Assembly: GCA_964468345.1 (NCBI GenBank)
Contig: CAYXVZ010000024.1
Location: 2,632 to 66,631, forward strand
DNA length: 64,000 bases
From: an uncultured Heliobacteriaceae bacterium
Lineage (GTDB): Bacteria; Acidobacteriota; Blastocatellia; RBC074
Reading direction: 5' to 3'
Part shown: positions 1-64,000 of the stretch, in pieces
Numbering within the stretch: position 1 is the stretch's first letter
How the letters are laid out: the number at the start of each line of letters is the position of its first letter
Program-made: the position numbers and the translations under genes
Notes under the pieces: generated by a model
What the model saw: only the letters and a program-made list of their open reading frames with translations
Told to the model about the DNA's origin: nothing
Database searches by the model: none

Positions 1-258
1 CCGCAAACGAAATCCTTGACCGAGGAAGAGCGGAAAAAGGTCCCCGGCTATCCGCAGGACATGATGATGATCATGGACGATGAAGTCGCAAAGCCCGAAA
101 CATGGGGCCTTGCGCCGGGTTGGACGGCCTCCATGATGGGGATGATGACCCTCGTTCGGGTTTTGCCGGAGGATAAATACAACACGATCATGGCGATGAT
201 CAAGGAAGGCAAGAAGCCCGCGCCGAAGGCGACGCACGAACATAAACACGGCGAATAG
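1..258 (+). CDS. 3' end of a gene truncated by the window edge. C-terminal 80+ aa, Met-rich with a His-rich tail (HEHKHGE); function unknown
   Basis: Open frame continues to nt 1 in the same frame as ORF 16..258. No recognisable domain. Confidence 0.35.
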   Translation, partial: PQTKSLTEEERKKVPGYPQDMMMIMDDEVAKPETWGLAPGWTASMMGMMTLVRVLPEDKYNTIMAMIKEGKKPAPKATHEHKHGE

Positions 259-307
259 AGCAGCATCTCTTATTGGTCATTGGCCAATGAGAAATGAGCG
301 ATGATGT

Positions 308-425
308 AGAGAGAGTCCGGAATAAACAAAAATAATGGAACAGACGAATGCTTCTATCGCATTCCGTTTGTTTCATTATTTTCGTTTGTTCCGAACTCTC
401 TTCATTGTTTTGGTTGCGGCTTCGC
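308..425. repeat. Palindromic repeat family D copy 1 (hairpin arms around the ggaacaaacgaa / ttcgtttgttcc core)
   Basis: Inverted repeat aacaaaaataatggaacagacgaatgc ... gcattccgtttgtttcattattttcgtttgtt. Clear homology to 35427..35545, including the shared 3' tail gttttggttgcg.ttcgcc. Confidence 0.6.
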
Positions 426-511
426 CACTTCATGCACCTGTGGTAATACTATCCAAAAGTTGTTTGCTCTAAGCGTGGGGCTGCTGTGACAGGCGGCGAT
501 CGGTTCATGAA

Positions 512-1429
512 TCAGCGTTCCCAGGGAGCGCCCTCCCGAAAGCTGGCTTTCAAGAACTCCACGAAGATGCGGACTTTCTCCGGGACGTAACTGCGAGATG
601 GATAGAGCGCCCAGGCCGCGGCGTCGTCGAGTGCAGCCGTCACTTCGTATTCCGGGAACAGATCCACCAAAGTCCCTTCGCGCAATTCCTTCCCAATCAC
701 CCAGCGACCTTGCAGGATGATTCCCATGCCGGCCAGCGCGCATTGCTTGAGCGCCATCGCGTTGGATGTGCGCAGGAATTCGTTGATGGCGACCTCCTGG
801 CGAGCGCCTTCCCGGTCTGTGAATTTCCACGTGTTTCGACTGAAGCCCGACAGCGCCAGCAGCAGGCAACGGTGTTGTTGCAACTCGCGCGGGGTTTCAG
901 GACGGCCATACCGTTTCAGGTAAGCGGGCGAAGCGCAGACGCTTGAGATCATCGGGCAGAGCTTGTGCGCGATGAGCGTTGAGTCCGGCATCGGCCCGAC
1001 GCGGATCGCGATGTCGATGTTTTCCGCGATCAGATCCAGCAGCGAGTCCGTCCACAGCAATTCATAACGCAGATCCGGATACATTTCAGAAAACTCCGGC
1101 AACAGCGGCGTGATGTTGTGTTCGGCAAAACTGACCGGACTCGAGATTCGCAGCACGCCTTGCGGCCGATGGTTGACCTCGGAGGCCAGCAACCTCGCCC
1201 TGTTCAGTTCCTCGACCAGCGGTTCCACGCGTTCGAAATAGATCTTTCCCGCTTCCGTCAGGCCGATCTTCCGCGTGTCTCGTTGAAAGAGACGAAGATT
1301 CAATTCGCTTTCGAGCGCGGCGATCGTTCGTGAAATCGTTGCCGGGTCGACGTTCCGATCCCGCGCGACCGCCGCGAAATTTCCGCGGTTCACACACTCG
1401 ACAAAAATAGCGAGGCTTTCCGTATTCAT
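512..1429 (-). CDS. LysR-family transcriptional regulator
   Basis: N-terminal HTH (MNTESLAIFVECVNRGNFAAVARDRNVDPATISRTIAALESELNLRLFQRDTRKIGLTEAG) followed by a LysR substrate-binding domain. Internal Met at 1429 is chosen as the start; the ORF's 33-aa upstream extension has no support. Divergent from the SDR gene, the classic LysR arrangement. Confidence 0.85.
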   Translation of the reverse strand: MNTESLAIFVECVNRGNFAAVARDRNVDPATISRTIAALESELNLRLFQRDTRKIGLTEAGKIYFERVEPLVEELNRARLLASEVNHRPQGVLRISSPVSFAEHNITPLLPEFSEMYPDLRYELLWTDSLLDLIAENIDIAIRVGPMPDSTLIAHKLCPMISSVCASPAYLKRYGRPETPRELQQHRCLLLALSGFSRNTWKFTDREGARQEVAINEFLRTSNAMALKQCALAGMGIILQGRWVIGKELREGTLVDLFPEYEVTAALDDAAAWALYPSRSYVPEKVRIFVEFLKASFREGAPWER

Positions 1430-1563
1430 TCTTGCAGGTTTCGCAATGGTGATTTGCAGTTCAGTGTCTGTTTCGGCTCTCTGCATTCCAGTATATTCCG
1501 CTCCGTCGACGAATGAGGCGACAAACAATGAAGAGAAACCAGATCAACGACAGGAGGAATGTT

Positions 1564-2274
1564 ATGGAACTCAAGCAGGCAACCGTATTTCTCACCGGGG
1601 CGAATCGCGGCATCGGTCGCGCGTTGGCGGATGAACTCTATCGCAGAGGCGTCAAACGCATTTACGCCGCGACCCGCAAACCGGAAGACATCCAGGGGAA
1701 CGAGGTCATCGTGCCGGTCAAACTGGATGTCACCGACCGGCAGGCAGTGAAAGCGGCGGCGCAGCAGGCCGGCGACGCGACGATTCTGATCAACAACGCG
1801 GGCGCGCTTGCGCCGGGCAGTTTGCTGGATGCCCCGCTGGAATTGATCGCGCGCGATCTCGACACGAATTATTTCGGCACGCTGAACATGATTCGCGCCT
1901 TTGCGCCCATCATTGAAAGCAATGGCGGCGGCGCCGTCGCGAACGTGCTCAGCGTCGTTGCGCTGGCCAGCATGCCGGGCCTCGGCGGATATAGCGCCTC
2001 GAAAGCGGCGGCCTATTCAATGACGATGGCGCTTCGCGCGGACCTGCAACCCAAAGGCATTCGCGTGCACGCCGTTCTGCCGGGGCCGGTCGATACCGAT
2101 ATGGCCTCGGAAATAACGCTGCCGAAAACGAGCCCGCAGGCTGTGGCCGCGGCAATTCTGGACGGCATTCAAAATGGCGTGGACGATATTTACCCCGATC
2201 CGATGTCCGATCAGATCAGCCGCACCTGGCTCGCGAATCCGAAAGAACTCGAACGCCAGTTCGCCGCGGCCTGA
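1564..2274 (+). CDS. Short-chain dehydrogenase/reductase (SDR) family oxidoreductase
   Basis: TGANRGIGRA Rossmann motif, NNAG motif, catalytic YSASK (YxxxK). AGGAGG Shine-Dalgarno 6 nt upstream of the ATG at 1564. Confidence 0.9.
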   Translation: MELKQATVFLTGANRGIGRALADELYRRGVKRIYAATRKPEDIQGNEVIVPVKLDVTDRQAVKAAAQQAGDATILINNAGALAPGSLLDAPLELIARDLDTNYFGTLNMIRAFAPIIESNGGGAVANVLSVVALASMPGLGGYSASKAAAYSMTMALRADLQPKGIRVHAVLPGPVDTDMASEITLPKTSPQAVAAAILDGIQNGVDDIYPDPMSDQISRTWLANPKELERQFAAA

Positions 2275-2322
2275 TTCATCATCGCCGGCATCGCGAATGA
2301 TTTTCTCGAGAGATTGTATATA

Positions 2323-2385
2323 GAATTCAAGAAAAAGAATTTCATCCACGAAGTCACACGAAGTCACACGAAGAAAACCGATATC
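2323..2385. repeat. Solo arm of repeat family A' (gaattcaagaaaaagaatttcatccacgaagtcacacg), 38/38 identical to 49726..49763, followed by a tandem cacgaagtcacacgaag
   Basis: Exact 38-nt match to the left arm of the complete inverted-repeat element at 49726..49850. No matching right arm is present here. Confidence 0.6.
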
Positions 2386-2573
2386 GCCCTCGGGGCGAAG
2401 CCCAAATCGGCATCTTCGTCCGTCACAATAATGCCGCGGGAAGCAAAAAATATTCCTGAATCTGGCATTGAGAGGGGTGATGCAGGCATTTCTACAAAGA
2501 TCTTTCTCCGCTGGAGCGAGAAGATCATCCCGTACATTGAAGCGAGACTGAATCAAAGCGAACCCAACTGGTG

Positions 2574-2672
2574 ACAACGAAGAAATCAAAAGGCAAAAGG
2601 CAAAAGGATCGACCTTGAAGCCTCTTTTGCGAGATAAGGTTCGTACTTTTGCCGTTTGATTTCTTCGTTGCA
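2574..2672. repeat. Palindromic repeat family C copy 1 (caacgaagaaatcaaaaggcaaaaggcaaaagg ... cttttgccgtttgatttcttcgttg)
   Basis: Inverted arms of about 24 nt. The aaaggcaaaaggcaaa core recurs at 55548..55600. Confidence 0.6.
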
Positions 2673-3218
2673 CACCTCTGTATGCATAGAAAGGAAAGCT
2701 TCAATATGGCCGAAAACACAGGATTCACACCCGCGCTGGGAAAACTTCACGCTTGATGAATCTATTCGCGCAGAAGCGCTCACCGCTTCTTCCAAGCGGG
2801 ACCAATCACTTTCAAATAACTCAATGCTCATACATAACCGGCTTGCGGAGTAAGTGCCTGGTTATTGTGTTAGAAGCAATCAGACACGTAAGTTACTTTT
2901 TCATTTTTCCTGCCATCCTGTCTACGTTGCGTAAAAATTCGCAGTTATATTGAGGAATATCGTCCTGGACGCACTGCATGAAGAATATCCAGTAAATAGT
3001 TCTTGACTAGAACTAATAACATGGCCACAATCAGATTGAAAGAAAAGTCCTACGAGATTTGTAGGACGCAGTGATCGTTAAGGTCATGTTGTATCCCCGA
3101 TTGTTTCCCAATTTCCAATTCACGTGCCCGCCAATTAGTCGTTCAAAAATCTGCCCCTTGTATTAAGCGATGAAACTGCTCCTGGGATAGGTGTGCCCCG
3201 AAGCCGAGCCCATGCGCA

Positions 3219-5063
3219 GTGAAGTCAGCAGGTTTTTTTCAAATGGTGACTCCCCTTTTTTTGCTCTTCACATTTCTATCGGCTTTTCACATCTCATCTT
3301 TACAGGGGGAATGGCTGTATAGCACTTCACCCATGAGTCTGTCGGTGCGTATTGAGCCGCAGGAGCAAACACTGGACTTGCTCTACAATCAGGCGATTCG
3401 ATATTTAGAATCCAATCAATTGGAGCTGGCTGTTGCGGTTTTGGAAACAATACAGAGCCGTGATCCAAATTTTAAGGACGTAGCGACGAGGCTTGATATT
3501 GCCCGGAAAAAGCTCGTCCTGAGACAGCGCGGCGAGCAGTTAAGAATCGAATACACGCGAGCGGTCGCAGCCCTGAAGGTGGAGGACTGGCCTAATGTGA
3601 TCGTCTCATTGGAACGGGTTATTGAAATCAATCCACAGTACAAGGATGCGAATGCGCTGCTGACGATGGCGAGAAAAAACAGCGAGGCATCCAGGCTTTA
3701 TGATGAAGGAATTCGATTGCAAAGCCAGGGCGATTTAAAGGGGGCCCTGGATCGCTTCCGCAAAGCCCAGGGAACGAACCCGGCCTATCGGGACCTGCGC
3801 GAGTTGATGCCCAAACTGAATGCACAACTGGATCGCATCAACAAAGACGCGCAGGTGTTGTATGTGGAAGCGATGAACCAGATGCAGGCCAAAAACTGGG
3901 ACAGCGCCGTCACGACCCTGGAAAAAATTCAATCTCTCTCTCCCGGATATTCGGATGTGCAGGCAAAGCTCACGGAGGCCAATGCAAATCGGTTGGCGGA
4001 TGCCAAGCTATCGAACGTAACGCGTCGCCGCCTGGAAATGCTGTATCTTTCAGCCGGCCTGCTGGCGTTGATTACGCTTCCGCTGGTTGGATTATTGATT
4101 TTCTCGCCGGTCAGCCGCGCAAAAGCTCTCGCGCTGAGCAGAAATTATGCTGCCGCGGTCGAAATCTATGAAGCCGTTCTCAAAAGCACGCCCGGGAGGA
4201 TGGGGTTGTATAAGGAACTCGCCGATTTATATGTACTGCTCAATCGGCGAGACAAGCGGGCATTACAGATCTACAAAACGGTTCTTCAATTCGATCTCAA
4301 AGCCAAAAAGCGCGACGAAATCGAAATGATCGTCTCTCAGAATTATATGGGAGAGGAAGATATCGATATCGACAGGTTGCAGGGACTTCATCTCGGAACG
4401 CCTCGCGTCAAAACGATGAGTTGGACGGAACACCTTGAAGCCTGTCTGACGGCAGTGGAACAGTTCGATAATGCAGGCCTCGATAATGCACTCGCCCGCG
4501 CGGCAATGGATCTGAGCCATCCGGTGCTGTTGACGCAGGTGATTATGCCGATGATGCAAACCATCGGACAACAGTGGGCAGAGGGGACCATGCGCGTGAA
4601 ACACGAACATATGGCCTCTGCCACGGTCCGCAACTTTCTCGGCACGCTCATCGAGTCATATACGCCGCCGCCCGATGCGCCGGCGATCATCGTCACAACA
4701 CCTAAAGGGCAGTTGCATGAACTCGGGGCCCTGGCGGCCGGCATCGTCGCGGCTTCGGAAGGATGGCGCGTTCTCTATCTGGGCCCCAATCTGCCCGCGG
4801 ATGAAATCGCGGCGTCCGTCAAAAAGATGCGCGCCAAAGCCGTCGCTCTCAGCTTGATCTGGCCGGATGGAAATCCGGACGTCGATGCCGAGATTCAGAA
4901 ATTGCGGAAGCACCTCGGTGTTTCGGTCGCATTGATCGTTGGCGGACGGGCTGCCGAAAGCCATAGCGCAACACTGAACGAAGTCGGTGCGATCCGAATC
5001 CACTCGGTTCACGAATTGATCAGCTTTCGTGAAATTCTCGAAAACGTCCGACTGAAATATTGA
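3219..5063 (+). CDS. Membrane-anchored TPR-repeat protein with a C-terminal CarH-type cobalamin (B12)-binding light-sensor module. There is no DNA-binding domain.
   Basis: N-terminal hydrophobic segment, TPR-like helical repeats, an internal TM helix (LSAGLLALITLPLVGLLIF), then a B12-binding_2 helix bundle carrying the W-x9-EH motif (WAEGTMRVKHEH). A Rossmann B12 domain follows with a variant DxHxxG (QLHELG), S-L (ALSLIW) and GG (IVGG). GTG start at 3219; an alternative ATG is at 3243. Confidence 0.7.
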   Translation: MKSAGFFQMVTPLFLLFTFLSAFHISSLQGEWLYSTSPMSLSVRIEPQEQTLDLLYNQAIRYLESNQLELAVAVLETIQSRDPNFKDVATRLDIARKKLVLRQRGEQLRIEYTRAVAALKVEDWPNVIVSLERVIEINPQYKDANALLTMARKNSEASRLYDEGIRLQSQGDLKGALDRFRKAQGTNPAYRDLRELMPKLNAQLDRINKDAQVLYVEAMNQMQAKNWDSAVTTLEKIQSLSPGYSDVQAKLTEANANRLADAKLSNVTRRRLEMLYLSAGLLALITLPLVGLLIFSPVSRAKALALSRNYAAAVEIYEAVLKSTPGRMGLYKELADLYVLLNRRDKRALQIYKTVLQFDLKAKKRDEIEMIVSQNYMGEEDIDIDRLQGLHLGTPRVKTMSWTEHLEACLTAVEQFDNAGLDNALARAAMDLSHPVLLTQVIMPMMQTIGQQWAEGTMRVKHEHMASATVRNFLGTLIESYTPPPDAPAIIVTTPKGQLHELGALAAGIVAASEGWRVLYLGPNLPADEIAASVKKMRAKAVALSLIWPDGNPDVDAEIQKLRKHLGVSVALIVGGRAAESHSATLNEVGAIRIHSVHELISFREILENVRLKY

Positions 5064-5124
5064 CTTCTCCATGAACGAACGGCTTGCTCTTTGAATAAGC
5101 AGAGCGCTTTCCAAGGAAGCTAAG

Positions 5125-6351
5125 ATGTCAATATGTGATTTATGCGATCGTCAGATTGGTGAATCTCCTCGCGAATTTTCGGCCGAGCAGGTGAAACGCG
5201 CCGTGCAGGTGGGATTGCGTCCCGGGGGAATCGTTCTTGGCGATAACGAAACCAGCCATGCAGGGGCGGGAAAAACTCTTTCGCAAAAATGGCTCCCCTC
5301 TCTATTTTTCGGCAAGGCCAGAGAACGCCGGGTCAATCATCTCGCGGTAGAAAACCCGGATGAATGGATCGAAAAAGTCCTGGCGGATTCGACCAACTGG
5401 TCGGTCTGTTCCGTTTGCGGATCGTTAATTGACAGATGCCTGTGGAAGTTCGAGCAGTCACGACAACTCACGTCGCAATCACCAATAGATCCTCCCACAA
5501 AAGCCCAACCCGAAATCAGACAGAAGGAAGATATGGAAGAACTCACCGCGCCGCAACAACCGCAGTTACTTGCCACGCAGGATGTGGACCCCGCACAGAT
5601 TGCAACCATGACGGACCTGCAACTTGATCGGCTCCCTATCGGCGTCATCACCGTCGATTTTGATGGCGACGTGGTTTTTTATAATGAATGGCAAGCTAAA
5701 TTCAGCGGGATTCCGCGTTATCTGGTGTTGGAGCGTAACTTTTTCGGAGAAATTGCCCCCTGCACCCGCGTGCGAGCCTTTGGGGGGCGGTTTTTTGCCT
5801 ATGTGGACGATTTGAAGGCGACGCCAAATTTTTCCCGCATCGAAACCTTCGACTATGTATTCACATTCCTTCAGTTCGAATACGTGAAGATTGTCTTCGC
5901 ACCGGCAAGAGTCCCGGGGACGATCAACATCATGGTTTTCAAGCAAAACTATGAGCGGTTCCACACGCCTTCCGATCTGTACCGCACTCTCGACCTTGCC
6001 GCCTTGCGGCACATGACGCCGGAGGAAAAAGACATGATGTCATACGGCGTTATCACACTCGATAAAGACGATCAGGTGATCTCCTATAATGACTGGGAAG
6101 CACGCCTGGCGGGCCTTCCGAGGCATAAGGCGCTCCATCAACATTGGTTTAAACAACTGGCTCCCTGCACGCGTGTAAAAGATTTCGAAGGAAGATACCG
6201 AGCCTTTAAAAATGGCAAAATGGATTCCGAGATGTTTGAATTCATTTTCCCGTTTTCCCAAGGGGCGCAATTCGTCAATTGTATTTTCCTGCCCGCAGAT
6301 GAGGACGGGACCGTCGACATCGTTATTTTCAAACGAAAACTGATAATTTAA
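5125..6351 (+). CDS. Protein with an N-terminal Cys-rich (CxxC...CxxC) region and two tandem photoactive-yellow-protein (PYP)-like PAS domains
   Basis: Two copies of the PYP hallmark: NFFGEIAPCTRVRAFGGRF (Cys213, nt 5761-5763) and HWFKQLAPCTRVKDFEGRY (Cys348, nt 6166-6168). Each is preceded by a PYP-like YN(E/D)W(Q/E) chromophore-pocket segment. The N-cap MTDLQLDRLPIGVITVD resembles PYP MDDGQLDGLAFGAIQLD. Confidence 0.7.
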   Translation: MSICDLCDRQIGESPREFSAEQVKRAVQVGLRPGGIVLGDNETSHAGAGKTLSQKWLPSLFFGKARERRVNHLAVENPDEWIEKVLADSTNWSVCSVCGSLIDRCLWKFEQSRQLTSQSPIDPPTKAQPEIRQKEDMEELTAPQQPQLLATQDVDPAQIATMTDLQLDRLPIGVITVDFDGDVVFYNEWQAKFSGIPRYLVLERNFFGEIAPCTRVRAFGGRFFAYVDDLKATPNFSRIETFDYVFTFLQFEYVKIVFAPARVPGTINIMVFKQNYERFHTPSDLYRTLDLAALRHMTPEEKDMMSYGVITLDKDDQVISYNDWEARLAGLPRHKALHQHWFKQLAPCTRVKDFEGRYRAFKNGKMDSEMFEFIFPFSQGAQFVNCIFLPADEDGTVDIVIFKRKLII

Positions 6352-6370
6352 AGGCGGTTTGTTATTTCAT

Positions 6371-6518
6371 CGTTAAATCAAAGCAAGTAAAAAGGCACAA
6401 ATCGCGAAGAAACGAAGATCACGAAGAAAGACGAGTTAATAAACCTTCTCTCTCTCCTTCGTGATCTTCGTTTTTTCGTGATTTGTATCTCTTTCTTGCT
6501 CGGCTTGATTTAGCTCCG
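6371..6518. repeat. Palindromic MITE/REP-like repeat family A copy 1 (cacgaagaaacgaaga-type)
   Basis: Inverted repeat aaatcgcgaagaaacgaagatcacgaagaaag ... ccttcgtgatcttcgttttttcgtgattt, flanked by ttaaatcaaagcaag / cttgctcggcttgattta ends. It lies between convergent genes. Confidence 0.65.
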
Positions 6519-6920
6519 CTCTTTGCCTCGGGATGCCTTTGCGCCGGCAGGCCGTGGCTGATAGGGGATTCCCGTGGTCGTTTCGCTGATCTCGAATTTA
6601 TATCGGGCAAGGTCTTTTACCTTGCCCGACGCTTCGATCGGAATGCCTTCCGCAATCAGCAGGTCGCGTTGCGTGTGACCGTATCGATCTGCATTCTTCG
6701 CCTTAACCTCGCCTTTTTCACCAACGACGCGATACCAGGGGACCGTTTCTTTCTCGTCTTCATCGAGCATCGTCAGGATATAGGCAACGTGCCGGGACAT
6801 CACCTCGATATGGTCGCCGATGGATTTATAAGTTGCGACCTTGCCGAAGGGAATCGACCCGGTCATTGCCAGAATCTGGCTTTTGATTCGCGCAAATGCT
6901 TCGGATTGGGCCATAGACAA
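6510..6920 (-). CDS. Alkyltransferase-like protein (ATL; MGMT/Ogt DNA-binding fold without the catalytic Cys)
   Basis: The MGMT C-terminal domain active-site PCHRV motif is replaced by PWYRVV (Cys->Trp), the ATL signature. Its start is 1-2 nt downstream of the pstB' stop, so it is co-transcribed with the pst operon. Confidence 0.7.
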   Translation of the reverse strand: MSMAQSEAFARIKSQILAMTGSIPFGKVATYKSIGDHIEVMSRHVAYILTMLDEDEKETVPWYRVVGEKGEVKAKNADRYGHTQRDLLIAEGIPIEASGKVKDLARYKFEISETTTGIPYQPRPAGAKASRGKERS

Positions 6921-6921
6921 A

Positions 6922-7694
<773 letters not shown>

Positions 7695-7698
<4 letters not shown>

Positions 7699-8459
7699 CC
7701 AAATATGCCGTTGACGTATTCGTAGGTTTGCCGGCTCGCCGGGTGATCCGAGAACACCGTCGCGGTGTCGTTCAACTCCACAATCTCGCCTTTCCAGAGA
7801 AACATCGTGCGGTCCGCCAGGCGTCGCGCCTGTTGCGTCAGATTGGTCACGAGGATGATCGTTATTTGCGATCGCAATTCCTGGAGGGCTTCTTCGATGC
7901 GCATCGTCGTGACCGGATCGATGGCGATCGAAAACTCATCGAGACAAAGGACCTCGGGATTGTGCGAAAGGGCGCGGGCGATGGTCAGCCGCTGTTGCTG
8001 GCCGCCGGAAAGTTTCGTCCCCAATGTATCGAGGCGGTCTTTTACCTCGTCCCACAACGCGGCTTTGCGCAGGCACGATTCAACGAGTTCATCGAGCCGC
8101 CCTTTTTCCCGTAAGCCGGCCATGCGCGGCGCAAAAGCGACATTATCATAAATTGTCATCGGCAACCCGACCGGCAGCGGCGCGACCATGCCGATCTTTT
8201 GCCGCAACTCGGAGACGTTTCTGATCCGGGCGGTGTCCGCGCCGTCCAGCTTCACCGATCCGCTCACCGTCGCCATCGCCGTGAATTCCAGCGTGCGATT
8301 GAGCGCCTTGAGCATGGTGGTCTTGCCCGATTGCGCCGGGCCGATCACGGCCAGCACTTCATTCGCATAGACATCGAAGGAAATGCCCTTGAGCGCGGCG
8401 AGCTTCCCATACGCGACGCGCAAGTCCGTGACTTCGATTTTTTTCTCTCGGTTCACCAT
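7695..8459 (-). CDS. pstB: Phosphate ABC transporter ATP-binding protein PstB, paralog 1. The signature is consensus; Q-loop, D-loop and H-loop are degenerate.
   Basis: GPAQSGKTT Walker A, consensus LSGGQQQRLTIAR signature. The Q-loop Gln is absent (MVAPLPV), Walker B/D-loop reads VLCLDEFSIAID, and the H-loop His is replaced by Asn (ILVTNLTQ). Start chosen at MVNREKK (ATG 8459); the 53-aa upstream extension would overlap pstA. Confidence 0.85.
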
Positions 8460-9379
8460 TTCTTGTGCGAGCGCAGGTACAGGCGGAATGCGATCGAGAC
8501 CGCATTGACCGCAAGGACCGTGCTGAGCAGCACGACAGCCGTCCCATAGGGAAGGGCTTCCGGCACATCGGGCACCTGTGTCGACACCGTGAACAGATGC
8601 ATCGAAAGCGCCATGCACTGATCGAATAATCCGTAGGCGAAAAGATCTCCGCTTTTGATAGCTTTATAGAACACCGCGCCCGTGAACATGACGGGCGCCG
8701 TTTCGCCGGCCGTGCGCGAAACCTGCAGGATAATGCCGGTCAAAATGCCGCTGATGGAGTTCGGCAGAACGACGTGGCGGATCGTCTGCCACCGCGTCGC
8801 GCCCACGTTCCAGCATGCTTCGCGAAAGGCGCGGGGCACGGCGGCCAGCGATTCCTTGGTGCCCGCGATGATCACCGGCAGCGTCATAATCGCCAGCGTC
8901 AGCGAAGCCGCCAATATCGAGCGCCCCATGCCGGCAAAAACGACAAAGGCGCCGAGACCGAAAAGCGCATGCACGATGCTCGGAACCCCCGCCAGATTTA
9001 CGACCGCCAGATTGACCAGCCGCGTGGACCACGTATCCGGCGCATATTCATGCAGATAGACCGCCGCCAACACTCCCACGGGCGTGGCCACAGCGAGGGA
9101 AATCAACACCAGATAAATTGTGCCGAGCAGGGCCGGCCAGAGGCCGCCCTCGCGCATTCCCCGAATCGGCGGATCGAACAGAAAATTGATTGAAAGAATA
9201 GGCGCCGCGCGAACCAACAAATAGAGAACGATCGCGACCAGCGGCACAATCATCAGCAGCGCCATGGTAAAAAAGATGGTTTGCGCGATGCGCTCCGTGC
9301 GCTCTTTGCGACGCACAAAATTCGTTTTCGTAAAACGCGCGGAAGGCGCGGACGCGGGAATCTCCGGAAGGGTATTCAT
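8453..9379 (-). CDS. pstA: Phosphate ABC transporter permease PstA
   Basis: Multi-TM protein with the EAA-like GATRWQTIRHVVLPNSISGILTGIILQVSRTAGETAPVMFTG motif. Confidence 0.9.
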   Translation of the reverse strand: MNTLPEIPASAPSARFTKTNFVRRKERTERIAQTIFFTMALLMIVPLVAIVLYLLVRAAPILSINFLFDPPIRGMREGGLWPALLGTIYLVLISLAVATPVGVLAAVYLHEYAPDTWSTRLVNLAVVNLAGVPSIVHALFGLGAFVVFAGMGRSILAASLTLAIMTLPVIIAGTKESLAAVPRAFREACWNVGATRWQTIRHVVLPNSISGILTGIILQVSRTAGETAPVMFTGAVFYKAIKSGDLFAYGLFDQCMALSMHLFTVSTQVPDVPEALPYGTAVVLLSTVLAVNAVSIAFRLYLRSHKKW

Positions 9380-10269
9380 GCTTTTCTCCGAATGCCGCGC
9401 ACGATCAGGTCGGCGCTGAGATTAACCACAAAGGTAATGGTGAAAAGCAGGATGCCGATGATGAACAGGACCTGATAATGGTCGGAGCCGACCGCGGATT
9501 CGCCGAGTTCGGCCGCGATCGTTGCGGTCAGCGTGCGAACCGGATCGAGCACGCCGTGCGGAATGCGGACCGAGTGGCCCGTGGCCATCAGCACGGCCAT
9601 CGTTTCGCCGATTGCGCGGCCAACGCCAAGCAACACCGCGGCCAGCAGTCCATTGCGTGCCGCGGGCAACAATACGCGGTATATCATCTGCCAGCGCGTC
9701 GCGCCCAGCGCCAATGCCGCTTCGCGATAGGTGTCGGGCACGGCTTTGAGCGCATCTTCCCCGATCGAAACAATGATGGGCACGCTCATCAAGGCCAGGA
9801 TGATGCCGCCGTTGAGCACATTCAACCCGATCGGCGCATCGAAGAGCCGGATGATCAGCGAATTCATCAGCGTCAGGCCGACAAAGCCCCAGACCACCGA
9901 TGGAATCGCGGCCAGCAGTTCGATGACGATCTTGAGCGTTTCGCGATTTCGCGGCGAGCAGAATTCAGACACATATATGGCGGCGCAAATCCCGAAAGGC
10001 ACCGCCAGAAACATGGCAAGCAGCGTCACGCTCAACGTCCCCGCGATCAGCGCAAGGCCGCCGTACCGAACATGGCTCGGTGAAGTCGGATACCATTCGA
10101 TGCTGGTGAAAAACTGCGCCAGACTGAACCGGCCGCTCAGCAGCAGGCCGGCCCCCTCGCGGAAGACGAAAAAGAAGATGCCGAATACGAATAAAATCGC
10201 GCTGGCGCCGCAGAGGCGGATCAGAATTTCAATTGCCCGTTCGGTGAGGATTTCGTGGCGTGCTCGCAA
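9376..10269 (-). CDS. pstC: Phosphate ABC transporter permease PstC
   Basis: GATRWQMIYRVLLPAARNGLLAAVLLGVGRAIGETMAVLMATG motif. 4-nt overlap with pstA. Confidence 0.9.
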   Translation of the reverse strand: MRARHEILTERAIEILIRLCGASAILFVFGIFFFVFREGAGLLLSGRFSLAQFFTSIEWYPTSPSHVRYGGLALIAGTLSVTLLAMFLAVPFGICAAIYVSEFCSPRNRETLKIVIELLAAIPSVVWGFVGLTLMNSLIIRLFDAPIGLNVLNGGIILALMSVPIIVSIGEDALKAVPDTYREAALALGATRWQMIYRVLLPAARNGLLAAVLLGVGRAIGETMAVLMATGHSVRIPHGVLDPVRTLTATIAAELGESAVGSDHYQVLFIIGILLFTITFVVNLSADLIVRGIRRKA

Positions 10270-10284
10270 GGGGCCTCTTTCCGC

Positions 10285-11217
10285 TTATTTGGCCAGCACA
10301 TTCAGACCGGTTTGTTTTTCGCGAGGCACATAGCCGCTCTTGAGTACCAGTTCCTGTCCGGTTTCGTGCTGCACCCAACTGAGATATTGCTTCACGGTCT
10401 CTTTCGGTTCGCCGACAGTATACATATACAACGGGCGCGAGATGGGGTAGGCGCCGCTTTGCGTATTCTCAACCGTGGGCGCATACGCCGGTTCGCCGGC
10501 TTTGCGCGCCACGCGCAACATTTTCACGTGCGGCGTCGCATATCCCATGCCGCTATAGCCGATTGCGCACGGCGTTCGGCTGACGAGTTCGACGACATCT
10601 TTCGAACCGTGCAGATCGAGCGTGCCCAGTTTGAAATCGCCCGTTTTCCCGAGCACCGCTTCGCGAAAGTAGTAATAAGTGCCCGAATTCGATTGGCGGC
10701 TGACGAGAATCATTTCATTGTCGCGGCAGCCGGGCATCTGCACGCCGAGATCGCTCCAGCCGCGCACGGCCCCTTTTTCCGCATAAATCGCGGCCAGTTG
10801 TTCCAGCGTGATTTCGTTCAATGGATTGTCGGTTCGGACAAAAATCGCCAGCGCGTCATAGCCGACAATGTGCAGGACAGGTGTCTGGCCGGTCGCGGCC
10901 TTGACCTTGGCGATTTCCTCTTCACTCATCAGCCGGCTGCAGTTTGCGATATCGGCTGTGCCGCTGATCAGCGCCGCAACGCCCGTTCCCGACCCACCGC
11001 CCGAAACTTCCACCGATACGCCGGGGGCGACTCGTGCGTATTCTTCCGCCCAGGCCTGCGCAAGATTCACCATCGTGTCCGAACCGATGTTCTGAATCAC
11101 CGCGCGCGGTCCGGTTTCTTGCGCATCGTCCGATGCACAGGCTGCCATGAGCAGGCTCAAAAAGAGAAGTGATATCAGGAGAGAAATGGACTTGGTGCGA
11201 TACGTTAGGTGCGCCAT
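10285..11217 (-). CDS. pstS: Phosphate-binding lipoprotein PstS
   Basis: Lipoprotein signal MAHLTYRTKSISLLISLLFLSLLMAAC. PstS motifs GSDTMVNLAQAWAEEY, GGGSGTG, TADIAN. Start at ATG 11217; the 27-aa extension to 11298 would give an implausibly long n-region. Confidence 0.88.
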   Translation of the reverse strand: MAHLTYRTKSISLLISLLFLSLLMAACASDDAQETGPRAVIQNIGSDTMVNLAQAWAEEYARVAPGVSVEVSGGGSGTGVAALISGTADIANCSRLMSEEEIAKVKAATGQTPVLHIVGYDALAIFVRTDNPLNEITLEQLAAIYAEKGAVRGWSDLGVQMPGCRDNEMILVSRQSNSGTYYYFREAVLGKTGDFKLGTLDLHGSKDVVELVSRTPCAIGYSGMGYATPHVKMLRVARKAGEPAYAPTVENTQSGAYPISRPLYMYTVGEPKETVKQYLSWVQHETGQELVLKSGYVPREKQTGLNVLAK

Positions 11218-11605
11218 ACACGTTTTCACAGGCTTTAGTATTTCGGATCGGAGCGCCAGATGAGCCAGCGCTCCGGTGGCGCTTCGTATGCTTATCAAAT
11301 AAGGAAAGATTCCTTCAGACTGAGTATGACAACCGGGTGTTAAGGGGGTGCAAAATGCACATCAAATGCATGTTAATTTCCGCGCTGGACGGCAAGAAAG
11401 ATAATCCTCGCCTGATACGGCCATAAAAAATCCTGAACATGCCTTGTGTATCGTGACACTGACATCCGGTCGCTTCGCATTCCAAGTCTTACAAACGAAG
11501 AGTCGCAGTCAGCAACATTCAAGTGACCGGATGTTCATTCGTGGCTTTCAGGCATTGCGGCGAAGGCCGAATGCGACGACGCTCACAGTCCAAACATCCA
11601 AATGC

Positions 11606-12406
11606 ATGTTCAAAACCATCGGATCTCAAATTGCCCCTTTGATCCGCACGGACGTCTATGACGTGCGGCTCGCTGGCAGCTTTGCGGAAATTGACGCGGC
11701 AATGCGGTTGCGATTCGAAGTCTTCAATCTCGAATTGCAGGAAGGCCTCCAATCTTCTCATAGTCGCGGGTATGACCAGGATGCCTACGATGCCTATTGC
11801 GACCACTTGATTCTCAAGGAAGTGGCGACGGGGCAAGTCGTCGGCACCTATCGTTTGCTGCGCAGGACCACCGCCGAGCGCAACATCGGCTTTTATTCCG
11901 AAAACGAATTCGACCTGCGCCCGTTCAAGGAATTGCGCGGTGAAATCATCGAACTCGGCCGATCCTGCATTGCGCAATCGCATCGTTCCTTCGCCGCGAT
12001 CAACCTCTTGTGGAAGGGAATCGTGCAGTACGCCATGCAGCACAACGCGCAATACCTGTTCGGCTGCTGCAGCCTGCATTGTTCGTCTCCCGAAGACGTG
12101 TTGCCGATTTATTCCTATCTGCGGTCACGGTGCCTGACGCCGGAGCGATTTCGCGTGCAGCCCGTGCCGTCGTGCCGCTTGCCGCTGGAGGAGGAATTCC
12201 TTCAACCCGGGCAGGAACGGGATGTCTGGCAACGGATTCCGCCGGTGATGAAAGGCTATCTGCGCGCCGGCGCCATGATCTGCGGCGCGCCGGCCTATGA
12301 CGCGGAATTCGGCACGGCCGACCTGCTGGTTCTGCTCGAAATGAGGAAGATTTCGGACCGCTATCGGATTCGGTATCAGGGGCCGACCGAAGCTCAATTG
12401 TATTGA
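11606..12406 (+). CDS. OlsB-like / N-acyl amino acid synthase family acyltransferase (COG3176 putative hemolysin GNAT-like)
   Basis: Similarity to ornithine-lipid N-acyltransferase/hemolysin-like GNATs (IRTDVYDVRLAGS..., GTYRLLRRTTAERNIGFYSENEF...). The start is uncertain: 11606 (MFKTIGS), 11531 or 11444. Confidence 0.55.
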   Translation: MFKTIGSQIAPLIRTDVYDVRLAGSFAEIDAAMRLRFEVFNLELQEGLQSSHSRGYDQDAYDAYCDHLILKEVATGQVVGTYRLLRRTTAERNIGFYSENEFDLRPFKELRGEIIELGRSCIAQSHRSFAAINLLWKGIVQYAMQHNAQYLFGCCSLHCSSPEDVLPIYSYLRSRCLTPERFRVQPVPSCRLPLEEEFLQPGQERDVWQRIPPVMKGYLRAGAMICGAPAYDAEFGTADLLVLLEMRKISDRYRIRYQGPTEAQLY

Positions 12407-12433
12407 TTCGCTGCTCAGATAAAGGATCGATTG

Positions 12434-13705
12434 ATGGAATCCGGCAGTCTCTCCGATCGCCTGTACCGCAATTTCGGCCGCAGTCATATCTTCGCGGTGA
12501 CGTGGCTGGCCTATGCCGGATTTTATCTGTGCCGAAAGAATTTCAGTGTGACCATGCCGTTGCTGGTCGAGCAGGTGGGCTGGAACAAGCTGCAATTGGC
12601 CAATGTGCTGTTCGGCTATAGCCTGATGTATTGCACCTGGCAGTTCGTCAACGGGTATCTGTCCGATCGCCTGGGCGCGCGGCTTGTCGTGGGGGCGGGA
12701 TTGTTCATTGCGATTTTTTCGAATCTCGCGATGGGCATGACGGCATCGCTAGGACTGATGCTGGTGCTTAACTGCATCAACGGCGCGGCACAGGCGACAG
12801 GATGGTCCGGCCTCGTCAAAACCATGTCGGCCTGGTATGTTCCGCGCGAACGCGGCGTCATCATGGCCTGGTGGAGCACGAACTATGCGCTCGGCGGGTT
12901 TCTGGCGACGCTCTTCGCGACCTGGTCGATTTCGCAATCCGTGCTGTTGACGAAATTCACCTGGCAGCGCGGCTTTTGGATGCCCGCCCTTCTGCTTGCG
13001 CCGATCGCGATTCTGTTTGTGCTGCTGGTGCGAAATCATCCCCCGGGAGCCTCTGACACCAGCGCGGGATCGGCATCGCCCCTTCATGATTCTTCCAACC
13101 TTGGCGAGATTCTCCGAAATCGCGTGGTATGGACGATTTCGCTGAGTTATTTCTTCGTCAAGGCCACGCGCTATTCCTTTCTTTTCTGGTTGCCGTTATA
13201 CCTGACCGAGCGTCTTCGCTATGAGAAATCGGACGCCGGCTATTTTTCCTCGATTTATGAACTGGTCGGTTTCACGGGCGTAATTCTCGCGGGCTATGTC
13301 TCGGACCGCCTGATGCGGTCACAGCGCTTTCCGGTGGTGACGATGATGTTGTGGTGTCTCGCGGGATTGTGCTTTCTGCATCCGATGGTGGCGAGCATGG
13401 GGATGATGTTCAATGCGATCGGCGTGGGGCTGATCGGGATGATGACCTTCGGCCCGGATACGATGATCGCGGGGCCGGCCGTGCAGGATGCCGTTTCAAC
13501 GCGGGCCGCCGGCACGGCGGCGGGGTTCGTCAACGGCGTCGGCTCGGCGGGGCAGTTGCTGTCGCCCTATCTGGTCGCGGTGGTGGCGGACCAATTCGGA
13601 TGGGATCGGCTGTTTTATCTTTTCGGCGTCTTTGCGTTGATCAGCGGCGCCATGCTTATGAGCTTATGGAAAACATCGCAAACACCGGCTCCGGTGGAAG
13701 TTTGA
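12434..13705 (+). CDS. MFS transporter, organophosphate:Pi antiporter (GlpT/UhpC-like) family
   Basis: 12-TM MFS with OPA-family motifs (YAGFYLCRKNFSVTMP, GWSGLVKTMSAWYVPRERG). ATG at 12434, preceded by an AAGGA Shine-Dalgarno. Confidence 0.85.
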   Translation: MESGSLSDRLYRNFGRSHIFAVTWLAYAGFYLCRKNFSVTMPLLVEQVGWNKLQLANVLFGYSLMYCTWQFVNGYLSDRLGARLVVGAGLFIAIFSNLAMGMTASLGLMLVLNCINGAAQATGWSGLVKTMSAWYVPRERGVIMAWWSTNYALGGFLATLFATWSISQSVLLTKFTWQRGFWMPALLLAPIAILFVLLVRNHPPGASDTSAGSASPLHDSSNLGEILRNRVVWTISLSYFFVKATRYSFLFWLPLYLTERLRYEKSDAGYFSSIYELVGFTGVILAGYVSDRLMRSQRFPVVTMMLWCLAGLCFLHPMVASMGMMFNAIGVGLIGMMTFGPDTMIAGPAVQDAVSTRAAGTAAGFVNGVGSAGQLLSPYLVAVVADQFGWDRLFYLFGVFALISGAMLMSLWKTSQTPAPVEV

Positions 13706-14496
13706 AAGCCGTCATTCTGGATTGGGCCGGAACGACCATTGATTTCGGATCTTTCGCTCCGACTTCCGTCATTTTGGAAGTCTTCGAACGCCGCGGCCTC
13801 GCCATCACGCCGGAACAGGCCCGCGCGCCGATGGGCCTGCCGAAAAAAGATCATCTGCGGGCGGTCCTGCAAATGCCCGCGGTCGCGGCCGCATGGCAGG
13901 AGAAGTTCGGCAGTCCTTTCGGACCGGCTGACCTGGAGGAGATGTACGCCGATTTCGTGCCCCTGCAGATGGATTGTTTGCGCGAATATGCCACGCTGAT
14001 TCCGGGCACGCTTGAAACGGTCGCCACGCTTCGACGGCAGGGCTTGCGAATCGGCTCGACGACCGGGTACACCGACGAGATGATGGCGATACTCGCGAAA
14101 GAGGCGATTCGCCAGGGATATGAACCGGATTGCATCGTCGTTCCCTCGCAAGTGCCGGCCGGCCGGCCGGCGCCCTATATGTGCTGGCTCGCGGCAACCA
14201 AGATGCAGGTTTATCCCGCGGCGGCCGTCGTCAAGGTCGGCGACACGCAGGCGGACATCCAGGAAGGTTTGAACGCGGGAATGTGGACGGTCGCCGTTGC
14301 GATGACCGGCAACGAACTCGGCCTTCGCGAATCGGAGCTTGCCGCGCTTCCGCCGGACGACGTCGAACTGCGTCGGGTTCGCGCCCGGCAGCGCCTCGAA
14401 GACGCGGGCGCGCATTTTGTCATCGACGGCATTGCGGACCTGCCGGCGACGCTCGAAACGATCCGGGAAATGTTGGCCAGTGGCGAACGACCTTAA
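13666..14496 (+). CDS. phnX: Phosphonoacetaldehyde hydrolase (phosphonatase) PhnX, HAD superfamily
   Basis: LKAVILDWAGTTIDFGSFAP (HAD motif I with the PhnX-type DWAGTT) and later HAD motifs (GSTTGY, KVGDTQADIQEG). The start is an internal ATG at 13666 that overlaps the MFS gene's 3' end. The ORF's upstream 105-aa Gly/Arg-rich extension is rejected. Confidence 0.85.
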   Translation: MENIANTGSGGSLKAVILDWAGTTIDFGSFAPTSVILEVFERRGLAITPEQARAPMGLPKKDHLRAVLQMPAVAAAWQEKFGSPFGPADLEEMYADFVPLQMDCLREYATLIPGTLETVATLRRQGLRIGSTTGYTDEMMAILAKEAIRQGYEPDCIVVPSQVPAGRPAPYMCWLAATKMQVYPAAAVVKVGDTQADIQEGLNAGMWTVAVAMTGNELGLRESELAALPPDDVELRRVRARQRLEDAGAHFVIDGIADLPATLETIREMLASGERP

Positions 14497-14508
14497 AGGA
14501 GAATTCGC

Positions 14509-15060
14509 GTGCCCCGACAAACCATCGATGAAATTTCGCAGTTGTATCTGGAACGCGCTCAGGGAGCGTATTTCGGCGAGGCCGTCTCGGAACTCGAACA
14601 TGCCCTGCAGGCCGCCGATCTCGCTTCGCGAAATGGTGAAAGCGAGAGTTTGATCCTCGCCTGCCTGCTGCATGACATCGGGCATCTTTTGCATCGCCTG
14701 CCCGAGAACGTTGCGGACTTCGGCATCGACGCGAAGCACGAAACCATCGGCGCCGCCTGGCTGGCTCGGCGCTTCGATCCGGCCATCACGGAACCCATTC
14801 GCCTGCATGTCGATGCCAAGCGGTATCTTTGCGCGACAGAACCCAGCTATTTACAGGGACTCTCGCCCGCCTCAATGCTGAGCCTGAAGCTTCAGGGCGG
14901 CGTGATGACGCCAGAAGAAGCCGCTGATTTTGAAAAACTACCCTATGCGCAGGATGCCATTCGGCTGCGCCGCTATGATGAGCAGGCCAAGGTGACCGGT
15001 CTGCGTGTTCCCGCATTCGATGCCTATCAATTGATGATGACGGCGGCAATAGTTCGGTAA
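14509..15060 (+). CDS. phnZ: HD-domain protein of the PhnZ family (mixed-valent diiron oxygenase that cleaves C-P bonds of 1-hydroxy-aminoalkylphosphonates)
   Basis: PhnZ is recalled here from memory, not from a database search. Its motifs align closely: YFGEAVSELEHALQAADLASRNGESESLILACLLHDIGHL, HVDAKRYL, RRYDEQAKVTGLRVP. Confidence 0.6.
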   Translation: MPRQTIDEISQLYLERAQGAYFGEAVSELEHALQAADLASRNGESESLILACLLHDIGHLLHRLPENVADFGIDAKHETIGAAWLARRFDPAITEPIRLHVDAKRYLCATEPSYLQGLSPASMLSLKLQGGVMTPEEAADFEKLPYAQDAIRLRRYDEQAKVTGLRVPAFDAYQLMMTAAIVR

Positions 15061-15070
15061 GAAAACGAGA

Positions 15071-15110
15071 GCACGAAACAAACGAAAGAGAACTCAGTTT
15101 GCCTGTTTCG
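15071..15110. terminator. Candidate bidirectional hairpin between the convergent phnZ-like and FAD-oxidase genes
   Basis: 8-bp stem acgaaaca/tgtttcgt with a 23-nt loop in the 73-nt convergent intergenic gap. No clear U-tract. Confidence 0.3.
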
Positions 15111-15133
15111 TACTCCCGTTATCATCTTAACTT

Positions 15134-16282
15134 TCAAATCTCAAATTCTTCTCCCATCGCCTTTTTCACAATCATTTCCGCAACGCCGAAGGACATGGTC
15201 ATGCCGCGGCCGCTGGGGCTGCCGATGATGGTCGCGCCGGGCGCGGGGTGGGCCGTGTAGACGACTTCGGTGGGATGTTTCGCATAAACGCCCATCCAGC
15301 GGGATGTGATGCGCAGGTCGGGCAGCACGAGAAAGTTTCGCAGGTACGTCAGGATCAGTTCATCGATTTCGTCTTTGTTGAAGGGCGTAATCTCTTCATC
15401 GTACTCGTGCGAATCGCCGATGGTGATTTCGCCGCGGGCGTGCTGCGAGGCCATGACGTGAATGCCATAGCGGACATAATCCGGCATGTCTTTTTGGAAT
15501 CGTTCCCGCAGCGCGGGCAGCGAGGGGCAGTCGCTGAAGCAGGGATAATGACAAAGCGTCAGGCCCGCGGCCAGCATGGGCCCGATGCGCAATTGCTCGC
15601 CATAGGCCTGCGATCGCATCATCTGCAGTTTGACGCGCGTCATCCCGCTCGCGGCGAAGGTTTCGGGATAGAGCGTTTGAAAATCCTCGCCAGAACAGAC
15701 ATAGAGATTTTGCGCCTTCCACTCGCGTCCGCCCGCAAAAACCGCCGGCTGCTCATAGCCTGCAACCGCGGTGTTGAATTCGAACTGCACGCCATAGGTC
15801 TTCTGCAAAAAGCCCGGCAGGCGGGCGATGACTTCGCGCGGATCGACGCAGACTTCGGTGGGGCTCCACATGCCGCCGAGCAGATTCATGGGATTGACGG
15901 CCGGCGAAAGTCGGAGAATCTCCCGCGGCGTGCGCCATTCGCAATCGAATCCTGTTTCGGGCCCGACATCGATGAACTCCTGCAAGACGGCGGCTTCCGA
16001 TTCATGATAGGCCAGATGCAAGGAGCCGGTCTGTTCATGCCAGATGCCGCTTTCATTCAGGACGTCGAGCCAGATGTCGCGACTGCGCAGGGCGCGCCGA
16101 TGCCATTCGCCGGGCCACAGGCCGACCGGCCAGAGCATTCCGAAGTTTCGAACCGACGCGCCCATCGCGCGCTCATTGCGTTCGAACACGATCACGCGGC
16201 GACCGCGTTTGGCAAGGTGATATGCATGCGCAAGGCCCATGATGCCCGCGCCGACGATTGCATCGTCAAATTGATTCGTCAT
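15134..16282 (-). CDS. FAD-dependent amine oxidoreductase (DAO family; TIGR03364-like, phosphonate-cluster associated)
   Basis: N-terminal dinucleotide-binding motif IVGAGIMGLAHAYHLAKRGRRVIVFER. Glycine/D-amino-acid-oxidase-like length and motifs. Start at ATG 16282 (MTNQFDD); the 127-aa upstream extension has no support. Confidence 0.7.
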   Translation of the reverse strand: MTNQFDDAIVGAGIMGLAHAYHLAKRGRRVIVFERNERAMGASVRNFGMLWPVGLWPGEWHRRALRSRDIWLDVLNESGIWHEQTGSLHLAYHESEAAVLQEFIDVGPETGFDCEWRTPREILRLSPAVNPMNLLGGMWSPTEVCVDPREVIARLPGFLQKTYGVQFEFNTAVAGYEQPAVFAGGREWKAQNLYVCSGEDFQTLYPETFAASGMTRVKLQMMRSQAYGEQLRIGPMLAAGLTLCHYPCFSDCPSLPALRERFQKDMPDYVRYGIHVMASQHARGEITIGDSHEYDEEITPFNKDEIDELILTYLRNFLVLPDLRITSRWMGVYAKHPTEVVYTAHPAPGATIIGSPSGRGMTMSFGVAEMIVKKAMGEEFEI

Positions 16283-16284
16283 GT

Positions 16285-16884
16285 TTATGCGTTCTGAATA
16301 GAAATAGTTTCGCCCAATGCCGCATTTCTTCCTTCGAGGGGATAGAGGCGAAAGAGCAAAAGTTCCACAATGACAACCATCAGTCCCACCACGATCGCGC
16401 AGACCGGCCAGAAACTCCAGTAATTGCTGAACCAGTTCGCGCAGGCTGTATAGGGCGTATGGGCGATGTTTACATTGAGAACCGGTTTGGTCGTCAAGCG
16501 AGTCACATATTGCCAGAATAAAAACCACGCCCAGGCAGGGAACCAACTCCAGCCGGTGGCGCGCACTTTTCTCATTGCATACATCGCCAGCAGAAAACCG
16601 CCCAGGTGAGAAGTGATCGATGCAATCCAGATCTCCTGTGTTACCCATGCATCGATCAACCACATCGGCAATCCGATCACCAGCCAGATCGATGCGATTC
16701 GAATTAATAACGCCGACCCGGCCGCCATTGCAATCGCCAGCATCAGCGTGGTGATGTGGCAGTTATACATGATCCAGCCCGGCTCGCCAAAATCAGCGTA
16801 TTGCCAGAGCCGGTACAGAAAGATCAGAAGCGGAAGGACCGCCATCCATTGAAATCGTTTCGTGAGCCAGGGGTGCTTTGTCAT
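16285..16884 (-). CDS. Integral membrane protein of unknown function (about 6 TM, Trp-rich), co-transcribed upstream of the FAD oxidase
   Basis: Hydrophobic segments throughout. Its stop abuts the FAD oxidase start (1-nt gap). Confidence 0.5.
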   Translation of the reverse strand: MTKHPWLTKRFQWMAVLPLLIFLYRLWQYADFGEPGWIMYNCHITTLMLAIAMAAGSALLIRIASIWLVIGLPMWLIDAWVTQEIWIASITSHLGGFLLAMYAMRKVRATGWSWFPAWAWFLFWQYVTRLTTKPVLNVNIAHTPYTACANWFSNYWSFWPVCAIVVGLMVVIVELLLFRLYPLEGRNAALGETISIQNA

Positions 16885-16926
16885 ATATCAAATTCCATTT
16901 GGGTGTATGGAAACTCCAGAACAGAT

Positions 16927-17012
16927 CCGCCACGAATATTCACGAATCGGCACGAATCGATACCCAAAACCAGTGTAGCGTCTCGTTCATTCGTGCTTAT
17001 CCGTGTGTATTC
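16927..17012. repeat. Palindromic repeat family B copy 1 (ccacgaatattcacgaat ... cattcgtg ... tattcgtgg)
   Basis: Inverted arms ccgccacgaatattcacgaatcggcacgaatcg / cattcgtgcttatccgtgtgtattcgtggcgg. Confidence 0.6.
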
Positions 17013-17042
17013 GTGGCGGCTTATACACGATATTGCAAACAG

Positions 17043-17206
17043 ACCTAGATCAAATTTCATTTCGGCGTATGGAAAATGCAGGAATTTTTGGCCACGAATA
17101 TTCACGGATAAACACCAATGATCCCCGGGAGGTGGCATAGCGACTCATTCGTGAATATTCGTGTGCATTCGTGGCTGACCATACGTGCAACTGAAAACCT
17201 ATCTAA
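17043..17206. repeat. Palindromic MITE-like repeat family B copy 2, with terminal inverted repeats
   Basis: Core gccacgaatattcacggataaacaccaatga ... tcattcgtgaatattcgtgtgcattcgtggc. Outer TIR cctagatcaaatttcatttcggcgtatgg / ccatacgtgcaactgaaaacctatctaaatcagg. About 85% identical to 22541..22696. Confidence 0.7.
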
Positions 17207-17343
17207 ATCAGGAAAAGCAAGAAAGTCTCAACACCGAAGAGCACGAAGAAGAGAGAGAAGGCTTTTTCGTTCGTCTTTCTTCGTGCTCTTCGTTTCTTCG
17301 TGGTAAAAGCATTGTCCCAAAGTTGTTCGCACCGACTTAGAAC
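17203..17343. repeat. MITE/REP-like repeat family A copy 2. It abuts the TBDR stop codon at 17337.
   Basis: ctaaatcaggaaaagcaagaaagtctcaacaccgaagagcacgaagaag ... cttcgtgctcttcgtttcttcgtggtaaaagcattgtcccaaagttgttcgcaccgacttagaacg. Confidence 0.7.
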
Positions 17344-20300
17344 GAAAGTCGAATTGCGAATTGTCCGACGCGGTTGCCGCCCGCGTCCGCGCCGCGCGCG
17401 CTGGTGATGACGCCGAAAGACGCATTCGAGATATTCGTCCCCGGATCTGCCAGATTCGGATGGTTCGGCAGGTTTGTGAAAGACCCCTCGAATTTCAATC
17501 CGATGCGTTCGGTGATGCGGAAATCCTTGGCCAGTCCCATCGAAAGATTGATGGCGCCCGGGCCGACCAGTGTGCCGACGCCTGCCGTGCCGAAACGGCC
17601 GATCGGCGCAACGCCGGCGCAGTTGAATTGGTTGGCCTGCCCAACCGTTCCGCCCGGGCAGGTGAAGGCAGATCGATTGAACCAGCGATCGGCCGTCGGA
17701 CTCTCCAGATTGCCATCCTGGCCGGCCACAAGATCGGGACGCTGGCTGCCGCGAGAGGGGCCGTTCGTGCCCGATGGATCGCCGTTGCCGATGGTCGGCG
17801 TCAGAAAGGTTCCGGTCTGCACGAGAAAGATGCTGCTCAATCGCCATCCGCCCAGCACTGCGTTCACAAAAGGATTCCAGTTTGCGCCATAGGCTTTCCC
17901 TTTGCCGAAGGGCAGGTCGTATAGCGTCGTCGTGATCCAGCGATGACGGCGATTGAACCCGACATTGCCGCGATCGCCGCGGCGATTGAGCGAATTGGAG
18001 ACGCGACCTCCGCCATTCTCTGCTGAAAAGCCCGGCGAAGCCGGTCCCATCGCGTCTGAGAGATTTTTTGAAAACGTCCATGCGCTCTGCAGTGTGAAGC
18101 CATTGCGCAGGCGACGTGAAGCCTCGACCTGGAACGCGTTATAAATGCTGTTCGCGCCCGTATCGCGGCTATAGATGATGTTCCAGTTCGGGAACGGCCG
18201 ATCCGTCAAAGGCCGCGATGCGAATGGCGTTGTGCTCGGCAGCGGCTGATTCAGATCCGGCGCAAAAGGCAGCTGCACGCCGCGCATTCCGATGTAGGAA
18301 AGACGAAGCCCGAGATTCCAACCGATCTCGCGCTCGACCGTCAGGTTCCATTGCATTGAATATGGATCCTGGAACTTGTCGTGATTCGCCGTGCGGAAGT
18401 CCGCTGTGCCCAGTGCGGAGGTCCGCGCGCCGCCCGCCCGCGTATTGGGCCATGAATATGCCGGGCCTGTCGCCGTCTGCGAATTGACGAATTCGCGCAC
18501 ATCCGAACTGGTCGATGCTGTCAGCGAATAAAAGACGCTGCCCAGAATTGTCATGGTGTAAACGCCAAAGCCGCCGCGAACGACCGTCTTGCCATTATCG
18601 AAAGGCCGATAGGCAAAGCCGAAGCGCGGATTGAAATTTCTCTTGTCCGTGAAGCGAAGCCCTTCCGGAAAGCCGGCGTCTTTGGCCGATAGCACAGGCG
18701 TACACGGGACGCCGAGCGCGGAATTGGGCGCCGGGCAGGCGTTGATCACCGATAAAAACGATTGCGGCGTGATCGCCAATGCTTTCGGATTGCTTGGGAT
18801 AATCACCCGGCCGGTGCGCGGCGTGTTCCGATCGAAGTTGCCGATATTGAAGTTCTTGTCCTGAAAGGGCGGATGCAGTTCGTACCGCAGACCGTATTCC
18901 AGTGTCAGTTTCGGATTGATCTTGAAACTGTCCTGTCCGTAAAAGTGGTAATGATTGGCCACGCCTTCGACGTCCACGTTGACGACCGCGACCGTTGTCG
19001 AAGCGGGCAACCCCAGCAGGAAGTCCGCGAAATCGTTGCCCGTAAAGATGCCGCGAAAGTTATGCACCCCGGCATCGTCGCCACTGGTGAAACTGGTGAC
19101 GTCGTTCGTTCCCAGGCGCCGATAATCCACGCCGAACTTGAAAGTGTGGCGTCCCCGGCTCCATGTCGTGTTGTTGTTGAACTGGTAGAGGGAAGATTCG
19201 ACCTTGTTCCGGTTGTTGCTCAGGTTCGATGTGATGCCGCTGAATACGATATTGGGCAGCACGTCCTGCCGCAGGTTTCCAAGACCCGTCAGGCCCAGGC
19301 TATTGGTGAAAGCGATCGTGTCGAAGGGCAGCGTTGCGCCGCTGTCCCGATAGGTCCGGCCGAACCGGAATTCATTAAGCAGCGAAGACGAAATCGTATA
19401 GTTGTGCGAAAGCACCAGATTCCGGTTTTTCTCAAACACCGTGCGCGACGGGAGCGCAAGATTCGATGGCGCCGTCTGATCGATGTTTTTCCAGGTGTAG
19501 CGACCGAAGATCGATTGTTTGCCGGTCAGGTTATGATCGATGCGAATATCGAATTGATTCGATTCGATCGGCGAGGGACGATTGATGCGGAAATTTCCCA
19601 CCGTCGCATTGAAGTTAGGCTGCGGATAGAGCTCGAGAATTTTTTTTGCAGCTGGCGCGATGCGATTGTCGGGAATCGTATTGTTCGCGAAATTGGTTCT
19701 GGTCAAGGGATCGAGAATCGCCGTTGTGAACACGCCCCGACGCAGGTCCGCCGTGGGCACGGTGTTCTGAATGGTCGAGGAACTGCGAAAACGCATTCCT
19801 TCATAAGCGCCCAGAAAGAAGGTGCGATCCTTGAAAATCGGGCCGCTGAAGGTTCCGCCGAACGTATTCGCTACTTTGCCGGGTTTGCTCGGCGATCCCA
19901 GCGGCTTGGCGTCGAGCGCCGCATTCTGATGATAGTTAAAGGCCGCGCCGTGAAACTGATTCGTCCCGCCCTTCGACGTGGTCGTGATATCCGCGACCTG
20001 CCCGTATTCGGCGTTGTTTCCGACGGCCTGGACCTTCATTTCGCTGATCGATTCGGCGGAAGGGAAATTGTCCCGCAGCGGGCCGTTGCTGCGGATGTTG
20101 ACGGTCGAGATGCCGTCCACGCTGACTTCGGTCTGGTGCGGCAGCGCGCCCTGAATCGAAAAATTGAATCCATTGTCCGATTGCACGCCCGGCAAGGCCG
20201 AAAGCAGATTGTATGGACTGGTGCTGCGATTCCCGCGGAAGTTTGCGGGCAGAGAAAGAACCTTTTGCGCATCGAAGCTCGATGAGATCGTTTGGGTCTC

Positions 20301-20687
20301 GGTGTTGATGACCGCCGCGCCGCCTTCCACCGTCACGGTTTCGCCAATCGAGCCGACCTGCAAGACCGCATCCACGCGGACCACCTGACGCGCATCCAGC
20401 GAATAATCGTTTTGAGCGAAGGACTTGAATCCGTCCTTTTGCACAACGACGTTATAGCGGCCGGCTTTCAGGTTCGGCGCTTCATAATTGCCGCCTCCGT
20501 CCGTCTCGACCTCGCGCGTGGTGTTTTCGCTCTGGCTCGTAATTCTGACCTTGGCATTCGAAATCACCGCGCCTTTGTCATCCGTTACCGTGCCGCGAAT
20601 CGTTCCAAAAATCGACTGCGCGTCTGAAGCAAAGGGTAAGCACGCAAACATGAACACAAGCAGCAATGCGCCGAAGACCCATCTCAT
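17337..20687 (-). CDS. TonB-dependent receptor-like outer membrane protein with an N-terminal carboxypeptidase-regulatory-like domain
   Basis: Signal peptide (MRWVFGALLLVFMFACLPFASDAQS), CarboxypepD_reg-like segment (TIRGTVTDDKGAVISNAKVRITS...GNYEAPNLKAGRYNVVV), a plug/barrel-sized body of 1116 aa, C-terminal ...QFAIRLSF. Confidence 0.85.
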   Translation of the reverse strand: MRWVFGALLLVFMFACLPFASDAQSIFGTIRGTVTDDKGAVISNAKVRITSQSENTTREVETDGGGNYEAPNLKAGRYNVVVQKDGFKSFAQNDYSLDARQVVRVDAVLQVGSIGETVTVEGGAAVINTETQTISSSFDAQKVLSLPANFRGNRSTSPYNLLSALPGVQSDNGFNFSIQGALPHQTEVSVDGISTVNIRSNGPLRDNFPSAESISEMKVQAVGNNAEYGQVADITTTSKGGTNQFHGAAFNYHQNAALDAKPLGSPSKPGKVANTFGGTFSGPIFKDRTFFLGAYEGMRFRSSSTIQNTVPTADLRRGVFTTAILDPLTRTNFANNTIPDNRIAPAAKKILELYPQPNFNATVGNFRINRPSPIESNQFDIRIDHNLTGKQSIFGRYTWKNIDQTAPSNLALPSRTVFEKNRNLVLSHNYTISSSLLNEFRFGRTYRDSGATLPFDTIAFTNSLGLTGLGNLRQDVLPNIVFSGITSNLSNNRNKVESSLYQFNNNTTWSRGRHTFKFGVDYRRLGTNDVTSFTSGDDAGVHNFRGIFTGNDFADFLLGLPASTTVAVVNVDVEGVANHYHFYGQDSFKINPKLTLEYGLRYELHPPFQDKNFNIGNFDRNTPRTGRVIIPSNPKALAITPQSFLSVINACPAPNSALGVPCTPVLSAKDAGFPEGLRFTDKRNFNPRFGFAYRPFDNGKTVVRGGFGVYTMTILGSVFYSLTASTSSDVREFVNSQTATGPAYSWPNTRAGGARTSALGTADFRTANHDKFQDPYSMQWNLTVEREIGWNLGLRLSYIGMRGVQLPFAPDLNQPLPSTTPFASRPLTDRPFPNWNIIYSRDTGANSIYNAFQVEASRRLRNGFTLQSAWTFSKNLSDAMGPASPGFSAENGGGRVSNSLNRRGDRGNVGFNRRHRWITTTLYDLPFGKGKAYGANWNPFVNAVLGGWRLSSIFLVQTGTFLTPTIGNGDPSGTNGPSRGSQRPDLVAGQDGNLESPTADRWFNRSAFTCPGGTVGQANQFNCAGVAPIGRFGTAGVGTLVGPGAINLSMGLAKDFRITERIGLKFEGSFTNLPNHPNLADPGTNISNASFGVITSARGADAGGNRVGQFAIRLSF

Positions 20688-20930
20688 ATGAGTTCCCTCC
20701 TGTTGGTTGGGTTAAGGTAGCGACCACACCCGCGCACCGCCTTCTATGGATGCGTCGTTCCCCTGGCGAATAAAAACCTCTGGCTGGGTATGGCGATGAA
20801 TTGTTATTGAAGGAATTCCCCGATAAAGATTGGTCAGCTTATCGAATGCAGGCTAAGCCCGTGTTATGGGAAACTCAAAAGCGGGTAATGTTTCAGTCAA
20901 GCGGGCCGGCGCGCCCTGTGAATATCCTTC

Positions 20931-22364
20931 TTAACAGGTCGGTGGAAAAAACGGGACTGTCATCGCTGCATTCGTAGTTCGCGTGAGCGCGGGCAGATTC
21001 CGCCCGTGGCCGCGCGTGAGCAGGCTGCCGGTCAGCGAAGCATTATTGAGCAATCCAAACTTCATCCATCCTGAACGCCCGGCCGGAATGATCTCGGAAA
21101 ATTTGGGCGTGGTGGCGGGAAAGTCTTCAGAAAACGTAACGGAAAGCTGCGGGCGGTTCGAGGTGAAACGGAATGCAAAAGGCTTGGCGGCATCGTCGAA
21201 CACCGTTCCGTTGCCCTCGCCGATCGGAGGCAGCGGGGTTCGCAAATCGCCGCCGAATCGATTCACGATCAGCAGCGTCTGAATGCCATCGGCGATAGAG
21301 CCGATGGGCGCAAGCGCCAGCAGAGAAGGCGCTGTCGCATAGTTCGTTCCATCAAAGCGGAGCGTCGTCACTGACGCGCCGGCCGGGCAGGAAACATCCG
21401 CGATCGCCGGAAATGTTTCGGCGGAAAGATTCGCTGCCTGTCCGTTGCCGAGTTTTATAAAAGCCTCGCCGAGCAGGGAATTGGCTTTCACCGGGCAGCC
21501 GGTGATCGGGTCCGAAGCGACGACGATCAGATACCCTGTGGTTCCTGGATCAATGTCCGATGTCAGAAAGGCTGTCGTTTTGCCGGGCGGAAGGCAGAGA
21601 AAACCATCCTCAATGATGCCGTCCTCGCCATTGATGAAAAACAGATGCGCCGTCACGGCTTTGATGGAAGATGCATTGGTCAGGCTGATCCGCGTGTCAT
21701 GCTCCGCGCGATTGAGCGGATCGGAGGAAAATAGATTGAACACGAGAACCGAACCCTGTTGCAGATCTTCCGCCGGTTGCGGTGGCGCGGGCTGTATGCG
21801 TTGGGTCGTCGTATAAATCTGATCGCCGGAACTGTTGCCGTTGTTGTCGGCCTGATTTCCAGCGGCGTAAAAAGTAACGGCTCCGACATCCGTGGCCGGT
21901 GCGGTCCATCGCACGCGCCATGAGGCCGCGCCGATCTGTTCCGGATACGTGCCGGCGGCCGTATGCTGTATGTATTCCCGCTCGAAGCCGGGAAGTCGCT
22001 CTTCGACGATCTGGGTCAGGTTGCCCAGATTTTGAAAGCTTCCTGCTCTGGCATTCGTTCCTGTCAACGCCGTCAGTTGAAACCCCCAGCGCGCGCGGCT
22101 CAGATCATTCGTGGCATGCCGGATTTCGATTTCATAGGATTTGCCCGGTTCATACTCGCGCGGCGCGAGGATCGTGAATCTGCCCGGACCCGTATTCCGA
22201 TTGGAGCCGTGACACTCTCCCGTCGCGCACGTCAATTCGCCCGGCGCCCCGGTTCGTCCCGGATCAGGGCCGCCTGAAAAGGCTGCGGAGCGGGGCACGA
22301 TGCGGTTGTCCAAAAATAACAGAGCAATCCCAAGTCCAATAACAATGAGTTTGATGGTTTTCAC
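20931..22364 (-). CDS. Secreted hypothetical protein (signal peptide; contains CATGECHG; Gly/Thr/Asn-rich)
   Basis: N-terminal signal MKTIKLIVIGLGIALLFL. No confidently recognised domain. Lies upstream of, and co-oriented with, the TBDR gene. Confidence 0.45.
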   Translation of the reverse strand: MKTIKLIVIGLGIALLFLDNRIVPRSAAFSGGPDPGRTGAPGELTCATGECHGSNRNTGPGRFTILAPREYEPGKSYEIEIRHATNDLSRARWGFQLTALTGTNARAGSFQNLGNLTQIVEERLPGFEREYIQHTAAGTYPEQIGAASWRVRWTAPATDVGAVTFYAAGNQADNNGNSSGDQIYTTTQRIQPAPPQPAEDLQQGSVLVFNLFSSDPLNRAEHDTRISLTNASSIKAVTAHLFFINGEDGIIEDGFLCLPPGKTTAFLTSDIDPGTTGYLIVVASDPITGCPVKANSLLGEAFIKLGNGQAANLSAETFPAIADVSCPAGASVTTLRFDGTNYATAPSLLALAPIGSIADGIQTLLIVNRFGGDLRTPLPPIGEGNGTVFDDAAKPFAFRFTSNRPQLSVTFSEDFPATTPKFSEIIPAGRSGWMKFGLLNNASLTGSLLTRGHGRNLPALTRTTNAAMTVPFFPPTC

Positions 22365-22389
22365 GGGGCCTCGCGTGTATGTCTAAGAA

Positions 22390-22548
22390 CTAAATCAGGC
22401 CAAGCAAGAGAGGCACAAATCACGAAGAAACGAAGATCACGAAGAAAAGATAGAAGGGATAATTCATGCGTCTTTCTTCGTGTTCTTCGTTTCTTCGTGG
22501 TAAAAGCTTTGCCCCAAAGTTGATTGCACTGATTTAGATCGGATTTCT
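22390..22548. repeat. MITE/REP-like repeat family A copy 3
   Basis: ctaaatcaggccaagcaagagaggcacaaatcacgaagaaacgaagatcacgaagaaaag ... ctttcttcgtgttcttcgtttcttcgtggtaaaagctttgccccaaagttgattgcactgatttagatc. Confidence 0.7.
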
Positions 22549-22696
22549 TCTGCAAGTGTGGACGTCCCGAGAATTTTTGCCACGAATATTCACGAATGAA
22601 CACCAATGAACTTCAGCAAACATGGCGTCATTTGTGCATATTCGTGAGCATTCGTGGCTGACCATACATGCAACTGCAAACCGATCTAAATCCGAT
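22541..22696. repeat. MITE-like repeat family B copy 3. It shares its terminal ttagatc with the adjacent family A copy.
   Basis: gatttagatcggatttcttctgcaagtgtgg ... gccacgaatattcacgaatgaacaccaatga ... cattcgtggctgaccatacatgcaactgcaaaccgatctaaatc. TIR confirmed by reverse-complement comparison. Confidence 0.7.
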
Positions 22697-23729
22697 CACG
22701 ATGGACAAAGAAGGAAAGCTGCGCGCCGGTGACCATGCTGCGGCCGGTGTATAAAAACACGGCGAGCCATGATGCCTGTATGAACAGCAGCGCAAGCGGA
22801 TCCCAGAGCGCGCGCAGGCCCGCGCCGATTTGCACGACCGGGACCGTTCCGGCGGGCATGACAAACACGATGGCAATCGAATACAGCACGAGCAGCAGCG
22901 ACATTACCTGATAGGCGGAGATCGTTTCCGCTTTGCCGCGCAGATCCGAACGAAACAGCTCGGAAAAGAACCGCCAGAGCTGTGTTGCAACAGTCGTGAA
23001 CACCAGGGACGCGGCGAAGCGGCTATTGAGATAGAGCAGCGTCCCGATCAAACCGATCACCGTCAGCACGATTGCCGTGATGGCCTGAATGGGAACCACG
23101 CGGACGCCTTCCAGGCCGCCTTCATAAGCCACTTTCTTCGTCGCGCCCGTGAAGGTGAAATGCAGCGAATCGAAAAGCCGTTGATATCGCGGCGAAAGCG
23201 ATTCGACGCGCTTGCCGTAACAGCAGCCGAAGCTGATGCAGGCCAGGCGGCCGAAGCCTTCCGCATAGGCATAGGCCGTTACGGCGGCGGCGAAGATCGG
23301 CAATACCGAGAACTCGATGTCGAATGCCGCATTGACGGCGCGAATCAGCAAGGGCGCCGCCAGCGCGCCGACAAAGGACGCGCCGCCGATGGTGAAGGTA
23401 TAGGCTTTTTTCTCTACGATGGCGGCGATCAATCGCGCGGCCGGCCAGCAGATCGCAAAAAAAGCCGCGCCCAGCGCGAAGATCGCCAGCAGCGGATAAC
23501 CGATTCCGCCGAGCAGCAAGATCAACATCAGGAAGCCGAAGACATTGGCCGTGGCGACGAAAAATCCGTAATAGGTCAGATTCAGGCCGCGCCAATCGCC
23601 GGACTCGGTCTTGCCTATCGGAACGGCAGCCAGAATCTGCCATTGCTCCTGGGGAAGCCGGCGAAAAGCCCAGCGAAAGAATGCCGCAATCAGAAGACAT
23701 AAAAGAACGAGAAAGAATGCATTGCTCAT
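22686..23729 (-). CDS. Polytopic integral membrane protein, possibly an Lgt-like (prolipoprotein diacylglyceryl transferase family) lipid transferase
   Basis: About 8 TM helices. The GRLACISFGCCYGK segment and a C-terminal ISAYQVMSLL segment are weakly reminiscent of the Lgt G(R)xGNFxN.E.yG / PSQLYE regions. Last gene of a three-gene minus-strand operon. Weak assignment. Confidence 0.35.
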   Translation of the reverse strand: MSNAFFLVLLCLLIAAFFRWAFRRLPQEQWQILAAVPIGKTESGDWRGLNLTYYGFFVATANVFGFLMLILLLGGIGYPLLAIFALGAAFFAICWPAARLIAAIVEKKAYTFTIGGASFVGALAAPLLIRAVNAAFDIEFSVLPIFAAAVTAYAYAEGFGRLACISFGCCYGKRVESLSPRYQRLFDSLHFTFTGATKKVAYEGGLEGVRVVPIQAITAIVLTVIGLIGTLLYLNSRFAASLVFTTVATQLWRFFSELFRSDLRGKAETISAYQVMSLLLVLYSIAIVFVMPAGTVPVVQIGAGLRALWDPLALLFIQASWLAVFLYTGRSMVTGAQLSFFVHRDRI

Positions 23730-24799
23730 ACAAGTCCTCCCACGACGGCAGCCAGGACCTGCTGCCTGTATTTTGCATTGCTTGTACTGGTCGCGATTTG
23801 CGAGCGGACTTCGACTTCGGTTTCAACCAGGGGGCGGCCGAAGCCCGCGGAAAAACGACTCTGCACGCCTGCGCGCTGCTGGTTGTGCAGCAGATCCTGG
23901 TCGAAGGCCACGCGACCCGGTTCAAAGAGCAGGACATCGGTGCTGCTGCCCGGTCGATAGAGACTTTTCGGGCAGCCGCGCTCGACGAACATTCCAGGCA
24001 TGACCGGGCGCGGCTCGTCATACTTTTCGCGGCTGTAACATTGCACGACCTCGCCGATCATCAGCGCCGTGACCTCGATCATGGCCACGAGGCCGACCTG
24101 GCTGCCGTCCGCGACATCCGTATCGATGATCGTGACCGTGCGCGTGTTCTTGGAATACGGCGTGACCTCGGCAACGATGGCCGCGGGATTGCAGGCGTGA
24201 TAATTCCCGCGGACTTCATACACATCGCGAATCACCCCGGCCACGGGCGTGTGATTGTAATGATATTTGTCGGGCGTCAGCCGAAAGATGGCGAAGCTGC
24301 CGCGGGCAAAGGCCGCCAGCCACGCTCGTTTCTCGCGGCCGAGCAATTCCGCCAGGTCGAAGAATTTGTTTTTGAGAAACAGGACCGAGGTTTCACTGAG
24401 CGAGCCGACCAGCACGCGCGAATCGGCGGGCGAAACAATGATGGTTTCGTCTTCCGGCATCGGCCGGCAGTCCCAGTAGCGAATCTTTCGTTCGAAGACC
24501 TTGCGCACCGAATCGAGCGCCTCGGGCGGGTCGAGCGCTTCGTCGAGATCGACGCCGCATTCGGCCAGGAATTTCCGATTGCCTGAGAGCGCGCCGCCGA
24601 TGGGCAGGTCATAGTTCAGCCATCCGAGCAGGCCGGTCGTCCGGCGGCTGATGGCGAATTTGAACACCATGGGCGCGACCTCGCGCGCGCTGCCATAGAG
24701 ATGACGAACGATCGGATCGTTAAAGAGCCGTTCATTCCGCGGCTGCCCTGAGCGTCGATCAATATACTGGTGCGGCAATGCGCTGAACGCTTTTTTCAT
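23726..24799 (-). CDS. Phosphatidylserine decarboxylase-like protein (pyruvoyl-dependent PSD family)
   Basis: PSD motifs FAIFRLTPDKYHYNHTPVAG (FxRLxPxDYHRxHxP) and the GST self-cleavage site in PGSSTDVLLFE. Confidence 0.72.
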   Translation of the reverse strand: MKKAFSALPHQYIDRRSGQPRNERLFNDPIVRHLYGSAREVAPMVFKFAISRRTTGLLGWLNYDLPIGGALSGNRKFLAECGVDLDEALDPPEALDSVRKVFERKIRYWDCRPMPEDETIIVSPADSRVLVGSLSETSVLFLKNKFFDLAELLGREKRAWLAAFARGSFAIFRLTPDKYHYNHTPVAGVIRDVYEVRGNYHACNPAAIVAEVTPYSKNTRTVTIIDTDVADGSQVGLVAMIEVTALMIGEVVQCYSREKYDEPRPVMPGMFVERGCPKSLYRPGSSTDVLLFEPGRVAFDQDLLHNQQRAGVQSRFSAGFGRPLVETEVEVRSQIATSTSNAKYRQQVLAAVVGGLV

Positions 24800-27146
24800 C
24801 CAAGATCCTTTCGGCCTTGCCGATATCCTGCCCGATCGACAGCAGACAGAGATTGAGCAGGCGAACCAAATCGGAGTCCGAAATCGAATTCTCGAGTATC
24901 GCGGAACGCATCTCCGTCGTGAACTCCTCGGGCGGGCGGTCCCCTATGCAATGCCGAAGGGCCTGTCGCGCTTCATTGCCCGCGTGTTCGATGTCCCGCG
25001 TGTCTTCTTCAAGAAAGGCGAAGCTCTCCGCAATCTGTCGTTCGCGAAGCTCGTTCCGGTAATAGTCTTCAGCCTGTTGATTGAATTCACGTGCATTCAC
25101 GTACAGAGCCTGGCGTTCCGGGAATCCTTGCAAAATCCCGCGCGTGAGTTTGCCCGCCGCGGAATGCTGCGCCGCATCATGCAGGCGCATGGAAAGGTCT
25201 TCCATGGATTCGCGCATCTCCAGCATTTCAATCAGATCGGCCGCTTCTTCATGGAGCAATTCAACCAGGGCCTGCAGGTAATCCGGGAGTTTGACTCGCA
25301 GATAGCCCGGATAGCGGCGGCTGCTGCGCGTTCGCGTGGTTCGTTTGAGTATCGCCGCCAGCAGGCGGTTCGATGTGTCGCGCCGGACGTAAAACGTCGG
25401 CAGGCCGATCGCCGCCGCAAAAAAGATCTGTCGCCGTTCGCTTTCAATAAACGGATCATCGGGAATGTGGTCGTGCGTGAAGCGTTCCGTGATCTGATAC
25501 TTGAACGCCAGCGCGGTCACCAGCGCCTGCAGATCGGTGGCGCGATGCATGTCTTCGAAGCTTTCAAACAGGCTGTAATGGCGTCCTTCGAACCCGCAAA
25601 ATCCCATCGTCGAAAATTCGCGCAGGCGATAAAGCAGGTATAACGACATCCGGTCATCGAACACGCCGAGGGTCGCCAGATCGCGTTTGAGCCGATCCCC
25701 GTTTCCGAGTTCTCCATCCAGAGCCGGGCTGCGGTCCGTGCTCATCAGCGATGCCAGGTAATCCAGCAACCGGGAATCCGTCACGACATCGCCGCGCAGG
25801 CGAAAGACCGTGCTGAGAATCCGATCGATCCATTGCGGTCCGCATGGCGTCATCGGATAACCGAAGATTTTCAAATCCGCCTTTCCCCGCCAGCGCCGCC
25901 ACAACATGCGCAGGTGCGTGTAATCGAGTTCGTGCGGCAAAAATCCCAGCACCTTTTCCGGATGAAAATCCGAGAACGCGAATCGATAGGGCGCCGCGCT
26001 ATAGGTCCCGACAAACAGCGGCAGAAAATGCTCGACAATCTTGATCGATAGATCGCCGATGACTTTCTCTTCCGCCGCATCGAAACCCGGCAGCTTATCG
26101 CGCCGCGCGCGGGTCAAGAGGCGGCTGCCCAGGCTGATGTGGATTCCGTTATTCGCCAGACTCGTATTCGACACATTGGGCAACACGACGAGGTTATTGA
26201 CGATGATGCCCGCCTCGCGGAGCTTCGCGACGCCATTGAGCTGGCTGCGGCTCAAGGACTGATGGCACAGGTGCATGTAAGCCTGTTTGGATTCCCCGTC
26301 GTCCCAGCCCGATAAACAGGGGCTCATCATCAACTCGCGATAAAACGCATCCGAGATGCAATCGTTGAGCTGTTTCTGCCGCTGGGGCGGATTCGGCGCG
26401 AAATAGATCATCGCCTTCTGGCCGCGCTCTTCCAGTCCCAGCCGGCGATTGGCATACATCACCAGCAATTGCGAAAGCAGGTATCGCTTGGCCGCCTCGC
26501 GCGCCACCCCGCGGGCCATTCCCTCGGACGGTCGCAGCCCCTGGACATAAAAGGAAAACGTCTCGGGCGATGTGTTGTCATTTAAAAAGTGCCCGAGCAA
26601 TCGCAGTCCCGTCGTGCTGAGGACGCGTGGTAAATCCAGTTGCGATCCGATGACATCGGCCAGCGAAAGTTTCAACAGATAGCTGATCGGAACGCGAATA
26701 AAGGGCTCGCCCTCCTGTTCGAAGAAGAAGCGCTGCCAGTCAGAGCGTTTGCCCCGTTTCTGATCCTGTTTGTCCGCGAGCAGGTCGCCATCGAACGTCC
26801 TTCGCGCAAAAGTGCTGAGCATCCGCGCCGGAAAGCGAACCCAACTGTTCTCCCAGATGCCATCGGGATTGTCATTCAAATACCGTTCGAGTTCCGTAAT
26901 GATTCGCCGCGGCGCGTCGCCGGCGGCCACCCGGCGCAGGATATTGATGTAATAGTTGGACTGCTCGATATACAGCGGCAGGTCCACATCGCGCTTCGCC
27001 CCTTCAACAACCGCCTGCAGCTCCGCCTCCGACCCGGCCGTGATGTCCTCCGCCGAAAAGGGCATTTGATTCGACACCGCTCCGCCAGCGCCCGCCGGGC
27101 ACCCCAAGGCTTCGAAAATTCGGCGTAGATTCCGGTTACTCGCCAT
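24759..27146 (-). CDS. Large hypothetical protein (795 aa), no recognised domain. First gene of the operon with the PSD-like and membrane proteins.
   Basis: Long uninterrupted ORF with balanced composition and a 41-nt overlap with the downstream PSD-like gene. No motif recognised by eye. Confidence 0.5.
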   Translation of the reverse strand: MASNRNLRRIFEALGCPAGAGGAVSNQMPFSAEDITAGSEAELQAVVEGAKRDVDLPLYIEQSNYYINILRRVAAGDAPRRIITELERYLNDNPDGIWENSWVRFPARMLSTFARRTFDGDLLADKQDQKRGKRSDWQRFFFEQEGEPFIRVPISYLLKLSLADVIGSQLDLPRVLSTTGLRLLGHFLNDNTSPETFSFYVQGLRPSEGMARGVAREAAKRYLLSQLLVMYANRRLGLEERGQKAMIYFAPNPPQRQKQLNDCISDAFYRELMMSPCLSGWDDGESKQAYMHLCHQSLSRSQLNGVAKLREAGIIVNNLVVLPNVSNTSLANNGIHISLGSRLLTRARRDKLPGFDAAEEKVIGDLSIKIVEHFLPLFVGTYSAAPYRFAFSDFHPEKVLGFLPHELDYTHLRMLWRRWRGKADLKIFGYPMTPCGPQWIDRILSTVFRLRGDVVTDSRLLDYLASLMSTDRSPALDGELGNGDRLKRDLATLGVFDDRMSLYLLYRLREFSTMGFCGFEGRHYSLFESFEDMHRATDLQALVTALAFKYQITERFTHDHIPDDPFIESERRQIFFAAAIGLPTFYVRRDTSNRLLAAILKRTTRTRSSRRYPGYLRVKLPDYLQALVELLHEEAADLIEMLEMRESMEDLSMRLHDAAQHSAAGKLTRGILQGFPERQALYVNAREFNQQAEDYYRNELRERQIAESFAFLEEDTRDIEHAGNEARQALRHCIGDRPPEEFTTEMRSAILENSISDSDLVRLLNLCLLSIGQDIGKAERILDEKSVQRIAAPVY

Positions 27147-27307
27147 TCCCTCGCTCGGATCCTATTGCTTTGTATTGAGATTATGAGGCGTTCAAAAGGA
27201 AAGGTACTGTAGAAATTTTAACTGCGAGTTAGGACGGGGTTAATTCTTTCTTCTGTTCTGCACAACGATGAAATCAAAAGGCAAGAGGGTATTTACTCAC
27301 GAATTTT

Positions 27308-29023
27308 CGTCCCGGAGGAGATCGCTTAAAAAGTTGCCACCAGCGCCTTCAAGTTGTACGGTACGCAGATCGTGAATTGTTACAGGAAACCACCATGCTC
27401 AAAAACACCTATGAAGTTGAATTGACTCCATTCGACCATCAGGTCTTTGAGACGTTTGTGCCAGCCAATCATTATCTGCGCCAGCTCAAAGCCGCTATTG
27501 ATTTTACTCCCATTCGCAGTCTGGTGGCCGACTGCTACTCCCCCGATCAAGGCCGCGGCGCAATTGACCCGATCCTCCTGATCAAGTTGTCACTTTTACA
27601 GTTTCAATACGATCTGTCGGATGATGGGGTCTTGCGACAAACGCAGGTCGACACCGCCTTTCGGTATTTTCTCGATTGGCCGGCACACAGACCGCTGCCC
27701 GAGCCAAGCCTTCTGTCACAATTTCGGAAGCGACTCTCGGCCGATCGCTTTACCAGAATCTTCAACGAAATTCTCCGACAGGCACGCGCCAATGGATTGG
27801 TAAAGGATCGTCTGCGCCTGAAAGACGCCACTCATCTGATCGCCAATATCGCGGTGCCTTCTACGATTCGGCTTGTTGCCCAGACCCGAGAGCAACTGCT
27901 TTCCGCTGCCGAAGCCTTTGCGCCAGAGCAAGTCGCTCAATATCGGCAAGAGGCGCTCGAGATTCGGCAAACAACTACGGACCTGAAAGATAATGCGCGA
28001 TTGCTCGCGCGCGTCAATCAATTGCGGGTTCTGGTCCAATGGGCCACGGACTGGCAAGAGCGCCTGGACCAAGGCTCGACGTTAGTATCGTCCGATGTTC
28101 ACCAGTCCTTTGTTGCAGCCCTGGCAATCGCACGCAAAGTGATTGGAGATCGCGAGCCAAAAGCGAAAGATCAACTCCGTGCTTTGACCGACACCGACGT
28201 GCGTCGCAGCTATCACGGCGAGTATTACGACGGCTACCTGCTCGATCTGAGCGTAGACGCCGACTCCGGTTTGATTTGCGCGCTGGATGTATTGCCGGCT
28301 AACGCCGACGAAGCCGCAAGTGCCAAGAGTCTGATCGAAAGCGAAGAAGCCGCGCACGGCAATGACATCGAAAGTCTTTCGATGGATTCGATTGGCTACA
28401 ACGGTCCGGCACTTAAAGCGTTGAGCGATGAAGCGGGCGGCCCTCAACTCCAGGTATTTGTTCCCCCCAAGCCTGATTGGTCGGCCACACCAGAACTCTA
28501 TCAACCGGTTGATTTCAAGCTGAACGAAGCGGGCGACGAACTGACTTGCCCAGATGGAAAAACAACACGCAGCCGGCATCGCGACGCGAAAAATCACGGC
28601 TGGGTCTATAACTTCAAAGCCAGTTTATGTGACACCTGCCCGCTGCGTGCCAATTGTATAAAAGCCGACAAGCGTGGCGGTCGCCAAGTATCAAAGAACG
28701 ATTTTCAACCGCAATACGAAGCTGCCAAAGAACGAGCGACGAGTGAAGAGTACAAACAGGTCCGCAAAGAGCACCCCGCAGTCGAAAGGAAACTTGGGGA
28801 ACTGGTACGATGGCACAACGGGAGGCGCGTCCGGTATCGAGGCCGCTTGCGCGTCAAAGTGCAATATCTCCTGCTCGGAATCGTCGCCAACTGCAAACGT
28901 TTTCTCCGCCTCTTAACGGCTGCGCCTGCTGCGCAGCCCGCTTAAGTCGCGGGCAAGAATAAGTGCCGCAGTCTGTCGAGTCGCTGCTTACTTCAGACTT
29001 TTTAAGCAATCTCCGGAGGGACG
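27308..29023 (+). mobile_element. IS1182/IS5-family insertion sequence (about 1.7 kb) with 26-bp imperfect terminal inverted repeats
   Basis: Left end cgtcccggaggagatcgcttaaaaag (27308-27333). Right end ctttttaagcaatctccggagggacg (28998-29023). The reverse complement matches the left end at 22 of 26 positions (a central 3-nt block is internally inverted). Single transposase ORF inside. Confidence 0.6.
27395..28945 (+). CDS. IS1182/IS5-family DDE transposase
   Basis: N-terminal InsH-type domain (ILLIKLSLLQFQYDLSDDGVLRQTQVDTAFRYFLDW), DDE region, C-terminal Cys-rich zinc-ribbon-like tail (CPDGKT...CDTCPLRANC). ATG at 27395; an alternative TTG is at 27377. Confidence 0.8.
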   Translation: MLKNTYEVELTPFDHQVFETFVPANHYLRQLKAAIDFTPIRSLVADCYSPDQGRGAIDPILLIKLSLLQFQYDLSDDGVLRQTQVDTAFRYFLDWPAHRPLPEPSLLSQFRKRLSADRFTRIFNEILRQARANGLVKDRLRLKDATHLIANIAVPSTIRLVAQTREQLLSAAEAFAPEQVAQYRQEALEIRQTTTDLKDNARLLARVNQLRVLVQWATDWQERLDQGSTLVSSDVHQSFVAALAIARKVIGDREPKAKDQLRALTDTDVRRSYHGEYYDGYLLDLSVDADSGLICALDVLPANADEAASAKSLIESEEAAHGNDIESLSMDSIGYNGPALKALSDEAGGPQLQVFVPPKPDWSATPELYQPVDFKLNEAGDELTCPDGKTTRSRHRDAKNHGWVYNFKASLCDTCPLRANCIKADKRGGRQVSKNDFQPQYEAAKERATSEEYKQVRKEHPAVERKLGELVRWHNGRRVRYRGRLRVKVQYLLLGIVANCKRFLRLLTAAPAAQPA

Positions 29024-29188
29024 ATGTGAATGTAGGCAGGCCGTTTACGGCCTGTGACGATAGTCAAATGACCGCGTCCCGTAGGGACGCAACGAATCAA
29101 TGCATCCAATTTCGCACCGTCCCGATGGGACGGTGAAATTTATAATTGCATTTACAGGCCGTAAACGGCCTGCCTACATTCACATCGT
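29021..29188. repeat. Complex palindromic element: perfect 35-bp inverted arms (acgatgtgaatgtaggcaggccgtttacggcctgt) around a 98-bp spacer, with nested hairpins
   Basis: Arms 29021-29055 and 29154-29188 are exact reverse complements. Each arm contains its own hairpin caggccgtttacggcctg. The spacer holds cgtcccgtagggacg and ccgtcccgatgggacgg hairpins. The left arm overlaps the IS right terminal repeat. Confidence 0.7.
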
Positions 29189-29427
29189 GCCTCCGGGACG
29201 GAGAGCCCGTGAGTAATTACCTCCAAATAGGACATGGACTTTGCATATTGCTAACATAAATATTACTTAGGCTGAGTTGGTAATTGATGATAATTTTACA
29301 ATAACTTATCGTAATAAAAATGGACATGCCGGTTACTATAGGTGTTTGTTGCTTGTTTAGTCCAACCTCGAAAAAGAACGCGTAAGAAACTCACATTACC
29401 AACCCTGATTGCTGGAGGTCCATTTCC

Positions 29428-31857
29428 GTGAGAATCAACCGATCTCTCTTATCCCTCGTTCTGGGCGCTGTGGTGTTTGGCGTCCTCTTTGCGGCGATGC
29501 TGCTGCACACACAGCGCGGATCGGCGGCGCAGACCTTGCCGGGCGCATTTCGGCGGATCGCGACGCATGACGTCAACGGCGCGGTGGCGGAGATTGTGAC
29601 ATCGACGCCCAATGGCCGGACATTGATTTACACCAACTCCACTGATGGAAAAATTGGATTCGTGGACATTGCGGATCCGGCATCGCCCGTCGAAATCGGA
29701 TCGATCGCGGCCGGCGGCGAACCGACCTCGGTGGCGACCACCCCTGATGGCCGATGGGCCCTGGTCGTTGTGGACGGCACGCCCGATAAATTGCAGGTGA
29801 TCGACCTGGGCGATAACACGATCGAGACGACAATGAACCTTGGCGGTCAGCCGGACTCGATCGCCGTCAGCGCGGATGGAAAGTACGCGGCGATTGCGAT
29901 CGAGAACGAACGCGACGAGACGCTCAACGGCGGACGGATGCCGCAAACCCCCGCGGGCTTTCTGACCATCGTCGACCTCGATGGAGCGCCTCAGAATTGG
30001 AAGCTGCGCAACGTGCAATTGACGGGCCTTGCGACGCGATTTCCCGAAGATCCGGAACCGGAGTTTGTAGACATCAACAGCCAGAATCAGGTCGCGGTAA
30101 CCCTGCAGGAAAATAATCACGTCGTGATCGTGAACCTGGCGGACGGCAAGGTTCTCTCGCATTGGACGGCCGGCACGACGACCCATGCCGCCGATACCGC
30201 GAATAACGGCGACGTCAATTTCAATGGCCAGATCACAAATGCGCGCCGCGAGCCGGATGCAATCATCTGGACGCCCGGCGGCCGGCTGCTCACGGCAAAC
30301 GAAGGCGATTACACCATCGATCTGGCGGGAGGGTTTGCGGGCAGTCGCGATTTCACGATCTTTTCGGCGGATGGAAAGGTCGTCTTTGAGCCCGGCGCGG
30401 ATCTCGAAAGAGCCGCGGCGCTGGCGGGCCATTACCCGGACGCTCGCTCCGGTTCGAAGGGGATCGAGCCCGAGGGCGCGGAAGTCGCGTTCTATGGCGG
30501 CATTCCTCATGCCTTCGTCGCGTCGGAGCGAGGAGACTTCATCGCGGTTTATCGCATCGACGATGAGACGAAACCGGTATTGACGCAGCTTCTGCCGACC
30601 GGCGATGCGCCGGAAGGCGTGCATGCGATTTCGCACCGGAATCTGCTGGTCGCATCGAACGAAGGCGACGGAACCATTTCCATTTATCAATATGTCGTGG
30701 GTTCGAATGGCGCATCGAAGCCGGGCTATCCGCAGGTCACTTCCGGTGCGCCGTGGTGGAGTGCGATGTCGGGACTGGCGCAGGATGCAAACGGCAAAAT
30801 CTACGCCGTGCCCGACAGCATCGTTCGTCCGAGCCGGATTTACACGATTTCTTCGAGCGATCCGATCCGCGTTGAATCGGCCCTCGTGCTCAATAAGAAC
30901 TATGATCTGGAAGGCATCGCCATTCGGCCGGAAGGCGGATGGTGGCTGGTCAGCGAAGGCGCGGGAGCGGCCGGCGCGGCGACAGCCACGAAGAATCTTT
31001 TGATTCAGGTCGCTCCTGACGGCGCGATCGTCCGCGAAATCGAATTGCCGGCCGAGGTCAATGCGCGGCAGTTCCAGTGGGGATTCGAAGGGGTGACGAC
31101 AAGCAGCGACGGCTCGCAGGTCTACGTCGCATTCCAGCGCGAGTGGCAGGATGATCCGGCGGGCTTGGTGAAAATCGGCCGCTATACGCCCGCAACGGGC
31201 GCATGGGCCTTTTATCGTTATCCGATCGAGGCTGCGCCGAAAATTACGGGCGCCTGGGTCGGCCTGTCTGAAATCGTTCGCATCGATGACCAGACCTTTG
31301 CCGTTATCGAACGCGACAATCAGCAACGCGACAATACAATTGTTCGACGCTTGTATTCATTTTCAATCGCCGGCCTCACGCCCGCGCCGGCCGGCGCGAC
31401 GCCTCCCGTCGTGACCAAGACGCTGCTCCGCGACCTGATCAAGCAGGACGGGTTTCTGGTCGAGAAGGCGGAAGGCCTGCTGTATACCCCGCTCGGCGAC
31501 TGGATTGTAATCAGCGACAACGACGGCGCGGGGGAAACCCGCGTGACCCGCATTCTGAATCAGAATTACGATCGCTGCCTGCAGGATGAACAAAGCGGCG
31601 ACCTGCTGCGTTTCAATTCCCGCACGGGCGCATATCTGTTTATACGCTGCGGCGGGTTCACTATCGCGGGGCGGGGCGCCATCGATCGCGAAGGCTGCGC
31701 GCTTCGACTGAATGATGCCCGTGTCTCGGTCAGCGTCGACGATTGCAGCTTCAGCAGCGTCAAAGGCGGTCGCGCCACGGTTCGCGCCAATGTGTTGGGG
31801 CCGGTATTTGAAATCAACGATGAAAACATCGGCGACAACACCTGCGGCTGCCGATAA
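29428..31857 (+). CDS. Secreted beta-propeller protein with a C-terminal phytase-like esterase domain (choice-of-anchor-I / esterase-like-activity-of-phytase family); putative phosphatase
   Basis: Signal/TM MRINRSLLSLVLGAVVFGVLFAAMLL. Repeated beta-propeller blades (TPDGRWALVVVDG, SADGKYAAIAIEN, TPGGRLLTANEGD). C-terminal region LEGIAIRPEGGWWLVSEG...YVAFQREWQDDPAGLVKIGRY typical of the phytase-like domain. GTG start with a GGAGG Shine-Dalgarno. Confidence 0.6.
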   Translation: MRINRSLLSLVLGAVVFGVLFAAMLLHTQRGSAAQTLPGAFRRIATHDVNGAVAEIVTSTPNGRTLIYTNSTDGKIGFVDIADPASPVEIGSIAAGGEPTSVATTPDGRWALVVVDGTPDKLQVIDLGDNTIETTMNLGGQPDSIAVSADGKYAAIAIENERDETLNGGRMPQTPAGFLTIVDLDGAPQNWKLRNVQLTGLATRFPEDPEPEFVDINSQNQVAVTLQENNHVVIVNLADGKVLSHWTAGTTTHAADTANNGDVNFNGQITNARREPDAIIWTPGGRLLTANEGDYTIDLAGGFAGSRDFTIFSADGKVVFEPGADLERAAALAGHYPDARSGSKGIEPEGAEVAFYGGIPHAFVASERGDFIAVYRIDDETKPVLTQLLPTGDAPEGVHAISHRNLLVASNEGDGTISIYQYVVGSNGASKPGYPQVTSGAPWWSAMSGLAQDANGKIYAVPDSIVRPSRIYTISSSDPIRVESALVLNKNYDLEGIAIRPEGGWWLVSEGAGAAGAATATKNLLIQVAPDGAIVREIELPAEVNARQFQWGFEGVTTSSDGSQVYVAFQREWQDDPAGLVKIGRYTPATGAWAFYRYPIEAAPKITGAWVGLSEIVRIDDQTFAVIERDNQQRDNTIVRRLYSFSIAGLTPAPAGATPPVVTKTLLRDLIKQDGFLVEKAEGLLYTPLGDWIVISDNDGAGETRVTRILNQNYDRCLQDEQSGDLLRFNSRTGAYLFIRCGGFTIAGRGAIDREGCALRLNDARVSVSVDDCSFSSVKGGRATVRANVLGPVFEINDENIGDNTCGCR

Positions 31858-31875
31858 CTCCAGGCGATGGCAATC

Positions 31876-31925
31876 GCGCCGGATGAATAACAGCACAATT
31901 CCTGTTACTCATCCGGCGCTATTAC
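31876..31925 (+). terminator. Rho-independent-type terminator hairpin after the phytase-like gene
   Basis: 18-bp stem gcgccggatgaataacag / ctgttactcatccggcgc (one mismatch), 8-nt loop, followed by a T-containing tail (tattaccattgg). Confidence 0.5.
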
Positions 31926-31945
31926 CATTGGTGATTCTTGTGAGA

Positions 31946-32092
31946 GCTAAATCAGAACAACCAGCCTTGGGACAACGCTTTTACCACGAAGAAACGAAGA
32001 GCACGAAGAAAGAGGCATGAAATCTGCTTTCTCTCTTTTCTTCGTGCTCTTCGTTTCTTCGTGGTTGTGCCTTTCTTCCCTGGCTTGATTTT
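31946..32092. repeat. MITE/REP-like repeat family A copy 4
   Basis: gctaaatcagaacaaccagccttgggacaacgcttttaccacgaagaaacgaagagcacgaagaaag ... ttcttcgtgctcttcgtttcttcgtggttgtgcctttcttccctggcttgattttgtcc. Confidence 0.7.
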
Positions 32093-32287
32093 GTCCTCTG
32101 CAATGAAAGGCACGTGGAATGCAAATTATTAACATGTTTCTGATGTGTTACTGATTTCAATTTAACGCCCACCTGCCAGACTTCCTTTTTCGAAAATTCT
32201 TCCATCGAAGTTACACGATTCAAAATCAAAAATAAGATCCAGGACAGATTCCGAAAAAGAAATCTATCTTGTGAGAAGGAGTGTGAG

Positions 32288-35185
32288 ATGACCGGCAGGA
32301 AGTCGTTCATATTGATTGTCCGGACTGTATTCATATGCGGGTTGCTGTGGATTGCGCCCAATGCCTGGGCGCAAGGGCAGGCCATCGATGGCATTATCGA
32401 AGGCTTTGTGAAATCGGAGAACGCCGCGCCCGCGGCGGGGGCAATGGTGCGGGCCGTGAATCAGGGAACCGGTTTTTCGCGCGAAGCCACAACGGACACC
32501 GCGGGCCGTTATTCGTTGCCGCTCTTGCCGCCGGGAACGTATGTCGTCACGGCTGAAACGAACGGATTGCCGAAGGCGACACGTTCGAATGTGGAGTTGC
32601 GCGCGGGCCAGGTCTTGACGGTCGAATTCGAACTCCGTGCAGCCAATATTGCGGAAACCATACAGGTTACGGCGCAGATTCCGCTGGTGGAGACGGGGCG
32701 GACCGTCATCAGCAACACCTATGACGAGCGGACCGTGCGCAGCATTCCAACGGTGGGCCGAAGCCTGCTCGACTTTTTCGTGCTGCAACCGGGCGTGAAT
32801 GCGCGGCCGATTTCCACAGGCGGCTCAGGCACGGGAACGCCGACGACGGTGTATGGCGGGCTGGGACTTCGCCAGATGAATGTGGACGGCGTTTCGAACA
32901 ATTTGCAGGGCGGCGCGCGCAATCTGGTGATCAGCCAGGAAGCGATCCAGGAGTTTCAAACAGTCACGAATTTCTCTGCTGAATTCGGCCGCGTCGGCGG
33001 CGGATTACAAAATGCCTTCACACGAGCGGGAGCCAATGACTGGCACGGATCCGCTTATCTTTTCAGCCGCCAGCGGTTCCTGAGCGCGAAGCCCTTTCTG
33101 CTTGCGCCTTCGGCGCCGAAGCCGGAATTTTCCCGCTACAATTATGGCGGTACGGGCAGCGGCCCGATCGTTCGGGATCGCGCCTTCTTTTTCGTTTCGT
33201 ATGAACGCTGGATGCAGGATCTGCCGGGCGTTTCGACCATTACCTCGACGAATGCCGCGGCGCTTGGAATTCCGCAAAGCAGCATCGGCGCGATCAATCA
33301 GACCTTTCGCGCGCATACGCTGACGGCGCGCGCCGATGCGCAATTGAATGCCGACAACCGGCTCTTCGCAAGATACAACTACTATTTCGATCGCGAATCG
33401 CCGCTGGGCAGCGGCCTGCAGTCGCTCGAAACGCTGGCGCGCTTTGACGAAGATCCGCACTCGGCCACGGCGCAACTCGTCACGACGATCAGCCCGCGCA
33501 TTCTCAATGAAGCCCGTTTCCTGTTCGCCACGCGCGGCATCAGCAACGGGGTTCCCAATCCGGATGCGCCGAACATCAATATCAGCGGCGTCGGCAGTTT
33601 CAATGGAAACTCGAACGGCACGCGCGTGACGCGCGAGCAGGGATTTCAGATCATCGACAACCTGTCGATCAATCTGGGCCGTCATTTCATCAAGACGGGG
33701 TTTGATCTGCTGCCCGTCAAGTTTCGCGAGCGCACGACCAATATCAACGGGACCTTCACCTTCGGCGGCCTGGCCGCGGTCGCGAATGTACGCGGGGCCA
33801 TCTCTCCGCTCGATCAGTTTCTGTTGACCGAACGCGGCGCAATCGATCCGGCGACCAATCGGCCGTATTCCTATTCGCGCTTTACACAGTCGGTCGGCAA
33901 GGAGTTTTTCGAAGCCAGCGTTTTCAACCAGGGCTATTTCCTGCAGGACGATATTCGCGTGAACAATCGGTTGAAGATCAACCTGGGATTGCGCTACGAA
34001 CTGTTCCTGCGGCCTGAGGGCAATCTGAATCCGGACCTGCCTGCCACCGGTGTGATTCCGCAGGATTACAATAACTTTGCTCCGCGCATCGGCATCGCCT
34101 GGGATCCGTTCGGCACTGGAAAGACGGTTCTTCGCGGCGGCTACGGCATTTATTACAACACGACGGTTGCACAGACCTTCAATACCTTCCTGCGCAGCAA
34201 CGGCCGCGATTCGATCAACATCAATGTCACGCCGGCCACGCCGGGCGCCCCTGCCTTTACACGAAACAAGGTCACACAACCGGCCGGCGTTTCGGTTATC
34301 TCGGACGTGCGGGTGTTCAATTCCGAATTCGACGATGTGACGACGCATAACTTCTATTTCACCGGCGAGCAGGAATTGATGCGGGATCTTTCGCTCTCGG
34401 TGACGTATCAGGGAACGCGGGGCCGCAACCTGCCCGTGGCCTTCAATACGAATCTGGCGCAGGCGGGGACCTTGCCGGATGGGCGCCGTCGCTGGACGTC
34501 GACCGGCCGGCCCGATCCGCGGTTCGGCAATATCTTCGTCTCAAACTCGATCGGCGAGCAGGATTATCATGGAATGATCGCGATGTTGACTAAACGGTTC
34601 TCGCGGGGATTTTCGTTCCAGGCTTCCTACCATCTATCGAAAACGAACGGCGCGGCATTCGCGGATGATTTCACGGGCTTCGGCATTTTCACCTCGCCCT
34701 CCGATCCGCTGGATCTCTCGGTCGATCGCGGCCGCGGCGATTTCGATATGCGCAATCGATTCACCCTGACCGGCGTGGCGGAAACGAAATTCGCCCGTCT
34801 GAGCGGCCTTGCGGCAGCCGTGATCAACAACTGGCAGCTTTCGAGCCGCGTCATCCTTTCAGACGGCTTCGCCTTCAATGCCACCACGGGCGCTGACACG
34901 AACGGCGATTCGATCTTCAACGATCGGCCGAGCGGCGTTGCTTACAATGCTTATACGCTGCCGGGGTATGCCACGCTCGACCTGCGCTTGTCCCGCATCT
35001 TGCCGCTCGGAGAAAAGATGCGATTGGAATTGATCGGCGAAGGCTTCAACCTGACCAATCGCCTCAATCCGACCGGCGTCAATCGCGTCTTCGGTCCGAA
35101 TGCGACCCCGAACGCCAATTTCAATACCGTCACGTCGGCGGAAACGGCCCGCCAGTTTCAACTCGCGGCGCGCTTCAGTTTTTAA
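32288..35185 (+). CDS. TonB-dependent receptor-like outer membrane protein with a CarboxypepD_reg-like N-terminal domain
   Basis: Signal peptide. IEGFVKSENAAPAAGAMVRAVNQGTGFSREATTDTAGRYSLPLLPPGTYVV. 965 aa, C-terminal ...QFQLAARFSF. AGGAG Shine-Dalgarno. Confidence 0.85.
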   Translation: MTGRKSFILIVRTVFICGLLWIAPNAWAQGQAIDGIIEGFVKSENAAPAAGAMVRAVNQGTGFSREATTDTAGRYSLPLLPPGTYVVTAETNGLPKATRSNVELRAGQVLTVEFELRAANIAETIQVTAQIPLVETGRTVISNTYDERTVRSIPTVGRSLLDFFVLQPGVNARPISTGGSGTGTPTTVYGGLGLRQMNVDGVSNNLQGGARNLVISQEAIQEFQTVTNFSAEFGRVGGGLQNAFTRAGANDWHGSAYLFSRQRFLSAKPFLLAPSAPKPEFSRYNYGGTGSGPIVRDRAFFFVSYERWMQDLPGVSTITSTNAAALGIPQSSIGAINQTFRAHTLTARADAQLNADNRLFARYNYYFDRESPLGSGLQSLETLARFDEDPHSATAQLVTTISPRILNEARFLFATRGISNGVPNPDAPNINISGVGSFNGNSNGTRVTREQGFQIIDNLSINLGRHFIKTGFDLLPVKFRERTTNINGTFTFGGLAAVANVRGAISPLDQFLLTERGAIDPATNRPYSYSRFTQSVGKEFFEASVFNQGYFLQDDIRVNNRLKINLGLRYELFLRPEGNLNPDLPATGVIPQDYNNFAPRIGIAWDPFGTGKTVLRGGYGIYYNTTVAQTFNTFLRSNGRDSININVTPATPGAPAFTRNKVTQPAGVSVISDVRVFNSEFDDVTTHNFYFTGEQELMRDLSLSVTYQGTRGRNLPVAFNTNLAQAGTLPDGRRRWTSTGRPDPRFGNIFVSNSIGEQDYHGMIAMLTKRFSRGFSFQASYHLSKTNGAAFADDFTGFGIFTSPSDPLDLSVDRGRGDFDMRNRFTLTGVAETKFARLSGLAAAVINNWQLSSRVILSDGFAFNATTGADTNGDSIFNDRPSGVAYNAYTLPGYATLDLRLSRILPLGEKMRLELIGEGFNLTNRLNPTGVNRVFGPNATPNANFNTVTSAETARQFQLAARFSF

Positions 35186-35296
35186 CTTAGAACAAGCAAG
35201 AAATGGCTCAGAAAGATTTACCACGAAGAGAAGAAAGGTGCAGGAAGGATGCCTTCTCTCTCTTCTTCGTGGTTTGTGCTTTTCTTGCTTAGTGCT
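35186..35296. repeat. MITE/REP-like repeat family A copy 5 (short variant), immediately 3' of the TBDR stop
   Basis: cttagaacaagcaagaaatggctcagaaagatttaccacgaagagaagaaagg ... ccttctctctcttcttcgtggtttgtgcttttcttgcttagtgctc. Confidence 0.6.
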
Positions 35297-35426
35297 CTTT
35301 GGAGGAAGTCCTCCGGGAAGCACTCAGTTTGATCTTTGCCTTTAAATTTCGCTTTCCTCACTCGCCCGGCCCCTGTAAAGCAAAGTCGAAATTTCTTGTT
35401 TTTGAGCAAGAAAATTGCGTTGTGGG

Positions 35427-35545
35427 GAAGAGAGAAATGGAAATAACGGAACAAACGAAAAAGAAGGGCTGTCTATTCCGGCTGCTCCGTTATTTCCGTT
35501 TGTTCCGTTTTTCTCGTTTATCGTTTTGGTTGCGCATTCGCCGCT
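35427..35545. repeat. Palindromic repeat family D copy 2
   Basis: ggaaataacggaacaaacgaaaaag ... ccgttatttccgtttgttccgtttttctcgtttatcgttttggttgcgcattcgcc. Homologous to 308..425. Confidence 0.6.
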
Positions 35546-35552
35546 CTGGAGT

Positions 35553-36452
35553 TCAGAAGCGTTTGATGGAAAGGACGTCGAAGGTCTGTTTGATCGTCCG
35601 GACAGCTTTATCATAAGTCGCCAGCGCCAGATTGGCGATTAACGCGTCCACGATGGATAGCTGCGCGATGCGGCTGGTCATCGCCTCGGTGCGGAATTTC
35701 GTCTCTCTGGCCATGGTTTCCAGCACCACATCGGCGTATTTCTGAATCGGTGACTTGCCGAAATTGGTAATCACAATCGTGCGCGCGCCGGCTTCTTTCG
35801 CCAGCCGCGTGGCCGTCACCGTTTCTTTGGTGCTTCCGGAGTGGGACACGGTCAGGACAGCCACCCGGCTGTTGGTCAGCGCGGCGCTGATGGCCTGCTT
35901 GTGGGAATCCACCTCCACGATGCAGTTGAGTCCGATGCGCTTCATTCGGTATTGCGCATCCTCGGCGATCGTCTTGGCGCTGCCGATGCCGTACACTTCG
36001 ATCCGCTCGGCGGCGAGCAGGATATCTTTTGCCCGGCGCATGGCCTCGGGCTTGAGCACCCGCAGGGTGTCGCGCAGCACCTGCATATTGCTGTGAAAGA
36101 TCTTTTCGTTCACCGTCGCCTCATCGTCCTCGCGCTCCAGATCCTCGTGAATGAATTGGACCGGCTGGACAATGTCCTGCGCGAGCGAGATCTTAATTTG
36201 CTGAAAACCCGTTGCGCCGATCTGCTTGCAGAGCTTGGTGACCGCGGACTCGCTGACCGACGCCTGCTCTGCCAATTCGGTGATGGACATCTGCACGACG
36301 TTCTCCTTGTGCTCGATCATGAAGTCCACGATACGCCTGCTGGCCGGCCCCAACTGACCACGAACACTCTTCAAAATCGAGCCGATCCCTTCAATCGGGG
36401 CGCCAGCCATTTTCGTGAGCGGTCCCTTCTTTGCATCCGAACGTGAGCTCAT
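35553..36452 (-). CDS. RpiR/MurR-family transcriptional regulator (HTH_6 + SIS domain)
   Basis: HTH (ITELAEQASVSESAVTKLCKQIGATGFQQIKISL) and SIS-domain motifs (RIEVYGIGSAKTIAEDAQYRMKRIGL, VLTVSHSGSTKET). Divergent from the TBDR gene at 37125. Confidence 0.85.
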   Translation of the reverse strand: MSSRSDAKKGPLTKMAGAPIEGIGSILKSVRGQLGPASRRIVDFMIEHKENVVQMSITELAEQASVSESAVTKLCKQIGATGFQQIKISLAQDIVQPVQFIHEDLEREDDEATVNEKIFHSNMQVLRDTLRVLKPEAMRRAKDILLAAERIEVYGIGSAKTIAEDAQYRMKRIGLNCIVEVDSHKQAISAALTNSRVAVLTVSHSGSTKETVTATRLAKEAGARTIVITNFGKSPIQKYADVVLETMARETKFRTEAMTSRIAQLSIVDALIANLALATYDKAVRTIKQTFDVLSIKRF

Positions 36453-37124
36453 TCTGCTCCTATCTTCGCCGAGCGCGACAATGTACCTGACGCAGTACGT
36501 TTGTTAGTGGAGTGTAGCCTGACGGGTTCAGGTCGAGGCTGCTGACGGCGAGCAATATAGTTACATTTACCGGATTTCACAATGCCGAATATCGCGCAAC
36601 TTACTTCCTCGCGGCGATCGTTTGCGGAATCGCAATAGACGGTGATTGCAAGTCCCTGGCGCTCCGCGCCTATGAGGAAATTACAGAAATTTGACTTGTC
36701 ACGGGTGACTTTAGTGAAGTATTTTTACTGTCTCGTACCATTCAACTTCTCGTCAATGACGATACCGCCGCGACATAGGCCCCTATGCATACGCATACGA
36801 CGTGAGGGCAAGCGCGAAGAGTTGGCCCGGACCCACGCTTTGGATTCATCTGTGTCGGCTCGACATATGCCGACTCGCACTTCAGATGAAGGTGCCACGT
36901 TACCGGCCTAATAAACAGGGAGTTTTCATCGACGCCATCAACGATCATTCGTAACTCGGATGATAACAAGAAATAACATGGTTGTTTCTTCTCGTCTTCC
37001 AGGACGTTAGTCGATATCCGAGACGAGGTATTTCTCCATAACCAACGGAATATTCAGCATCGGTCGAGGTTTGCAAGCGGACCTCGAGTGGTCTTTGTGT
37101 ATCTTTTTGAGGAGGAAGTAATTC

Positions 37125-40100
37125 ATGCGTTCCGCGGGATCTTCGTTCTATGGGCGTAGCTGCGCCTTTTTTCAGCAATTACTGCTGGTTGCATTCATTC
37201 TTGCGTCTTTGTGCGTGGCCGCATCCGCGCAAACCGGGTTGGGCGTAATCGAGGGCACGGTGGAAGACGCCAACGGCGGGAAATTACCGAATGCCGTGGT
37301 GAAGGCATTCAATGAAAACAATGGAACTTCGTTGCAGGTCACGACCGACAGCGAAGGGAGTTTCCGGTTCCCGAGCCTGCCGCTCGGAAAATACCGCGTG
37401 GAAATCACGCTCGGTGGTTTTGCGAAGAAGATTGCGAACGAGGTCACGGTCGATCCCGTCAATCCGGCAAAGCTGAGTGTCGTGATGGTGCCGGCGGGCG
37501 TTGCCGAAATCGTCAATATCTCTTCGGATGGGCAGTTGCTGCAGACGGAGAACTCGACGCAGGCGGCGACGCTGACGGCGAAAGAACTGACCGAGTTGCC
37601 GACGCCTTCGCGAAACGTGACGCATCTGATCGTTTCCGAACCTGGCGTCAGCGCGCCGCTGCCGGATCGCACGGGCGCGGGTCTCAATATCGCAACGACG
37701 CCCGGGACGCAGGCGGAGGATTCGGTGCAATCGCTGAACCCAAGCGTGAATGGCGCGCGGCCGACGAACAATTCGCTGCGCTTGAACGGCGTGGACGGAA
37801 CGAACCTGCTCAATCGCGGCGGCGGCCTCGGCAACAATTTGATCGTGCCGCTCGATTCGCTGGAAGTCGTCACAGTGCAGAGCGCGCTCTATAACTCGCC
37901 CACAGGCCGCAACGGCGGTGGCAACATCGAACTCGTCACCCGCACCGGCACCAACCAGTTTCATGGCACGGCGGCGCATTTCCTGCAAAACGAAAAATTC
38001 AACGCCAACGAATTCTTCCTCAATCGCAACGGCAACGGACGGCCGAAATTCCGCCGCAACGAAACCTCGGCGGCCTTTGGCGGGCCGATTCTCAAGGACA
38101 AGCTTTTCTTCTTCGCGAATGTGCAGCGAACCGATTTTCTGTCCGGCTACGCCAGCAACGCGACGGCACGCGTGGGATTGCCTGTCGGCCTGACCGATGT
38201 GCGCACACGCGAGAGCATCGCGGATGTCGCCAATCAGTATTTGCGGAACGGGCAGGCGGACAATGCAACGTTTGCGGCCAATTTTCTGACTCGCCTGCGG
38301 GCCTTTCCTGCCGACCAGCAGTCGGGACTGTTCCAGAAGTTTTTCGGCACGACGAACCCAAACACGAACAACCTTGTCTTTCGCACACTGACCGCGGCCG
38401 ACATTCATCCGGTGGCCGTCAATATTCTCAATCAGAAACGGGAGGGCAAATTCCTGATTCCGTCGCCGACGCCCGATATGCGCATCCTGCCGGGAAACGG
38501 CGCTTTTGGACGGGAGCAGTTCTTGCAGCAGGTGATTCCGACCGAGGTCAATTCGTGGGCTGGCGTCGGATCGCTGCAGTGGACGCCGAGAGAGAAAGAC
38601 CGCTTCCGGCTCAATTACAACCAATCCACGAGCAACGTCCTCGAAGCCTTCGGTTGGGCCGATTCCTCGCCTTCGCCGACGGACGGCCAGACCAAGGGCT
38701 GGTCCACTTCGCTTTCGCATCAACACACCTTCGGCGCGAATCTGGTGAATGATCTGCGGATCGGCTTTTTCGATTTAAGCAATAACCGCCTGGCTCGCAA
38801 TCAGGACATCAAAAATTCCACGCTCGGGATTTTCAATCCGCTCGAAGCGCTCGGCGGCCTGGCGGCGCTGATGCCGACGATCGACATCACGACGCAATTC
38901 AGTTCCGGCGGCATCGGCAACGCATGGGATTTTTATGACCGGCAAAAGGTATACAACTTTATCAATACCCTGAGCTATGTGCGTTCGCGGCATGCGATGC
39001 AATTCGGCGCGGAATACCGCCGCATGAATTTGACCGGCGAATTTCAATCGCGCACGAATGGCGATCTTGATTACGACACCTGGGCCCTGTTTTTCACGGG
39101 CCACGGCGCGGCGGGCGGCGGATCGGACCTCGATCAGGGCGATACGCGCCGCAACATGACCGCGCAGGATATCAGTTGGTATGTGCACGACGACTGGAAA
39201 GTGCGCAAAGGCCTGACGCTCAACCTCGGCATGCGTTATGACTTTTTCGGCAACTTCACCGATTCCGACGGCCGCCTCGGCACATTCATTACCCCGGCGC
39301 TGTCGAAAGAAACCGGCCTACCGGTCGGCTATCAGGTGCCGGAAAACAGCCTGATCTTCAACCAGGGATTCAAGCCATTGGACATCGGCCTGTACGTCGA
39401 ACCGGGCACCCCGATCGATTTGCGAATGATCAACAAGTCGAAGACCGCCTCGACGCTCTTTGACGATTACAACAACTTTGCGCCGCGCCTCGGTTTCGCA
39501 TGGTCGCCGAGCTTCCTGCCGAAGTTCGTGCTGCGCGGTGGATACAGCATCTTTTATGAACGGACCTCGGCGTCTTATAAGGTCGATTTGCAGCGCGCCG
39601 CGCCGTTCTTCATCTATCAGAATGTTCCGGCGCCGGTCGATATGGCCAATCCGTATCCGCGCTTAAACATCAATCCATTCGTCCTGCCCTTCAATGTGGC
39701 CATTGCGCGCAATGCCAACGGGACGCCTCGCTGGATCCGCGGCGACGGCCGGGAATTTCCCGCAACCGAGCCCTTTGGCGCGAAAAGCAATGTCTATATT
39801 CATCCGAAAATCAAAGCGCCTTATATGCAGCAATGGTCGCTCAACACGCAGTATGAAGTGACCAGGGGCATTGCGCTCGATCTGCGCTACGTCGGTTCGC
39901 GCGGCGTCGGGTTGATCGGGCGATACAATGTGGCGCAGGCGATCGATCCGCGCGTGACGGCAGTCAACGGATTCACGGACATTCGCGATCGCAACCGCTC
40001 CACGGCCAATCCGGACGGCGCCTTGATCAACCCCGATTTCTTTGTTCCCACGGAATTCCTCGGACTGAGCCGTTCAGGCGGTTTCGTGCAGGTGGCCAAC

Positions 40101-40901
40101 GTCGGTCACTCGATCTATCACTCGTTCCAGACCGATGTTCGCGGGCGGATGTCGCGGCGCGCGATCTGGAATCTGGCCTATACCTTCAGCAAGTCGCTCG
40201 ACAATATTTCTTCCGATACCGATCAGGCGCAGCACGACAACACGCGACTGTTTTTGAACCGTGGTCGCTCGAACTTCGATCGTCCGCACCGGCTGAATGC
40301 ATCCTTTGTATTCGATCTGCCGGGCACGAAAGGCGCGCAGAAAATTTTGAACGGGTTGACCAACGGGTGGCGCTTCAGCGGCCTGCTGACGATGCAGTCC
40401 GGTTCGCCCTTCACGGTGCTGGGCGCGGCGGCGCGCAATGCCTATCAGTTCCAGGTGGCCAGCGTTCGCCCCAGCCTCGCGCCGGGCCGCACGCTGGATT
40501 CAGCCGTCAAGAGCGGGCGCATTCAAGACCGGCTCGGCTTCGGCACGAACGACCAGTTCTTCGATCCGACCGCTTTCATCAACTCGGAAGATCAATGGGG
40601 CAATGCGGGGCGCAATACGCTGCGCGGTCCCCGGCAGACGCAGATGGACATTTCGGTCGCCAAGACGACGAAGCTGCGCGAATCGCTGGGCCTCGAATTC
40701 CGCTGGGAGATGTTCAACTTCACGAACACGCCCATCTTCGGGAATCCCTCTTCAACGCTGGCCGGCGGGGGCGCCTGCATTCCCTCGCCGTCGCGGCAGT
40801 GCGATCCGACGAACACGACGGCCATCGGCACCATCGGCCGCATCACCTCCACCGTCGGCGGACCCCGCACGATGCAGGGCTCGCTGCGGTTGACGTTTTA
40901 A
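37125..40901 (+). CDS. TonB-dependent receptor-like outer membrane protein (1258 aa) with a CarboxypepD_reg-like N-terminal domain
   Basis: Signal peptide. VIEGTVEDANGGKLPNAVVKAFNENNGTSLQVTTDSEGSFRFPSLPLGKYRV. C-terminal ...GSLRLTF. GAGGAGG Shine-Dalgarno. Confidence 0.85.
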   Translation: MRSAGSSFYGRSCAFFQQLLLVAFILASLCVAASAQTGLGVIEGTVEDANGGKLPNAVVKAFNENNGTSLQVTTDSEGSFRFPSLPLGKYRVEITLGGFAKKIANEVTVDPVNPAKLSVVMVPAGVAEIVNISSDGQLLQTENSTQAATLTAKELTELPTPSRNVTHLIVSEPGVSAPLPDRTGAGLNIATTPGTQAEDSVQSLNPSVNGARPTNNSLRLNGVDGTNLLNRGGGLGNNLIVPLDSLEVVTVQSALYNSPTGRNGGGNIELVTRTGTNQFHGTAAHFLQNEKFNANEFFLNRNGNGRPKFRRNETSAAFGGPILKDKLFFFANVQRTDFLSGYASNATARVGLPVGLTDVRTRESIADVANQYLRNGQADNATFAANFLTRLRAFPADQQSGLFQKFFGTTNPNTNNLVFRTLTAADIHPVAVNILNQKREGKFLIPSPTPDMRILPGNGAFGREQFLQQVIPTEVNSWAGVGSLQWTPREKDRFRLNYNQSTSNVLEAFGWADSSPSPTDGQTKGWSTSLSHQHTFGANLVNDLRIGFFDLSNNRLARNQDIKNSTLGIFNPLEALGGLAALMPTIDITTQFSSGGIGNAWDFYDRQKVYNFINTLSYVRSRHAMQFGAEYRRMNLTGEFQSRTNGDLDYDTWALFFTGHGAAGGGSDLDQGDTRRNMTAQDISWYVHDDWKVRKGLTLNLGMRYDFFGNFTDSDGRLGTFITPALSKETGLPVGYQVPENSLIFNQGFKPLDIGLYVEPGTPIDLRMINKSKTASTLFDDYNNFAPRLGFAWSPSFLPKFVLRGGYSIFYERTSASYKVDLQRAAPFFIYQNVPAPVDMANPYPRLNINPFVLPFNVAIARNANGTPRWIRGDGREFPATEPFGAKSNVYIHPKIKAPYMQQWSLNTQYEVTRGIALDLRYVGSRGVGLIGRYNVAQAIDPRVTAVNGFTDIRDRNRSTANPDGALINPDFFVPTEFLGLSRSGGFVQVANVGHSIYHSFQTDVRGRMSRRAIWNLAYTFSKSLDNISSDTDQAQHDNTRLFLNRGRSNFDRPHRLNASFVFDLPGTKGAQKILNGLTNGWRFSGLLTMQSGSPFTVLGAAARNAYQFQVASVRPSLAPGRTLDSAVKSGRIQDRLGFGTNDQFFDPTAFINSEDQWGNAGRNTLRGPRQTQMDISVAKTTKLRESLGLEFRWEMFNFTNTPIFGNPSSTLAGGGACIPSPSRQCDPTNTTAIGTIGRITSTVGGPRTMQGSLRLTF

Positions 40902-41030
40902 ATCGGGCCAAACAACTTTGGGACAACGCATTTACCACGAAGAAACGAAGGACACGAAGAAAAGCGAATGTATTGGCCATCTATTCTTCGTGCCCTTCGA
41001 TCCTTCGTGGTAAATGCTTTTGACTTTCAA
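40898..41030. repeat. MITE/REP-like repeat family A copy 6. The TBDR TAA stop lies inside the element's terminal ttTAAatc.
   Basis: ttaaatcgggccaaacaactttgggacaacgcatttaccacgaagaaacgaaggacacgaagaaaag ... cttcgtgcccttcgatccttcgtggtaaatgcttttgactttcaacg. Confidence 0.7.
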
Positions 41031-41265
41031 CGTATCGCTGGAGCGGCTGGTTTTTATACCGCAACCAACACAGAGCGATCTTTGACGCAATTGGCCGAGC
41101 TTTTGAGGAAAACTTAAGGTGAATCTCCGACAGGTCTTACATGTGCAGCGTATGATCGGTACTTAATAACCTTTATCAATCATCTCAAAAAAAATCAGGC
41201 AAAACGGTGAGAGTCATGACGGGGTTCGCGCGGACTTTCATCGGCATTGTGAGGAGGGAGAGTTC

Positions 41266-44124
41266 ATGCGGGGTTTTATCAGGCTTCTGATGTTGAGCGC
41301 GCTTGTGGTTTTGATCAGCGGAACTGCAAGGGCGCAGTCGAACGCCACGGACGGCGCGCTGGATGGGTATGTGCAGGATGAACGCGGGGCGGTGATTCCG
41401 AATGCCAAGGTGGTGGCTCGCAATCTGCTGACCAACATCGAGACGGCGGCAAGCACCGATGAGCAGGGCTATTTCCGCTTTCCGCTGATCAAGGTCGGCA
41501 AATACGAAGTCGCCGCGAGCGCCGCGGGGTTCAGCGAATTCAAACAGACGGGCGTCGTCATCGAAGTCGGCCGGCAGGTGCGATTGACGCTGACGCTCAA
41601 GGCCGGCGCGGCCAGCGAGGTGGTCACCATCACCGCCGACGCGGCCGTGACCGACACAACGCAGACCGCTGTCGCCGCCGTCATCAATGAAAAAGCCATT
41701 CGCACGCTGCCGATCACGTCGCGCAATATCTATAACTACCATCTGCTCGGGCCCGGCGTGAAGGGCCTGCCCAGCACCGGTTTCGGCACGACGCAGTTTC
41801 TGTTCGGCGGCACGAATCGAAGCACCTGGACGGTCGACGGCCTCGACAATACGCAGCGCCGCTTCAATCGGCAGATTCGTCTGGTCATCAACACGCCGGA
41901 AGCCGTCGAACAAACGCAGGTGGTGTCGAGCACCTATTCGGCGGAGTTCGGCCGCGCCGCGGGAGGCCAGATCAACGTCGTGACCCGCTCGGGCACCAAT
42001 CAGTTTCACGGTTCGGCGCTGGGGCTGTACCGGCCCAACGATCTTTCCGCGCGCCCGGGGCTCAACCGCACGCGTCCCGAGGCGACCTGGTACGACTGGG
42101 CTTTCACCTTCGGCGGGCCGATCGTCAAGGACCGGCTGTTTTTCTTCGGGCAATATGAATACAACCCGCTGACTCAGCCGATTCCCGTGACGATCACGGC
42201 GGCGAATGCAGCGGCGTTGAATTTGCCGGCCGCGGAACTGGCCGATGTGCCATTCGGCGAAACCTTTCACACGATCATGGGCAAGGTGAATTTCCTGCTC
42301 AATGCCAAGAACTCGGGCTTTGTGCGCTACAGTCGGTTTACGAACGATCAGCCGAACGGCGGCGGCGGGCTTTCGACAGTAAATCGCGGCGTGGATTTCA
42401 AAGACCGGATGAACGGCGGCGCGGTGCAACTGGCCTCGACGCTGACGCCATCGCTGTCGAATGAATTCCGATTCGGCATCAATCGCCGATTCGAGTTGCG
42501 CAATGCGGTCGGTCAGTTCACAGGAACCAACCCGGCTGTCAACATCACGGGCGTCGCCAATTTCGGCGTCAATCCCTTCGCCGGTTCGAACAGCGTCGAA
42601 ACCAGCACGCAGTTCATCGACAATCTAACCTGGACCCGCGGCCGCCACACGATCAAGGGCGGCGTGGATTTTCAAACGACCGGTTATTCGCTGCTGGCCG
42701 CGACGAACCAGCAGTTTTTGTTTCAGGGACTGCCCGCGGTGACAGGAGTGCGCCCGGCGGTGTCGGCGCTGCAGCAATATCTCAACACGATCAACAATGT
42801 GATCGATCCGGCGACGAACCGGGCCTTCACTTACACGCAATTGCAGCAGGATTTCGGCGACCGCAATATCGCGCTGCGATACAATTTCGTGAACTTCTTT
42901 CTGCAGGACGAATACCGGATTCGCAAAAATCTGTCGTTGAGTTTCGGGGCGCGGTATGAATTGATTCTCAATCCGCCGCTCGACGAACAGGCGCCCTTCG
43001 AACTCTCGCGCAAGGTCACGAATGACTTGAACAACATCGCGCCGCGCGTCGGCCTGACGTGGTCGCCGAACGACAAGACCAGCGTGCGCGCGGGCTATGG
43101 CATGTTCTACGACACGCCGAGCCTGGGATTGCCGCTGACGGCCGCGCAGAACAATGGCCGCCGGATTCTCAATCTGACGGTCACGGGCACCGATTCCCGC
43201 GCGCCGCGCTTCCCGAACGTGCTCTCGGCGTCGGATCCTTCGCTGGCCGTGCGGCCGAACATCACGGCCTTTGCGCCGGATTACGAGGTGATGCTGGCGC
43301 ATCAGGCGACACTGCAAATCACGCGCGAACTGGCGCGCGATCTGGCGGTCAATCTGCTGTATTCCTACAATGGAACCCGCTTCGGGGCATACACGCGCGA
43401 TATCAATCTGGGCACCCGGACGGGAACGCTGGCCGACGGCCGTCCGGTTTTCGCGGGCACGACCGGCCGGCCGGATGCGCGCTTCCGCCAGATTAACCTG
43501 ATCGAATCGGGCAGCAACAGCAATTACCACGCGCTGGATGTCAGTGTGAACAAACGCTTCACGAAATCGCTGCAGTTCGGCTTCAATTATTCCTGGTCGC
43601 ATGCGCTGGCCGATAACGAACAGGAAGGCGGGGCCTTGATGGACCCGACCGATCGCCGCCGCGATTACGGCTCGCGCAACAGCGATCTGCGGCATTCGTT
43701 TACGCTGCAGGGATTGTATGCGCCACGTTTTTCGGCGAATGCGCTGCGCTGGATCAATGGGTTCGAATTCTCCACGATGACGTTTTACAACAGCGGCTTT
43801 CCGGTCACGGCGCAGGCCGGCGCGGACCTCAACGGCGATCTGGTGCTCAATGACCGGCCGCTGTTCCGCGGCCGCAATGATGTCGACGGACCGGATTATT
43901 TTCAGCTCGACTTCCGCCTGACGCGCCGCATTGTCTTTCGCGACCGGTACAACGTCGAGTTCATTGCGGAGGCTGAAAACCTGACCAATCGCTTCAATGC
44001 CAATTGCAGCATTGCGGGCTGCACGGGCGCGGTCGTCAACATCGCGACGGCGGCCGATTTCGGCCGCATCACCAGCGTCCGCGCGCCGCGTCGGTTCCAG
44101 TTCGGCGCGCGCTTTACGTTCTGA
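41266..44124 (+). CDS. TonB-dependent receptor-like outer membrane protein (952 aa) with a CarboxypepD_reg-like N-terminal domain
   Basis: Signal peptide MRGFIRLLMLSALVVLISGTARA. GYVQDERGAVIPNAKVVARNLLTNIETAASTDEQGYFRFPLIKVGKYEV. C-terminal ...QFGARFTF. GAGGAGGG Shine-Dalgarno. Confidence 0.85.
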   Translation: MRGFIRLLMLSALVVLISGTARAQSNATDGALDGYVQDERGAVIPNAKVVARNLLTNIETAASTDEQGYFRFPLIKVGKYEVAASAAGFSEFKQTGVVIEVGRQVRLTLTLKAGAASEVVTITADAAVTDTTQTAVAAVINEKAIRTLPITSRNIYNYHLLGPGVKGLPSTGFGTTQFLFGGTNRSTWTVDGLDNTQRRFNRQIRLVINTPEAVEQTQVVSSTYSAEFGRAAGGQINVVTRSGTNQFHGSALGLYRPNDLSARPGLNRTRPEATWYDWAFTFGGPIVKDRLFFFGQYEYNPLTQPIPVTITAANAAALNLPAAELADVPFGETFHTIMGKVNFLLNAKNSGFVRYSRFTNDQPNGGGGLSTVNRGVDFKDRMNGGAVQLASTLTPSLSNEFRFGINRRFELRNAVGQFTGTNPAVNITGVANFGVNPFAGSNSVETSTQFIDNLTWTRGRHTIKGGVDFQTTGYSLLAATNQQFLFQGLPAVTGVRPAVSALQQYLNTINNVIDPATNRAFTYTQLQQDFGDRNIALRYNFVNFFLQDEYRIRKNLSLSFGARYELILNPPLDEQAPFELSRKVTNDLNNIAPRVGLTWSPNDKTSVRAGYGMFYDTPSLGLPLTAAQNNGRRILNLTVTGTDSRAPRFPNVLSASDPSLAVRPNITAFAPDYEVMLAHQATLQITRELARDLAVNLLYSYNGTRFGAYTRDINLGTRTGTLADGRPVFAGTTGRPDARFRQINLIESGSNSNYHALDVSVNKRFTKSLQFGFNYSWSHALADNEQEGGALMDPTDRRRDYGSRNSDLRHSFTLQGLYAPRFSANALRWINGFEFSTMTFYNSGFPVTAQAGADLNGDLVLNDRPLFRGRNDVDGPDYFQLDFRLTRRIVFRDRYNVEFIAEAENLTNRFNANCSIAGCTGAVVNIATAADFGRITSVRAPRRFQFGARFTF

Positions 44125-44365
44125 ATCGGTTTTTCACTTGTGTGTAGAGAATTTTCAGACGGCGGACAGGAATATAAACGACAAGAAAATAAAAGCAGCA
44201 TGGAGAAACATTCTCCGGTTGTTTAGATCGGATTTCATTTGCTTGTATGGATAGCCACGCAGTCACCGCCAGAGACAGAGCTATGAGAGAGCGCTTCCAG
44301 AGCGTCCTTTGCTCGTCTCCGTGTCTGCGGTGCCTTCGTGGCAAAATCCAGGCAAACCAAGGATT

Positions 44366-45355
44366 ATGTTTTATCGGAACTTCGTTTATGCGCTGATTCT
44401 CGTCATGCTGATGCCCGTCTTGAGCTTTGGCTGGGGGGCGCGGGGGCATCGGGAGATCAATGCGGCGGCGGTCCGGACGCTGCCGGCGGGCGAGCTGGAT
44501 TTTCTCAAAAGCCACGAGCCCTGGATAATGTATCTCTCGATCATTCCGGACACGTATCGCGGCGTGAGCGAGCCTTTCCTGAAGATTTTCGAAGATCCCA
44601 ACCACGGCTGGTTCATCGAGCAATCGGCCGGGTTGATGAAAAATCCGCCGCGCTCGCGATATGAATTTATTCTTGCGCTCTATCAGGAGCACTTGCGCAG
44701 CAAGGACAAGCTGACGAATGTCCGCTGGACCGGCACGCTGCCCTTTGCCGCCATCGAGCATTACGAACGAATTCAAACCGCGATGCGGCGGCTGCGCGCG
44801 GCGCGCAAGCAAAACGCCGATGAGGTCAGATTTATTGAACAGGAGATCGCGACCTATATCGGTCTGCTCGGGCATTACATCGGCGATGGCGCGATGCCGC
44901 TGCATGATTCGATCCATCACGACGGCTGGCAGGGAGACAATCCGAAAAACTTCACGCGCGATCCGATGATTCACGGGCGAATGGAATCGCGCTTCGTCGA
45001 TCTGATTCAGACGAAGGCGGCGGATTTCATACCGCGCATCGGCGCGGCGAAGGTCTATGACGATCCTTTCACTGCGATCGTGCAGCATCTGCTCGATTCC
45101 GCCAAACTGACTGAAAGGGTCTATGAGATCGATCAGAAAGATCAATGGGCCGATGCGAAAAACGAAGATGCCCGCAAGCTCGTGCATCAGCAACTGGCCG
45201 CGGCCGCCGAAGTCATGCGCAATCTGATCGTCACGGCCTGGGCGCGCAGCGAACAGCCGGTCAGATTCGATCGCGCGAACAATCCGATCAGCCCTTCGCA
45301 TCCGCAATACAATCCGGCGACCGGCTCCGCGCCCGCGCAGAAACAGAACGACTGA
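44366..45355 (+). CDS. Secreted S1/P1-family zinc nuclease
   Basis: The signal peptide ends ...VLSFG. The mature N-terminus is WGARGHREINAAAV; the WGxxGH N-terminal Trp zinc ligand is the S1/P1 hallmark. Later His/Asp-rich zinc sites (LGHYIGDGAMPLHDSIHHDGW). Start at ATG 44366. Confidence 0.78.
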   Translation: MFYRNFVYALILVMLMPVLSFGWGARGHREINAAAVRTLPAGELDFLKSHEPWIMYLSIIPDTYRGVSEPFLKIFEDPNHGWFIEQSAGLMKNPPRSRYEFILALYQEHLRSKDKLTNVRWTGTLPFAAIEHYERIQTAMRRLRAARKQNADEVRFIEQEIATYIGLLGHYIGDGAMPLHDSIHHDGWQGDNPKNFTRDPMIHGRMESRFVDLIQTKAADFIPRIGAAKVYDDPFTAIVQHLLDSAKLTERVYEIDQKDQWADAKNEDARKLVHQQLAAAAEVMRNLIVTAWARSEQPVRFDRANNPISPSHPQYNPATGSAPAQKQND

Positions 45356-45397
45356 GCCGGCCGGCAGGCGGGCCGCATTTGCGCTTGCACATTCAGG

Positions 45398-46708
45398 ATG
45401 TCGAAACCGAAAGAGAGGCGCACGCAATTGAAACGCAAAGACGCCATTTTATTGTTTCCTTGCCTGCTGGTGTTGTTTGTGTTTTCCCGGCCGGCGGCAT
45501 CGCAAAAGGCCGGGCCCGCAGAGGCAAAGCGCGCGCCGCTGGCGCTGCGCGCGCCGGTGCAGGACAAGAATTTCTATCTGCTCTCGCTGTTCGAATCGAT
45601 GCCGGAGGTGAGGCAGCTATTGAAAGAGAACTCCGCATTGAAAGAACTTGCCGTCGTGAAACGCGAAAAGCTGCGGAAGGCCGCGGCATCCTGCGGCACA
45701 GAGATCCCGTGTCATATGGACGCGATGCGCTGGGCGGAGGCCGATGTCCAGCGCGTCATGGCGACCCTGCGCGAATTGCATCAGCAGAGTGCGCCGCTGC
45801 GCCGCATGGTCGAAGGATCGATGCGCGAATCCGAAATGTTTCAGCGCTATCATGCCGAATCCGGCGAAGAGATGCTGGCGCATGCCTGGCGGGATGCGGC
45901 CGCGAGCCTCAACAACCTGAGCGATGTCTATGCCGGCGGCAAAGCGCCGCGCTATCCGGCAATCGATGCCGCGATGTTCGATGTCAAATCCGACAATTAC
46001 AAACGGCTGGTCAACATCACGGTCCATGTTCTCAGCGACGGCGCCGGCGATATGGAACTGTTCTTTCAACCCGCGCTTCGCTTCGGCCTCTCCCTGCTCG
46101 AAATCAACCGGCGCGATGAAGCCGGGCGGATGGAGCCCTTGCAGGCGGGCGAAAATCAGGCGGCCTTTCGCCGCGCACAGACGATTCGCTGGAAGGACTA
46201 TCCTTATTCCGCGATCATTGTGCCCGGCTCGGGCACCGATCGCGCGGAGGTGAACCTCTCGCCCTGGGGCAAGATGCGATTGCGCCTGGCCGTCAAGCGC
46301 TACCAGGAAAAGAAAGCGCCGTTCCTGCTGGTTTCGGGCGGATACGTTCATCCCAATCAGACGCCGCATTGCGAAGCTCTCGAAATGAAAAGGTCCCTGA
46401 TGGCCGATTTCGGCATTCCGGCCGAGGCGATTCTGATCGATCCGCATGCGCGCCATACGACGACGAATCTTCGCAATGCCGCGCGCATGCTCTATCGATA
46501 CGGCGTTCCGTTCGACAAACCCGCGCTGGTCACGACCGACAATTATCAAAGCTCGTATATCGAAAGCGCCGTTTTCACCACGCGCTGCGATCGCGAACTC
46601 GGCTATCAACCGCACAAGATTCTCAAACGCATTTCGCCGTTCGATCTGGAATGCCTGCTGCAAATCGATTCGCTGCACGCGGATGCAATCGATCCGCTGG
46701 ACCCTTGA
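45398..46708 (+). CDS. DUF218 (YdcF/ElyC/SanA-like) domain protein with an N-terminal signal/anchor and a coiled region
   Basis: C-terminal region AIIVPGSG...FLLVSGGYVHPN...DPHARHTTTNLRNAA matches the DUF218 pattern (GG...H..T.eNa). Confidence 0.5.
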   Translation: MSKPKERRTQLKRKDAILLFPCLLVLFVFSRPAASQKAGPAEAKRAPLALRAPVQDKNFYLLSLFESMPEVRQLLKENSALKELAVVKREKLRKAAASCGTEIPCHMDAMRWAEADVQRVMATLRELHQQSAPLRRMVEGSMRESEMFQRYHAESGEEMLAHAWRDAAASLNNLSDVYAGGKAPRYPAIDAAMFDVKSDNYKRLVNITVHVLSDGAGDMELFFQPALRFGLSLLEINRRDEAGRMEPLQAGENQAAFRRAQTIRWKDYPYSAIIVPGSGTDRAEVNLSPWGKMRLRLAVKRYQEKKAPFLLVSGGYVHPNQTPHCEALEMKRSLMADFGIPAEAILIDPHARHTTTNLRNAARMLYRYGVPFDKPALVTTDNYQSSYIESAVFTTRCDRELGYQPHKILKRISPFDLECLLQIDSLHADAIDPLDP

Positions 46709-46873
46709 CTGAAAAACTGCTGACGGGAGCCAATCTCCCACGACGTCACACGAAGGGACACAAAGAAGGGAATTATTTAGAAAGCTTGTCAATGACTCCT
46801 CTTAGTATTCTTTCGTCTGCTTACGTAGGAGAGTGATTTTCCGGATGCAGGCTTCTACTCCGAATAGATCACC

Positions 46874-49540
46874 ATGAAAACATTGAGTGCCGTTCTCATC
46901 GCTATCGTGTTTGCGCTGCCCTCGCTGGCGCAGACGGTCGAAAAACCTTCCCGTTCCGTGACCGATCCGGGCGTTGTCACGACGCGGCAGAACATCACGC
47001 CGGCGGGCGTGCCGACGGTCTTTGATGGGCGCGTGTACGGCGTCAGCTTCGGCGAGAAGTCGAACGAAATTTACGCGTTGACCGCGCGAGGCCGCGCGAG
47101 CGGAACGCAGGTCTACAAACTCGATTGGCAGGGAAACAGGATTCTCAATCGGCAGACCCTGAAGGAAAGTCCCGGCCTGCAAGGGCTGTTGTTCGATCCC
47201 GTCACGAAACATGTGTTGATCAGCGCTTCGCTCGGCGAACGCGAAACGGCCGACCCCAAGGGGCTGCGCCGATCGCCGAATGTGCATCCGGACGGCAAAG
47301 AATCTTTTCTGGAATTATCCGGCGGCGCGCGCCTGTTGACGATGAGCGACGGCAATGTGCGCGGCATTCTCGAAGGCATCGGCAATTTCATCACCGGCGC
47401 GCCCGCGGTCGCGGCGAAAAATAATGCCAGAGGGCAGCGCCTCGCGATCGTGCCATTGATTTACAACAATCAGCTGGCCGTCATCGACCTCAACGGCCCG
47501 GGGCTGATCGGCCGGCCCGCGGTCGGCATCGCGCCGTTCGGCGCGGCGATCAATGCCGACGGCAGCGTGGCGTATGTGACGAACTGGGGCGGCCGGTTGC
47601 CCAAACCAGGCGATTTGACGGCGCCGACGGGCCTCGATCCGAAAGCCGATCAGGTCGTGGTGGATGAACGCGGCATCGCCTCGACCGGCACGGTCACGCG
47701 CATCGACCTCGCCACGATGAAGCCCACGCACACCATCGCTGTCGAATTGCACCCGACAGGCATCGTCTGGGATGAAGAGCGCCAGCGCCTGTATGTCGCC
47801 AACGGCAACAAGGACTCGGTGTCGGTGATCGATACGGCAAAGCAGACGGTGCTGCGAACGATCTCGCTGCGCCCAGCGGGCTTGAAGCTCACCGGCGTCG
47901 CGCCGACGGCGCTCGCCGTCTCCGCGGATGGTTCGACGCTCTATGCTGCATGCGGCGGATTGAATGCCGTTGCGGTGGTGAACGCAAATGACGGCGCGAT
48001 CGCGGGCTGGATTCCGAGCGGCTGGTATCCATCCTCGCTGTCCCTAAGCCCCGATGGCAAGCACCTCGCAATCGGCGCGCTGCTCGGCGCGGGATCGAGC
48101 TGGCGCGAAGAGCCGCGCAAACGCTTTGTGCACGCCTATCGGGGCAGCGTCAGCGTCGTCGCGCTCCCCGATCGCGCGCAGCTCAACAGCTATACGACGG
48201 CCGTGCTCGAAAATAATCACCTGACGCAGCTGACCGCGGCAGCCTCGCGGACGGCGCCGAATGCGACGCCCGCCGCCGTGCCGGCGCGCGCGGGCGATGC
48301 TTCGCTGATCGAGCACGTCGTCTATATCATCAAGGAAAACCGCACCTATGATCAGGTGTTCGGCGATATGGAGAAGGGAAATGGCGATCCGAGCCTGGTA
48401 ATGTTCGGGAACGATGTGACGCCGAATCATCACCGGCTGGCTGATCAGTTCGTGCTGCTCGACAATTTTTACGCCACAGGCGGCAACAGCGGCGACGGTC
48501 ATCAATGGGCCACGCAGGCCAATGAAACCGCGTATTGCATGTGGCCGGGCTATGTGGGCCGCAGCTATCCTTTCGACGGCACCGATCCGATTGCCTATTC
48601 CGACGGCGCTTTCATCTGGGATGCGGCGCTGCGCATGAAAAAGACGGCGCGCGTCTTCGGCGAATATGCGGGGCGGTTGCCGGAAAGCGACAAGGAGCAG
48701 CGCAATAAGCTGTTCGAGCGATGGAGAAAGGGCGAAGACTTCACCAAAGATTGGAACATTACAGCGCCGATCAAGCCGCTGAATCAGATTCTGGCCAAAA
48801 ACTATCCTGCTTATACGCAGTCGATTCCCGACGTCGTTCGCGCGCAGATATTCAAAGCCGAATTGAAAGAATGGGAAAAGGCCGGGCAGATGCCGAATCT
48901 GGTCGTGCTGCAATTGCCCTCCGATCACACGCGCGGCACGACGCCCGGCGCGAATACGCCGCGCGCAATGGTCGCGGACAACGACCTCGCGCTCGGCCAG
49001 ATCGTGGAAGCCCTTTCGAAAACGCCCTTCTGGAAAAAGATGGCGATCTTCGTGGTGGAAGACGATGCGCAGAACGGCGTCGATCACGTCGACGGGCATC
49101 GAACGGTCGCGCTGGCCATCAGTCCCTACATTCGCCGGGGATCAGTCGATTCGACCTTTTATTCGAATCAGAGCATGGTCAAAACGATTGAGCTGATGCT
49201 GGGGTTGCCGACGCTGTCGCTGTTCGACCTGATTGCGAATGATATGCGGGCGAGCTTCACGAACACGCCGGATTTCACGCCTTATCAGGCCGTGGAGCCG
49301 CAACAGTCGATCTTCGAGTTGAATCCCTCGCTCAAAGCCCTGCGCGGCGCGGCCCGCCGCGATGCGATGGCTTCGATGCGAATGCGATTCGATGTGCCGG
49401 ATGCAGTGCCGACCGAAACGCTCAACCGGATTGTCTGGCGGCAGGTCAAGGGAGCAAACATCCCTTACCCGCGCGTTCGCCAGTCGGCCTTCGCTCCCCT
49501 GGCTCTTGATATCGAGGACGATGATCGCGATGAGCGATAA
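46874..49540 (+). CDS. Secreted fusion protein: an N-terminal YVTN-type beta-propeller plus a C-terminal phosphoesterase-family domain (non-haemolytic phospholipase C / acid phosphatase AcpA family)
   Basis: Signal peptide MKTLSAVLIAIVFALPSLA. Propeller repeats (LYVANGNKDSVSVIDTAKQTVLRTISL, STLYAACGGLNAVAVVN). Phosphoesterase-family core HVVYIIKENRTYDQVFGDM and later conserved blocks. Confidence 0.72.
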   Translation: MKTLSAVLIAIVFALPSLAQTVEKPSRSVTDPGVVTTRQNITPAGVPTVFDGRVYGVSFGEKSNEIYALTARGRASGTQVYKLDWQGNRILNRQTLKESPGLQGLLFDPVTKHVLISASLGERETADPKGLRRSPNVHPDGKESFLELSGGARLLTMSDGNVRGILEGIGNFITGAPAVAAKNNARGQRLAIVPLIYNNQLAVIDLNGPGLIGRPAVGIAPFGAAINADGSVAYVTNWGGRLPKPGDLTAPTGLDPKADQVVVDERGIASTGTVTRIDLATMKPTHTIAVELHPTGIVWDEERQRLYVANGNKDSVSVIDTAKQTVLRTISLRPAGLKLTGVAPTALAVSADGSTLYAACGGLNAVAVVNANDGAIAGWIPSGWYPSSLSLSPDGKHLAIGALLGAGSSWREEPRKRFVHAYRGSVSVVALPDRAQLNSYTTAVLENNHLTQLTAAASRTAPNATPAAVPARAGDASLIEHVVYIIKENRTYDQVFGDMEKGNGDPSLVMFGNDVTPNHHRLADQFVLLDNFYATGGNSGDGHQWATQANETAYCMWPGYVGRSYPFDGTDPIAYSDGAFIWDAALRMKKTARVFGEYAGRLPESDKEQRNKLFERWRKGEDFTKDWNITAPIKPLNQILAKNYPAYTQSIPDVVRAQIFKAELKEWEKAGQMPNLVVLQLPSDHTRGTTPGANTPRAMVADNDLALGQIVEALSKTPFWKKMAIFVVEDDAQNGVDHVDGHRTVALAISPYIRRGSVDSTFYSNQSMVKTIELMLGLPTLSLFDLIANDMRASFTNTPDFTPYQAVEPQQSIFELNPSLKALRGAARRDAMASMRMRFDVPDAVPTETLNRIVWRQVKGANIPYPRVRQSAFAPLALDIEDDDRDER

Positions 49541-49680
49541 CCTTATCGATCAATCCTGGCCGGGAATAGCCGCAGCGCATGGCGCGAACGGCTATGAAAG
49601 ACTTGCTTCAACGTCTTGACCTGAGTGTATCCCTCTTTCCGGAAAGTTCATGGCCGGATTTTCAGTTCAAGACTCTTGCG

Positions 49681-49722
49681 GGAGAGCCGTCGATGAGGCG
49701 GCTCTCCCTTTTTTCTTTTTGC
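49681..49722 (+). terminator. Rho-independent terminator after the beta-propeller/phosphoesterase gene
   Basis: ggagagccg-tcgatgagg-cggctctcc hairpin (9-bp stem) immediately followed by cttttttcttttt. Confidence 0.6.
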
Positions 49723-49725
49723 ATC

Positions 49726-49850
49726 GAATTCAAGAAAAAGAATTTCATCCACGAAGTCACACGGAGGCGAAAGCAAGACCGGATTCATTGGCCCTTGTGG
49801 TTTGCTTCGTGCTCCTTTGTGTGACTTCGTGAATGATCTTATTCTTTGAA
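49726..49850. repeat. Inverted-repeat element family A' (complete copy)
   Basis: Left arm gaattcaagaaaaagaatttcatccacgaagtcacac. Right arm gtgtgacttcgtgaatgatcttattctttgaa is its reverse complement. The left arm is identical to 2323..2360. Confidence 0.65.
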
Positions 49851-49926
49851 TCTGAGTATTCTGTAAACTGAGTTTTCTTGCAATTTTCCATAGCTTTCAT
49901 CGAATCAGTCTTCAAATCACATGAAA

Positions 49927-50012
49927 ATTCAACACAAAGGTTCAAAGGCTCAAAGGGACAAAGAGTCTTCTGCAAGGGGCTCTTTGTCCCTTTGAGCCTT
50001 TGAACCTTTGTC
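49927..50012. repeat. Perfect 32-bp-arm palindrome (acaaaggttcaaaggctcaaagggacaaagag / ctctttgtccctttgagcctttgaacctttgt) with a 15-nt loop
   Basis: The arms are exact reverse complements. It lies in the convergent gap between the phosphoesterase gene and phoX. Confidence 0.75.
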
Positions 50013-50118
50013 TTGAATTTTCATGGCTATTTGCCCATCCGAATAAAAAATACGCCTGGAAAAACACAAGAAAACTTTGTTTACAATGTACTGAGGCGGT
50101 CAGGAAAATGTTTCTTCC

Positions 50119-50153
50119 TAAAAAAGAAACGGGGCGGTTCGAAAACCACCCCG
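50119..50153 (-). terminator. Rho-independent terminator of phoX (minus strand)
   Basis: Minus strand reads ggggtggttttcgaaccgcccc (GC-rich hairpin) followed by gtttcttttttagg, directly 3' of the phoX stop. Confidence 0.55.
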
Positions 50154-50195
50154 ATAAGGAACCACCAATGGCAGCAAGACTCGAAAGGGACGCAA

Positions 50196-52145
50196 TCAGC
50201 GCCCGATGATGCGGGAGCCGGCCGTGTTTTCAACCACAATGACGGTCGGCCGCGGAACATCGCCATCCGGGAATCGGCTGGTCGGATTGCTGAGCAAACT
50301 TCCCTCGGCCGGGTGCTGGATGGAAGCGAAGAGGAAAAGATCATTCGGCCCGAAGGCGAGACTGGCGACTTCGCCGCCGGGAACGCCGCTCAGCAACTGT
50401 CGCGCATAACCGCGTTCCGGGCCCGCCGTCGGCACGGCATAGATGCCGTCATTTCTGCGGAAGGTGTTGATCTGTCCATCCGTCGCAATCCACAGGTTGC
50501 CGAAACGATCGAAGGTAATATTGTCCGGGGAGGAAATCGCGCTGACCGGCCCTGTCCAACCTGCCCAGTATGTGCCTTCCGTCGCCACCGCGGGATCGCC
50601 GCAGAGCATGAAGATCTCCCATTTGAACGTCGTCGAGGTCGGATCGTTTTTGTCTTCGGTCAATTCGATGATGTGTCCGTGGCGGTTGTTTGCGCGCGGA
50701 TTGGCTTTGTTCACGGCATTGGCGCCCGTGGCCGCGCGCTGCGTGTTGTTCGTCATCACGCAATAAACCTTGCCGTTGACCGGATTGGTTTCGATGTCTT
50801 CCGGGCGATCCATTCTGGTCGCACCCACTGCATCCCCCGCAAGGCGCGTGTTGATGCAGATCTCTGCTTGGGTCCAGTTCGCCAGCGCTCCTTGCCCGGC
50901 GACCAGCGGAATCCAGGCGCCGGTTCCATCGTCGTTGAACTTCGCGACATAAAGCGTCCCCTCATCGAGCAGGTCGCCGTTGGCCGCGCCCTTCGTCTGA
51001 TCGTACTGGCCCTTCGTTACAAACTTGTACATGTAATCGAAGCGCTGGTCATCTCCCGAATAAGCCACCACGCGCTGATCGGGAGCGATGACAAAGGTTG
51101 CGGCTTCGTGTTTGAAACGGCCGAGCGCGGTCCGCTTTTTGGGCGGCGTGTTCGGATTGAAAGGATCGATCTCGACCGCATAGCCGAAACGGAACGCTTC
51201 GTTCGGCTCTTTCGAAATGTCGAAGCGGTCATAAAAGTCTTCCCAGCGGCGTTCGCTCGATCCATTGGGAAGGCCATAGCGGGCCAGCATCGCGCGGCGG
51301 CGATCGGTCGTGGGCAACTGTCCGAGATTCGCAAAGTATTGATCGAAGTTTTCCTCGCAGGTGACGATCGTATTCCAGGGGGTGACGCCGCCGCCGCAGT
51401 TGTTAAGCATCCCGCGAACGCGCGTGCCCGTCGGATCATACGAGGTCTTGAGCAGGTCGTTACCGGCCGCGGGGCCCGTAATCCAGCAAACTGTTTCGCC
51501 CGTTATGCGGCGGTTGAATCGCGAGAAGATATCGATGGCCCATTCTCCGCCCGTTTCGAAAAATCCGCGGCGACGACGGCGATCGAGCTGCACGATGGAC
51601 CCGCCGTGCGCGGCCAGTTCGATGGCGACCTGCTCGGCCGTCGGTTTGCCGGGCACATATCCCGGGAACATCAGTTCCGGATTTGTATATTCATGGTTGA
51701 CCCACATCAGGCCCGTTTCATCCCGACGCAGGCGCGAGAAGGGATTGGTCGGGAATTCCAGGAAATACAAAAAGTCGCAGTTGTAACCGAACTGCCGGTT
51801 CTGCGCGGAGGCCGATTGCGTACTGATATTGAAGGCGGGCGCGCCCGCAAAGATCGGATCGCCCCATCGCAGCAGCGGCCGCGCCGCATAGCCGGGCGAA
51901 AGCGTGATCTTGTCGGTCGAATCGAGCGAAATCGGCGTGAACGTAATCGGTCCCGTGGACGCCGCCTGCGCCGCATTTGCCTCGATCGTACTTATCGCGT
52001 CGATCACCAGCATCGACGCGGAAACCGCCGCTCCCTTGAGGAACTCCCTGCGCGCCAATCGACGCGTCATGACTTCTTGAAATGTGTCGTTGTGTGACCC
52101 GTTGTCGATTGCATTGTCACTCTTGTCTTCTTTTGAAATGCGCAT
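50196..52145 (-). CDS. phoX: Alkaline phosphatase PhoX (DUF839 beta-propeller phosphatase), Tat-secreted
   Basis: Twin-arginine signal TRRLARREFLKGAAVSASML. PhoX core NNCGGGVTPWNTIVTCEENF. AAGGAG Shine-Dalgarno before the ATG at 52145. An alternative start MTRRL at 52070 would give a canonical short Tat n-region. Confidence 0.85.
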   Translation of the reverse strand: MRISKEDKSDNAIDNGSHNDTFQEVMTRRLARREFLKGAAVSASMLVIDAISTIEANAAQAASTGPITFTPISLDSTDKITLSPGYAARPLLRWGDPIFAGAPAFNISTQSASAQNRQFGYNCDFLYFLEFPTNPFSRLRRDETGLMWVNHEYTNPELMFPGYVPGKPTAEQVAIELAAHGGSIVQLDRRRRRGFFETGGEWAIDIFSRFNRRITGETVCWITGPAAGNDLLKTSYDPTGTRVRGMLNNCGGGVTPWNTIVTCEENFDQYFANLGQLPTTDRRRAMLARYGLPNGSSERRWEDFYDRFDISKEPNEAFRFGYAVEIDPFNPNTPPKKRTALGRFKHEAATFVIAPDQRVVAYSGDDQRFDYMYKFVTKGQYDQTKGAANGDLLDEGTLYVAKFNDDGTGAWIPLVAGQGALANWTQAEICINTRLAGDAVGATRMDRPEDIETNPVNGKVYCVMTNNTQRAATGANAVNKANPRANNRHGHIIELTEDKNDPTSTTFKWEIFMLCGDPAVATEGTYWAGWTGPVSAISSPDNITFDRFGNLWIATDGQINTFRRNDGIYAVPTAGPERGYARQLLSGVPGGEVASLAFGPNDLFLFASIQHPAEGSLLSNPTSRFPDGDVPRPTVIVVENTAGSRIIGR

Positions 52146-52312
52146 CCCTAACTCCTTGATTGTATTTCGATGGTGAAAACGCCAGGAGAGATTCGTCCTG
52201 GATATCCGCTACCCAGTGATGGACGATATTCCTATCGGCAAATTGCAAAGGATTGATTGGCGCAGTGTAGAGAAGGGGAATTAAATGCAGGTCAGCAGAG
52301 TGTCAAGTTAGT

Positions 52313-52462
52313 TTTAAATCAGAACAGGCAAGAAAGGCGCAACCCCGAAGAAACGAAGAGCACGAAGAAAGATTGAAGGCATACTGTATGCGTCTTTCTT
52401 CGTGCTCTTCGTTTCTTCGGGGTAAAAACTTTGTCCGAAACTTGTTTGCACTGATTTAAATC
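52313..52462. repeat. MITE/REP-like repeat family A copy 7 (most complete; TTAA-flanked)
   Basis: ttttaaatcagaacaggcaagaaaggcgcaaccccgaagaaacgaagagcacgaagaaag ... ctttcttcgtgctcttcgtttcttcggggtaaaaactttgtccgaaacttgtttgcactgatttaaatc. Confidence 0.7.
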
Positions 52463-52599
52463 TTACTGCGGACGCGAATTCGCTTAATAACAATTTAGCA
52501 AATCCCTCAAGGCAATTTATTCCTGAATTGAAGCCTGCATTACACAACGCAGGTACGCTCAGCTTCACCCATAAAAACATCGTCAGGAGGAAGTAGCGG

Positions 52600-53748
52600 A
52601 TGAAATCACCCCGAACGCGGGTACACGTGTATGAACGCGGCATCCAGATTTCACGCGGTCCCCGATCTGTTGCCTCGCTGCATTGTCACACCCATCACTC
52701 AAAGGAATTACTGAACTTCATTCCCCATTATGCGGGCCGATTGCCGGTCATCTCGCGGATGTTTGCGGAAGAGATGACGCGATACCGCGCAATGAATGGA
52801 AAAACGATCGACTTCGAAAAAGCCTGGTGGACGCCGCCTGTCTCGCCGCGACAGGTGCTGGAAGTCGAGACCGCGCAGATCGCCCGTGAATTCGGGCTGC
52901 CGGCGCTGGTTTCGATCACGGATCACGACGAAATCGAAGCCGGCCTGAATATGCAGGTAATCGATCCGACATGCGGAATCCCGATTTCCATGGAATGGAC
53001 CGTTCCCTATGGGCGTGCCAATTTTCATCTCGGCATTCATAACCTGCCCCGGGATTCTGCCGTCGAACTTACGCGGGAAATGCTCAGATACACACGACGG
53101 GATCCGGAGGCGATGACGCTGGACGCACTGTTCGCCGCGCTCAATGATTCGCCCGGAACGCTGATCATCCTGAACCATCCTTTCTGGGATCTCGAAATGG
53201 TCGGCGCCGACATTCACGAACAGATGCTGGGCGCGTTTCTGGCGGAGCACGTGGAGTCGATTCATGCGTTCGAGATCAACGGCTTCCGTTCCTGGGCTGA
53301 AAACAAAGCGGTGCTGGAACTGGGAAAGGCATACGAACTGCCGGTCGTCACGGGCGGAGACCGCCACGGCTGCCGGCCGAATACGCTGCTGAATCTGACG
53401 CGCGCCACATCATTTGAAGAACTGGTGGCGGAGATTCGCTGCGATCGCCGGAGCGAAGTGCTGTTGATGCCCGAGTACCGCGAGTCTCGTCTTGCGCGAA
53501 CGATCGAGGCCGTGGCGGACGTTCTGCGGCCGTATCCGGGACATCCGCTCAATCGACCGCTCTGGACCGATCGCATCTTCGTCGATTTGGACGGCAATGG
53601 CCCGCGCGCATTGAGCGCGTATTGGAAACGCGGCGGTCCCGTCTGGGTGCGGGCCGCATTGTGGGGCATTCGCGTGTTGGGCAGTCGCAATATGAACACG
53701 GCTTTGAAACTGGCGCTGGCCGACGAAAGGGTGAGTTATGAAAGCTGA
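52600..53748 (+). CDS. PHP-domain (polymerase/histidinol-phosphatase-like) metal-dependent phosphoesterase
   Basis: N-terminal PHP motif LHCHTHHS (HxH), further His/Asp/Glu metal ligands (SITDHDEIEAG, HAFEINGF, TGGDRHG). First gene of a plus-strand operon with two GT4 genes. Confidence 0.65.
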   Translation: MKSPRTRVHVYERGIQISRGPRSVASLHCHTHHSKELLNFIPHYAGRLPVISRMFAEEMTRYRAMNGKTIDFEKAWWTPPVSPRQVLEVETAQIAREFGLPALVSITDHDEIEAGLNMQVIDPTCGIPISMEWTVPYGRANFHLGIHNLPRDSAVELTREMLRYTRRDPEAMTLDALFAALNDSPGTLIILNHPFWDLEMVGADIHEQMLGAFLAEHVESIHAFEINGFRSWAENKAVLELGKAYELPVVTGGDRHGCRPNTLLNLTRATSFEELVAEIRCDRRSEVLLMPEYRESRLARTIEAVADVLRPYPGHPLNRPLWTDRIFVDLDGNGPRALSAYWKRGGPVWVRAALWGIRVLGSRNMNTALKLALADERVSYES

Positions 53749-54976
53749 ACCCCGCATCGCTTTTTTCACCGATTCCTTTCTGGAACTCAATGGCGTGGCG
53801 CGCACGAGCCGAATGCTGACTGGATTTGCGCAGCGGCACGAACGGCCGATGCTGGTTGTTCACGCCGGGCCGGAGACTTCCCTTTATACAGAGGGCAGCG
53901 TGCAGCGCCTGGCGCTCAAACGCGGATCGGTTCGGATAGCGATCGATTCCGACTTGAGCTTCGACCTGTTGCTGTGGCGCTATGCCGCCAAAGTCATTCA
54001 CGCGTTGCGTTCATTCGGCGCTGAGGCGGTTCACATCACGGGGCCGAGCGATGTCGGTTTGCTTGGCGCCTATGCCGCGCACAAGCTTCGCCTGCCGCTC
54101 GTGATTTCCTGGCACACGAATGTTCATCAATATGCTGGCCGGCGACTCGGCGCGATGCTCCGGCTCTTTCCTTCGGGATGGCGCGAAGCAGCGGCCGCGC
54201 GCGCGGAAAGCGCGACGCTGCGATTGCTGTTGCGATTATACGGGCTCGGGCGGGTGCTGCTTGCGCCGAATGACGAACTCGCGGACATGCTCCGGGAAGC
54301 CTGCGATCGGCCTGTATTCCTTATGCGGCGCGGCGTCGACATGGAATTATTTTCGCCGGTCAAACGGCTGCGCAGCGATACGGTGTTCACGCTCGGATAT
54401 GTCGGGCGACTGACGCCGGAGAAAAACGTTCGGCTGCTCGCGCGGCTCGAACAGGGAATGCGGGCACGCGGTTGCAATGAGATCCGCATGGTCGTGGTCG
54501 GCGCCGGCAGCGAGCGCGAATGGCTGGAGGCGGAAATGCCGCGGGCTGAATTCACCGGGGCGTTGATCGGTGAATCGCTGGCACAGGCCTATGCGAATTT
54601 CGATGTCTTCGTTTTTCCCTCGCGGACAGACACGTTCGGGAATGTCGTGCTGGAGTCGCTGGCCTCGGGCGTGCCGGCCGTCGTCAGCGATTGCGGCGGG
54701 CCGAAGCATATCATTCGAGACGGCGTCAGCGGGCTCGTCGCGCGGAGCGAGGATGAGTTCATCGATGCGCTGTTGCGCTTGAAAAATGATGGAGAACTCC
54801 ACGCGCGAATGCGGAAAGATGCGCGCGATCTGGCCTGCGCGGCTTCCTGGGATTCAGTGTTTGAGGTTCTTTATGACGCCTATGCACTATGTCTGGAGCC
54901 GAATCAGACCAGATCCCATGCCGCCGTCGAGCCGATTGCTAACTTGCAACAGATCAATCCCAATGCAATCCATTGA
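53738..54976 (+). CDS. Glycosyltransferase family 4 (GT-B fold)
   Basis: GT4 C-terminal motif FPSRTDTFGNVVLESLASGVPAVVSDCGGPKHII (E-x7-E region). 11-nt overlap with the PHP gene. Confidence 0.8.
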   Translation: MKAEPRIAFFTDSFLELNGVARTSRMLTGFAQRHERPMLVVHAGPETSLYTEGSVQRLALKRGSVRIAIDSDLSFDLLLWRYAAKVIHALRSFGAEAVHITGPSDVGLLGAYAAHKLRLPLVISWHTNVHQYAGRRLGAMLRLFPSGWREAAAARAESATLRLLLRLYGLGRVLLAPNDELADMLREACDRPVFLMRRGVDMELFSPVKRLRSDTVFTLGYVGRLTPEKNVRLLARLEQGMRARGCNEIRMVVVGAGSEREWLEAEMPRAEFTGALIGESLAQAYANFDVFVFPSRTDTFGNVVLESLASGVPAVVSDCGGPKHIIRDGVSGLVARSEDEFIDALLRLKNDGELHARMRKDARDLACAASWDSVFEVLYDAYALCLEPNQTRSHAAVEPIANLQQINPNAIH

Positions 54977-55529
54977 ATCGAGCAATGAATCGCAAACAGT
55001 CGGCGCCACGCTTTCAGCGCTGGTGCATCATCCCGCGAAAAATCTATTGCGCCGCTGGAACTGGAAGGCCGCCATTTTAAGCGCCCTCGTTCGCGGCACA
55101 TTGTTTTTCACGACCAATCTTCGCTCGGGCCTCGATGAGGCGATCGGGGCGATGCTGCTGGAAGCGGCTTTTTATATTTCCGTCGCGGGATTCTATGGCG
55201 CACTGATCGAATCCTTTCGCCGGGTTCGTCCCGAATGGATGGCGACTCTGACCGTAATGGGCTTGCTGCCCGCCATCAATCATTCGCTGGAACTCGCCCT
55301 TCACGCGATTGCCGGCACGGAACAATTGACCCTCAGCATCCTGGCGTCGGTGCTGTTTTCGATGTTCTCCGCGGCCTTCAATCTGTTTGCAATGCGCCGC
55401 GGCGCGCTGATCATCGGTGAAGAGCGTAGCTCCTTGTTTTCGGATCTGCTTCGCCTGCCCGGCCTGCTTCTGGAGTTTATGCTTGCGATCCCGCGGATGC
55501 TGCTTGGGAAAGAAGAAAAAGAAGGCTAG
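54963..55529 (+). CDS. Small integral membrane protein of unknown function
   Basis: Internal ATG at 54963 (MQSIESS), about 4 hydrophobic helices, 14-nt overlap with the upstream GT4 gene. The ORF's upstream 59-aa extension overlaps the GT4 gene in another frame and is rejected. Confidence 0.4.
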   Translation: MQSIESSNESQTVGATLSALVHHPAKNLLRRWNWKAAILSALVRGTLFFTTNLRSGLDEAIGAMLLEAAFYISVAGFYGALIESFRRVRPEWMATLTVMGLLPAINHSLELALHAIAGTEQLTLSILASVLFSMFSAAFNLFAMRRGALIIGEERSSLFSDLLRLPGLLLEFMLAIPRMLLGKEEKEG

Positions 55530-55547
55530 CAGAGCCAGGCGGATTGG

Positions 55548-55600
55548 GGAATTCACGAAGAAGTCAAAAGGCAAAAGGCAAATATCAAAAGGCAAAAAGA
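55548..55600. repeat. Repeat family C partial copy (cacgaagaagtcaaaaggcaaaaggcaaatatcaaaaggcaaaaag)
   Basis: Shares the acgaaga.(a/g)tcaaaaggcaaaaggcaaa core with 2574..2672. Confidence 0.5.
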
Positions 55601-55649
55601 CCGCGTATGAATTCCAGATTGCGCGATGCGGGCGTATTTTGGCTTTTTG

Positions 55650-55730
55650 AGATCAGCCCCGTTCCACGGGGCTTCCCCGCAGGGCTATTAGCCCGGCGCT
55701 TCCAGCGCCGGGCTTCCAGCGCCGGACAGA
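55650..55730. repeat. Cluster of three consecutive GC-rich hairpins (REP/BIME-like)
   Basis: agccccgttccacggggct; gggctattagccc; gcccggcgcttccagcgccgggc plus a direct repeat cttccagcgccgg x2. May act as a terminator or mRNA stabiliser between the small membrane gene and the second GT4 gene. Confidence 0.45.
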
Positions 55731-55743
55731 GAGAGTTTCCTGG

Positions 55744-57027
55744 ATGCCCATCAAGACGGTTCATATCACGAACGCATATCACCCAAGTTCCGGCGGGATC
55801 AGTACGTTTTACCGTGCCCTTTTTGCCGAAGCCAATCGGCAGGGACGGTTGATGCGGCTGATCGTGCCGGGCGATCGAACCTGGACCGAAGAAGTTGGCC
55901 CATTCGGTCGCATCTATCATTTGGTCGCGCCGCGAGCGCCGATTTTCGACCGTCGGTATCAATTGTTGTTGCCGACGTCGTATCTGCCGGGATTGGGCGG
56001 CACGCTGATGCAGATTCTTCGCGATGAGCGCCCGGAGGTGATCGAGGTCTGCGATAAATATTCGCTTTCTTGGTTGGCGGGGGTCTGGCGACGCGGCTGG
56101 ATGGCGGCGAAATACCGGCCCGTGTTGATTGGCATGAACTGCGAACGAATGGATGACAACCTTGCGGCTTTCTTGACGCGCGGAGAAGGGGGACGGCGAT
56201 GGGCACGGTACTATCTCGGCAATCTCTATCTGCCGTTGTTCGATTGTCACATTGCAAACTCGGAATACACCGCGACGGAATTGCGCGAGGCGATGAATCC
56301 GCGCCACCCGCGGGATCTGCATGTGCTGCCGATGGGGGCGGAGGTCGATGCATTCCGCGCGGCGACTCGATCTACGGCTTCCCGCAATCGGCTGCTGGCG
56401 CGTGCGCGCGGCGACGAGAATACGCGCTTGCTGCTTTATGCCGGACGCCTCTCGCCGGAGAAAAATCTCTCGCTGCTCATCGATATGATGGAGCGGTTGC
56501 CGGCGGAAATATACAGATTGATCGTCGCCGGGGCGGGGCCTTCCATGGAGGAGTTTGCCGAAGAGGCGCGCGCTCGCGTCCCAGACCGTGTTCTGATGCT
56601 GGGGCACGTGAGCAACCGCGAATCGTTGATCGAATTGTATGCGAACTGCGATGCGTTCATTCATCCAAATCCGCGCGAGCCTTTCGGAATCGCGCCGTTG
56701 GAAGCCATGGCCGCCGGCCTGCCGCTGGTGGCGCCGCGTTCAGGCGGCGTTCTCACTTATGCGAATGATAACAATGCCTGGCTGGCCGCGGCCGATGGAG
56801 AACGTTTTGCCGCGGCCGTGACCGCCGCCTTTTCCGGCGAGGCCCTGCGAAACAATAAGCTGGCTTGCGCCGCCGAGACCGCAGATCAATATGCCTGGCC
56901 AAAGGTTTCGCGCCGCTTTTTCGATTTATACGATGCCCTGCATTCATCATTTCCGCGGTCGCGTTTTGCGAATGGATGGCAGACCTCCGAATCTTATTAC
57001 TACAACGAACAATCATCATCTTCATAA
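55744..57027 (+). CDS. Glycosyltransferase family 4 (GT-B fold), second copy
   Basis: HITNAYHPSSGGISTF N-terminal GT4 motif. C-terminal HPNPREPFGIAPLEAMAAGLPLVAPRSGGV motif. Confidence 0.8.
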   Translation: MPIKTVHITNAYHPSSGGISTFYRALFAEANRQGRLMRLIVPGDRTWTEEVGPFGRIYHLVAPRAPIFDRRYQLLLPTSYLPGLGGTLMQILRDERPEVIEVCDKYSLSWLAGVWRRGWMAAKYRPVLIGMNCERMDDNLAAFLTRGEGGRRWARYYLGNLYLPLFDCHIANSEYTATELREAMNPRHPRDLHVLPMGAEVDAFRAATRSTASRNRLLARARGDENTRLLLYAGRLSPEKNLSLLIDMMERLPAEIYRLIVAGAGPSMEEFAEEARARVPDRVLMLGHVSNRESLIELYANCDAFIHPNPREPFGIAPLEAMAAGLPLVAPRSGGVLTYANDNNAWLAAADGERFAAAVTAAFSGEALRNNKLACAAETADQYAWPKVSRRFFDLYDALHSSFPRSRFANGWQTSESYYYNEQSSSS

Positions 57028-57030
57028 ACC

Positions 57031-58140
57031 ATGAACGAACATCTGGTCACAGCAAATCTGATGCATCATCCCGGCCGCACTTTCGCAAGCATCGCCGGGG
57101 TGGCCCTGGGCGTGCTGCTCGTCACCATGACCTTTGGCCTTGTCCGCGGCATGTTGCGCGATCGCGGCCAGCGCGACACCAATGCAGGCGTCGAGTTGAT
57201 GGTCAGCGAAAGCGGGCAGGCGGGACTTTCCGTTGTTTCCCTGCCGGTTACGATGCCGTTGTCGTGGGGCGAGCAACTCCGCGAAATTCCGGGCGTTCGC
57301 GCGGTGACGCCGGTTGCCCAATATCTCGAAATGAAAGGGGAGGGCGGCATCGGGCTTCGCCAGATCGATGGCGTTGATTTTGCGAGTTATGCCGCCGCAA
57401 CAAAAATTCGTATCGCCACGGGCGAGAGCTTGCCGGATCATGGCGATGCCCTGATTGTCGACGTCAAGTATGCCGCGGGGCATCGAACGCGAACGGGAGA
57501 CAAAATCAATTTGCTCGGGCGGGATTTCACGGTGGCGGGAATCTATGAGCCTGAAACCGGCGCGCGCATGATGATTCCCATTCGCACGCTGCAGGAATCG
57601 CTCAACGCCGACGGCAAGTGCTCGATGTTTCTGATCAAGGTCGAGAACCCCGCCGAACAGGACCAGGTTGCACAACGAATCGGCATGCGTTTTCCGGCGT
57701 TGCGCATTGTCTTCACCCGCGATCTGCCGGTCCTGTTCGCGGAAGGGTATTCCGGGCTCAATCTTTTTCTCAATGTTGTCGCTGGTCTGGCGGCCTTCAT
57801 CAGTTTGCTGATCGTCTCCATCACGATGTACTCGTCAGTCATGGAGCGCACGCATCAGATCGGCATTTTGAAATCCCTGGGCGCTTCGCGAAAGTTCATC
57901 GCATCCATCTTTATTCAGGAATCGCTGTTGATCACGGCTGGCGGGGTCGTCGGTGGTATCGCAATCACCCTGCTTGCAAAACTGCTGCTCGGCCAGTTCG
58001 GCCAAACGAAGATGGTGCTCGATTTCGAATCCGTTTGGCAGGCAACGCTCGGCGGTTTGCTCAGCGGATTGCTCGGCGCGCTTTATCCCGCCTTACGCGC
58101 CGCCAGTCTCGATGCCGTGGATGCAATCAACCACGACTGA
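57031..58140 (+). CDS. ABC transporter permease, FtsX/MacB-like (4 TM with a periplasmic domain). No adjacent ATPase.
   Basis: N-terminal TM, a large extracytoplasmic domain, then the C-terminal FtsX-like block ILKSLGASRKFIASIFIQESLLITAGGVVGGIAITLLAKLLLG. 4-nt gap after the GT4 gene. Confidence 0.72.
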   Translation: MNEHLVTANLMHHPGRTFASIAGVALGVLLVTMTFGLVRGMLRDRGQRDTNAGVELMVSESGQAGLSVVSLPVTMPLSWGEQLREIPGVRAVTPVAQYLEMKGEGGIGLRQIDGVDFASYAAATKIRIATGESLPDHGDALIVDVKYAAGHRTRTGDKINLLGRDFTVAGIYEPETGARMMIPIRTLQESLNADGKCSMFLIKVENPAEQDQVAQRIGMRFPALRIVFTRDLPVLFAEGYSGLNLFLNVVAGLAAFISLLIVSITMYSSVMERTHQIGILKSLGASRKFIASIFIQESLLITAGGVVGGIAITLLAKLLLGQFGQTKMVLDFESVWQATLGGLLSGLLGALYPALRAASLDAVDAINHD

Positions 58141-58169
58141 CGCGAAATGAGAGAGCCGCTGGATTGAAT

Positions 58170-59108
58170 TCATGGCGCGATCTTCAGCGGCACCTGCACA
58201 AGGGTGTGATCGCCGCGATTGCCGGCGACGAAATAGACCGTCTGGGGCAGGGGATCGCTCTGCACCAGCTTACGCCGCCCTTCGCCCGCCTCTTTTTCGG
58301 TCCGGGTCCATGCGAGCCCCGCGCCGCCCGCGAGTTCTCTGCGTTCCGTGCGTCCGCCCCATTCCTGTTCCCATCGGGCGACCATCGTTGGATTGAGTTC
58401 CGCCGGCGCGTCCGGCGGGCCGGGACGCACATTCAGCGGGGTTGGCGTCACGATAATCGTGAGCAGTTCGCTGATCTGATCGGAACGATTTCGCTGAATA
58501 TGAAAATAGGGATTCGGATCGCCCTGCGCGGGAACGTAGATGATTTTGCCCGCTGCCACCTGATTGCCGCCGGCCGGCGTCGAACGCGAGGGAAAAATCA
58601 GATAGGGCTCGCTCATACTGCCATCCGCATAGACCTCACGATCGATGACATATAAATAGCCCTGCTTTTCGCGCGGGACTTCAATGCCGATGCGAACAAG
58701 TTGATTGGGCGTGAAGGCCGTATCCGCGAAGACGCGCTCGGCAATCAGGCTGTTCATGTTTCCATTCGGCTGGCGGACCTGAATCAAGGGCAGGTCCTTG
58801 CGATTCTGGGAACTGTTTTCCGCCAGGCGCCATAAGGTCACGCCAACCAGGTCGCCCGGCAATTTTCGCAATGCCGCGGCCGTGGTCAGTGTGGACTGCG
58901 ACGGCATTGGTTTTCCCGTTTTCGCGCCCTTGCCTGTGCGACCTTTGGCCGCGACCGTTTCATTTTTCTGCCGGGCCTCGAGGAATTTCTTGTTCCAGAT
59001 CCGGCGCAGGTCGTCTTCTTCCTGCGGCAAGGCCGCCGCGGGGCGCGGAGAAGAGACGAACAGGAGCAATAAGCAGAAGAGGATGACACTCGATAATTTG
59101 GTTTTCAT
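58170..59108 (-). CDS. Secreted hypothetical protein
   Basis: Signal peptide MKTKLSSVILFCLLLLFVSSPRPAAA. No recognised domain. ATG at 59108; the ORF's 28-aa extension is rejected. Confidence 0.45.
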   Translation of the reverse strand: MKTKLSSVILFCLLLLFVSSPRPAAALPQEEDDLRRIWNKKFLEARQKNETVAAKGRTGKGAKTGKPMPSQSTLTTAAALRKLPGDLVGVTLWRLAENSSQNRKDLPLIQVRQPNGNMNSLIAERVFADTAFTPNQLVRIGIEVPREKQGYLYVIDREVYADGSMSEPYLIFPSRSTPAGGNQVAAGKIIYVPAQGDPNPYFHIQRNRSDQISELLTIIVTPTPLNVRPGPPDAPAELNPTMVARWEQEWGGRTERRELAGGAGLAWTRTEKEAGEGRRKLVQSDPLPQTVYFVAGNRGDHTLVQVPLKIAP

Positions 59109-59196
59109 AGCGTGTTCCCTTTGATCCGCGCGTGAACGCACGCGGCCTTCATCTGGGGAAAGCGGATTTCCGGAATCAATCTGCCAACACAATAAA

Positions 59197-62100
59197 TTAT
59201 TTTTTTTCTCCGAGGCTCGCCCATTCCCCGGAAACGATGAAACTCGCCCAATAAAAAGGATGGCGCCGGCGCGGATCTTTCAGCATCTGCAGCTGCACCT
59301 TTCGCATGGCTTCGCTGCGGCCTTCGCCCGCCTGCAGCCGTTTGTAATAGCCAATCATCAGGTCGCGGGTCGCGCGATCGCTGACGGGCCACAGGCTCAT
59401 CACCTGGGTTTCCGCGCCGGCCAGCACCAGAGCGCGCCGCAGGCCATAGACGCCTTCGCCCGTGCGGACTTCTCCCACGCCTGTTTCGCAGGCCGAGAGC
59501 ACGACGAGCTTCGTGCCGGACAGATCCATGCCCGCGACTTCGAGCGCCGTCAGAATGCCGTCGTCCTCCCGATTGGGGCCGCTCTTCCGCAGATTGGCGC
59601 CGGCCAGCCCCAGGCCGGATCGAAGAAGCGGATTATCGAACTCCGACCCGAGCGAAAGCGGGCCGCCCATTTGTTGCAAAAGCTTTCGCCTTTGTTCGGC
59701 GCCGACGTCCTCGACCGGCTTGTCCGCCAGAAAGAAGCCATGGGTTGCGATATGCAACAGACGCGGCGCCGCCATCTGCTTGATCGCGGATTCGGTGGCC
59801 TGCGCGCCGGTCAGCACGGTGGCTTCCGGCAAGAGCGTATTCAGCGCTTTGGCTTCCTGCGCCGTCGCCTTGAGCGGCGTGAAATAGGCTTCGGTTAAAT
59901 CGAATACTCCCGCGCGGGTTGCCTCTTTACGAACCGCCGGTTTCTCGCCGAAGTCCGGATTGGCGACGATGACCGGCTTGCCCGCGGCCATGGGTTCATT
60001 TTGTGCTCGCAGCAGGTCGCGGCCGCTGCTCAAATAGGTGAAAGAAAAACGCTCGGCAAGATAGCGGGTTTGCTCATCGAGAAGCGCGGCGAAGGGGACG
60101 AGATGCAGCGAACCATCCGGCGCGAGTAATACATTCCGCACATTGCCGAGAAGCTGCCGCAGCGGCTGCATGATTTGTTGATCCAGGGCCCGCGCCCGTT
60201 TTCTGACATCCGCCGAACGCGGATTGTTGATCGCCGTTCGAAATCGCGCGATCGATTGATCGATGACGGCGGCATCGCCCAGGTCCGTCCATTTCGGATC
60301 GCCTTGCGCGAATAATAGATACGCCGCATAGCGCGCTTTCCCGCGTTCGTCGGTGCGAGCATCGAAGGGGCGATAGGACACGAATTCGACCAGCGCCGCA
60401 TTTTCAGGAATCGCCCGTTGCACCGCTTCGATCGATACGGGTTTCAGGGAATCGAACAGGCCGGCGCTGTGCTGGCTGAGTTCGGATTCGATCTTTTCCT
60501 TTTCTTCTTCCAGGGCCCTGATCCGCGTGCGGAAGGCGGATGCATTCTGCGATTCCATTCCGCGAAAGGTCAGCGTTGCGATTTGCGAAACCGTTCGGGT
60601 ATAGCGATCGAACCGTTCCCGGTCGTTCGGATCGGCGCGCCGTCGCAGCCGCAGCGTGGCATCGCTCAGCGTTTCGAGATCCCGGCCCTTCCGCTGCAAG
60701 AGGCTGGTGAGCGCGATGCGGCCGGCTCGCGCATCGGTCGGCGCATATTGTTGATGCAGGGAAATCGTTTGATAGGTTTCATCCAGAAAGATCGATAGAA
60801 AGGCGGCTTTTTGTCGCGCTGACCCTCCGAGGATGTTCAGCGCAAGGTTTTGCTCGCTGGCCGAGATCGCGCGGGCCTGCAAGTCGATCGCCTCCTTGAG
60901 TTCGCCCTTCGCCGCGTGGATTCTGGCCAGCCTGTCGAGCAGATGCGCGGTGTTGGGATGGTTCACTCCCGAGGATTTTTCGTAAATTGCCAATGCGCGT
61001 CGATAAAGCGCCTCGGTTTCCTTTAAATCGCCGCGCTGGAACGCGAGGTTGGCCCTGATTTCAAACGATGGCGCAAGATTCGCGTTCTCAGGCCCGAGCG
61101 CCTTTTCATAGATGGATTCCGCGCGAATCGCCAACTCTTCCGCCTTGTCCATTTTTCCGATTCGCTTGTAATAGTTCGAAAGATTGGTCAACGACTGCGC
61201 CACGACGGGATGATTCGGCCCCAGGGACTTTTCGCGAATCTCCAGCGAACGCAGCAGCGCCGCCTCCGCCTGCGCGTTATCGCCTTTCGAGACATAGAGG
61301 ATTCCGAGGTTATTCAGGGAGAAGGCTACATCGGGATGCGTCGGGCCCAGTCTCTTTTCCCGGATCTTCAGCGCGCGTTCATGCATCGCTTCCGCCTTTT
61401 CCAGGTCCTGTTTGACCTGATAGAGCGAAGCGAGATTGTTCAAAGAGTATGCGACCATCGGGTTATCGGGGCCGAAGGCTTTCTCGCGAATTTCAAGCGC
61501 GCGTAAATTATAGGCCTCGGCTTTGACGTAATCGCCTTTTTCATACGAGATGATGGCAAGGTTGTTGAGCGTGACCGCGATATCGGGATGGTTTGGGGTG
61601 AGCGCCTGTTCGCGAATCTGCAGGGCGCGCAGATGCAGCGGTTCCGCGGCGGCGAGGTCTCCCTGATCGCCACGCAGGTTGCCAATGCTGTTGAGCGAGA
61701 AGGCGACGTCAGGGTGCGTCGGCCCCAGCGCCTGTTCGCGAATCGCGAGCGCCCTCTGATAAAGCGGTTCGGCTCTCGCATACTCTCCGCGATCGTGATA
61801 GAGCACCGCCAGATTGCTCAGGGATTGCGCGATGTCCGGATGATCCGGCTTGAGGGACTTTTCGCGGATGGCCAGCGCGCGCAGGTAATGCTCCTCCGCC
61901 TTTGCGAAATCGCCGGTCGTTCGATAAAGAACCGCGAGATTGTTCAGCGTATTGGCGACATCCGGATGGTCCGGGCCCAGATTCGTTTCCCTGATCTGCA
62001 GGGCGCGTCGATATAAGGGCTCTGCGTTCTCATATTCGCCTTTCTGCCGCGACAGGATCGCCAGGGCATTCAACGATTCCGCAACGCTCGTGTGGTTCGG

Positions 62101-62493
62101 TCCCAGGGCGGTTTCACGAATTTTCAGGGCTCGCTGATGCAGCGCCTGTGCGCCGGGGATGTCGCCTTTTGTCTGAAGGTACAGGGTGCCGAGCAGATTC
62201 AGCGCCTGTGCGATATCAGGATGATCCGGGCCCAGGACTTTTTCCCTCATCCGCAATGCCTGTTCCGCCAATGGGAATGCATCTTTGAGCTTTCCCGCGC
62301 GCCATAACTGATTCGCTTCCTGAAAGATCTTATTGGCCTGCTGTAACGATGCCTCGTCCCCCGTTTGAGACGCGTTTTGTTGCCCCTGTCCGGATGCGAT
62401 GAAGGCAGTGCCGGGCCACCCGATCAGCAGACAAAAAAACAGGCAGAATAGAAAGCCGGGGATCGATTTACGAGGCGTTCTTGGGCAGGTCAT
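59197..62493 (-). CDS. TPR-repeat (TPR_10/12, kinesin-light-chain-like) protein with a C-terminal CHAT (caspase-like) protease domain
   Basis: About 10 tandem 42-aa TPR units with the recurring A(L/E)xxxxRAL(A/K)IREKxLGPDHPD(V/I)A motif. C-terminal CHAT domain with a His/Cys dyad (LLHIATHGFF, LVVLSACETGVG). N-terminal signal/TM. Confidence 0.8.
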   Translation of the reverse strand: MTCPRTPRKSIPGFLFCLFFCLLIGWPGTAFIASGQGQQNASQTGDEASLQQANKIFQEANQLWRAGKLKDAFPLAEQALRMREKVLGPDHPDIAQALNLLGTLYLQTKGDIPGAQALHQRALKIRETALGPNHTSVAESLNALAILSRQKGEYENAEPLYRRALQIRETNLGPDHPDVANTLNNLAVLYRTTGDFAKAEEHYLRALAIREKSLKPDHPDIAQSLSNLAVLYHDRGEYARAEPLYQRALAIREQALGPTHPDVAFSLNSIGNLRGDQGDLAAAEPLHLRALQIREQALTPNHPDIAVTLNNLAIISYEKGDYVKAEAYNLRALEIREKAFGPDNPMVAYSLNNLASLYQVKQDLEKAEAMHERALKIREKRLGPTHPDVAFSLNNLGILYVSKGDNAQAEAALLRSLEIREKSLGPNHPVVAQSLTNLSNYYKRIGKMDKAEELAIRAESIYEKALGPENANLAPSFEIRANLAFQRGDLKETEALYRRALAIYEKSSGVNHPNTAHLLDRLARIHAAKGELKEAIDLQARAISASEQNLALNILGGSARQKAAFLSIFLDETYQTISLHQQYAPTDARAGRIALTSLLQRKGRDLETLSDATLRLRRRADPNDRERFDRYTRTVSQIATLTFRGMESQNASAFRTRIRALEEEKEKIESELSQHSAGLFDSLKPVSIEAVQRAIPENAALVEFVSYRPFDARTDERGKARYAAYLLFAQGDPKWTDLGDAAVIDQSIARFRTAINNPRSADVRKRARALDQQIMQPLRQLLGNVRNVLLAPDGSLHLVPFAALLDEQTRYLAERFSFTYLSSGRDLLRAQNEPMAAGKPVIVANPDFGEKPAVRKEATRAGVFDLTEAYFTPLKATAQEAKALNTLLPEATVLTGAQATESAIKQMAAPRLLHIATHGFFLADKPVEDVGAEQRRKLLQQMGGPLSLGSEFDNPLLRSGLGLAGANLRKSGPNREDDGILTALEVAGMDLSGTKLVVLSACETGVGEVRTGEGVYGLRRALVLAGAETQVMSLWPVSDRATRDLMIGYYKRLQAGEGRSEAMRKVQLQMLKDPRRRHPFYWASFIVSGEWASLGEKK

Positions 62494-62758
62494 CAGATTC
62501 TCCGTTTAATTCATGTTTGTCGTTCTTCCTTCTTCGTGACAAACGGCTTCGGCTCGGAATCGAACTTAGGCTACGAGAAAACGCCGGCAATGTCTATTTC
62601 GGTTCCCGGAAAAAATTTTTCTCCCGATTGGCATTTTGAAAAGACGAATCCGCTTTATCCAGTGAAGGGTGAAAAGGGCGAGTGCATGGCGCGGCCAGAT
62701 GCACGAAAGCAGATCCCATTTTCCCATCGTCGTTCAGCTTGTTAACAGGAGGCAACTT

Positions 62759-63913
62759 ATGCGTTTCTTTTTTGTTCTCTCTCTCATCATACTTTTACTG
62801 ATGGGTTCGACGCCCGTTCGGCGGGCGCAGGAAAAGCGGTCGATTCCTCCGCCGGATCTCGAAGAATGCGGTTCCCGGCCGACGCAGCGGCAACGCGAAG
62901 CTGAGATGGAGCGCCTGGCGGCGGCTTCGCTGGCGGCGCCGGAACAGATCGCGCCCCCGACAGGCGCGCCTTATTATCTGCCGCTCTCGATTCATATCGT
63001 TCGCGCCAGCAATGGCACGGGCGGATTGTCCGAAGCCGATCTGTATGCCTCGGTGGACAACCTCAATCGGCTTTGGCGGCCGATGGGCGTGCAGTTTTTC
63101 GTTTTCGGGGCGATCGATTACATCAACAATGACGGATTGCTGAGCATCCCGGACAATCAGGCAAATCAGGATGCACTGCGGCAGGTCAATCCCGTTGCGA
63201 ATACCATCAATGTGTATTTCACGGGTCTCGTAGGGCTGAATGGACAGGGCTCGTTCACGGGGGATACATTTCAGGGCATTTTGATGAATCAGAATATTTG
63301 CACGCTGGTCTCCGCTCCCGCGAGCGCAAACCTTTCCACCTTCGCGCATGAGATGGGACATTACTTCGATCTATACCACACGCATGAAGACTGGCGGGAT
63401 GACAAAGGTCAGCCGACGGCAATCGAATGTCCGAGCGGCAACAACTGCACGACGAACGGTGATCTGGTTTGCGATACGCCGGCCGATCCGAATCTCTCCG
63501 GGCGCGTCATTGGCGCCTGCGCCTATAACAATTCCGCGGCCCTGCCGGGGATGTGTGATAAAACACCCTATAATCCGCCGGTGCGCAATATCATGTCTTA
63601 TTCCACAGGCGATTGCCGCACCGAATTCACCGCGGGGCAGATTCAACGGACGCTGCGCACGCTGCGCGACACCGCCAACCGGCGCAATCTGATCATCAAT
63701 GGCGCTCGCTATGTCGATCCGCTCGCCAGCCGGAATAATGGCGATTGCAGCTATAACTTCCCCTGTCATTCCATTCCCAAGGCCGTCGGCCTCGCTCTGA
63801 ACGGGGATTTCATCTTCATCAAGCCAGGCAGCTATATCGAGCCCGGCGTCAGCGGCAAACGTGTGACCTTGCGAACCTGGGGCAATGCGGGGAGCGTCTT
63901 CATCCGGCCGTAG
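62759..63913 (+). CDS. Secreted M43-family (pappalysin/cytophagalysin-like) zinc metallopeptidase
   Basis: Signal peptide MRFFFVLSLIILLLMGSTPVRRA. Metzincin motif HEMGHYFDLYH (HExxHxxxxxH) in an M43-like context (...DLYHTHED...). AGGAGG Shine-Dalgarno before the ATG at 62759; the ORF's upstream 30 aa are rejected. Confidence 0.65.
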   Translation: MRFFFVLSLIILLLMGSTPVRRAQEKRSIPPPDLEECGSRPTQRQREAEMERLAAASLAAPEQIAPPTGAPYYLPLSIHIVRASNGTGGLSEADLYASVDNLNRLWRPMGVQFFVFGAIDYINNDGLLSIPDNQANQDALRQVNPVANTINVYFTGLVGLNGQGSFTGDTFQGILMNQNICTLVSAPASANLSTFAHEMGHYFDLYHTHEDWRDDKGQPTAIECPSGNNCTTNGDLVCDTPADPNLSGRVIGACAYNNSAALPGMCDKTPYNPPVRNIMSYSTGDCRTEFTAGQIQRTLRTLRDTANRRNLIINGARYVDPLASRNNGDCSYNFPCHSIPKAVGLALNGDFIFIKPGSYIEPGVSGKRVTLRTWGNAGSVFIRP

Positions 63914-64000
63914 CCCTGAATGAAAGAACTCCATGGATGGATCGCCCTCGGATGCGGGCGGCGGAAAATCGCACAGAGCAGCGAAGCCGCAACCAAAGGA

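Follow-up and report, generated by a model that had tools for sequence, protein, structure and literature searches.

Two adjacent genes within the 64,000-nucleotide stretch of DNA analysed here (the window), termed P1 and P2, probably constitute an operon-like, horizontally mobile module that works as a light sensor made of two proteins and two chromophores. In P1, a membrane protein with TPRs, a CarH-type cobalamin-binding domain (CBD) forms the C-terminus; P2 consists of a 4-Cys domain, a linker, and two PYP domains. This reading is drawn from the domains identified, the ligand residues conserved in them, elements of membrane topology, the joint conservation and mobility of the two genes, and purifying selection; chromophore loading, P1–P2 contact, an oligomeric switch, and the output are steps that we infer. 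Both open reading frames were found where the original prediction had placed them (Table 1).

Table 1 Features of the P1–P2 cassette (window coordinates).
Feature	Coordinates	Strand	Evidence
Promoter-like site TTGACT-17-CACAAT, 5' edge of conserved cassette	3003..3031	+	Consensus scan, by itself not significant
P1, membrane TPR protein with C-terminal CarH-type CBD	3219..5063	+	ORF, Pfam, NCBIfam, PDB, homologues P0007-P0011
P1 signal-peptide-like/anchor segment, aa 1-28	3219..3302	+	Hydropathy
P1 TPR-like domain, probably periplasmic, 4 repeats of ~52 aa, aa 47-270	3357..4028	+	Pfam TPR matches, AF2
P1 transmembrane helix, aa 275-298, LYLSAGLLALITLPLVGLLIFSPV	4041..4112	+	Hydropathy
P1 cytoplasmic TPR pair, aa 300-376	4116..4346	+	Pfam TPR_19 and TPR_14; AF2 pLDDT 78-91
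CBD four-helix bundle (B12-binding_2), with GQQW and W453-x9-E463-H464 (nt 4575-4610)	4422..4658	+	PF02607
CBD Rossmann-type B12-binding domain, then GPNLP after TTPKGQLHELGA	4674..5060	+	PF02310
P2, 408 aa, with a 4-Cys domain, a linker and a pair of PYP domains	5125..6351	+	ORF, NCBIfam photo_yellow
P2 N-terminal 4-Cys zinc-ribbon-like domain (C4, C7, C95, C98)	5125..5454	+	CxxC at aa 4 and aa 95
PYP domain 1, aa 151-278: Tyr186, Gln190, Ser194, Cys213 (nt 5761-5763)	5575..5958	+	Alignments to Ppr-PYP and Hhal PYP; Foldseek
PYP domain 2, aa 279-408: Tyr321, Glu325, Ala329, Cys348 (nt 6166-6168)	5959..6348	+	PDB matches, residue table

P1 consists of 614 amino acids if translation begins at a GTG codon, which is not certain; a public gene call took the in-frame ATG at position 3243 instead, which yields 606 amino acids. 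The N-terminal segment has a comparable make-up in all P1 homologues, with a charged start, a hydrophobic run, and small residues, which suggests that the N-terminal part of the protein is exported. The TPR-like domain is modelled by AF2 with a pLDDT of ~90 as an all-helical fold with a repeating short-short-long helix pattern. It is followed by the single strong hydrophobic helix besides the N-terminal segment (Kyte-Doolittle 19-residue mean up to 2.4), which is kept in all homologues, and by the cytoplasmic TPR pair, the best-conserved block among them. The Pfam TPR matches, the one transmembrane helix, and the lack of any Pfam match to a MerR-type HTH agree with the proposal that the CBD sits on a membrane-anchored TPR scaffold rather than on a MerR domain. 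The comparison with the CarH/LitR equivalog NF052513 gives the same picture, as P1 aligns with model positions 100-270 only and scores 83.7 bits where the cut-off demands 400. Judged by its sequence, P1 is a carrier of a CarH-type CBD and not a CarH protein.

The CBD itself scores above the gathering thresholds of both Pfam families, B12-binding_2 (PF02607, aa 407-477, 3e-11, 43.7 bits against 23) and B12-binding (PF02310, aa 490-585, 6e-10, 39.5 bits against 32.1). In a PDB phmmer search with P1, TtCarH was the top match at 1e-18, far above chance, and the CBD alone retrieved more than 100 MerR-CBD (CarH/LitR) proteins that are 45-56% identical to it over ~95% of its length (1e-52 to 1e-64). 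The W-x9-EH string WAEGTMRVKHEH at aa 453-464 matches W131...E141-H142 of TtCarH column by column, and His500 (nt 4716-4718, within TTPKGQLHELGA), which aligns with TtCarH His177, is the predicted lower axial ligand. An alignment of 30 sequences with MerR-CBD relatives contains 30 invariant columns, and P1 retains every one, including G450, W453, G456, E463, and H464 in the bundle and T494, P495, G497, Q498, H500, E501, G503, and A504 in the Rossmann part. The group motifs GxxW, Wx9EH, TPxGQxHExG, and GPxLP are all present. The published signature of light-responsive CBDs, GxxW/EH/GxxH/GxxxP (SignatureFinder; PMC11796333), reads GQQW, EH, GQLH, and GPNLP in P1. The AF2 model of this region has low confidence (pLDDT 40-65); its secondary structure is consistent with a bundle and a Rossmann fold, and Foldseek superimposes this low-confidence model only poorly on CarH CBDs, with a TM of ~0.47 and an rmsd of 7-9 Å. 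The W-x9-EH cobalamin module announced for the P1 C-terminus is of CarH type in its sequence.

The N-terminal domain of P2 carries the CxxC...CxxC arrangement described in the original prediction. Its core is modelled with a pLDDT of 71-82 and is interrupted by an inserted, poorly conserved loop (aa 37-76). The domain has no match in Pfam, NCBIfam, or the PDB; of 1.84 billion representatives, 34 fall into its uncharacterised family at E<1e-3, and most of these are proteins of 77-250 amino acids.

The two C-terminal domains of P2 were judged by the PAS_PYP criteria sensu Xing et al. 2022. All 33 matches of P2 in the PDB are PYP or Ppr-PYP structures, aligned APCT on APCT (phmmer, 1e-12 to 1e-10, again far above chance); 1xfn, 7av6, and 1odv span aa 294-385, within domain 2, which is the best-conserved part of the P2 family. 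In the AF2 model, the top single-domain Foldseek matches are Ppr-PYP (TM 0.89, rmsd 1.9 Å) and Hhal PYP. With PYP alone among the PDB matches and at the top of the fold matches, an assignment as generic non-chromophore PAS domains was rejected, and annotated pyp genes on plasmids further back the PYP identity. Cys213 and Cys348 both align on PYP Cys69 within APCT; the motif NFF..APCT(R/D) that had been ascribed to each domain does not extend to domain 2, which reads HWF..APCTR. Position 46 (Hhal PYP numbering) was correctly foreseen to be Gln in domain 1 (Gln190) and Glu in domain 2 (Glu325). Functional PYPs are reported to retain Cys69 plus at least one of Tyr42 and Glu46 (PMC9664959), a combination carried by each domain in all four P2 homologues, P0001-P0003 among them.

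A copy of the cassette on another contig (L001, positions 5869-9231) is 90% identical to window positions 2991-6355 (3.4 kb), and the similarity ends at the cassette edges. It begins just upstream of the promoter-like site, at window position 2991, and both hexamers and their spacing are kept in the L001 copy. The window cassette also stands apart from its flanking genes by lower GC and GC3, in keeping with a module that travels as one. Between these two copies, dN/dS is 0.107 for P1 as a whole, with 0.08 for the TPR-like domain (aa 47-270), 0.03 for the transmembrane helix, 0.02 for the CBD bundle, and 0.03 for the Rossmann part. For P2 it is 0.25 overall, 0.16 for PYP domain 1, and 0.14 for PYP domain 2. 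Every folded domain thus lies between 0.02 and 0.16, with 0.7-0.9 in the loop and the linker; all folded domains of P1 and P2 are under purifying selection.

These values bear on whether the CBD senses light at all. P2 could be the sole light sensor, with the CBD of P1 serving as a docking or effector domain or as a sensor of cobalamin availability, as in class II LitR, the effector of a short LOV protein encoded beside it; we consider this reading unlikely. In its favour, P1 carries Ala454 at the position of TtCarH His132, the upper axial His of the bis-His light state, and such a change weakens the TtCarH light switch. In the H132A variant of TtCarH, photolysis still takes place and disassembly is largely lost (PMC10442372), so a CarH-like disassembly switch should not be assumed in P1. 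Among the 30 closest relatives, this column is mixed (Arg in 14, Ala in 4, His in 4), which indicates that the upper axial His is no requirement of the subfamily. Against sole sensing by P2, P1 keeps Wx9EH, the lower His, GxxW, GxxxP, and all residues invariant in MerR-CBD proteins, and the dN/dS of its CBD is very low (0.02-0.03). Moreover, by established B12 photochemistry, protein-bound AdoCbl is always intrinsically light-labile, whatever the protein. PmSB-LOV and PmlR2 are a precedent for a PAS photoreceptor that signals to a CarH/LitR-family protein encoded beside it, which speaks for sole sensing by P2 as well as for the two-chromophore reading; against the former, the LOV protein reportedly binds the N-terminal domain of PmlR2 and not its CBD (PMC9758184).

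P1 lies directly upstream of P2 in the window, in L001, in L002/3/4, and in L006/L028, and the loci have no other neighbour or conserved third gene in common. In all four intact P2 homologues the gene order is constant and the spacing short or overlapping, despite ~50% protein divergence and unrelated flanks; in the window, the P2 ATG follows the P1 stop by 61 nt and is preceded by AAGGAAG 7 nt upstream. The evidence base comprises four to five lineages, each of them assembled from metagenomes, and frame breaks occur in some. The P1–P2 pair is very rare, co-conserved in four divergent lineages, and transferred as a unit, which adds weight to the pairing emphasized at the outset. That P1 and P2 are independent photoreceptors with separate, unlinked partners, their adjacency reflecting co-transfer only, is quite unlikely in our view. 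Direct contact between the two is something that we only infer, one locus (L011) has a P1 homologue without a P2 neighbour, and most PYPs are single-domain proteins with unlinked partners (PMC12826048). The constant placement of P1 upstream of intact P2 homologues in unrelated flanks speaks against such independence, as do derivatives in which P1 is joined in frame to parts of P2 (L027, L005).

As had been expected, motif scans of the 64-kb window and the fetched flanks, together with Pfam searches of the 30 largest ORFs besides P1 and P2, revealed neither TAL nor pCL; cobalamin genes were likewise absent from the window and flanks, and both results count against the two-chromophore reading. 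It is improbable, though arguable from this lack of TAL and pCL, that neither domain is a photoreceptor here and that the pair is a chemical sensor, its PYP-type PAS domains binding another ligand or none and its CBD reporting B12 status. Both proteins are also divergent within their families. The TIGR02373 (photo_yellow) search that the original prediction had called for gave a strong match (5.4e-33, two matched stretches, the only other NCBIfam match being marginal), but the whole-protein score of 113.7 bits, summed over two domains, falls below the equivalog cut-off of 143.05. That model recovers only ~20% of PYP homologues (PMC9664959). Against a purely chemical role, Cys69, Tyr42, Glu/Gln46, and the pocket residues Ile31, Phe62, Ala67, Pro68, and Phe96 are conserved in both domains and in the homologues. 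Furthermore, TAL occurs in only 5% and pCL in 32% of pyp operons, so a pyp locus normally has neither gene close by.

A phage accessory (moron) function for a prophage or GTA-like element, coupling light to envelope state or particle release, for example, with the window copy as a transfer remnant, would fit the L001 cassette, which lies antisense between the distal-tail and hub genes of a complete phage tail module on a contig present in 5 samples, and the GC3 of the window cassette, which is below that of its neighbours; it is nevertheless very unlikely, as the window has no homologues of the L001 phage proteins, the three other contexts are non-phage, and searches of 50,697 phage genomes and of 2.9 million viral contigs gave no homologue.

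For the two-chromophore light sensor, we postulate the following mechanism. P1 would be a bitopic inner-membrane protein whose exported TPR domain is periplasmic and whose TPR pair and CBD are cytoplasmic. By analogy to CarH, the CBD would bind adenosylcobalamin via His500 and the Wx9EH cap, leading to oligomerisation in the dark, and UV-to-green light would break the Co-C bond and alter the P1 assembly. The soluble P2 is expected to carry p-coumaric acid as a thioester at Cys213 and Cys348, each domain undergoing a reversible blue-light PYP photocycle. Different tuning of the two is expected, since domain 1 combines Gln46 with Ser50 and domain 2 combines Glu46 with Ala50. The most likely docking site for P2 is the cytoplasmic TPR/CBD part of P1, with the 4-Cys domain as a possible contact; the L002 copy of P2 lacks this domain, which would therefore not be a universal docking element. 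The complex could thereby merge a blue-light signal that is fast and reversible with a B12 signal that is slow and consumes its cofactor. No enzymatic or DNA-binding output domain is recognisable in P1 or P2, so the TPR scaffold presumably passes the signal on by changing its contacts with other proteins, and this may happen across the membrane.

A much bolder version of this model is speculative, and we regard it as doubtful. It would make the cassette a two-colour photoreceptor complex that is complete in itself, can be transferred horizontally and possibly by phages, and belongs to non-phototrophic soil bacteria, probably Acidobacteria. The long-sought direct signalling partner of PYP would then be a membrane protein with TPRs that acts as a B12 photoreceptor in its own right. 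Light perceived in the cytoplasm would be signalled outward through the inner membrane to the exported TPR domain, from inside the cell to its envelope, and neither a kinase nor a cyclase nor DNA binding would take part.

No experiment has so far identified a downstream partner of PYP, even though PYP is among the most studied photoreceptors (PMC9664959, PMC12826048), and P1 represents a concrete candidate. P1 is the only gene that constantly accompanies P2, so two recombinant proteins suffice for a direct test of the partner question. If the two-chromophore reading is true, the module would be the first to pair p-coumarate and B12 photochemistry; it would give B12 photoreceptors a membrane-anchored, non-enzymatic, non-DNA-binding architecture and provide a natural PYP tandem in which one domain has Gln46 and the other Glu46. 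Since optogenetics and light-responsive materials draw on both chromophore systems, a natural two-colour protein-protein switch could be useful. Should chromophore binding fail, the pair would still be a rare, mobile two-gene sensor module. Recent open-access surveys of PYPs and B12 photoreceptors contain no tandem PYP, PYP-B12 pairing, or TPR-CBD architecture, in line with the suggestion that the pairing may be undescribed.

Among known systems, the MerR-family AdoCbl photoreceptor repressors CarH/LitR (TtCarH, PDB: 5C8D/8C31) share with P1 the bundle and Rossmann CBD, Wx9EH, the lower axial His in xxHExG, GxxW, and GxxxP. In contrast to them, P1 has no MerR or DNA-binding output, its CBD ends a membrane protein with exported and cytoplasmic TPRs, and it combines Ala at the His132 equivalent with a conserved His462 (HEH). 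P2 shares with the PYP family (Hhal PYP; Ppr-PYP, PDB: 1MZU) the PAS fold, Cys69 in APCT, Tyr42, Asn43, Glu/Gln46, and the pocket residues; its domains are 30-39% identical to Hhal PYP, with model-to-structure TM values of 0.8-0.9, and among solved structures Ppr-PYP is the nearest to domain 1. It differs from known PYPs in its tandem of PYP domains (~39% mutual identity) in one chain, placed after a 4-Cys domain and a long linker. Known multidomain PYPs have PHY, HK, GGDEF/EAL, MCP, V4R, or REC partners, and the P2 architecture is absent among the 153 listed.

Three other systems were compared with the pair. In Pseudomonas mendocina, a small PAS-type blue-light sensor gene also adjoins a CarH/LitR-family CBD gene: the short LOV protein PmSB-LOV is encoded beside the class II LitR PmlR2 and reportedly acts on it by binding it in a light-dependent manner (PMC9758184), and the adjacency of P1 and P2 is co-conserved in four lineages. 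PmlR2 is, however, a soluble DNA-binding repressor and its sensor a flavin LOV protein, whereas P1 has no DNA-binding domain and keeps all AdoCbl signature residues. The photocobilins (photoglobin-CBD, B12 and biliverdin; PDB: 8J2W-8J2Y), whose CBDs are PDB sequence matches of P1 at E ~1e-9, likewise join a CarH-type CBD to another chromophore module for a wider spectrum; their bilin sits in a globin-like domain fused to the CBD, and a diguanylate cyclase frequently serves as output, whereas here the PYP module is a protein of its own and the pair lacks an enzymatic output. Finally, the PYP-phytochrome fusions Ppr and Ppd also join PYP to a second photoreceptor of another colour, but there the bacteriophytochrome belongs to the same polypeptide and has a kinase or c-di-GMP output, whereas here the B12 domain resides on a membrane partner.

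The two open reading frames of the original prediction, P1 and P2, lie exactly where it had placed them. P1 is a membrane TPR protein with a C-terminal cobalamin-binding domain (CBD). Pfam assigns several TPR families to it, together with B12-binding_2 at residues 407-477 and B12-binding at residues 490-585, both B12 matches above the gathering score. One strong hydrophobic helix spans residues 275-298, a hydrophobic segment lies at the N-terminus, and the N-terminus is signal-peptide-like in all five P1 homologues. The chain is predicted to run from four exported TPR-like repeats (~52 aa each, residues 47-270) through a single transmembrane helix to a cytoplasmic TPR pair and the CBD. A cytoplasmic CBD makes sense, as this placement fits AdoCbl loading. 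The AF2 model of P1, built from six sequences only, reaches a pLDDT of ~90 and ~80-90 in its TPR parts and 40-65 in the CBD, and this low-confidence CBD superposes weakly on CarH CBDs. Because this part of the model is too poor to test the fold, the CBD assignment is carried by sequence evidence.

The best NCBIfam model for P1 is the CarH equivalog (1.2e-23), with the match confined to the CBD part of the model and the score far below the full-length cut-off. In a PDB sequence search, the closest solved structures are the CBDs of Thermus thermophilus CarH (TtCarH, E ~1e-18), and W453, E463, H464 and His500 of P1 align with TtCarH W131, E141, H142 and H177. The W-x9-EH string expected in P1 is present as WAEGTMRVKHEH at residues 453-464. 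When the CBD alone (residues 395-614) was used as the query, more than 100 MerR-plus-CBD proteins matched at 1e-52 to 1e-64, with 45-56% identity across ~95% of the domain; some of them are named CarH by their source. P1 holds all invariant columns of a 30-sequence CBD alignment, namely G450-x-x-W453, G456, E463-H464, T494-P495-x-G497-Q498-x-H500-E501-x-G503-A504 and the motifs G-W, L-G-P-x-L-P-A, L-S and G-G-R. A signature of light-responsive CBDs proposed and experimentally supported by a 2024 study comprises GxxW, EH, GxxH and GxxxP (PMC11796333), and all four motifs fall within these columns. Pfam, NCBIfam, the PDB, the MerR-CBD relatives and the invariant columns all argue for the CarH-type CBD that had been proposed.

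P1 differs from TtCarH at the upper ligand, where His132 is replaced by Ala454. This column is variable among the closest CBD relatives of P1 (Arg in 14, Ala in 4 and His in 4 of 30), and His462, described as two residues before EH, is His in 27 of the 30. The TtCarH H132A variant retains photolysis, while its disassembly largely fails (PMC10442372). Given this behaviour and the variability of the column, the post-photolysis switch of TtCarH is not simply transferable to the P1 CBD subfamily. A second W-x9-EH string in the window belongs to an ORF without a B12 domain and was set aside as a chance occurrence.

P2 is preceded by a Shine-Dalgarno-like AAGGAAG and consists of an N-terminal 4-Cys domain, a linker and two photoactive yellow protein domains, PYP1 and PYP2. 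Its sole strong NCBIfam match is photo_yellow TIGR02373 (5.4e-33, in two stretches; 113.7 bits, below the cut-off of 143.05). All 33 PDB sequence matches belong either to PYPs or to the Ppr PYP domain, with APCT aligned on APCT, and a tblastn search against plasmids matches genes annotated pyp. In the AF2 model, the PYP domains have a pLDDT of 70-90. Among single-domain structures, the model fits best to Ppr-PYP (TM 0.89, rmsd 1.9 Å, 36% identity) and Halorhodospira PYP (TM ~0.8), whereas generic tandem-PAS proteins superpose at an rmsd of at least 10 Å, mostly ~15 Å. A generic PAS identity is thus disfavoured by both sequence and fold, and the Cys of each APCT aligns on the APCT of PYP. The diagnostic NFF-type motif ascribed to both domains is found in full around Cys213 (NFFGEIAPCTR); around Cys348 the motif reads HWFKQLAPCTR, with HWF instead of NFF.

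In Halorhodospira (Hhal) numbering, with positions 92-100 taken from PDB sequence alignments, both domains keep Ile31, Tyr42, Asn43, Phe63, Ala67-Pro68-Cys69-Thr70 and Phe96. The Glu46 equivalent is Gln in PYP1 and Glu in PYP2, and the alignment agrees with the earlier assignment. Thr50 is Ser in PYP1 and Ala in PYP2, Arg52 is Ile and Leu, and Phe62 is Phe and Trp, respectively. Gln46 occurs in only ~2.6% of PYPs, and the absorbance shifts that go with Ser50 and with Ala50 tend to be opposite (PMC12826048). Because the domains differ at positions 46 and 50, it is reasonable to regard them as two putative, differently tuned units. They share ~39% identity and are no closer to each other than to other PYPs. 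Across four P2 family members, domain 1 combines Tyr42 with Gln46 or Glu46, domain 2 combines Tyr42 or Phe42 with Glu46, and no domain has lost both Tyr42 and Glu/Gln46; retention of at least one of Tyr42/Glu46 is the pattern reported for Cys69-keeping PYPs (PMC9664959). Judged by alignment, the CarH-type CBD of the pair lacks none of the cofactor and light-signature residues, and the two PYPs have every chromophore-anchoring residue.

A separate PYP-like family (P0005 and P0006) has a single N-terminal domain, in which ARCT replaces APCT and the Cys is kept, and a C-terminal domain of ~230 aa. On two unrelated contigs, its genes are translationally coupled, by stop/start overlap, to an upstream Ser/Thr protein kinase gene.

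The two CxxC pairs claimed for P2 are present at residues 4 and 95. Its N-terminal domain falls in a 4-Cys family that is uncharacterised, has the pattern CDLC...YSASQ..AV.aGLRP...W..VM.D.TDW..C..C and counts 34 representatives (E<1e-3) among 1.84 billion. Members (P0013-P0044) are mostly stand-alone proteins of 77-250 aa. A few are fused to WD40 (P0033), MacB_PCD and BON (P0044) or membrane segments (P0015), and in P0014 the domain is duplicated. No relative of the domain was found in Pfam, NCBIfam or the PDB, and APOBEC 'SWxxCxxC' matches (E at least 0.013) were rejected as motif-level only. The P2 homologue of locus L002 is without the domain.

Coordinates of the features in the window and in related loci
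Feature	Sequence	Position	Strand	Remarks
P1	window	3219-5063	+	614 aa from GTG start
P1, in-frame ATG	window	3243	+	606 aa; start chosen by a public gene call
P2	window	5125-6351	+	408 aa; starts 61 nt 3' of P1 stop
4-Cys domain of P2	window	5125-5454	+	110 aa
Cassette	window	2991-6355		90% DNA identity to L001 5869-9231
Tail module	L001	1-17227
TPR-TM-TPR joined to 4-Cys	L027	2843-4663
CBD joined to PYP1	L005	1-762
P1 frame break	L006	963-1100 vs 2-994		near aa 570
P1 frame break	L028	3075-3088		between TPR and CBD
PYP-like gene (P0005)	L007	8001-9071
PYP-like gene (P0006)	L009	8001-9065
ORF with second W-x9-EH string	window	44255-45355
pstS-C-A-B and second pstB-like gene	window	6922-11298
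Phytase-like gene	window	29428-31857
Phosphoesterase gene	window	46874-49540
PhoX alkaline phosphatase gene	window	50196-52145
IS transposase gene	window	27377-28945
REP-like repeat sites	window	6389-6494, 17279-17300, 22423-22497, 31987-32061, 40938-40959, 52346-52419
25-nt inverted repeat	window	2575-2670
Small ORF	window	2586-2831	-	no family match

The P1/P2 family is extremely rare. Among 5.8 billion clustered proteins, P1 and P2 have six matches each at the thresholds used, of which ~5 and ~4, respectively, are close relatives. The P2 family alignment found nothing close in 185,579 species genomes, where it matched one remote single-PYP locus only, and a metagenome scan returned the already known L003 contig and single-domain PYPs. 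Searches of 2.9 million viral contigs and 50,697 phage genomes gave no homologue. Wherever an intact P2 homologue occurs, the gene directly 5' of it, in the same orientation, encodes a P1 homologue. Besides the window, the pair occurs in L001 (~91-93% protein identity), in L002, L003 and L004 (54-58%) and in L006 and L028 (48-70%), and all other neighbours differ between these four settings. L011 carries a P1 homologue without an adjoining P2. The sole taxon label among the relatives is that of a Blastocatellia MAG (L005).

L001, a 24-kb Logan contig (SRR29398965) present in five samples, carries the cassette in antisense orientation, with a DUF2460 distal-tail gene on one side and a BR0599/gp84 tail-assembly (hub-like) gene on the other. 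The surrounding tail module is complete, with tape measure, NlpC/P60, tail protein, major tail and terminator genes; it is siphovirus- or RcGTA-like, and the cassette occupies a moron-like position. No homologue of the L001 phage genes was found in the 64-kb window. The similarity between the two cassettes ends a few bases from the stop codon of P2, and a promoter-like site (TTGACT-17-CACAAT), kept in both, lies just inside the 5' edge of the match. The cassette in the window has a GC of 0.49-0.53 and a GC3 of 0.56-0.61, and the flanking genes are higher (0.66-0.78). As the cassette sits in a tail module in L001 and in a window without those phage genes, the pair is a mobile unit.

When the window is compared with L001, dN/dS is 0.02-0.03 for the CBD, 0.03 for the transmembrane helix, 0.08-0.11 for the TPR domains, 0.16 for PYP1 and 0.14 for PYP2, compared with 0.67 for the P2 loop (residues 37-76) and 0.89 for the P2 linker. 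In the 4-Cys core, the first half (residues 1-36) has zero non-synonymous changes (dN/dS 0), and in the second half (residues 77-110) the ratio is not computable (2 non-synonymous, 0 synonymous). As a whole, the pair combines a membrane scaffold with strict co-conservation, co-mobility and purifying selection.

In-frame joins of P1 and P2 parts occur in two deletion derivatives. In one of them, L027, the 4-Cys domain directly follows TPR-TM-TPR, the CBD and PYP1 are missing, and only the tail of PYP2 is left; in L005, the CBD C-terminus continues into PYP1, of which the second half remains, with 'RAA' shared at the joint. These joins are suggestive of a physical association of P1 with P2. As to their nature, the derivatives might be genuine 'blind' variants, pseudogenes, decay products or artefacts of assembly. 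In L006 and L028, the P2 protein (P0002) is identical and the upstream P1 is frame-broken at different positions, a pattern better explained by sequencing error or by decay within the population than by a true split-gene architecture. The separation of TPR and CBD in L028 was accordingly not taken as a true gene fission, because P1 is fused in L006, which has another frame break, and an assembly error is just as likely.

Genes for a LysR regulator, an SDR and an MGMT-like protein flank the cassette, and pstBBACS comes next. The stretches at 6922-11298 and 29428-52145 look like a phosphate-scavenging region. The window also encodes glycosyltransferases, a TPR-CHAT protein and four CarboxypepD_reg+OMP_b-brl_4 outer-membrane proteins, which resemble a gene type common in Acidobacteriota. 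A REP-like palindromic repeat (core CGAAGAAACGAAGATCACGAAG) is present in 10 copies within 3 mismatches, with 0 expected. Most copies form intergenic inverted pairs ~52 nt apart; one of the copies, with arms of 38 nt, is found immediately beyond the P2 stop, in the gap between convergent genes. A 25-nt inverted repeat (96% complementary, 46-nt spacer) lies ~330 nt upstream of the left edge of the cassette and overlaps the 3' end of a small ORF.

Motif scans and Pfam scans of the 30 largest other ORFs bear out the earlier statement that the window carries no TAL or 4-coumarate-CoA ligase (pCL) gene for chromophore supply: the 64 kb hold no TAL (PF00221), AMP-binding ligase (PF00501), cobalamin or carotenoid gene, and motif scans were negative both there and in the flanks of the relatives. 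Since only 5% of pyp operons carry TAL and 32% carry pCL in the largest survey (PMC12826048), this absence is normal and weighs little against the assignment. Rfam gave no match anywhere in the window, which leaves P1 and P2 without a neighbouring B12 riboswitch or other known RNA.

On balance, we lean slightly towards P1 and P2 forming a two-protein, two-chromophore light-sensing module, and hold any particular output to be far less probable. We postulate that P1 would bind cytoplasmic AdoCbl and that its CBD would mediate self-association in the dark; UV-to-green light would then cleave the Co-C bond and alter the association state. P2 would carry two p-coumaroyl thioesters, respond reversibly to blue light and dock on P1 at its cytoplasmic TPR/CBD part. 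Protein contacts made by the TPRs might read out the combined state, perhaps on the side of the periplasm. This interpretation is supported for domain identity and gene linkage and is putative for the chromophores, the coupling and the output.

Among 984 PYPs, 153 multidomain proteins and 113 operons, a 2025 survey names as partners PHY, HK, GGDEF/EAL, MCP, V4R, REC, pCL, TAL and BLUF (PMC12826048), and neither this survey nor the 2022 PYP family paper lists a tandem PYP, a cobalamin domain or a TPR. The partners in a CBD survey are HTH, DGC, bilin-binding, GAF, MEDS, ANTAR, DICT and PDE, with no TPR or membrane scaffold among them, and full-text searches of the open-access literature gave nothing relevant on a tandem PYP or on a CBD photoreceptor with TPR. 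The components belong to known families and the architecture is undescribed in the open-access literature covered, in line with the suggested novelty of pairing a B12 module with a two-PYP protein. This rare, coherent and mobile pair can be tested directly and is relevant to the search for signalling partners of PYP. Its nearest functional precedent is found in Pseudomonas mendocina, where a short LOV protein, when lit, is reported to bind the adjacently encoded CarH/LitR-family protein PmlR2 (PMC9758184).

Follow-up and report, generated by a model that had tools for sequence, protein, structure and literature searches.

Which enzymes would release phosphate from aminoethylphosphonate (AEP) in a bacterium whose phosphonoacetaldehyde hydrolase PhnX is encoded in a cluster without its classical partner, the transaminase PhnW? 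The question is raised by six genes at positions 11606-16884 of a 64-kb stretch of DNA (here called the window) from an uncultured Acidobacterium, apparently from soil or freshwater. Judged by its sequence, we regard the locus as a genuine cluster for obtaining phosphate from AEP-type compounds, and very probably as a phosphate-starvation-linked catabolic cluster of the PbfD2-PhnX-PhnZ kind in a Blastocatellia-type host; all substrate assignments rest on at most 44% homology to characterised enzymes.

An ORF check of the window returned the six genes exactly where an earlier note on this DNA had placed them. On the plus strand, genes for an OlsB-like acyltransferase, a permease of the major facilitator superfamily (MFS), PhnX and a PhnZ-family HD-domain protein follow each other with intergenic gaps of 24, -40 and 12 nt, phnX beginning 40 nt before the MFS gene ends; convergent to them, on the minus strand, the stop codon of a gene for a 199-aa membrane protein (memb199) lies 2 nt ahead of the pbfD start. 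The identical six-gene order recurs on four independent metagenome contigs, all of them short, and PbfD, PhnX (or a PhnX-like protein), PhnZ and a transporter are kept, though rearranged, in at least eight related loci (L006, L010, L011, L012, L013, L014, L024 and L029). Between the convergent phnZ and pbfD, a stable hairpin at 15061-15123 folds with -19.8 kcal/mol (z = -3.6; none of 200 shuffled sequences folds equally well); it has no T-run and was not picked up by a simple terminator scan, but is a probable bidirectional terminator by RNA fold prediction.

The FAD-dependent enzyme (15134-16282, minus strand) carries a GAGIMG dinucleotide-binding motif at residue 11 and matches the DAO family PF01266 (Pfam) with 151 bits. 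As the earlier note had proposed, it belongs to TIGR03364 (415.9 bits against an NCBIfam cut-off of 285.1), the family now known as PbfD (Zangelmi et al. 2023, iScience 26:108108, PMC10590968). It is of the PbfD2 type: in an alignment of 373 residues that spans its full length, it is 44% identical to PbfD2 of Mariniblastus fucicola, in comparison to 29% for PbfD1 of A. baumannii. PbfD2, itself encoded in a phnW-less pbfD-phnX-phnZ cluster, converts AEP and N-methyl-AEP to phosphonoacetaldehyde (PMC10590968), and its similarity to the window protein supports the proposal that an FAD oxidase supplies PhnX directly, in a PbfD-type bypass of PhnW. PhnX itself (13666-14496, plus strand) reaches 346.2 bits to TIGR01422 (NCBIfam cut-off 220), matches the solved phosphonatase structures of B. 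cereus with E = 5e-79 and retains both the nucleophilic Asp (D19, corresponding to D12), with which the DWAGTT motif quoted in the earlier note begins, and the Lys that forms the Schiff base (K60, corresponding to K53). By family score and catalytic residues it is a true phosphonoacetaldehyde hydrolase, as in the classical PhnW-PhnX pathway; the difference lies in the absence of PhnW, in whose place an oxidase that presumably accepts N-methyl-AEP as well and makes H2O2 would feed in the aldehyde.

The HD-domain protein (14509-15060, plus strand) scores 230.5 bits against TIGR03276 (NCBIfam cut-off 214.6), so that all three families named in the earlier note, TIGR01422, TIGR03276 and TIGR03364, are represented above their curated cut-offs. 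The motifs AYFGEA, LLHDIGH and LHVDAKRYL are present, and the protein retains six of six metal ligands (H31, H55, D56, H77, H100, D157) together with Y21 and E24 of the loop. The protein thus resembles the mixed-valent diiron oxygenases of the PhnY*/PhnZ, GmPhnY*/PhnZ1 and TmpA/TmpB pathways, but differs from PhnZ1 and TmpB in remaining below both equivalog cut-offs of 300 (175.6 and 168.4 bits, respectively). Among solved structures it scores slightly higher against TmpB (6NPA, 125.7 bits) than against the AEP-type PhnZ (4MLM, 107 bits), and because of these scores (R)-1-hydroxy-2-aminoethylphosphonate (HAEP) can be suggested as its substrate only as a default guess. In contrast to the PhnY*/PhnZ-type pathways, no 2-oxoglutarate/Fe hydroxylase partner was found in the ORFs scanned or in related loci. 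Neither a PhnW-type class-V aminotransferase nor a PhnY*-type (TauD/PhyH-type) dioxygenase occurs among those window ORFs that were scanned (from 90 aa upwards and, at 37-62 kb, up to 690 aa), which bears out what had been claimed, nor in the 8-10 kb flanks of L006, L010 and L012; this absence is established only for the window and the related loci.

A plausible course of events would start with uptake of AEP, N-methyl-AEP and related aminoalkylphosphonates by the GlpT/AepP-like permease. By homology to the characterised enzyme, PbfD would then use O2 to convert AEP or N-methyl-AEP to phosphonoacetaldehyde, releasing NH3 or methylamine together with H2O2, and so stand in for PhnW; PhnX, whose catalytic residues are in place, would hydrolyse the product to acetaldehyde and phosphate via its Schiff-base Lys and Asp nucleophile. 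In parallel, the PhnZ-family oxygenase may cleave the C-P bond of pre-formed (R)-HAEP, or of a related 1-hydroxyalkylphosphonate from the environment, to yield phosphate together with glycine or the corresponding acid; with a pre-formed substrate, a PhnY* hydroxylase would not be required. The two branches could also be one: the old TIGRFAMs description of TIGR03364 (quoted in PMC10590968) proposes HAEP as substrate, which PbfD would deaminate in a serial 'Hpn' pathway, leaving 1-hydroxy-2-oxoethylphosphonate to be cleaved by the HAD hydrolase, with the HD oxygenase acting on the same route. The persistent co-occurrence of PhnZ with PbfD would fit such a scheme, as would the HAD partner in L006 and L024, which is a TIGR03351-type 'PhnX-like' protein (202 bits) and not a true PhnX. 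In the window, however, the HAD protein is a bona fide PhnX, both PbfD enzymes characterised up to now turn AEP and N-methyl-AEP into phosphonoacetaldehyde (PMC10590968), and the published text consulted describes no experiment in which PbfD oxidises HAEP; we therefore consider the serial pathway highly improbable.

The parallel arrangement of PbfD feeding PhnX without PhnW, and of PhnZ without PhnY*, is consistent with every test run, but the novelty implied by the earlier note does not stand, since this cluster type was already described in 2023. Table S1 of Zangelmi et al. (2023) lists 13 phnW-less pbfD-phnX clusters, of which 11 include phnZ, and phnZ is interpreted there in the same way (Table S1 and Fig. 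S1; PMC10590968). With the M. fucicola pbfD2-phnX-phnZ cluster and ten further ones the window shares the enzyme trio, the lack of phnW and the proposed logic, in which AEP or its N-methyl derivative (M1AEP) yields phosphonoacetaldehyde while PhnZ serves (R)-HAEP. It differs from these clusters in the division of its genes between two convergent operons, led by the olsB-like gene and by memb199, and in its host, as Acidobacteriota (Blastocatellia) are not among the taxa of that study (PMC10590968). What is new here is the phylum and the 199-aa membrane protein.

The MFS permease (12431-13705, plus strand; PF07690, 168 bits, Pfam) is of the GlpT/PgtP/UhpC organophosphate:phosphate antiporter type; its NCBIfam matches all remain below cut-off (PgtP subfamily 213, GlpT 178 bits), and the phosphate-binding residues R45 and R269 of GlpT are conserved. 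It is likely to be an aminoalkylphosphonate importer similar to AepP, a GlpT-related 2AEP permease established genetically in Pseudomonas putida BIRD-1, with homologues reported in Acidobacteria (Murphy et al. 2021, Nat Commun 12:4554, PMC8316502); given this precedent, a GlpT-like importer does not add a new kind of component to the pathway, as the earlier note had suggested it might. Both proteins belong to the same antiporter family, lie within phosphonate catabolic clusters and keep the phosphate-binding arginines, whereas the identities of 34% to AepP, whose sequence was read from a published figure, and of 29% to E. coli GlpT do not establish orthology. Related loci have a different MFS protein (27% identity) or a DUF5690 protein in the place of this transporter.

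As AepP allows phosphate-insensitive growth of P. putida on 2AEP as nitrogen source (PMC8316502), the cluster could also serve nitrogen acquisition. Taken further, it might mainly provide N or C independently of phosphate, with the permease importing phosphonate in exchange for exported phosphate, as AepP does in P. putida, and the pst genes nearby by chance. AepP is essential for 2AEP as sole nitrogen source but dispensable for its use as phosphorus source (PMC8316502), the window permease keeps the arginines typical of phosphate antiporters, and the sequence ahead of memb199-pbfD yielded no Pho-box-like repeat. We nevertheless hold this view to be quite unlikely in light of the neighbourhood. 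As noted earlier, the cluster adjoins a high-affinity phosphate transporter operon (pstS-pstC-pstA-pstB1-pstB2, 6922-11298, minus strand). The two are divergent. In this operon, PstS (TIGR02136, 224 bits, cut-off 206.6), PstC (TIGR02138, 281, cut-off 196) and PstA (TIGR00974, 252, cut-off 193) exceed their NCBIfam cut-offs, and two PstB-like ATPases, with 272 and 326 bits, fall short of the 343 set for TIGR00972. The plus-strand operon and pstS have a common promoter region. In related loci, the cluster genes recur alongside pst, PhoX, a PhoB-like regulator fragment, a Na/Pi cotransporter or olsBA, and no substrate-responsive LysR or GntR gene adjoins the cluster, the closest LysR gene being 10 kb away. 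Together with PhoX (50202-52109), a phytase-like protein and outer-membrane barrel proteins, the cluster and pstSCABB form a wider phosphorus-scavenging island.

Candidate Pho-box-like direct repeats lie at 11327-11370 in the shared promoter region. TTAACA-N5-TTAACA (up to two mismatches) occurs only five times in 64 kb, twice within this region and once upstream of phoX (52301-52317); AAATGCA-N4-AAATGCA matches exactly at 11353-11370, but has not been retained ahead of pstS in either L005 or L008. From these repeats we can only infer that the cluster may be under Pho control.

The OlsB-like N-acyltransferase (GNAT, Acetyltransf_5) leading the plus-strand operon is encoded at 11606-12406, or from an alternative ATG at 11531 (291 aa), which gene callers choose on identical contigs. 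Ornithine-lipid genes of the OlsB/OlsA type are part of the phosphate-starvation (Pho) response in several Proteobacteria, and the earlier note had seen a hint of coupling to ornithine-lipid synthesis. The protein shares the Acetyltransf_5 fold (PF13444, 111.8 bits, Pfam) and has the OlsB models as its top NCBIfam matches, yet scores of 190 and 170 bits are far below the cut-offs of 320 and 350, and the OlsB-like family also produces other N-acyl amino acids. In L006 the homologue (59% identity) is followed by an OlsA-like acyltransferase gene, whereas no OlsA-like gene was found in the 64-kb window. Of the proposed coupling there therefore remains only neighbourhood in a phosphate-starvation island.

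The 199-aa membrane protein (16285-16884, minus strand), predicted to span the membrane with about six helices, is a member of an uncharacterised family without Pfam or NCBIfam match, and its AF2 model (pLDDT 89, pTM 0.85) had no match in a PDB fold search. Close homologues form only 42 clusters, all Acidobacteriota or unnamed; across 627 representatives of the wider family C42, H93, N137 and N139 are invariant, that is, an N-x-N motif alongside Cys and His. Could it be a dedicated component, anchoring PbfD or accepting its electrons, or a second channel for phosphonate or product? Its stop codon nearly abuts pbfD, its gene directly precedes pbfD in the window and six loci (L006, L010, L011, L024, L036, L041) and heads the memb-phnX-pbfD-phnZ-DUF5690 operon of L012-L014, and Zangelmi et al. 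left room for an electron acceptor that serves PbfD better than O2 in vivo (PMC10590968). Such a role nevertheless appears doubtful. Of about 21 loci, 10 have the gene next to pbfD or phnX; roughly half of the loci lack pbfD, with the gene beside pstSCABB only in two, ahead of a PSD-like/Lgt-like lipid trio in one and near DUF1501/DUF1553 genes in others. Conversely, the pbfD-phnX-MFS-phnZ operon of L029, outside Blastocatellia, does without it, and the clusters of Table S1 come from taxa beyond the Acidobacteriota-restricted close subfamily (PMC10590968). Every operon with the membrane protein already contains an MFS or DUF5690 transporter, and PbfD2 works efficiently in vitro with O2 as oxidant (PMC10590968). 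Thus, of the earlier proposal of a new pathway part, the uncharacterised nature stands and the tie to the pathway does not: because its gene sits by pst or lipid genes elsewhere, the protein is, as far as gene neighbourhoods tell, a facultative, lineage-specific accessory and not a core component. Our best guess, held with low confidence, is that it is a Cys/His membrane enzyme whose substrate is membrane-associated and which works when phosphate is scarce.

Upstream of the memb199-pbfD operon, a repeat search revealed two tandem copies of a REP/MITE-like element of about 160 bp (16884-17210) with inverted repeats of 31-45 nt made of CACGAAT heptads; the 18-mer CCACGAATATTCACGAAT occurs eight times in the window (0.13 expected), in this region and at 22580-22657.

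All six genes that the earlier note had placed in a phosphonate catabolic cluster are present: on the plus strand, genes for an OlsB-like GNAT protein (11606-12406; gene callers on identical contigs chose the alternative ATG at 11531), an MFS permease (12431-13705), PhnX (13666-14496) and an HD-domain protein of the PhnZ family (14509-15060), and convergent to these, genes for the FAD oxidoreductase PbfD (15134-16282) and a membrane protein of 199 aa (16285-16884). The pst operon, comprising pstS, pstC, pstA and two pstB-like genes (6922-11298), is divergent from the cluster. The spacing argues for two operons, with intergenic gaps of 24, -40 and 12 nt on the plus strand and a gap of 2 nt separating the genes for the membrane protein and the oxidase; phnX lies 640 bp from pbfD, each on its own convergent operon, and a stable hairpin (-19.8 kcal/mol, z = -3.6) is found between the operon ends. 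Since four independent metagenome contigs, all of them short, carry the same arrangement (99-100% identity), it is not an assembly artefact.

The HMM checks named in the earlier note all gave scores above the curated cut-offs: PbfD matches TIGR03364 with 415.9 bits (cut-off 285.1), PhnX matches TIGR01422 with 346.2 bits (cut-off 220) and the HD-domain protein matches the family model TIGR03276 with 230.5 bits (cut-off 214.6). PbfD carries the DAO fold (PF01266, 151 bits) with the N-terminal GxGxxG motif in the form of GAGIMG at residue 11, and its second-best NCBIfam model, ThiO, reaches only 85.7 bits. The PbfD subgroup corresponds to the GenBank annotation TIGR03364 (Zangelmi et al. 2023, PMC10590968). 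Identity to the characterised PbfD2 of Mariniblastus fucicola amounts to 44% over 373 aa and to PbfD1 of A. baumannii to 29%, both values being approximate, as the reference sequences printed in Fig. S2 of PMC10590968 were read by OCR. The association of pbfD with phnX is kept in five related loci (L010-L014). Judged by its sequence, the FAD enzyme is nearer to the characterised PbfDs than to other amine oxidases, and it is of the PbfD2 subtype, found in clusters without phnW. The partner hydrolase PhnX aligns end to end with the solved phosphonatase of Bacillus cereus (E = 5e-79); D19, the nucleophile Asp within the DWAGTT motif, and K60, the Schiff-base Lys of the cap domain, are equivalent to D12 and K53 of the Bacillus enzyme.

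Purified M. fucicola PbfD2 was shown to convert N-methyl-2-aminoethylphosphonate with O2 to phosphonoacetaldehyde, and 2-aminoethylphosphonate (AEP) as well, just 4-fold slower; from this the authors concluded on a 'PbfD2 + PhnX' pathway, in which PbfD2 takes the place of PhnW (PMC10590968). In the same study, phnZ was present in 11 of the 13 pbfD clusters of type 'phnX', that is without phnW (Fig. S1 legend, Table S1), and its presence in pbfD-phnX clusters was read as an alternative route for (R)-1-hydroxy-2-aminoethylphosphonate (PMC10590968). The functional interpretation of the cluster as a bypass of PhnW is sound but not new, the cluster type and the mechanism already being published (PMC10590968). 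What differs from the published PbfD2 clusters is the host phylum, as Acidobacteriota (Blastocatellia) are not listed in PMC10590968.

The HD-domain protein aligns with the solved structures of PhnZ and TmpB and retains all six iron ligands (H31, H55, D56, H77, H100 and D157, corresponding to H34, H58, D59, H80, H104 and D161 in PhnZ numbering), and its Tyr/Glu loop residues Y21 and E24 are the counterparts of Y24 and E27 in PhnZ. With 175.6 bits for PhnZ1 (hydroxymethylphosphonate dioxygenase) and 168.4 bits for TmpB, it stays below both equivalog cut-offs of 300 bits (NF052439, NF049941), and it should therefore be addressed as a PhnZ-family oxygenase without an assigned substrate subtype. 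Three PhnZ homologues on long contigs (L027, L028 and L029) were examined: two are orphans, and one is part of a pbfD-phnX-MFS-phnZ operon. The two orphans (L027 and L028, 7001-7590), sharing 56-59% identity with the window protein, are encoded divergently from a flavodoxin-like FMN reductase gene.

The absence of PhnW and PhnY*, claimed in the earlier note, is confirmed for the scanned window ORFs and for the flanks of related loci, not genome-wide. Neither a class-V aminotransferase of the PhnW type nor a TauD/PhyH-type dioxygenase, the 2-oxoglutarate/Fe(II) hydroxylase type of PhnY*, was found in the ORFs scanned with Pfam or NCBIfam, which were those around the cluster and medium-sized ones across the 64 kb (ORFs of 90 aa or more, and within 37-62 kb up to 690 aa). 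Neither turned up in the regions flanking the related loci L006, L010 and L012, and no TauD/PhyH hydroxylase was found next to the PhnZ homologues in L006, L010, L012 and L027-L029. The three long contigs (L027-L029) show that PhnZ genes without PhnY* are common, without pointing to a particular substrate.

The best homologues all come from MAGs of Acidobacteriota/Blastocatellia. Related Blastocatellia loci keep PbfD, PhnX (or a PhnX-like HAD of the TIGR03351 type), PhnZ and a transporter, though in rearranged order: the membrane-protein gene and pbfD are convergent to phnZ-phnX-MFS (L010, L011), or are followed by the HAD gene and convergent to phnZ-MFS (L006, L024), or all genes form a single operon of membrane protein, phnX, pbfD, phnZ and a gene for a DUF5690 protein (L012-L014). 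In an unrelated genome of 7.3 Mb (L029), the operon pbfD-phnX-MFS-phnZ occurs without the membrane protein; in this locus (3805-5697) both pbfD and phnX are called as two fragments, due to frameshifts or sequencing errors. The conserved gene sets support the view that oxidase, hydrolase, oxygenase and importer form a functional unit. If this reading is right, the PhnW-independent PbfD2-PhnX(-PhnZ) route reaches into the Acidobacteriota (Blastocatellia), which are abundant in soil and freshwater, and is here embedded within a phosphate-starvation island; the value of this lies in annotating phosphonate turnover in soil metagenomes, the chemistry not being new.

Regarding uptake, both arginines by which GlpT binds phosphate (R45 and R269) have conserved equivalents in the window MFS protein, the gene of which sits in the phosphonate cluster; the protein shares 34% identity with AepP and 29% with GlpT. 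AepP, a GlpT-related MFS protein, was demonstrated genetically to be a 2AEP permease (Murphy et al. 2021, PMC8316502), and homologues of it occur in phosphonate clusters of several phyla, Acidobacteria included (PMC8316502). The window protein would accordingly be the same kind of transporter as AepP, orthology not being proven, and the proposal of a new importer is weak, a GlpT-related 2AEP permease already being known (PMC8316502). A DUF5690 membrane protein (PF18943, 470 bits) replaces the GlpT-like MFS protein in the pbfD-phnZ operon of L012 (13244-14575), L013, L014 and L017. Its taking the slot of the MFS gene suggests that DUF5690 is a phosphonate transporter, a link for which no published report was found in the literature searched.

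More difficult to place is the membrane protein of 199 aa, which matches neither Pfam nor NCBIfam models. Close homologues are restricted to 42 clusters among 5.8 billion proteins searched, all of them from Acidobacteriota or unnamed, and a profile search against 1.84 billion representatives revealed a wider family with 627 matches at E ≤ 1e-3 (378 at E ≤ 1e-10); clustered at 50% identity, the family comprises no fewer than 627 clusters. Only C42, H93, N137 and N139 are invariant in 98 distant members. A confident AlphaFold model (pLDDT 89, pTM 0.85) predicts about six long helices, which are probably membrane-spanning, and found no match in a fold search of the PDB. A precomputed PF14808 match on one close homologue raised the idea of a TMEM164/YwaF protein; on scoring, this match proved to be sub-threshold (24 bits, gathering score 25) and the only one among 32 close homologues, none of the 98 distant ones nor the window protein itself matched, and the identity was rejected as unsupported. 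Fusion proteins of the wider family (466-494 aa) were equally discarded as a functional clue: their extra part consists of a prepilin N-methylation motif only, and they are probably read-through products of adjacent genes, uninformative on function.

Genomic context ties this protein to the pathway only loosely. The family is encoded directly 5' of pbfD or phnX in 10 loci, adjoins pstSCABB in two loci with no pbfD within 10 kb, is found near SDR, DUF1501 and DUF1553 genes in several loci, and in one locus precedes a trio of genes for an unknown protein of 795 aa, a phosphatidylserine-decarboxylase-like and an Lgt-like protein. A metagenome locus scan recovered close relatives only, mostly on short contigs, the broad-family alignment being too divergent for it; one distant homologue (P0045) is located on a contig of 2.3 kb without usable context. 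Given the mixed context, the protein is a facultative accessory of phosphorus- and lipid-related neighbourhoods rather than an obligate part of the pathway; of its proposed role as a new pathway component the newness stands, the tie to the pathway being loose. A role as main importer is disfavoured, because a transporter of the MFS or DUF5690 type is already present in all operons with the protein. With low confidence, its invariant Cys and His residues point to an enzyme. Going further, the family could represent undescribed small membrane enzymes, with the Blastocatellia subfamily serving during phosphate starvation to feed or assist the PbfD route, be it by release of the AEP head group from phosphonolipids, by membrane-lipid remodelling or by coupling PbfD to the membrane; we consider this rather unlikely.

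A coupling to ornithine lipids, hinted at in the earlier note, is weak as well. The best matches of the OlsB-like protein are indeed OlsB models, with 190 and 170 bits missing the cut-offs of 320 and 350, and no OlsA-like gene is present within the window. In L006, the homologous gene (59% identity) is followed by genes for an OlsA-like acyltransferase, a fragment of a PhoB-type regulator and PhoX. A link to phosphorus-free lipids through a shared phosphate-starvation island, not specific to phosphonate use, is plausible.

Further genes of the surrounding region deserve mention. On the minus strand (22686-27146), the window encodes a conserved trio: an unknown protein of 795 aa, one resembling phosphatidylserine decarboxylase, and one of 347 aa with weak similarity to Lgt. 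The trio occurs near pst or phosphonate genes in five loci (the window, L005, L012, L017 and L019), in L019 directly 3' of a gene homologous to that of the 199-aa membrane protein, and may serve lipid modification within the same phosphate-starvation island. A gene for a PhoX-type alkaline phosphatase (50202-52109, minus strand) shares 70% identity with the Pfam-annotated PhoX of L006 and is adjoined by a pair of GT4 glycosyltransferases (52600-57027), similar to a pair upstream of the L012 cluster, which could be phosphorus-free glycolipid genes. The cluster is flanked by two outer-membrane barrel proteins (CarboxypepD_reg + OMP_b-brl_4), a choice-of-anchor V protein and a protein of 809 aa resembling phytases (17337-20687, 20931-22364, 29428-31857 and 32288-35185), homologues of which co-occur in L013 and L017; these fit a larger phosphorus-scavenging island, within which a DDE transposase gene (DUF772 + DDE_Tnp_1_6) is located at 27377-28945. 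The two pstB-like ATPase genes (6922-8618) follow pstA in tandem, with a mutual identity of about 37% as estimated from cross-hits, and this pairing is kept in L005 and L008. Upstream of pst (3219-6351), two putative photosensory proteins are encoded, one combining TPR with a B12-binding CarH-like C-terminal domain, the other containing PAS domains resembling those of photoactive yellow protein.

As to regulation, five direct repeats resembling TTAACA-N5-TTAACA (at most two mismatches) are found in the window, two of them upstream of pstS, where the olsB-like operon has its upstream region as well, and a further one about 190 bp upstream of phoX; none was seen upstream of the membrane protein-pbfD operon. 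Pho-type regulation of the cluster can only be inferred from these motifs. An exact AAATGCA-N4-AAATGCA repeat, unique in the window (0 mismatches), was rejected as a Pho box, since the pstS upstream regions of L005 and L008 lack it, so that only the weaker TTAACA-type repeats were retained; a scan for consensus promoters and terminators yielded counts no higher than in shuffled sequence. The region upstream of the membrane protein-pbfD operon consists of a palindromic REP/MITE-like element in two tandem copies of about 160 bp with inverted arms of 31-45 nt. Such elements, built from CACGAAT heptads, are found at 16884-17210 and 22580-22657, and the 18-mer CCACGAATATTCACGAAT occurs in 8 copies in the window, compared to 0.13 expected.

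Follow-up and report, generated by a model that had tools for sequence, protein, structure and literature searches.

The 64-kb stretch of DNA analysed here (the window) carries dense palindromic repeats at its gene boundaries, several of which touch the stop codons of genes for TonB-dependent receptors (TBDRs), and this raises the question of what these repeats are, how they came to lie there and whether they serve the genes that they adjoin. The island in which they lie is devoted to phosphate scavenging, with pst, PhoX, a phytase-like gene, a phospholipase C-like gene and TBDR genes. The initial annotation had described at least four families of palindromes, and we found about 20 elements or fragments, which fall into families A and B and five further hairpin families, C to G (Table 1). 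The family A core CCACGAAGAAACGAAGAGCACGAAGAAAG gave 9 arm matches with at most 3 mismatches, compared to 0 in 100 shuffles. Family A has 7 hairpin elements of 110 to 146 bp each and family B has 3 copies in the window, just as had been counted, with 2 degenerate remnants of B in addition. On the other hand, families C and D had been credited with two copies each, of which we recovered one copy and a half copy of C and a single copy of D in the window. Elements measure 110 to 236 bp overall and 110 to 165 bp in families A and B. The arrays of A and B elements that had been proposed are real (16884-17339 and 22391-22688), with one TA in common to adjoining elements, and the termini of the two families are related.

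Table 1. Repeat elements and the insertion sequence in the window (positions from its first nucleotide; X and Y denote the two end types of family A; L-numbers are loci of relatives).
Feature	Position	Strand	Remarks
F, copy 1	310-429	unstranded	AACGGAAC/AAACGAA units
C, half copy	2320-2379		
E	2575-2670	unstranded	Hairpin of CAAAAGG units; a further copy in L046-L048
A1	6374-6512	unstranded	X-type ends on both sides; between convergent genes; right TA (6511-6512) within the TAA stop (6510-6512, minus strand) of an MGMT-like 118-aa gene
B1	16884-17047	unstranded	Left TA overlaps the A of the ATG (16882-16884, minus strand) of a 199-aa gene
B2	17046-17205	unstranded	One TA in common with B1 and one with A2; identity 91% to B3, 76% to B1
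A2	17204-17339	unstranded	X...Y; left arm lacks one 8-nt subrepeat unit; right TA within the TAA stop of TBDR1 (17337-17339, minus strand)
A3	22391-22536	unstranded	X...Y; orthologous site in L044 lacks the element
B3	22535-22688	unstranded	TA in common with A3; absent in L044; right TA and terminal base form the TAG stop (22686-22688, minus strand) of a 347-aa gene
IS5/IS1182-type insertion sequence	27307-29024	+	28-nt TIRs starting TCGTCCCGGAGG...
IS5/IS1182-like transposase gene	27377-28945		Only transposase in the window
G	29013-29196	unstranded	Near-perfect 184-bp hairpin; reuses adjacent IS end sequence (CCGGAGGGACGA...)
A4	31948-32092	unstranded	Y...X; upstream of TBDR2
A5	35183-35291	unstranded	Short family A copy; kept in L054/L055; TBDR2 TAA stop (35183-35185) is TA plus first A of the element
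F, copy 2	35432-35545	unstranded	
A6	40899-~41025	unstranded	Left end Y-type, right end degraded; TBDR3 TAA stop (40899-40901) is TA plus first A of the element; junction also in L052
Degenerate B-type end	44122-~44190	unstranded	Starts at the TBDR4 TGA stop (TTC TGA ATCGGTTTTTCAC...)
Truncated B left-end fragment	44222-44262	unstranded	
C	49723-49851	unstranded	Hairpin; arms of CACGAAGTCA-type units
D	49857-50090	unstranded	TA on both sides; outer TIR TTCTGTAAAC...; inner hairpin of 46 bp, CAAAGG units
A7	52315-52458	unstranded	X...Y; best-preserved A copy; 31-bp perfect inner stem; divergent region between PhoX and a 382-aa gene
E, degenerate second copy	55553-~55660		

Folding of the copies gave very stable hairpins in all of them (minimum free energy -39 to -129 kcal/mol, z -3 to -15). 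We found no coding capacity: ORFs that cross the elements are translations of the repeat only, as had been suspected of the HEETKSTKK peptides, and among the window ORFs scanned there was no Pfam match inside an element. Scanning the window with Rfam returned 0 matches at the gathering score and noise only at E ≤10, while Rfam on 13 foreign loci with a CACGAAG hairpin detected tRNAs only. BLAST of the A7 copy against plasmids and phages gave no match, and viral contigs yielded one solo A arm; 11 viral-contig matches to a family B 16-mer were set aside as coincidences within coding sequence. Copies are not confined to the window, since relatives and many Blastocatellia MAGs have them. MITEs are well known, but these families are without match in the literature searched, from which the core string is also absent. 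The elements are non-coding and MITE-like, in several families.

Families A and B are built in a similar manner. Their imperfect terminal inverted repeats (TIRs) start with TA followed by RATCRG, which reads AATCAG in A and GATCGG in B, and the TIR of family B is about 28 nt long (TAGATCGGWTTTSCAKTTGCRTGTATGG). The ends of family A can be aligned, with TAAATC at least 90% conserved; a Y end is an X end with an insert of about 8 nt, and the tails are TTGTGCCTTTCTT for X and TAAAAGC for Y. Inside the TIRs lies a nearly perfect hairpin of 27 to 31 bp with a loop of 14 to 30 nt, each arm of which consists of three tandem 8- to 10-nt units containing CACGAAG (A) or CACGAAT (B). Across families A to F, the unit period varies by family from 7 to 10 nt, and arms gain or lose units by slippage. 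Pairwise identity is 92% for the inner hairpin compared to about 55% for the subterminal TIR region, opposite to the expectation for a plain MITE. Occurrences of CACGAAG units are concentrated in the hairpins, and a role as operator or Pho-box-like sites elsewhere in the window was unsupported. Likenesses to DnaA boxes, ECF promoters, extended -10 elements and Mu ends were noticed by eye and dropped as too weak.

Comparison with related strains revealed that the elements differ in presence and position. Relatives that are 82 to 99% identical lack some copies or hold others at the same spot, which argues that the elements moved recently. Where the window has A3 and B3 (313 nt), L044 has an 11-nt spacer of stop codon, Shine-Dalgarno sequence and ATG; the stop-side junction matches insertion at the stop-codon TA with one mismatch, while the left junction has 17 extra nt. 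A single intergenic region of 430 nt contains A4 in the window, another A insertion in L054/L055 and a D element in L049. In L054/L055 the A4 site itself is empty and reads GAGA-TA-TGG, with the other A copy about 40 nt upstream; the site differs between strains by small indels, its right-hand TA reads TT, and the D copy in L049 has units expanded in one arm only. Conversely, L044 and L049 have an A-core element where the window has just 10 nt. The extra B2 of the window relative to L046 was considered as a clean insertion with TA duplication and dropped after a 4-way alignment, in which the single B of L046 is a chimera of a B1 body and a B2-type tail, so that a recombination deletion between B1 and B2 is more likely than an insertion of B2. 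Short-read contigs of relatives end inside hairpins, and the Logan contigs L042 and L043 break in the A7 hairpin. Our preferred reading, to which we assign a probability of roughly two in three, is that A and B, probably together with D, are MITEs, namely non-autonomous transposons of the cut-and-paste kind, and were recently active in the host lineage, probably a Blastocatellia-like member of the Acidobacteriota from soil.

We found that insertions are enriched at stop codons. ATCRG, intact or degenerate, comes directly after six stops, namely those of the four TBDR genes, the 347-aa gene and the MGMT-like gene, and every TBDR gene in the window is occupied (4/4). Of 7 insertion clusters, 5 terminate at the TA of a stop codon, whereas such TAs make up about 6% of non-coding TA sites (P ~1.5e-5, against a background taken from a crude greedy ORF map in which several ORFs lie on the wrong strand). 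The placement of elements on TBDR stops had thus been recognized but understated, and it is not specific to TBDRs, since 2 of the 6 stops belong to other genes. Two copies, A4 and A7, lie in promoter regions, and B1 abuts a start codon. The same intergenic regions in related strains are empty or hold other elements. A census of element ends at ORF stops in all loci examined found few complete ends.

The ends of the elements bear on how they move. TA bounds every complete copy of families A, B and D, while family C has no TA flanks, and abutting elements have exactly one TA in common in 3 of 3 cases. TA is present at three empty sites, and no empty/filled pair is clean on both sides; the TA could belong to the TIR, without any duplication. 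The initial annotation had proposed that the elements derive from an IS5-group insertion sequence that inserts at YTAR with a 4-bp duplication. Their ends are indeed embedded in CTAA, TTAG, TTAA or CTAG, the window does contain an IS5/IS1182-type transposase, and some IS5 subgroups produce duplications of 2 to 3 bp. However, the 4-mers on the two sides pair as reverse complements and not as direct repeats (CTAA...TTAG at A2 and A3, TTAG...CTAA at B3), leaving only TA direct, and abutting elements overlap by that TA alone. Inverted 4-mers and a single common TA fit a 2-bp TA duplication, in the style of IS630/Tc1-mariner, better than a 4-bp duplication of the IS5 type, and TA is probably the target-site duplication. 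The TIRs of the resident insertion sequence are, moreover, unrelated to the A or B ends, so it is not their cognate element; the block that contains it (27266-29243) is absent as a whole from L049. We therefore regard IS5 parentage as very unlikely. Least likely of all is that the elements are REP- or REPIN-like and move as single-stranded hairpins through a RAYT or an IS200/IS605-type tyrosine transposase, with the inner hairpin and not the TIR as the mobile unit. The inner hairpin is the most conserved part, and it occurs bare, without extended TIRs, in Phycisphaerales contigs, but the GTAG or CGTC tag is absent, stems of 27 to 31 bp and elements of 110 to 165 bp exceed the 20 to 40 nt of REPs (PMC3733652), and the units that vary between strains run from TA to TA, TIR shells included. 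Of the joint MITE/REP-like label given earlier, the MITE part is retained, while the size and tag expected of REPs are missing, as is a RAYT gene in the window. No RAYT (Y1_Tnp) or IS630 gene was detected among the 37 window ORFs scanned, and no cognate transposase with A/B termini in the window or the other loci examined. Solo CTTCGTG arms in metagenomes were considered as ends of full-length transposons and rejected, since on reading the sequences the ORFs downstream of ten of them looked like ordinary genes and not like transposases; examples resemble an ATPase, an acetyl-CoA hydrolase-like protein, a U32-type peptidase, HypB, an aminotransferase and a portal-like protein.

A separate proposal, which the initial annotation had made for terminators and 3' stabilisers, concerns function: the elements would be kept at 3' ends as RNA elements (terminators, 3' stabilisers or RNase III sites), their placement would be selected, and they would set the relative expression of neighbouring cistrons. 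Very stable stems of 27 to 31 bp that start 30 to 45 nt past the stop, the occupation of six stops with no TBDR gene spared, and the conservation of A5 and of the A6 junction in strains that are 93 to 98% identical are all consistent with this proposal, for which Correia and ERIC elements provide precedents (PMC2229807). In the asymmetric co-directional copies A2, A3 and A4, the hairpin is also followed downstream by the T-rich X tail, and the convergent-gene copies A1 and A5 have X-like tails on both sides, but this orientation pattern is based on just 4 to 5 cases and A6 has Y-type tails on both sides. A scan for intrinsic terminators found 30 sites compared to 25.3 expected, which is the level of shuffled sequence; it allowed loops of 3 to 8 nt, compared to 14 to 30 nt in the elements, and so suits them only in part. 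It matched no main A/B stem, its sole hit within an element being a 6-pair stem at the A5 tip (35243-35257). The stems also lack a proper U-tract, and a promoter scan of the window gave counts at chance level. Related strains without A3/B3 and A4, or with a different element there, and the copies in promoter regions and at a start codon further argue against selected placement, which we consider unlikely, if less so than the two alternative modes of movement.

Under the MITE reading, placement could follow from how the elements insert. They would insert at TA, most likely duplicating it as IS630/Tc1-mariner-type transposases do, with a transposase that would have to act in trans from another part of the genome. 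On either strand the element starts with a purine, so TA plus A or TA plus G rebuilds a stop codon; an element that enters a TAA or TAG stop at its TA would thus recreate the stop without altering the protein. Where operons are tightly packed, the stop-codon TA may be almost the sole harmless site for a 150-bp insertion, and with harmless sites so few, surviving copies would accumulate on stop codons. Stop regeneration, in other words, is our suggested cause of the placement. Later arrivals may enter the flanking TA of resident copies and so give rise to arrays, and the link to TBDRs would reflect the number of TBDR genes in the phosphate-scavenging island and not a TBDR-specific role. If transcribed, the 27- to 31-bp stems would be plausible RNase III substrates or barriers at RNA 3' ends, of the kind reported for Correia elements, likely as a side effect.

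The inner hairpin extends well beyond this host. A string of about 30 nt, CTTCGTG-NN-CTTCGTTTCTTCGTGG, recurs with its complement and with unrelated flanks in MAGs of Blastocatellia, Planctomycetota, Phycisphaerales, Hydrogenedentales and cyanobacteria, and in metagenome contigs of 30 to 64% G+C. It is found as bare hairpins, as the MITE interiors of the window, and ahead of the start codons of at least 20 different genes, where the hairpin is fused to a Shine-Dalgarno sequence and keeps a constant distance to the start; it also forms a long-range pair around about 115 nt that separate a stop codon from the following start codon. Between distant genomes, what is similar is the CACGAAG hairpin alone, without common termini, which in part, and unexpectedly, is what the initial annotation had named as grounds against its reading. 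Among 22 distinct copies, 13 have NN dinucleotides that are complementary between the arms, of four pair types, which is mildly supportive of hairpin maintenance. We tentatively suggest, as a possibility with the odds against it, that the CACGAAG-unit hairpin is a cross-phylum module in its own right and not only the interior of a local MITE. Such a module would imply a sequence-specific partner, which could be a host protein or RNA or a widespread transposase whose binding sites are the subterminal CACGAAG units, or alternatively a spread that is independent of the TIR shells. The elements would then mimic gene-boundary signals (stop codon, Shine-Dalgarno sequence) to live inside operons. That several phyla have kept the hairpin but not the termini reverses the usual course of MITE evolution and points to a binding partner or a route of propagation.

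For these organisms, a TA target combined with a purine as first base would be a simple rule for harmless stop-codon insertion within operons, and annotators should read HEETKSTKK ORFs and short-read contig breaks as repeat artefacts. If the hairpins are processed in RNA, operon expression of the phosphate-scavenging island would be reshaped.

Among known systems, the STRR sequences of heterocystous cyanobacteria are intergenic tandem units of about 7 nt in simple arrays, with no assigned function. The arms of families A to F are likewise runs of 7- to 10-nt units, but STRRs have other unit sequences and do not form paired inverted arrays within TIR-bounded elements. REPs are palindromes of 20 to 40 nt with a GTAG or CGTC tag and RAYT genes (PMC3733652). 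REP, BIME and REPIN sequences are similarly abundant and extragenic, lie for the most part 3' of genes and have been proposed to act in mRNA stability or termination, but differ from our elements in size, tag and RAYT association. RUP of Streptococcus pneumoniae, a 107-bp non-coding MITE at TA that is thought to be mobilised in trans by IS630-Spn1, with its IS630-family transposase (PMC2229807), is like families A and B in being small, non-coding and inserted at TA. Its sequence is unrelated, and its cognate insertion sequence with matching TIRs is known, whereas none was found for A and B in the loci examined. Correia elements (NEMIS/CREE) of Neisseria belong to hosts of another phylum and do not contain an inner hairpin of tandem units, and the literature examined holds no report of a stop-codon preference for them. 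One Correia TIR variant, tatagtggattaaatttaaatcaggacaa (PMC5039591), and the family A end of L054 have 13 nt in common, TAAATCAGGACAA, a string-level match only, which is internal to the TIR in Correia and occupies the extreme end in family A. As for families A and B, the Correia transposase is unassigned. Correia elements are likewise TA-targeting MITEs, 100 to 155 bp long, with many intergenic copies and long hairpins in transcripts, and these hairpins are processed by RNase III (PMC2229807).

We found that the 29-nt core of family A matched the window nine times when up to three mismatches were allowed and never in 100 shuffled sequences, with the matches being the paired arms of hairpin elements. 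The seven family A and three family B copies claimed in the initial annotation were all located, together with two degenerate B remnants, and five more families (C-G) were found by self-comparison and by reading of the window sequence. RNA folding, a check that the annotation had proposed, revealed very stable hairpins in all families (MFE -39 to -129 kcal/mol, z -3 to -15 vs shuffles). Approximately 4.2 kb of the 64 kb is masked as element or insertion sequence (IS), with the IS block accounting for ~2 kb of that.

Hairpin elements, adjoining stop codons and selected genes
Feature	Position or locus	Detail
Family A (core matches)	6374-6512, 17204-17339, 22391-22536, 31948-32092, 35183-35291, 40899-~41025, 52315-52458	A1-A7
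Family B	16884-17047, 17046-17205, 22535-22688	B1-B3, CACGAAT units
Family B, degenerate remnants	44122-~44190, 44222-44262	
Family C	49723-49851; half copy 2320-2379	
Family D	49857-50090	
Family E	2575-2670, 55553-~55660	
Family F	310-429, 35432-35545	
Family G	29013-29196	
SD-carrying family	L001-L041	same CACGAAG hairpin; MAGs SMAG_U8955, U1379, U3747, MFD06229
TBDR1		stop TAA, then gtcgg
TBDR2		stop TAA, then cttag
TBDR3		stop TAA, then atcgg
TBDR4		stop TGA, then atcgg
347-aa gene		stop TAG, then atcgg
MGMT-like gene		stop TAA, then atcaa
Sole window transposase	27377-28945	IS5/IS1182-type, 522 aa, DUF772 + DDE_Tnp_1_6
Phosphate genes (Pfam)		pstSCAB-type transporter genes, PhoX, phytase-like, Zn phospholipase C-like, phosphoesterase
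Acyltransferase (Pfam)		Acetyltransf_5/FeeM-type N-acyltransferase, N-acyl amino acid synthase-like
Four TonB-dependent receptors (Pfam)		CarboxypepD_reg + OMP_b-brl_4 type

The terminal inverted repeats (TIRs) enclose a stem of 27-31 bp, each arm of which consists of three tandem 8-10-nt units: CACGAAG-AAA / CGAAG-AG / CACGAAG in family A, CACGAAT repeating every 10 nt in family B, and other purine-rich units in families C-F. The purine-rich arm precedes the other in all families. In family B, both ends have TIRs of ~28 nt; family A has two mutually alignable end types, X and Y, where Y is X with an ~8-nt insert, and conservation of the six bases with which its ends begin (TAAATC) is at least 90%. 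The arm units change in number by slippage: B1 in the relative's contig L046 is without one CACGAATCGG unit, A2 of the window is without one 8-nt unit, and the two arms of a family D copy in L049 (12576-12650) are unequal, one having more CCTTTGAG units. The units are microsatellite-like, with loss or gain of a single unit in one arm between ~98% identical strains (16941-16960, 17232-17250).

All complete copies of families A, B and D are bounded by TA, and the flanking 4-mers are reverse complements (CTAA...TTAG and the like) rather than direct repeats, which argues against an IS5-type 4-bp duplication. The IS5-type insertion at YTAR proposed in the initial annotation is not supported, and the TIRs of the window's IS (28 nt, TCGTCCCGGAGG...) are unrelated to the family A or B ends. 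As classes, both IS5-type insertion and REP/REPIN were rejected when their defining tests came out negative, and the window holds no Y1/RAYT or IS630-type gene. The elements may belong to the IS630-derived class. A 184-bp near-perfect hairpin (family G) adjoins the IS and reuses its end sequence, a third IS-end-like copy lies at 29183-29201, and in L049 the whole IS and hairpin block (window 27266-29243) is replaced by 176 unrelated nt.

The abutting A/B arrays described previously were borne out at each junction (B1|B2, B2|A2 and A3|B3), and in all three cases exactly one TA is common to the neighbors, as predicted if later copies insert at the TA beside one already in place. B2, which is extra relative to L046, was considered as a TA-duplicating insertion and dropped: the L046 copy is a B1/B2 chimera, so that recombination deletion is the better reading of the absence of B2. 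With this case withdrawn, we regard TA duplication on insertion only as the best-fitting reading of the junctions. At two sites, the flank of the target looks similar to the end of the element itself, namely CCGATC-TA-AATCCGATC at B3 (22677-22696) and window CCTGT-TA against the end CCTGATT-TA in L054 (40-60); this may reflect chance or target preference.

To compare strains, we reached the contigs of relatives via protein clusters at 90% identity. A3+B3 (313 nt) is missing from L044 (89-93% identity to the window), where only 11 nt separate the stop of the 347-aa gene from the ATG that follows. The stop-side junction (L044 cTA|TATCCGATCG vs window ...GATC TA AATCCGATCAC) fits insertion at the stop-codon TA; the other junction has 17 extra nt. 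The intergenic region 31858-32287 exists in three states: A4 is present in the window; L054/L055 have an empty A4 site (GCGAGA-TA-TGGTCC) and a different family A copy that lies ~40 nt upstream and has the end ...CCTGATT-TA-GTCATCCGG, the window having CCTGT-TA-CTCATCCGG there; and L049 has a family D element in place of A4. At a further position, which spans just 10 nt in the window, L044/L049 have an A-core element whose outer stem is different again. Uniqueness to the window would have spoken against the repeats as first described, but relatives and Blastocatellia MAGs also carry A-core elements. Element density varies by lineage, with none on the relatives' contigs L050 (21 kb) and L045 (11 kb). 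The relatives' short-read contigs (L042/L043, L046, L051, L052, L054/L055) break within these hairpins, as is expected for multi-copy repeats.

Two further sites were noted. Synteny with L050 and L046-L048 is interrupted at A1 (6355-6512), where the PAS gene of L050 is next to phage genes (tail and tape-measure), not to A1 and the MGMT-like/pst genes, and where an E-family hairpin comes after the MGMT-like gene in L046-L048; the right breakpoint is exactly the TA of A1. A hairpin with 27-nt arms (CCGGATGAATAACAG...CTGTTACTCATCCGG) follows the phytase-like gene at 31867-31928, and in L054/L055 family A is inserted at a TA within the 3' arm of the matching hairpin.

All six stop codons with an adjoining element consist of TA plus the element's purine first base, the TGA of TBDR4 being one transition away from TAA. 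Stop-codon TAs represent 14 of 232 (~6%) TA sites in non-coding, non-element DNA, and five of seven insertion clusters end in one (P ~1.5e-5, on a crude ORF map and a count that predates recognition of the TBDR4 remnant). A1 and the B1-B2-A2 array leave almost no non-element spacer, and B1 abuts a start codon, its TA giving the A of ATG. With spacers as tiny as that of the known empty state, the stop-codon TA is nearly the sole harmless target. Insertions would then be filtered by tolerance, with the element end regenerating the stop codon. The initial annotation had tied the elements to TonB-dependent receptor (TBDR) genes; the placement is seen at four of these, but specificity fails, as the other two stops are those of non-TBDR genes. 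We infer that the placement reflects this filter and stop regeneration, not a TBDR-specific function.

No canonical terminator signal was found at the main A or B stems, overall counts in the window equal the shuffled level, and no Rfam family matched. In A2, A3 and A4, the hairpin is followed downstream by the T-rich X tail, and the two copies between convergent genes have X-like tails on both sides; this orientation pattern is weak, with a sample too small to weigh and A6 as an exception. RNase III processing of the long stems is plausible by analogy to Correia elements (PMC2229807). The surrounding genes form a phosphate-starvation-type, phosphate-scavenging island by Pfam, in which the N-acyl amino acid synthase-like acyltransferase possibly has a role in phosphorus-free lipids. 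Near the window's right end, 59197-62493 encodes a 1098-aa protein with TPR repeats and a CHAT domain, unrelated to the repeats.

A core scan of one genome per species identified at least 41 loci, mostly in Blastocatellia MAGs, with others in Planctomycetota, Phycisphaerales, Hydrogenedentales, Limisphaerales, Anabaena and Trichormus. These loci have the hairpin in common but differ in their flanks, and across distant genomes the termini are not shared. A 20-mer that covers the pyrimidine arm and runs into the start of the Y end matched 34 metagenome contigs of 30-64% G+C (~2 expected by chance, a rough estimate), nearly all with a third CTTCGTG unit that is absent from the query. Contexts include bare hairpins, tandem arrays (L056, L070), solo arms and reverse-order arms, the last (L087, with two copies, and L058) enclosing ~115 nt in the gap that separates a stop codon from the following SD-ATG. 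There, the order is stop codon, CTTCGTG x3-GGTAAAAAA, ~115 nt with a conserved GCGGCCAAAGGTCGC, and CACGAAG x3-AAAGAG-N7-ATG, occupying the entire spacer before two different genes; the arrangement looks like long-range pairing around a 5' leader. In other Blastocatellia, hairpin-TTGATTTTC(C)GAGGAG-N3-10-ATG occurs at at least 20 loci before different genes, and the element therefore supplies the Shine-Dalgarno (SD) sequence. The other end of this family, reverse-complemented, reads TA-TTTTCGGAGGAG-TCGTTC-ATG and leads into a 6-codon ORF, which makes TTTTCGGAGGAG a direct repeat at both ends.

Between window copies, the arms are 92% identical vs ~55% for the subterminal region, which is the opposite of ordinary MITE decay. 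A transposase binding subterminal CACGAAG units is one option to explain this, another sequence-specific partner is a second, and the hairpin could also spread independently of its TIR shells. The cross-phylum hairpin is the part worth following up; what is seen at window level is ordinary biology, neatly explained. The window elements behave like MITEs of the Correia, RUP and ERIC type, and one Correia TIR variant has 13 nt in common with a family A end, a resemblance only.
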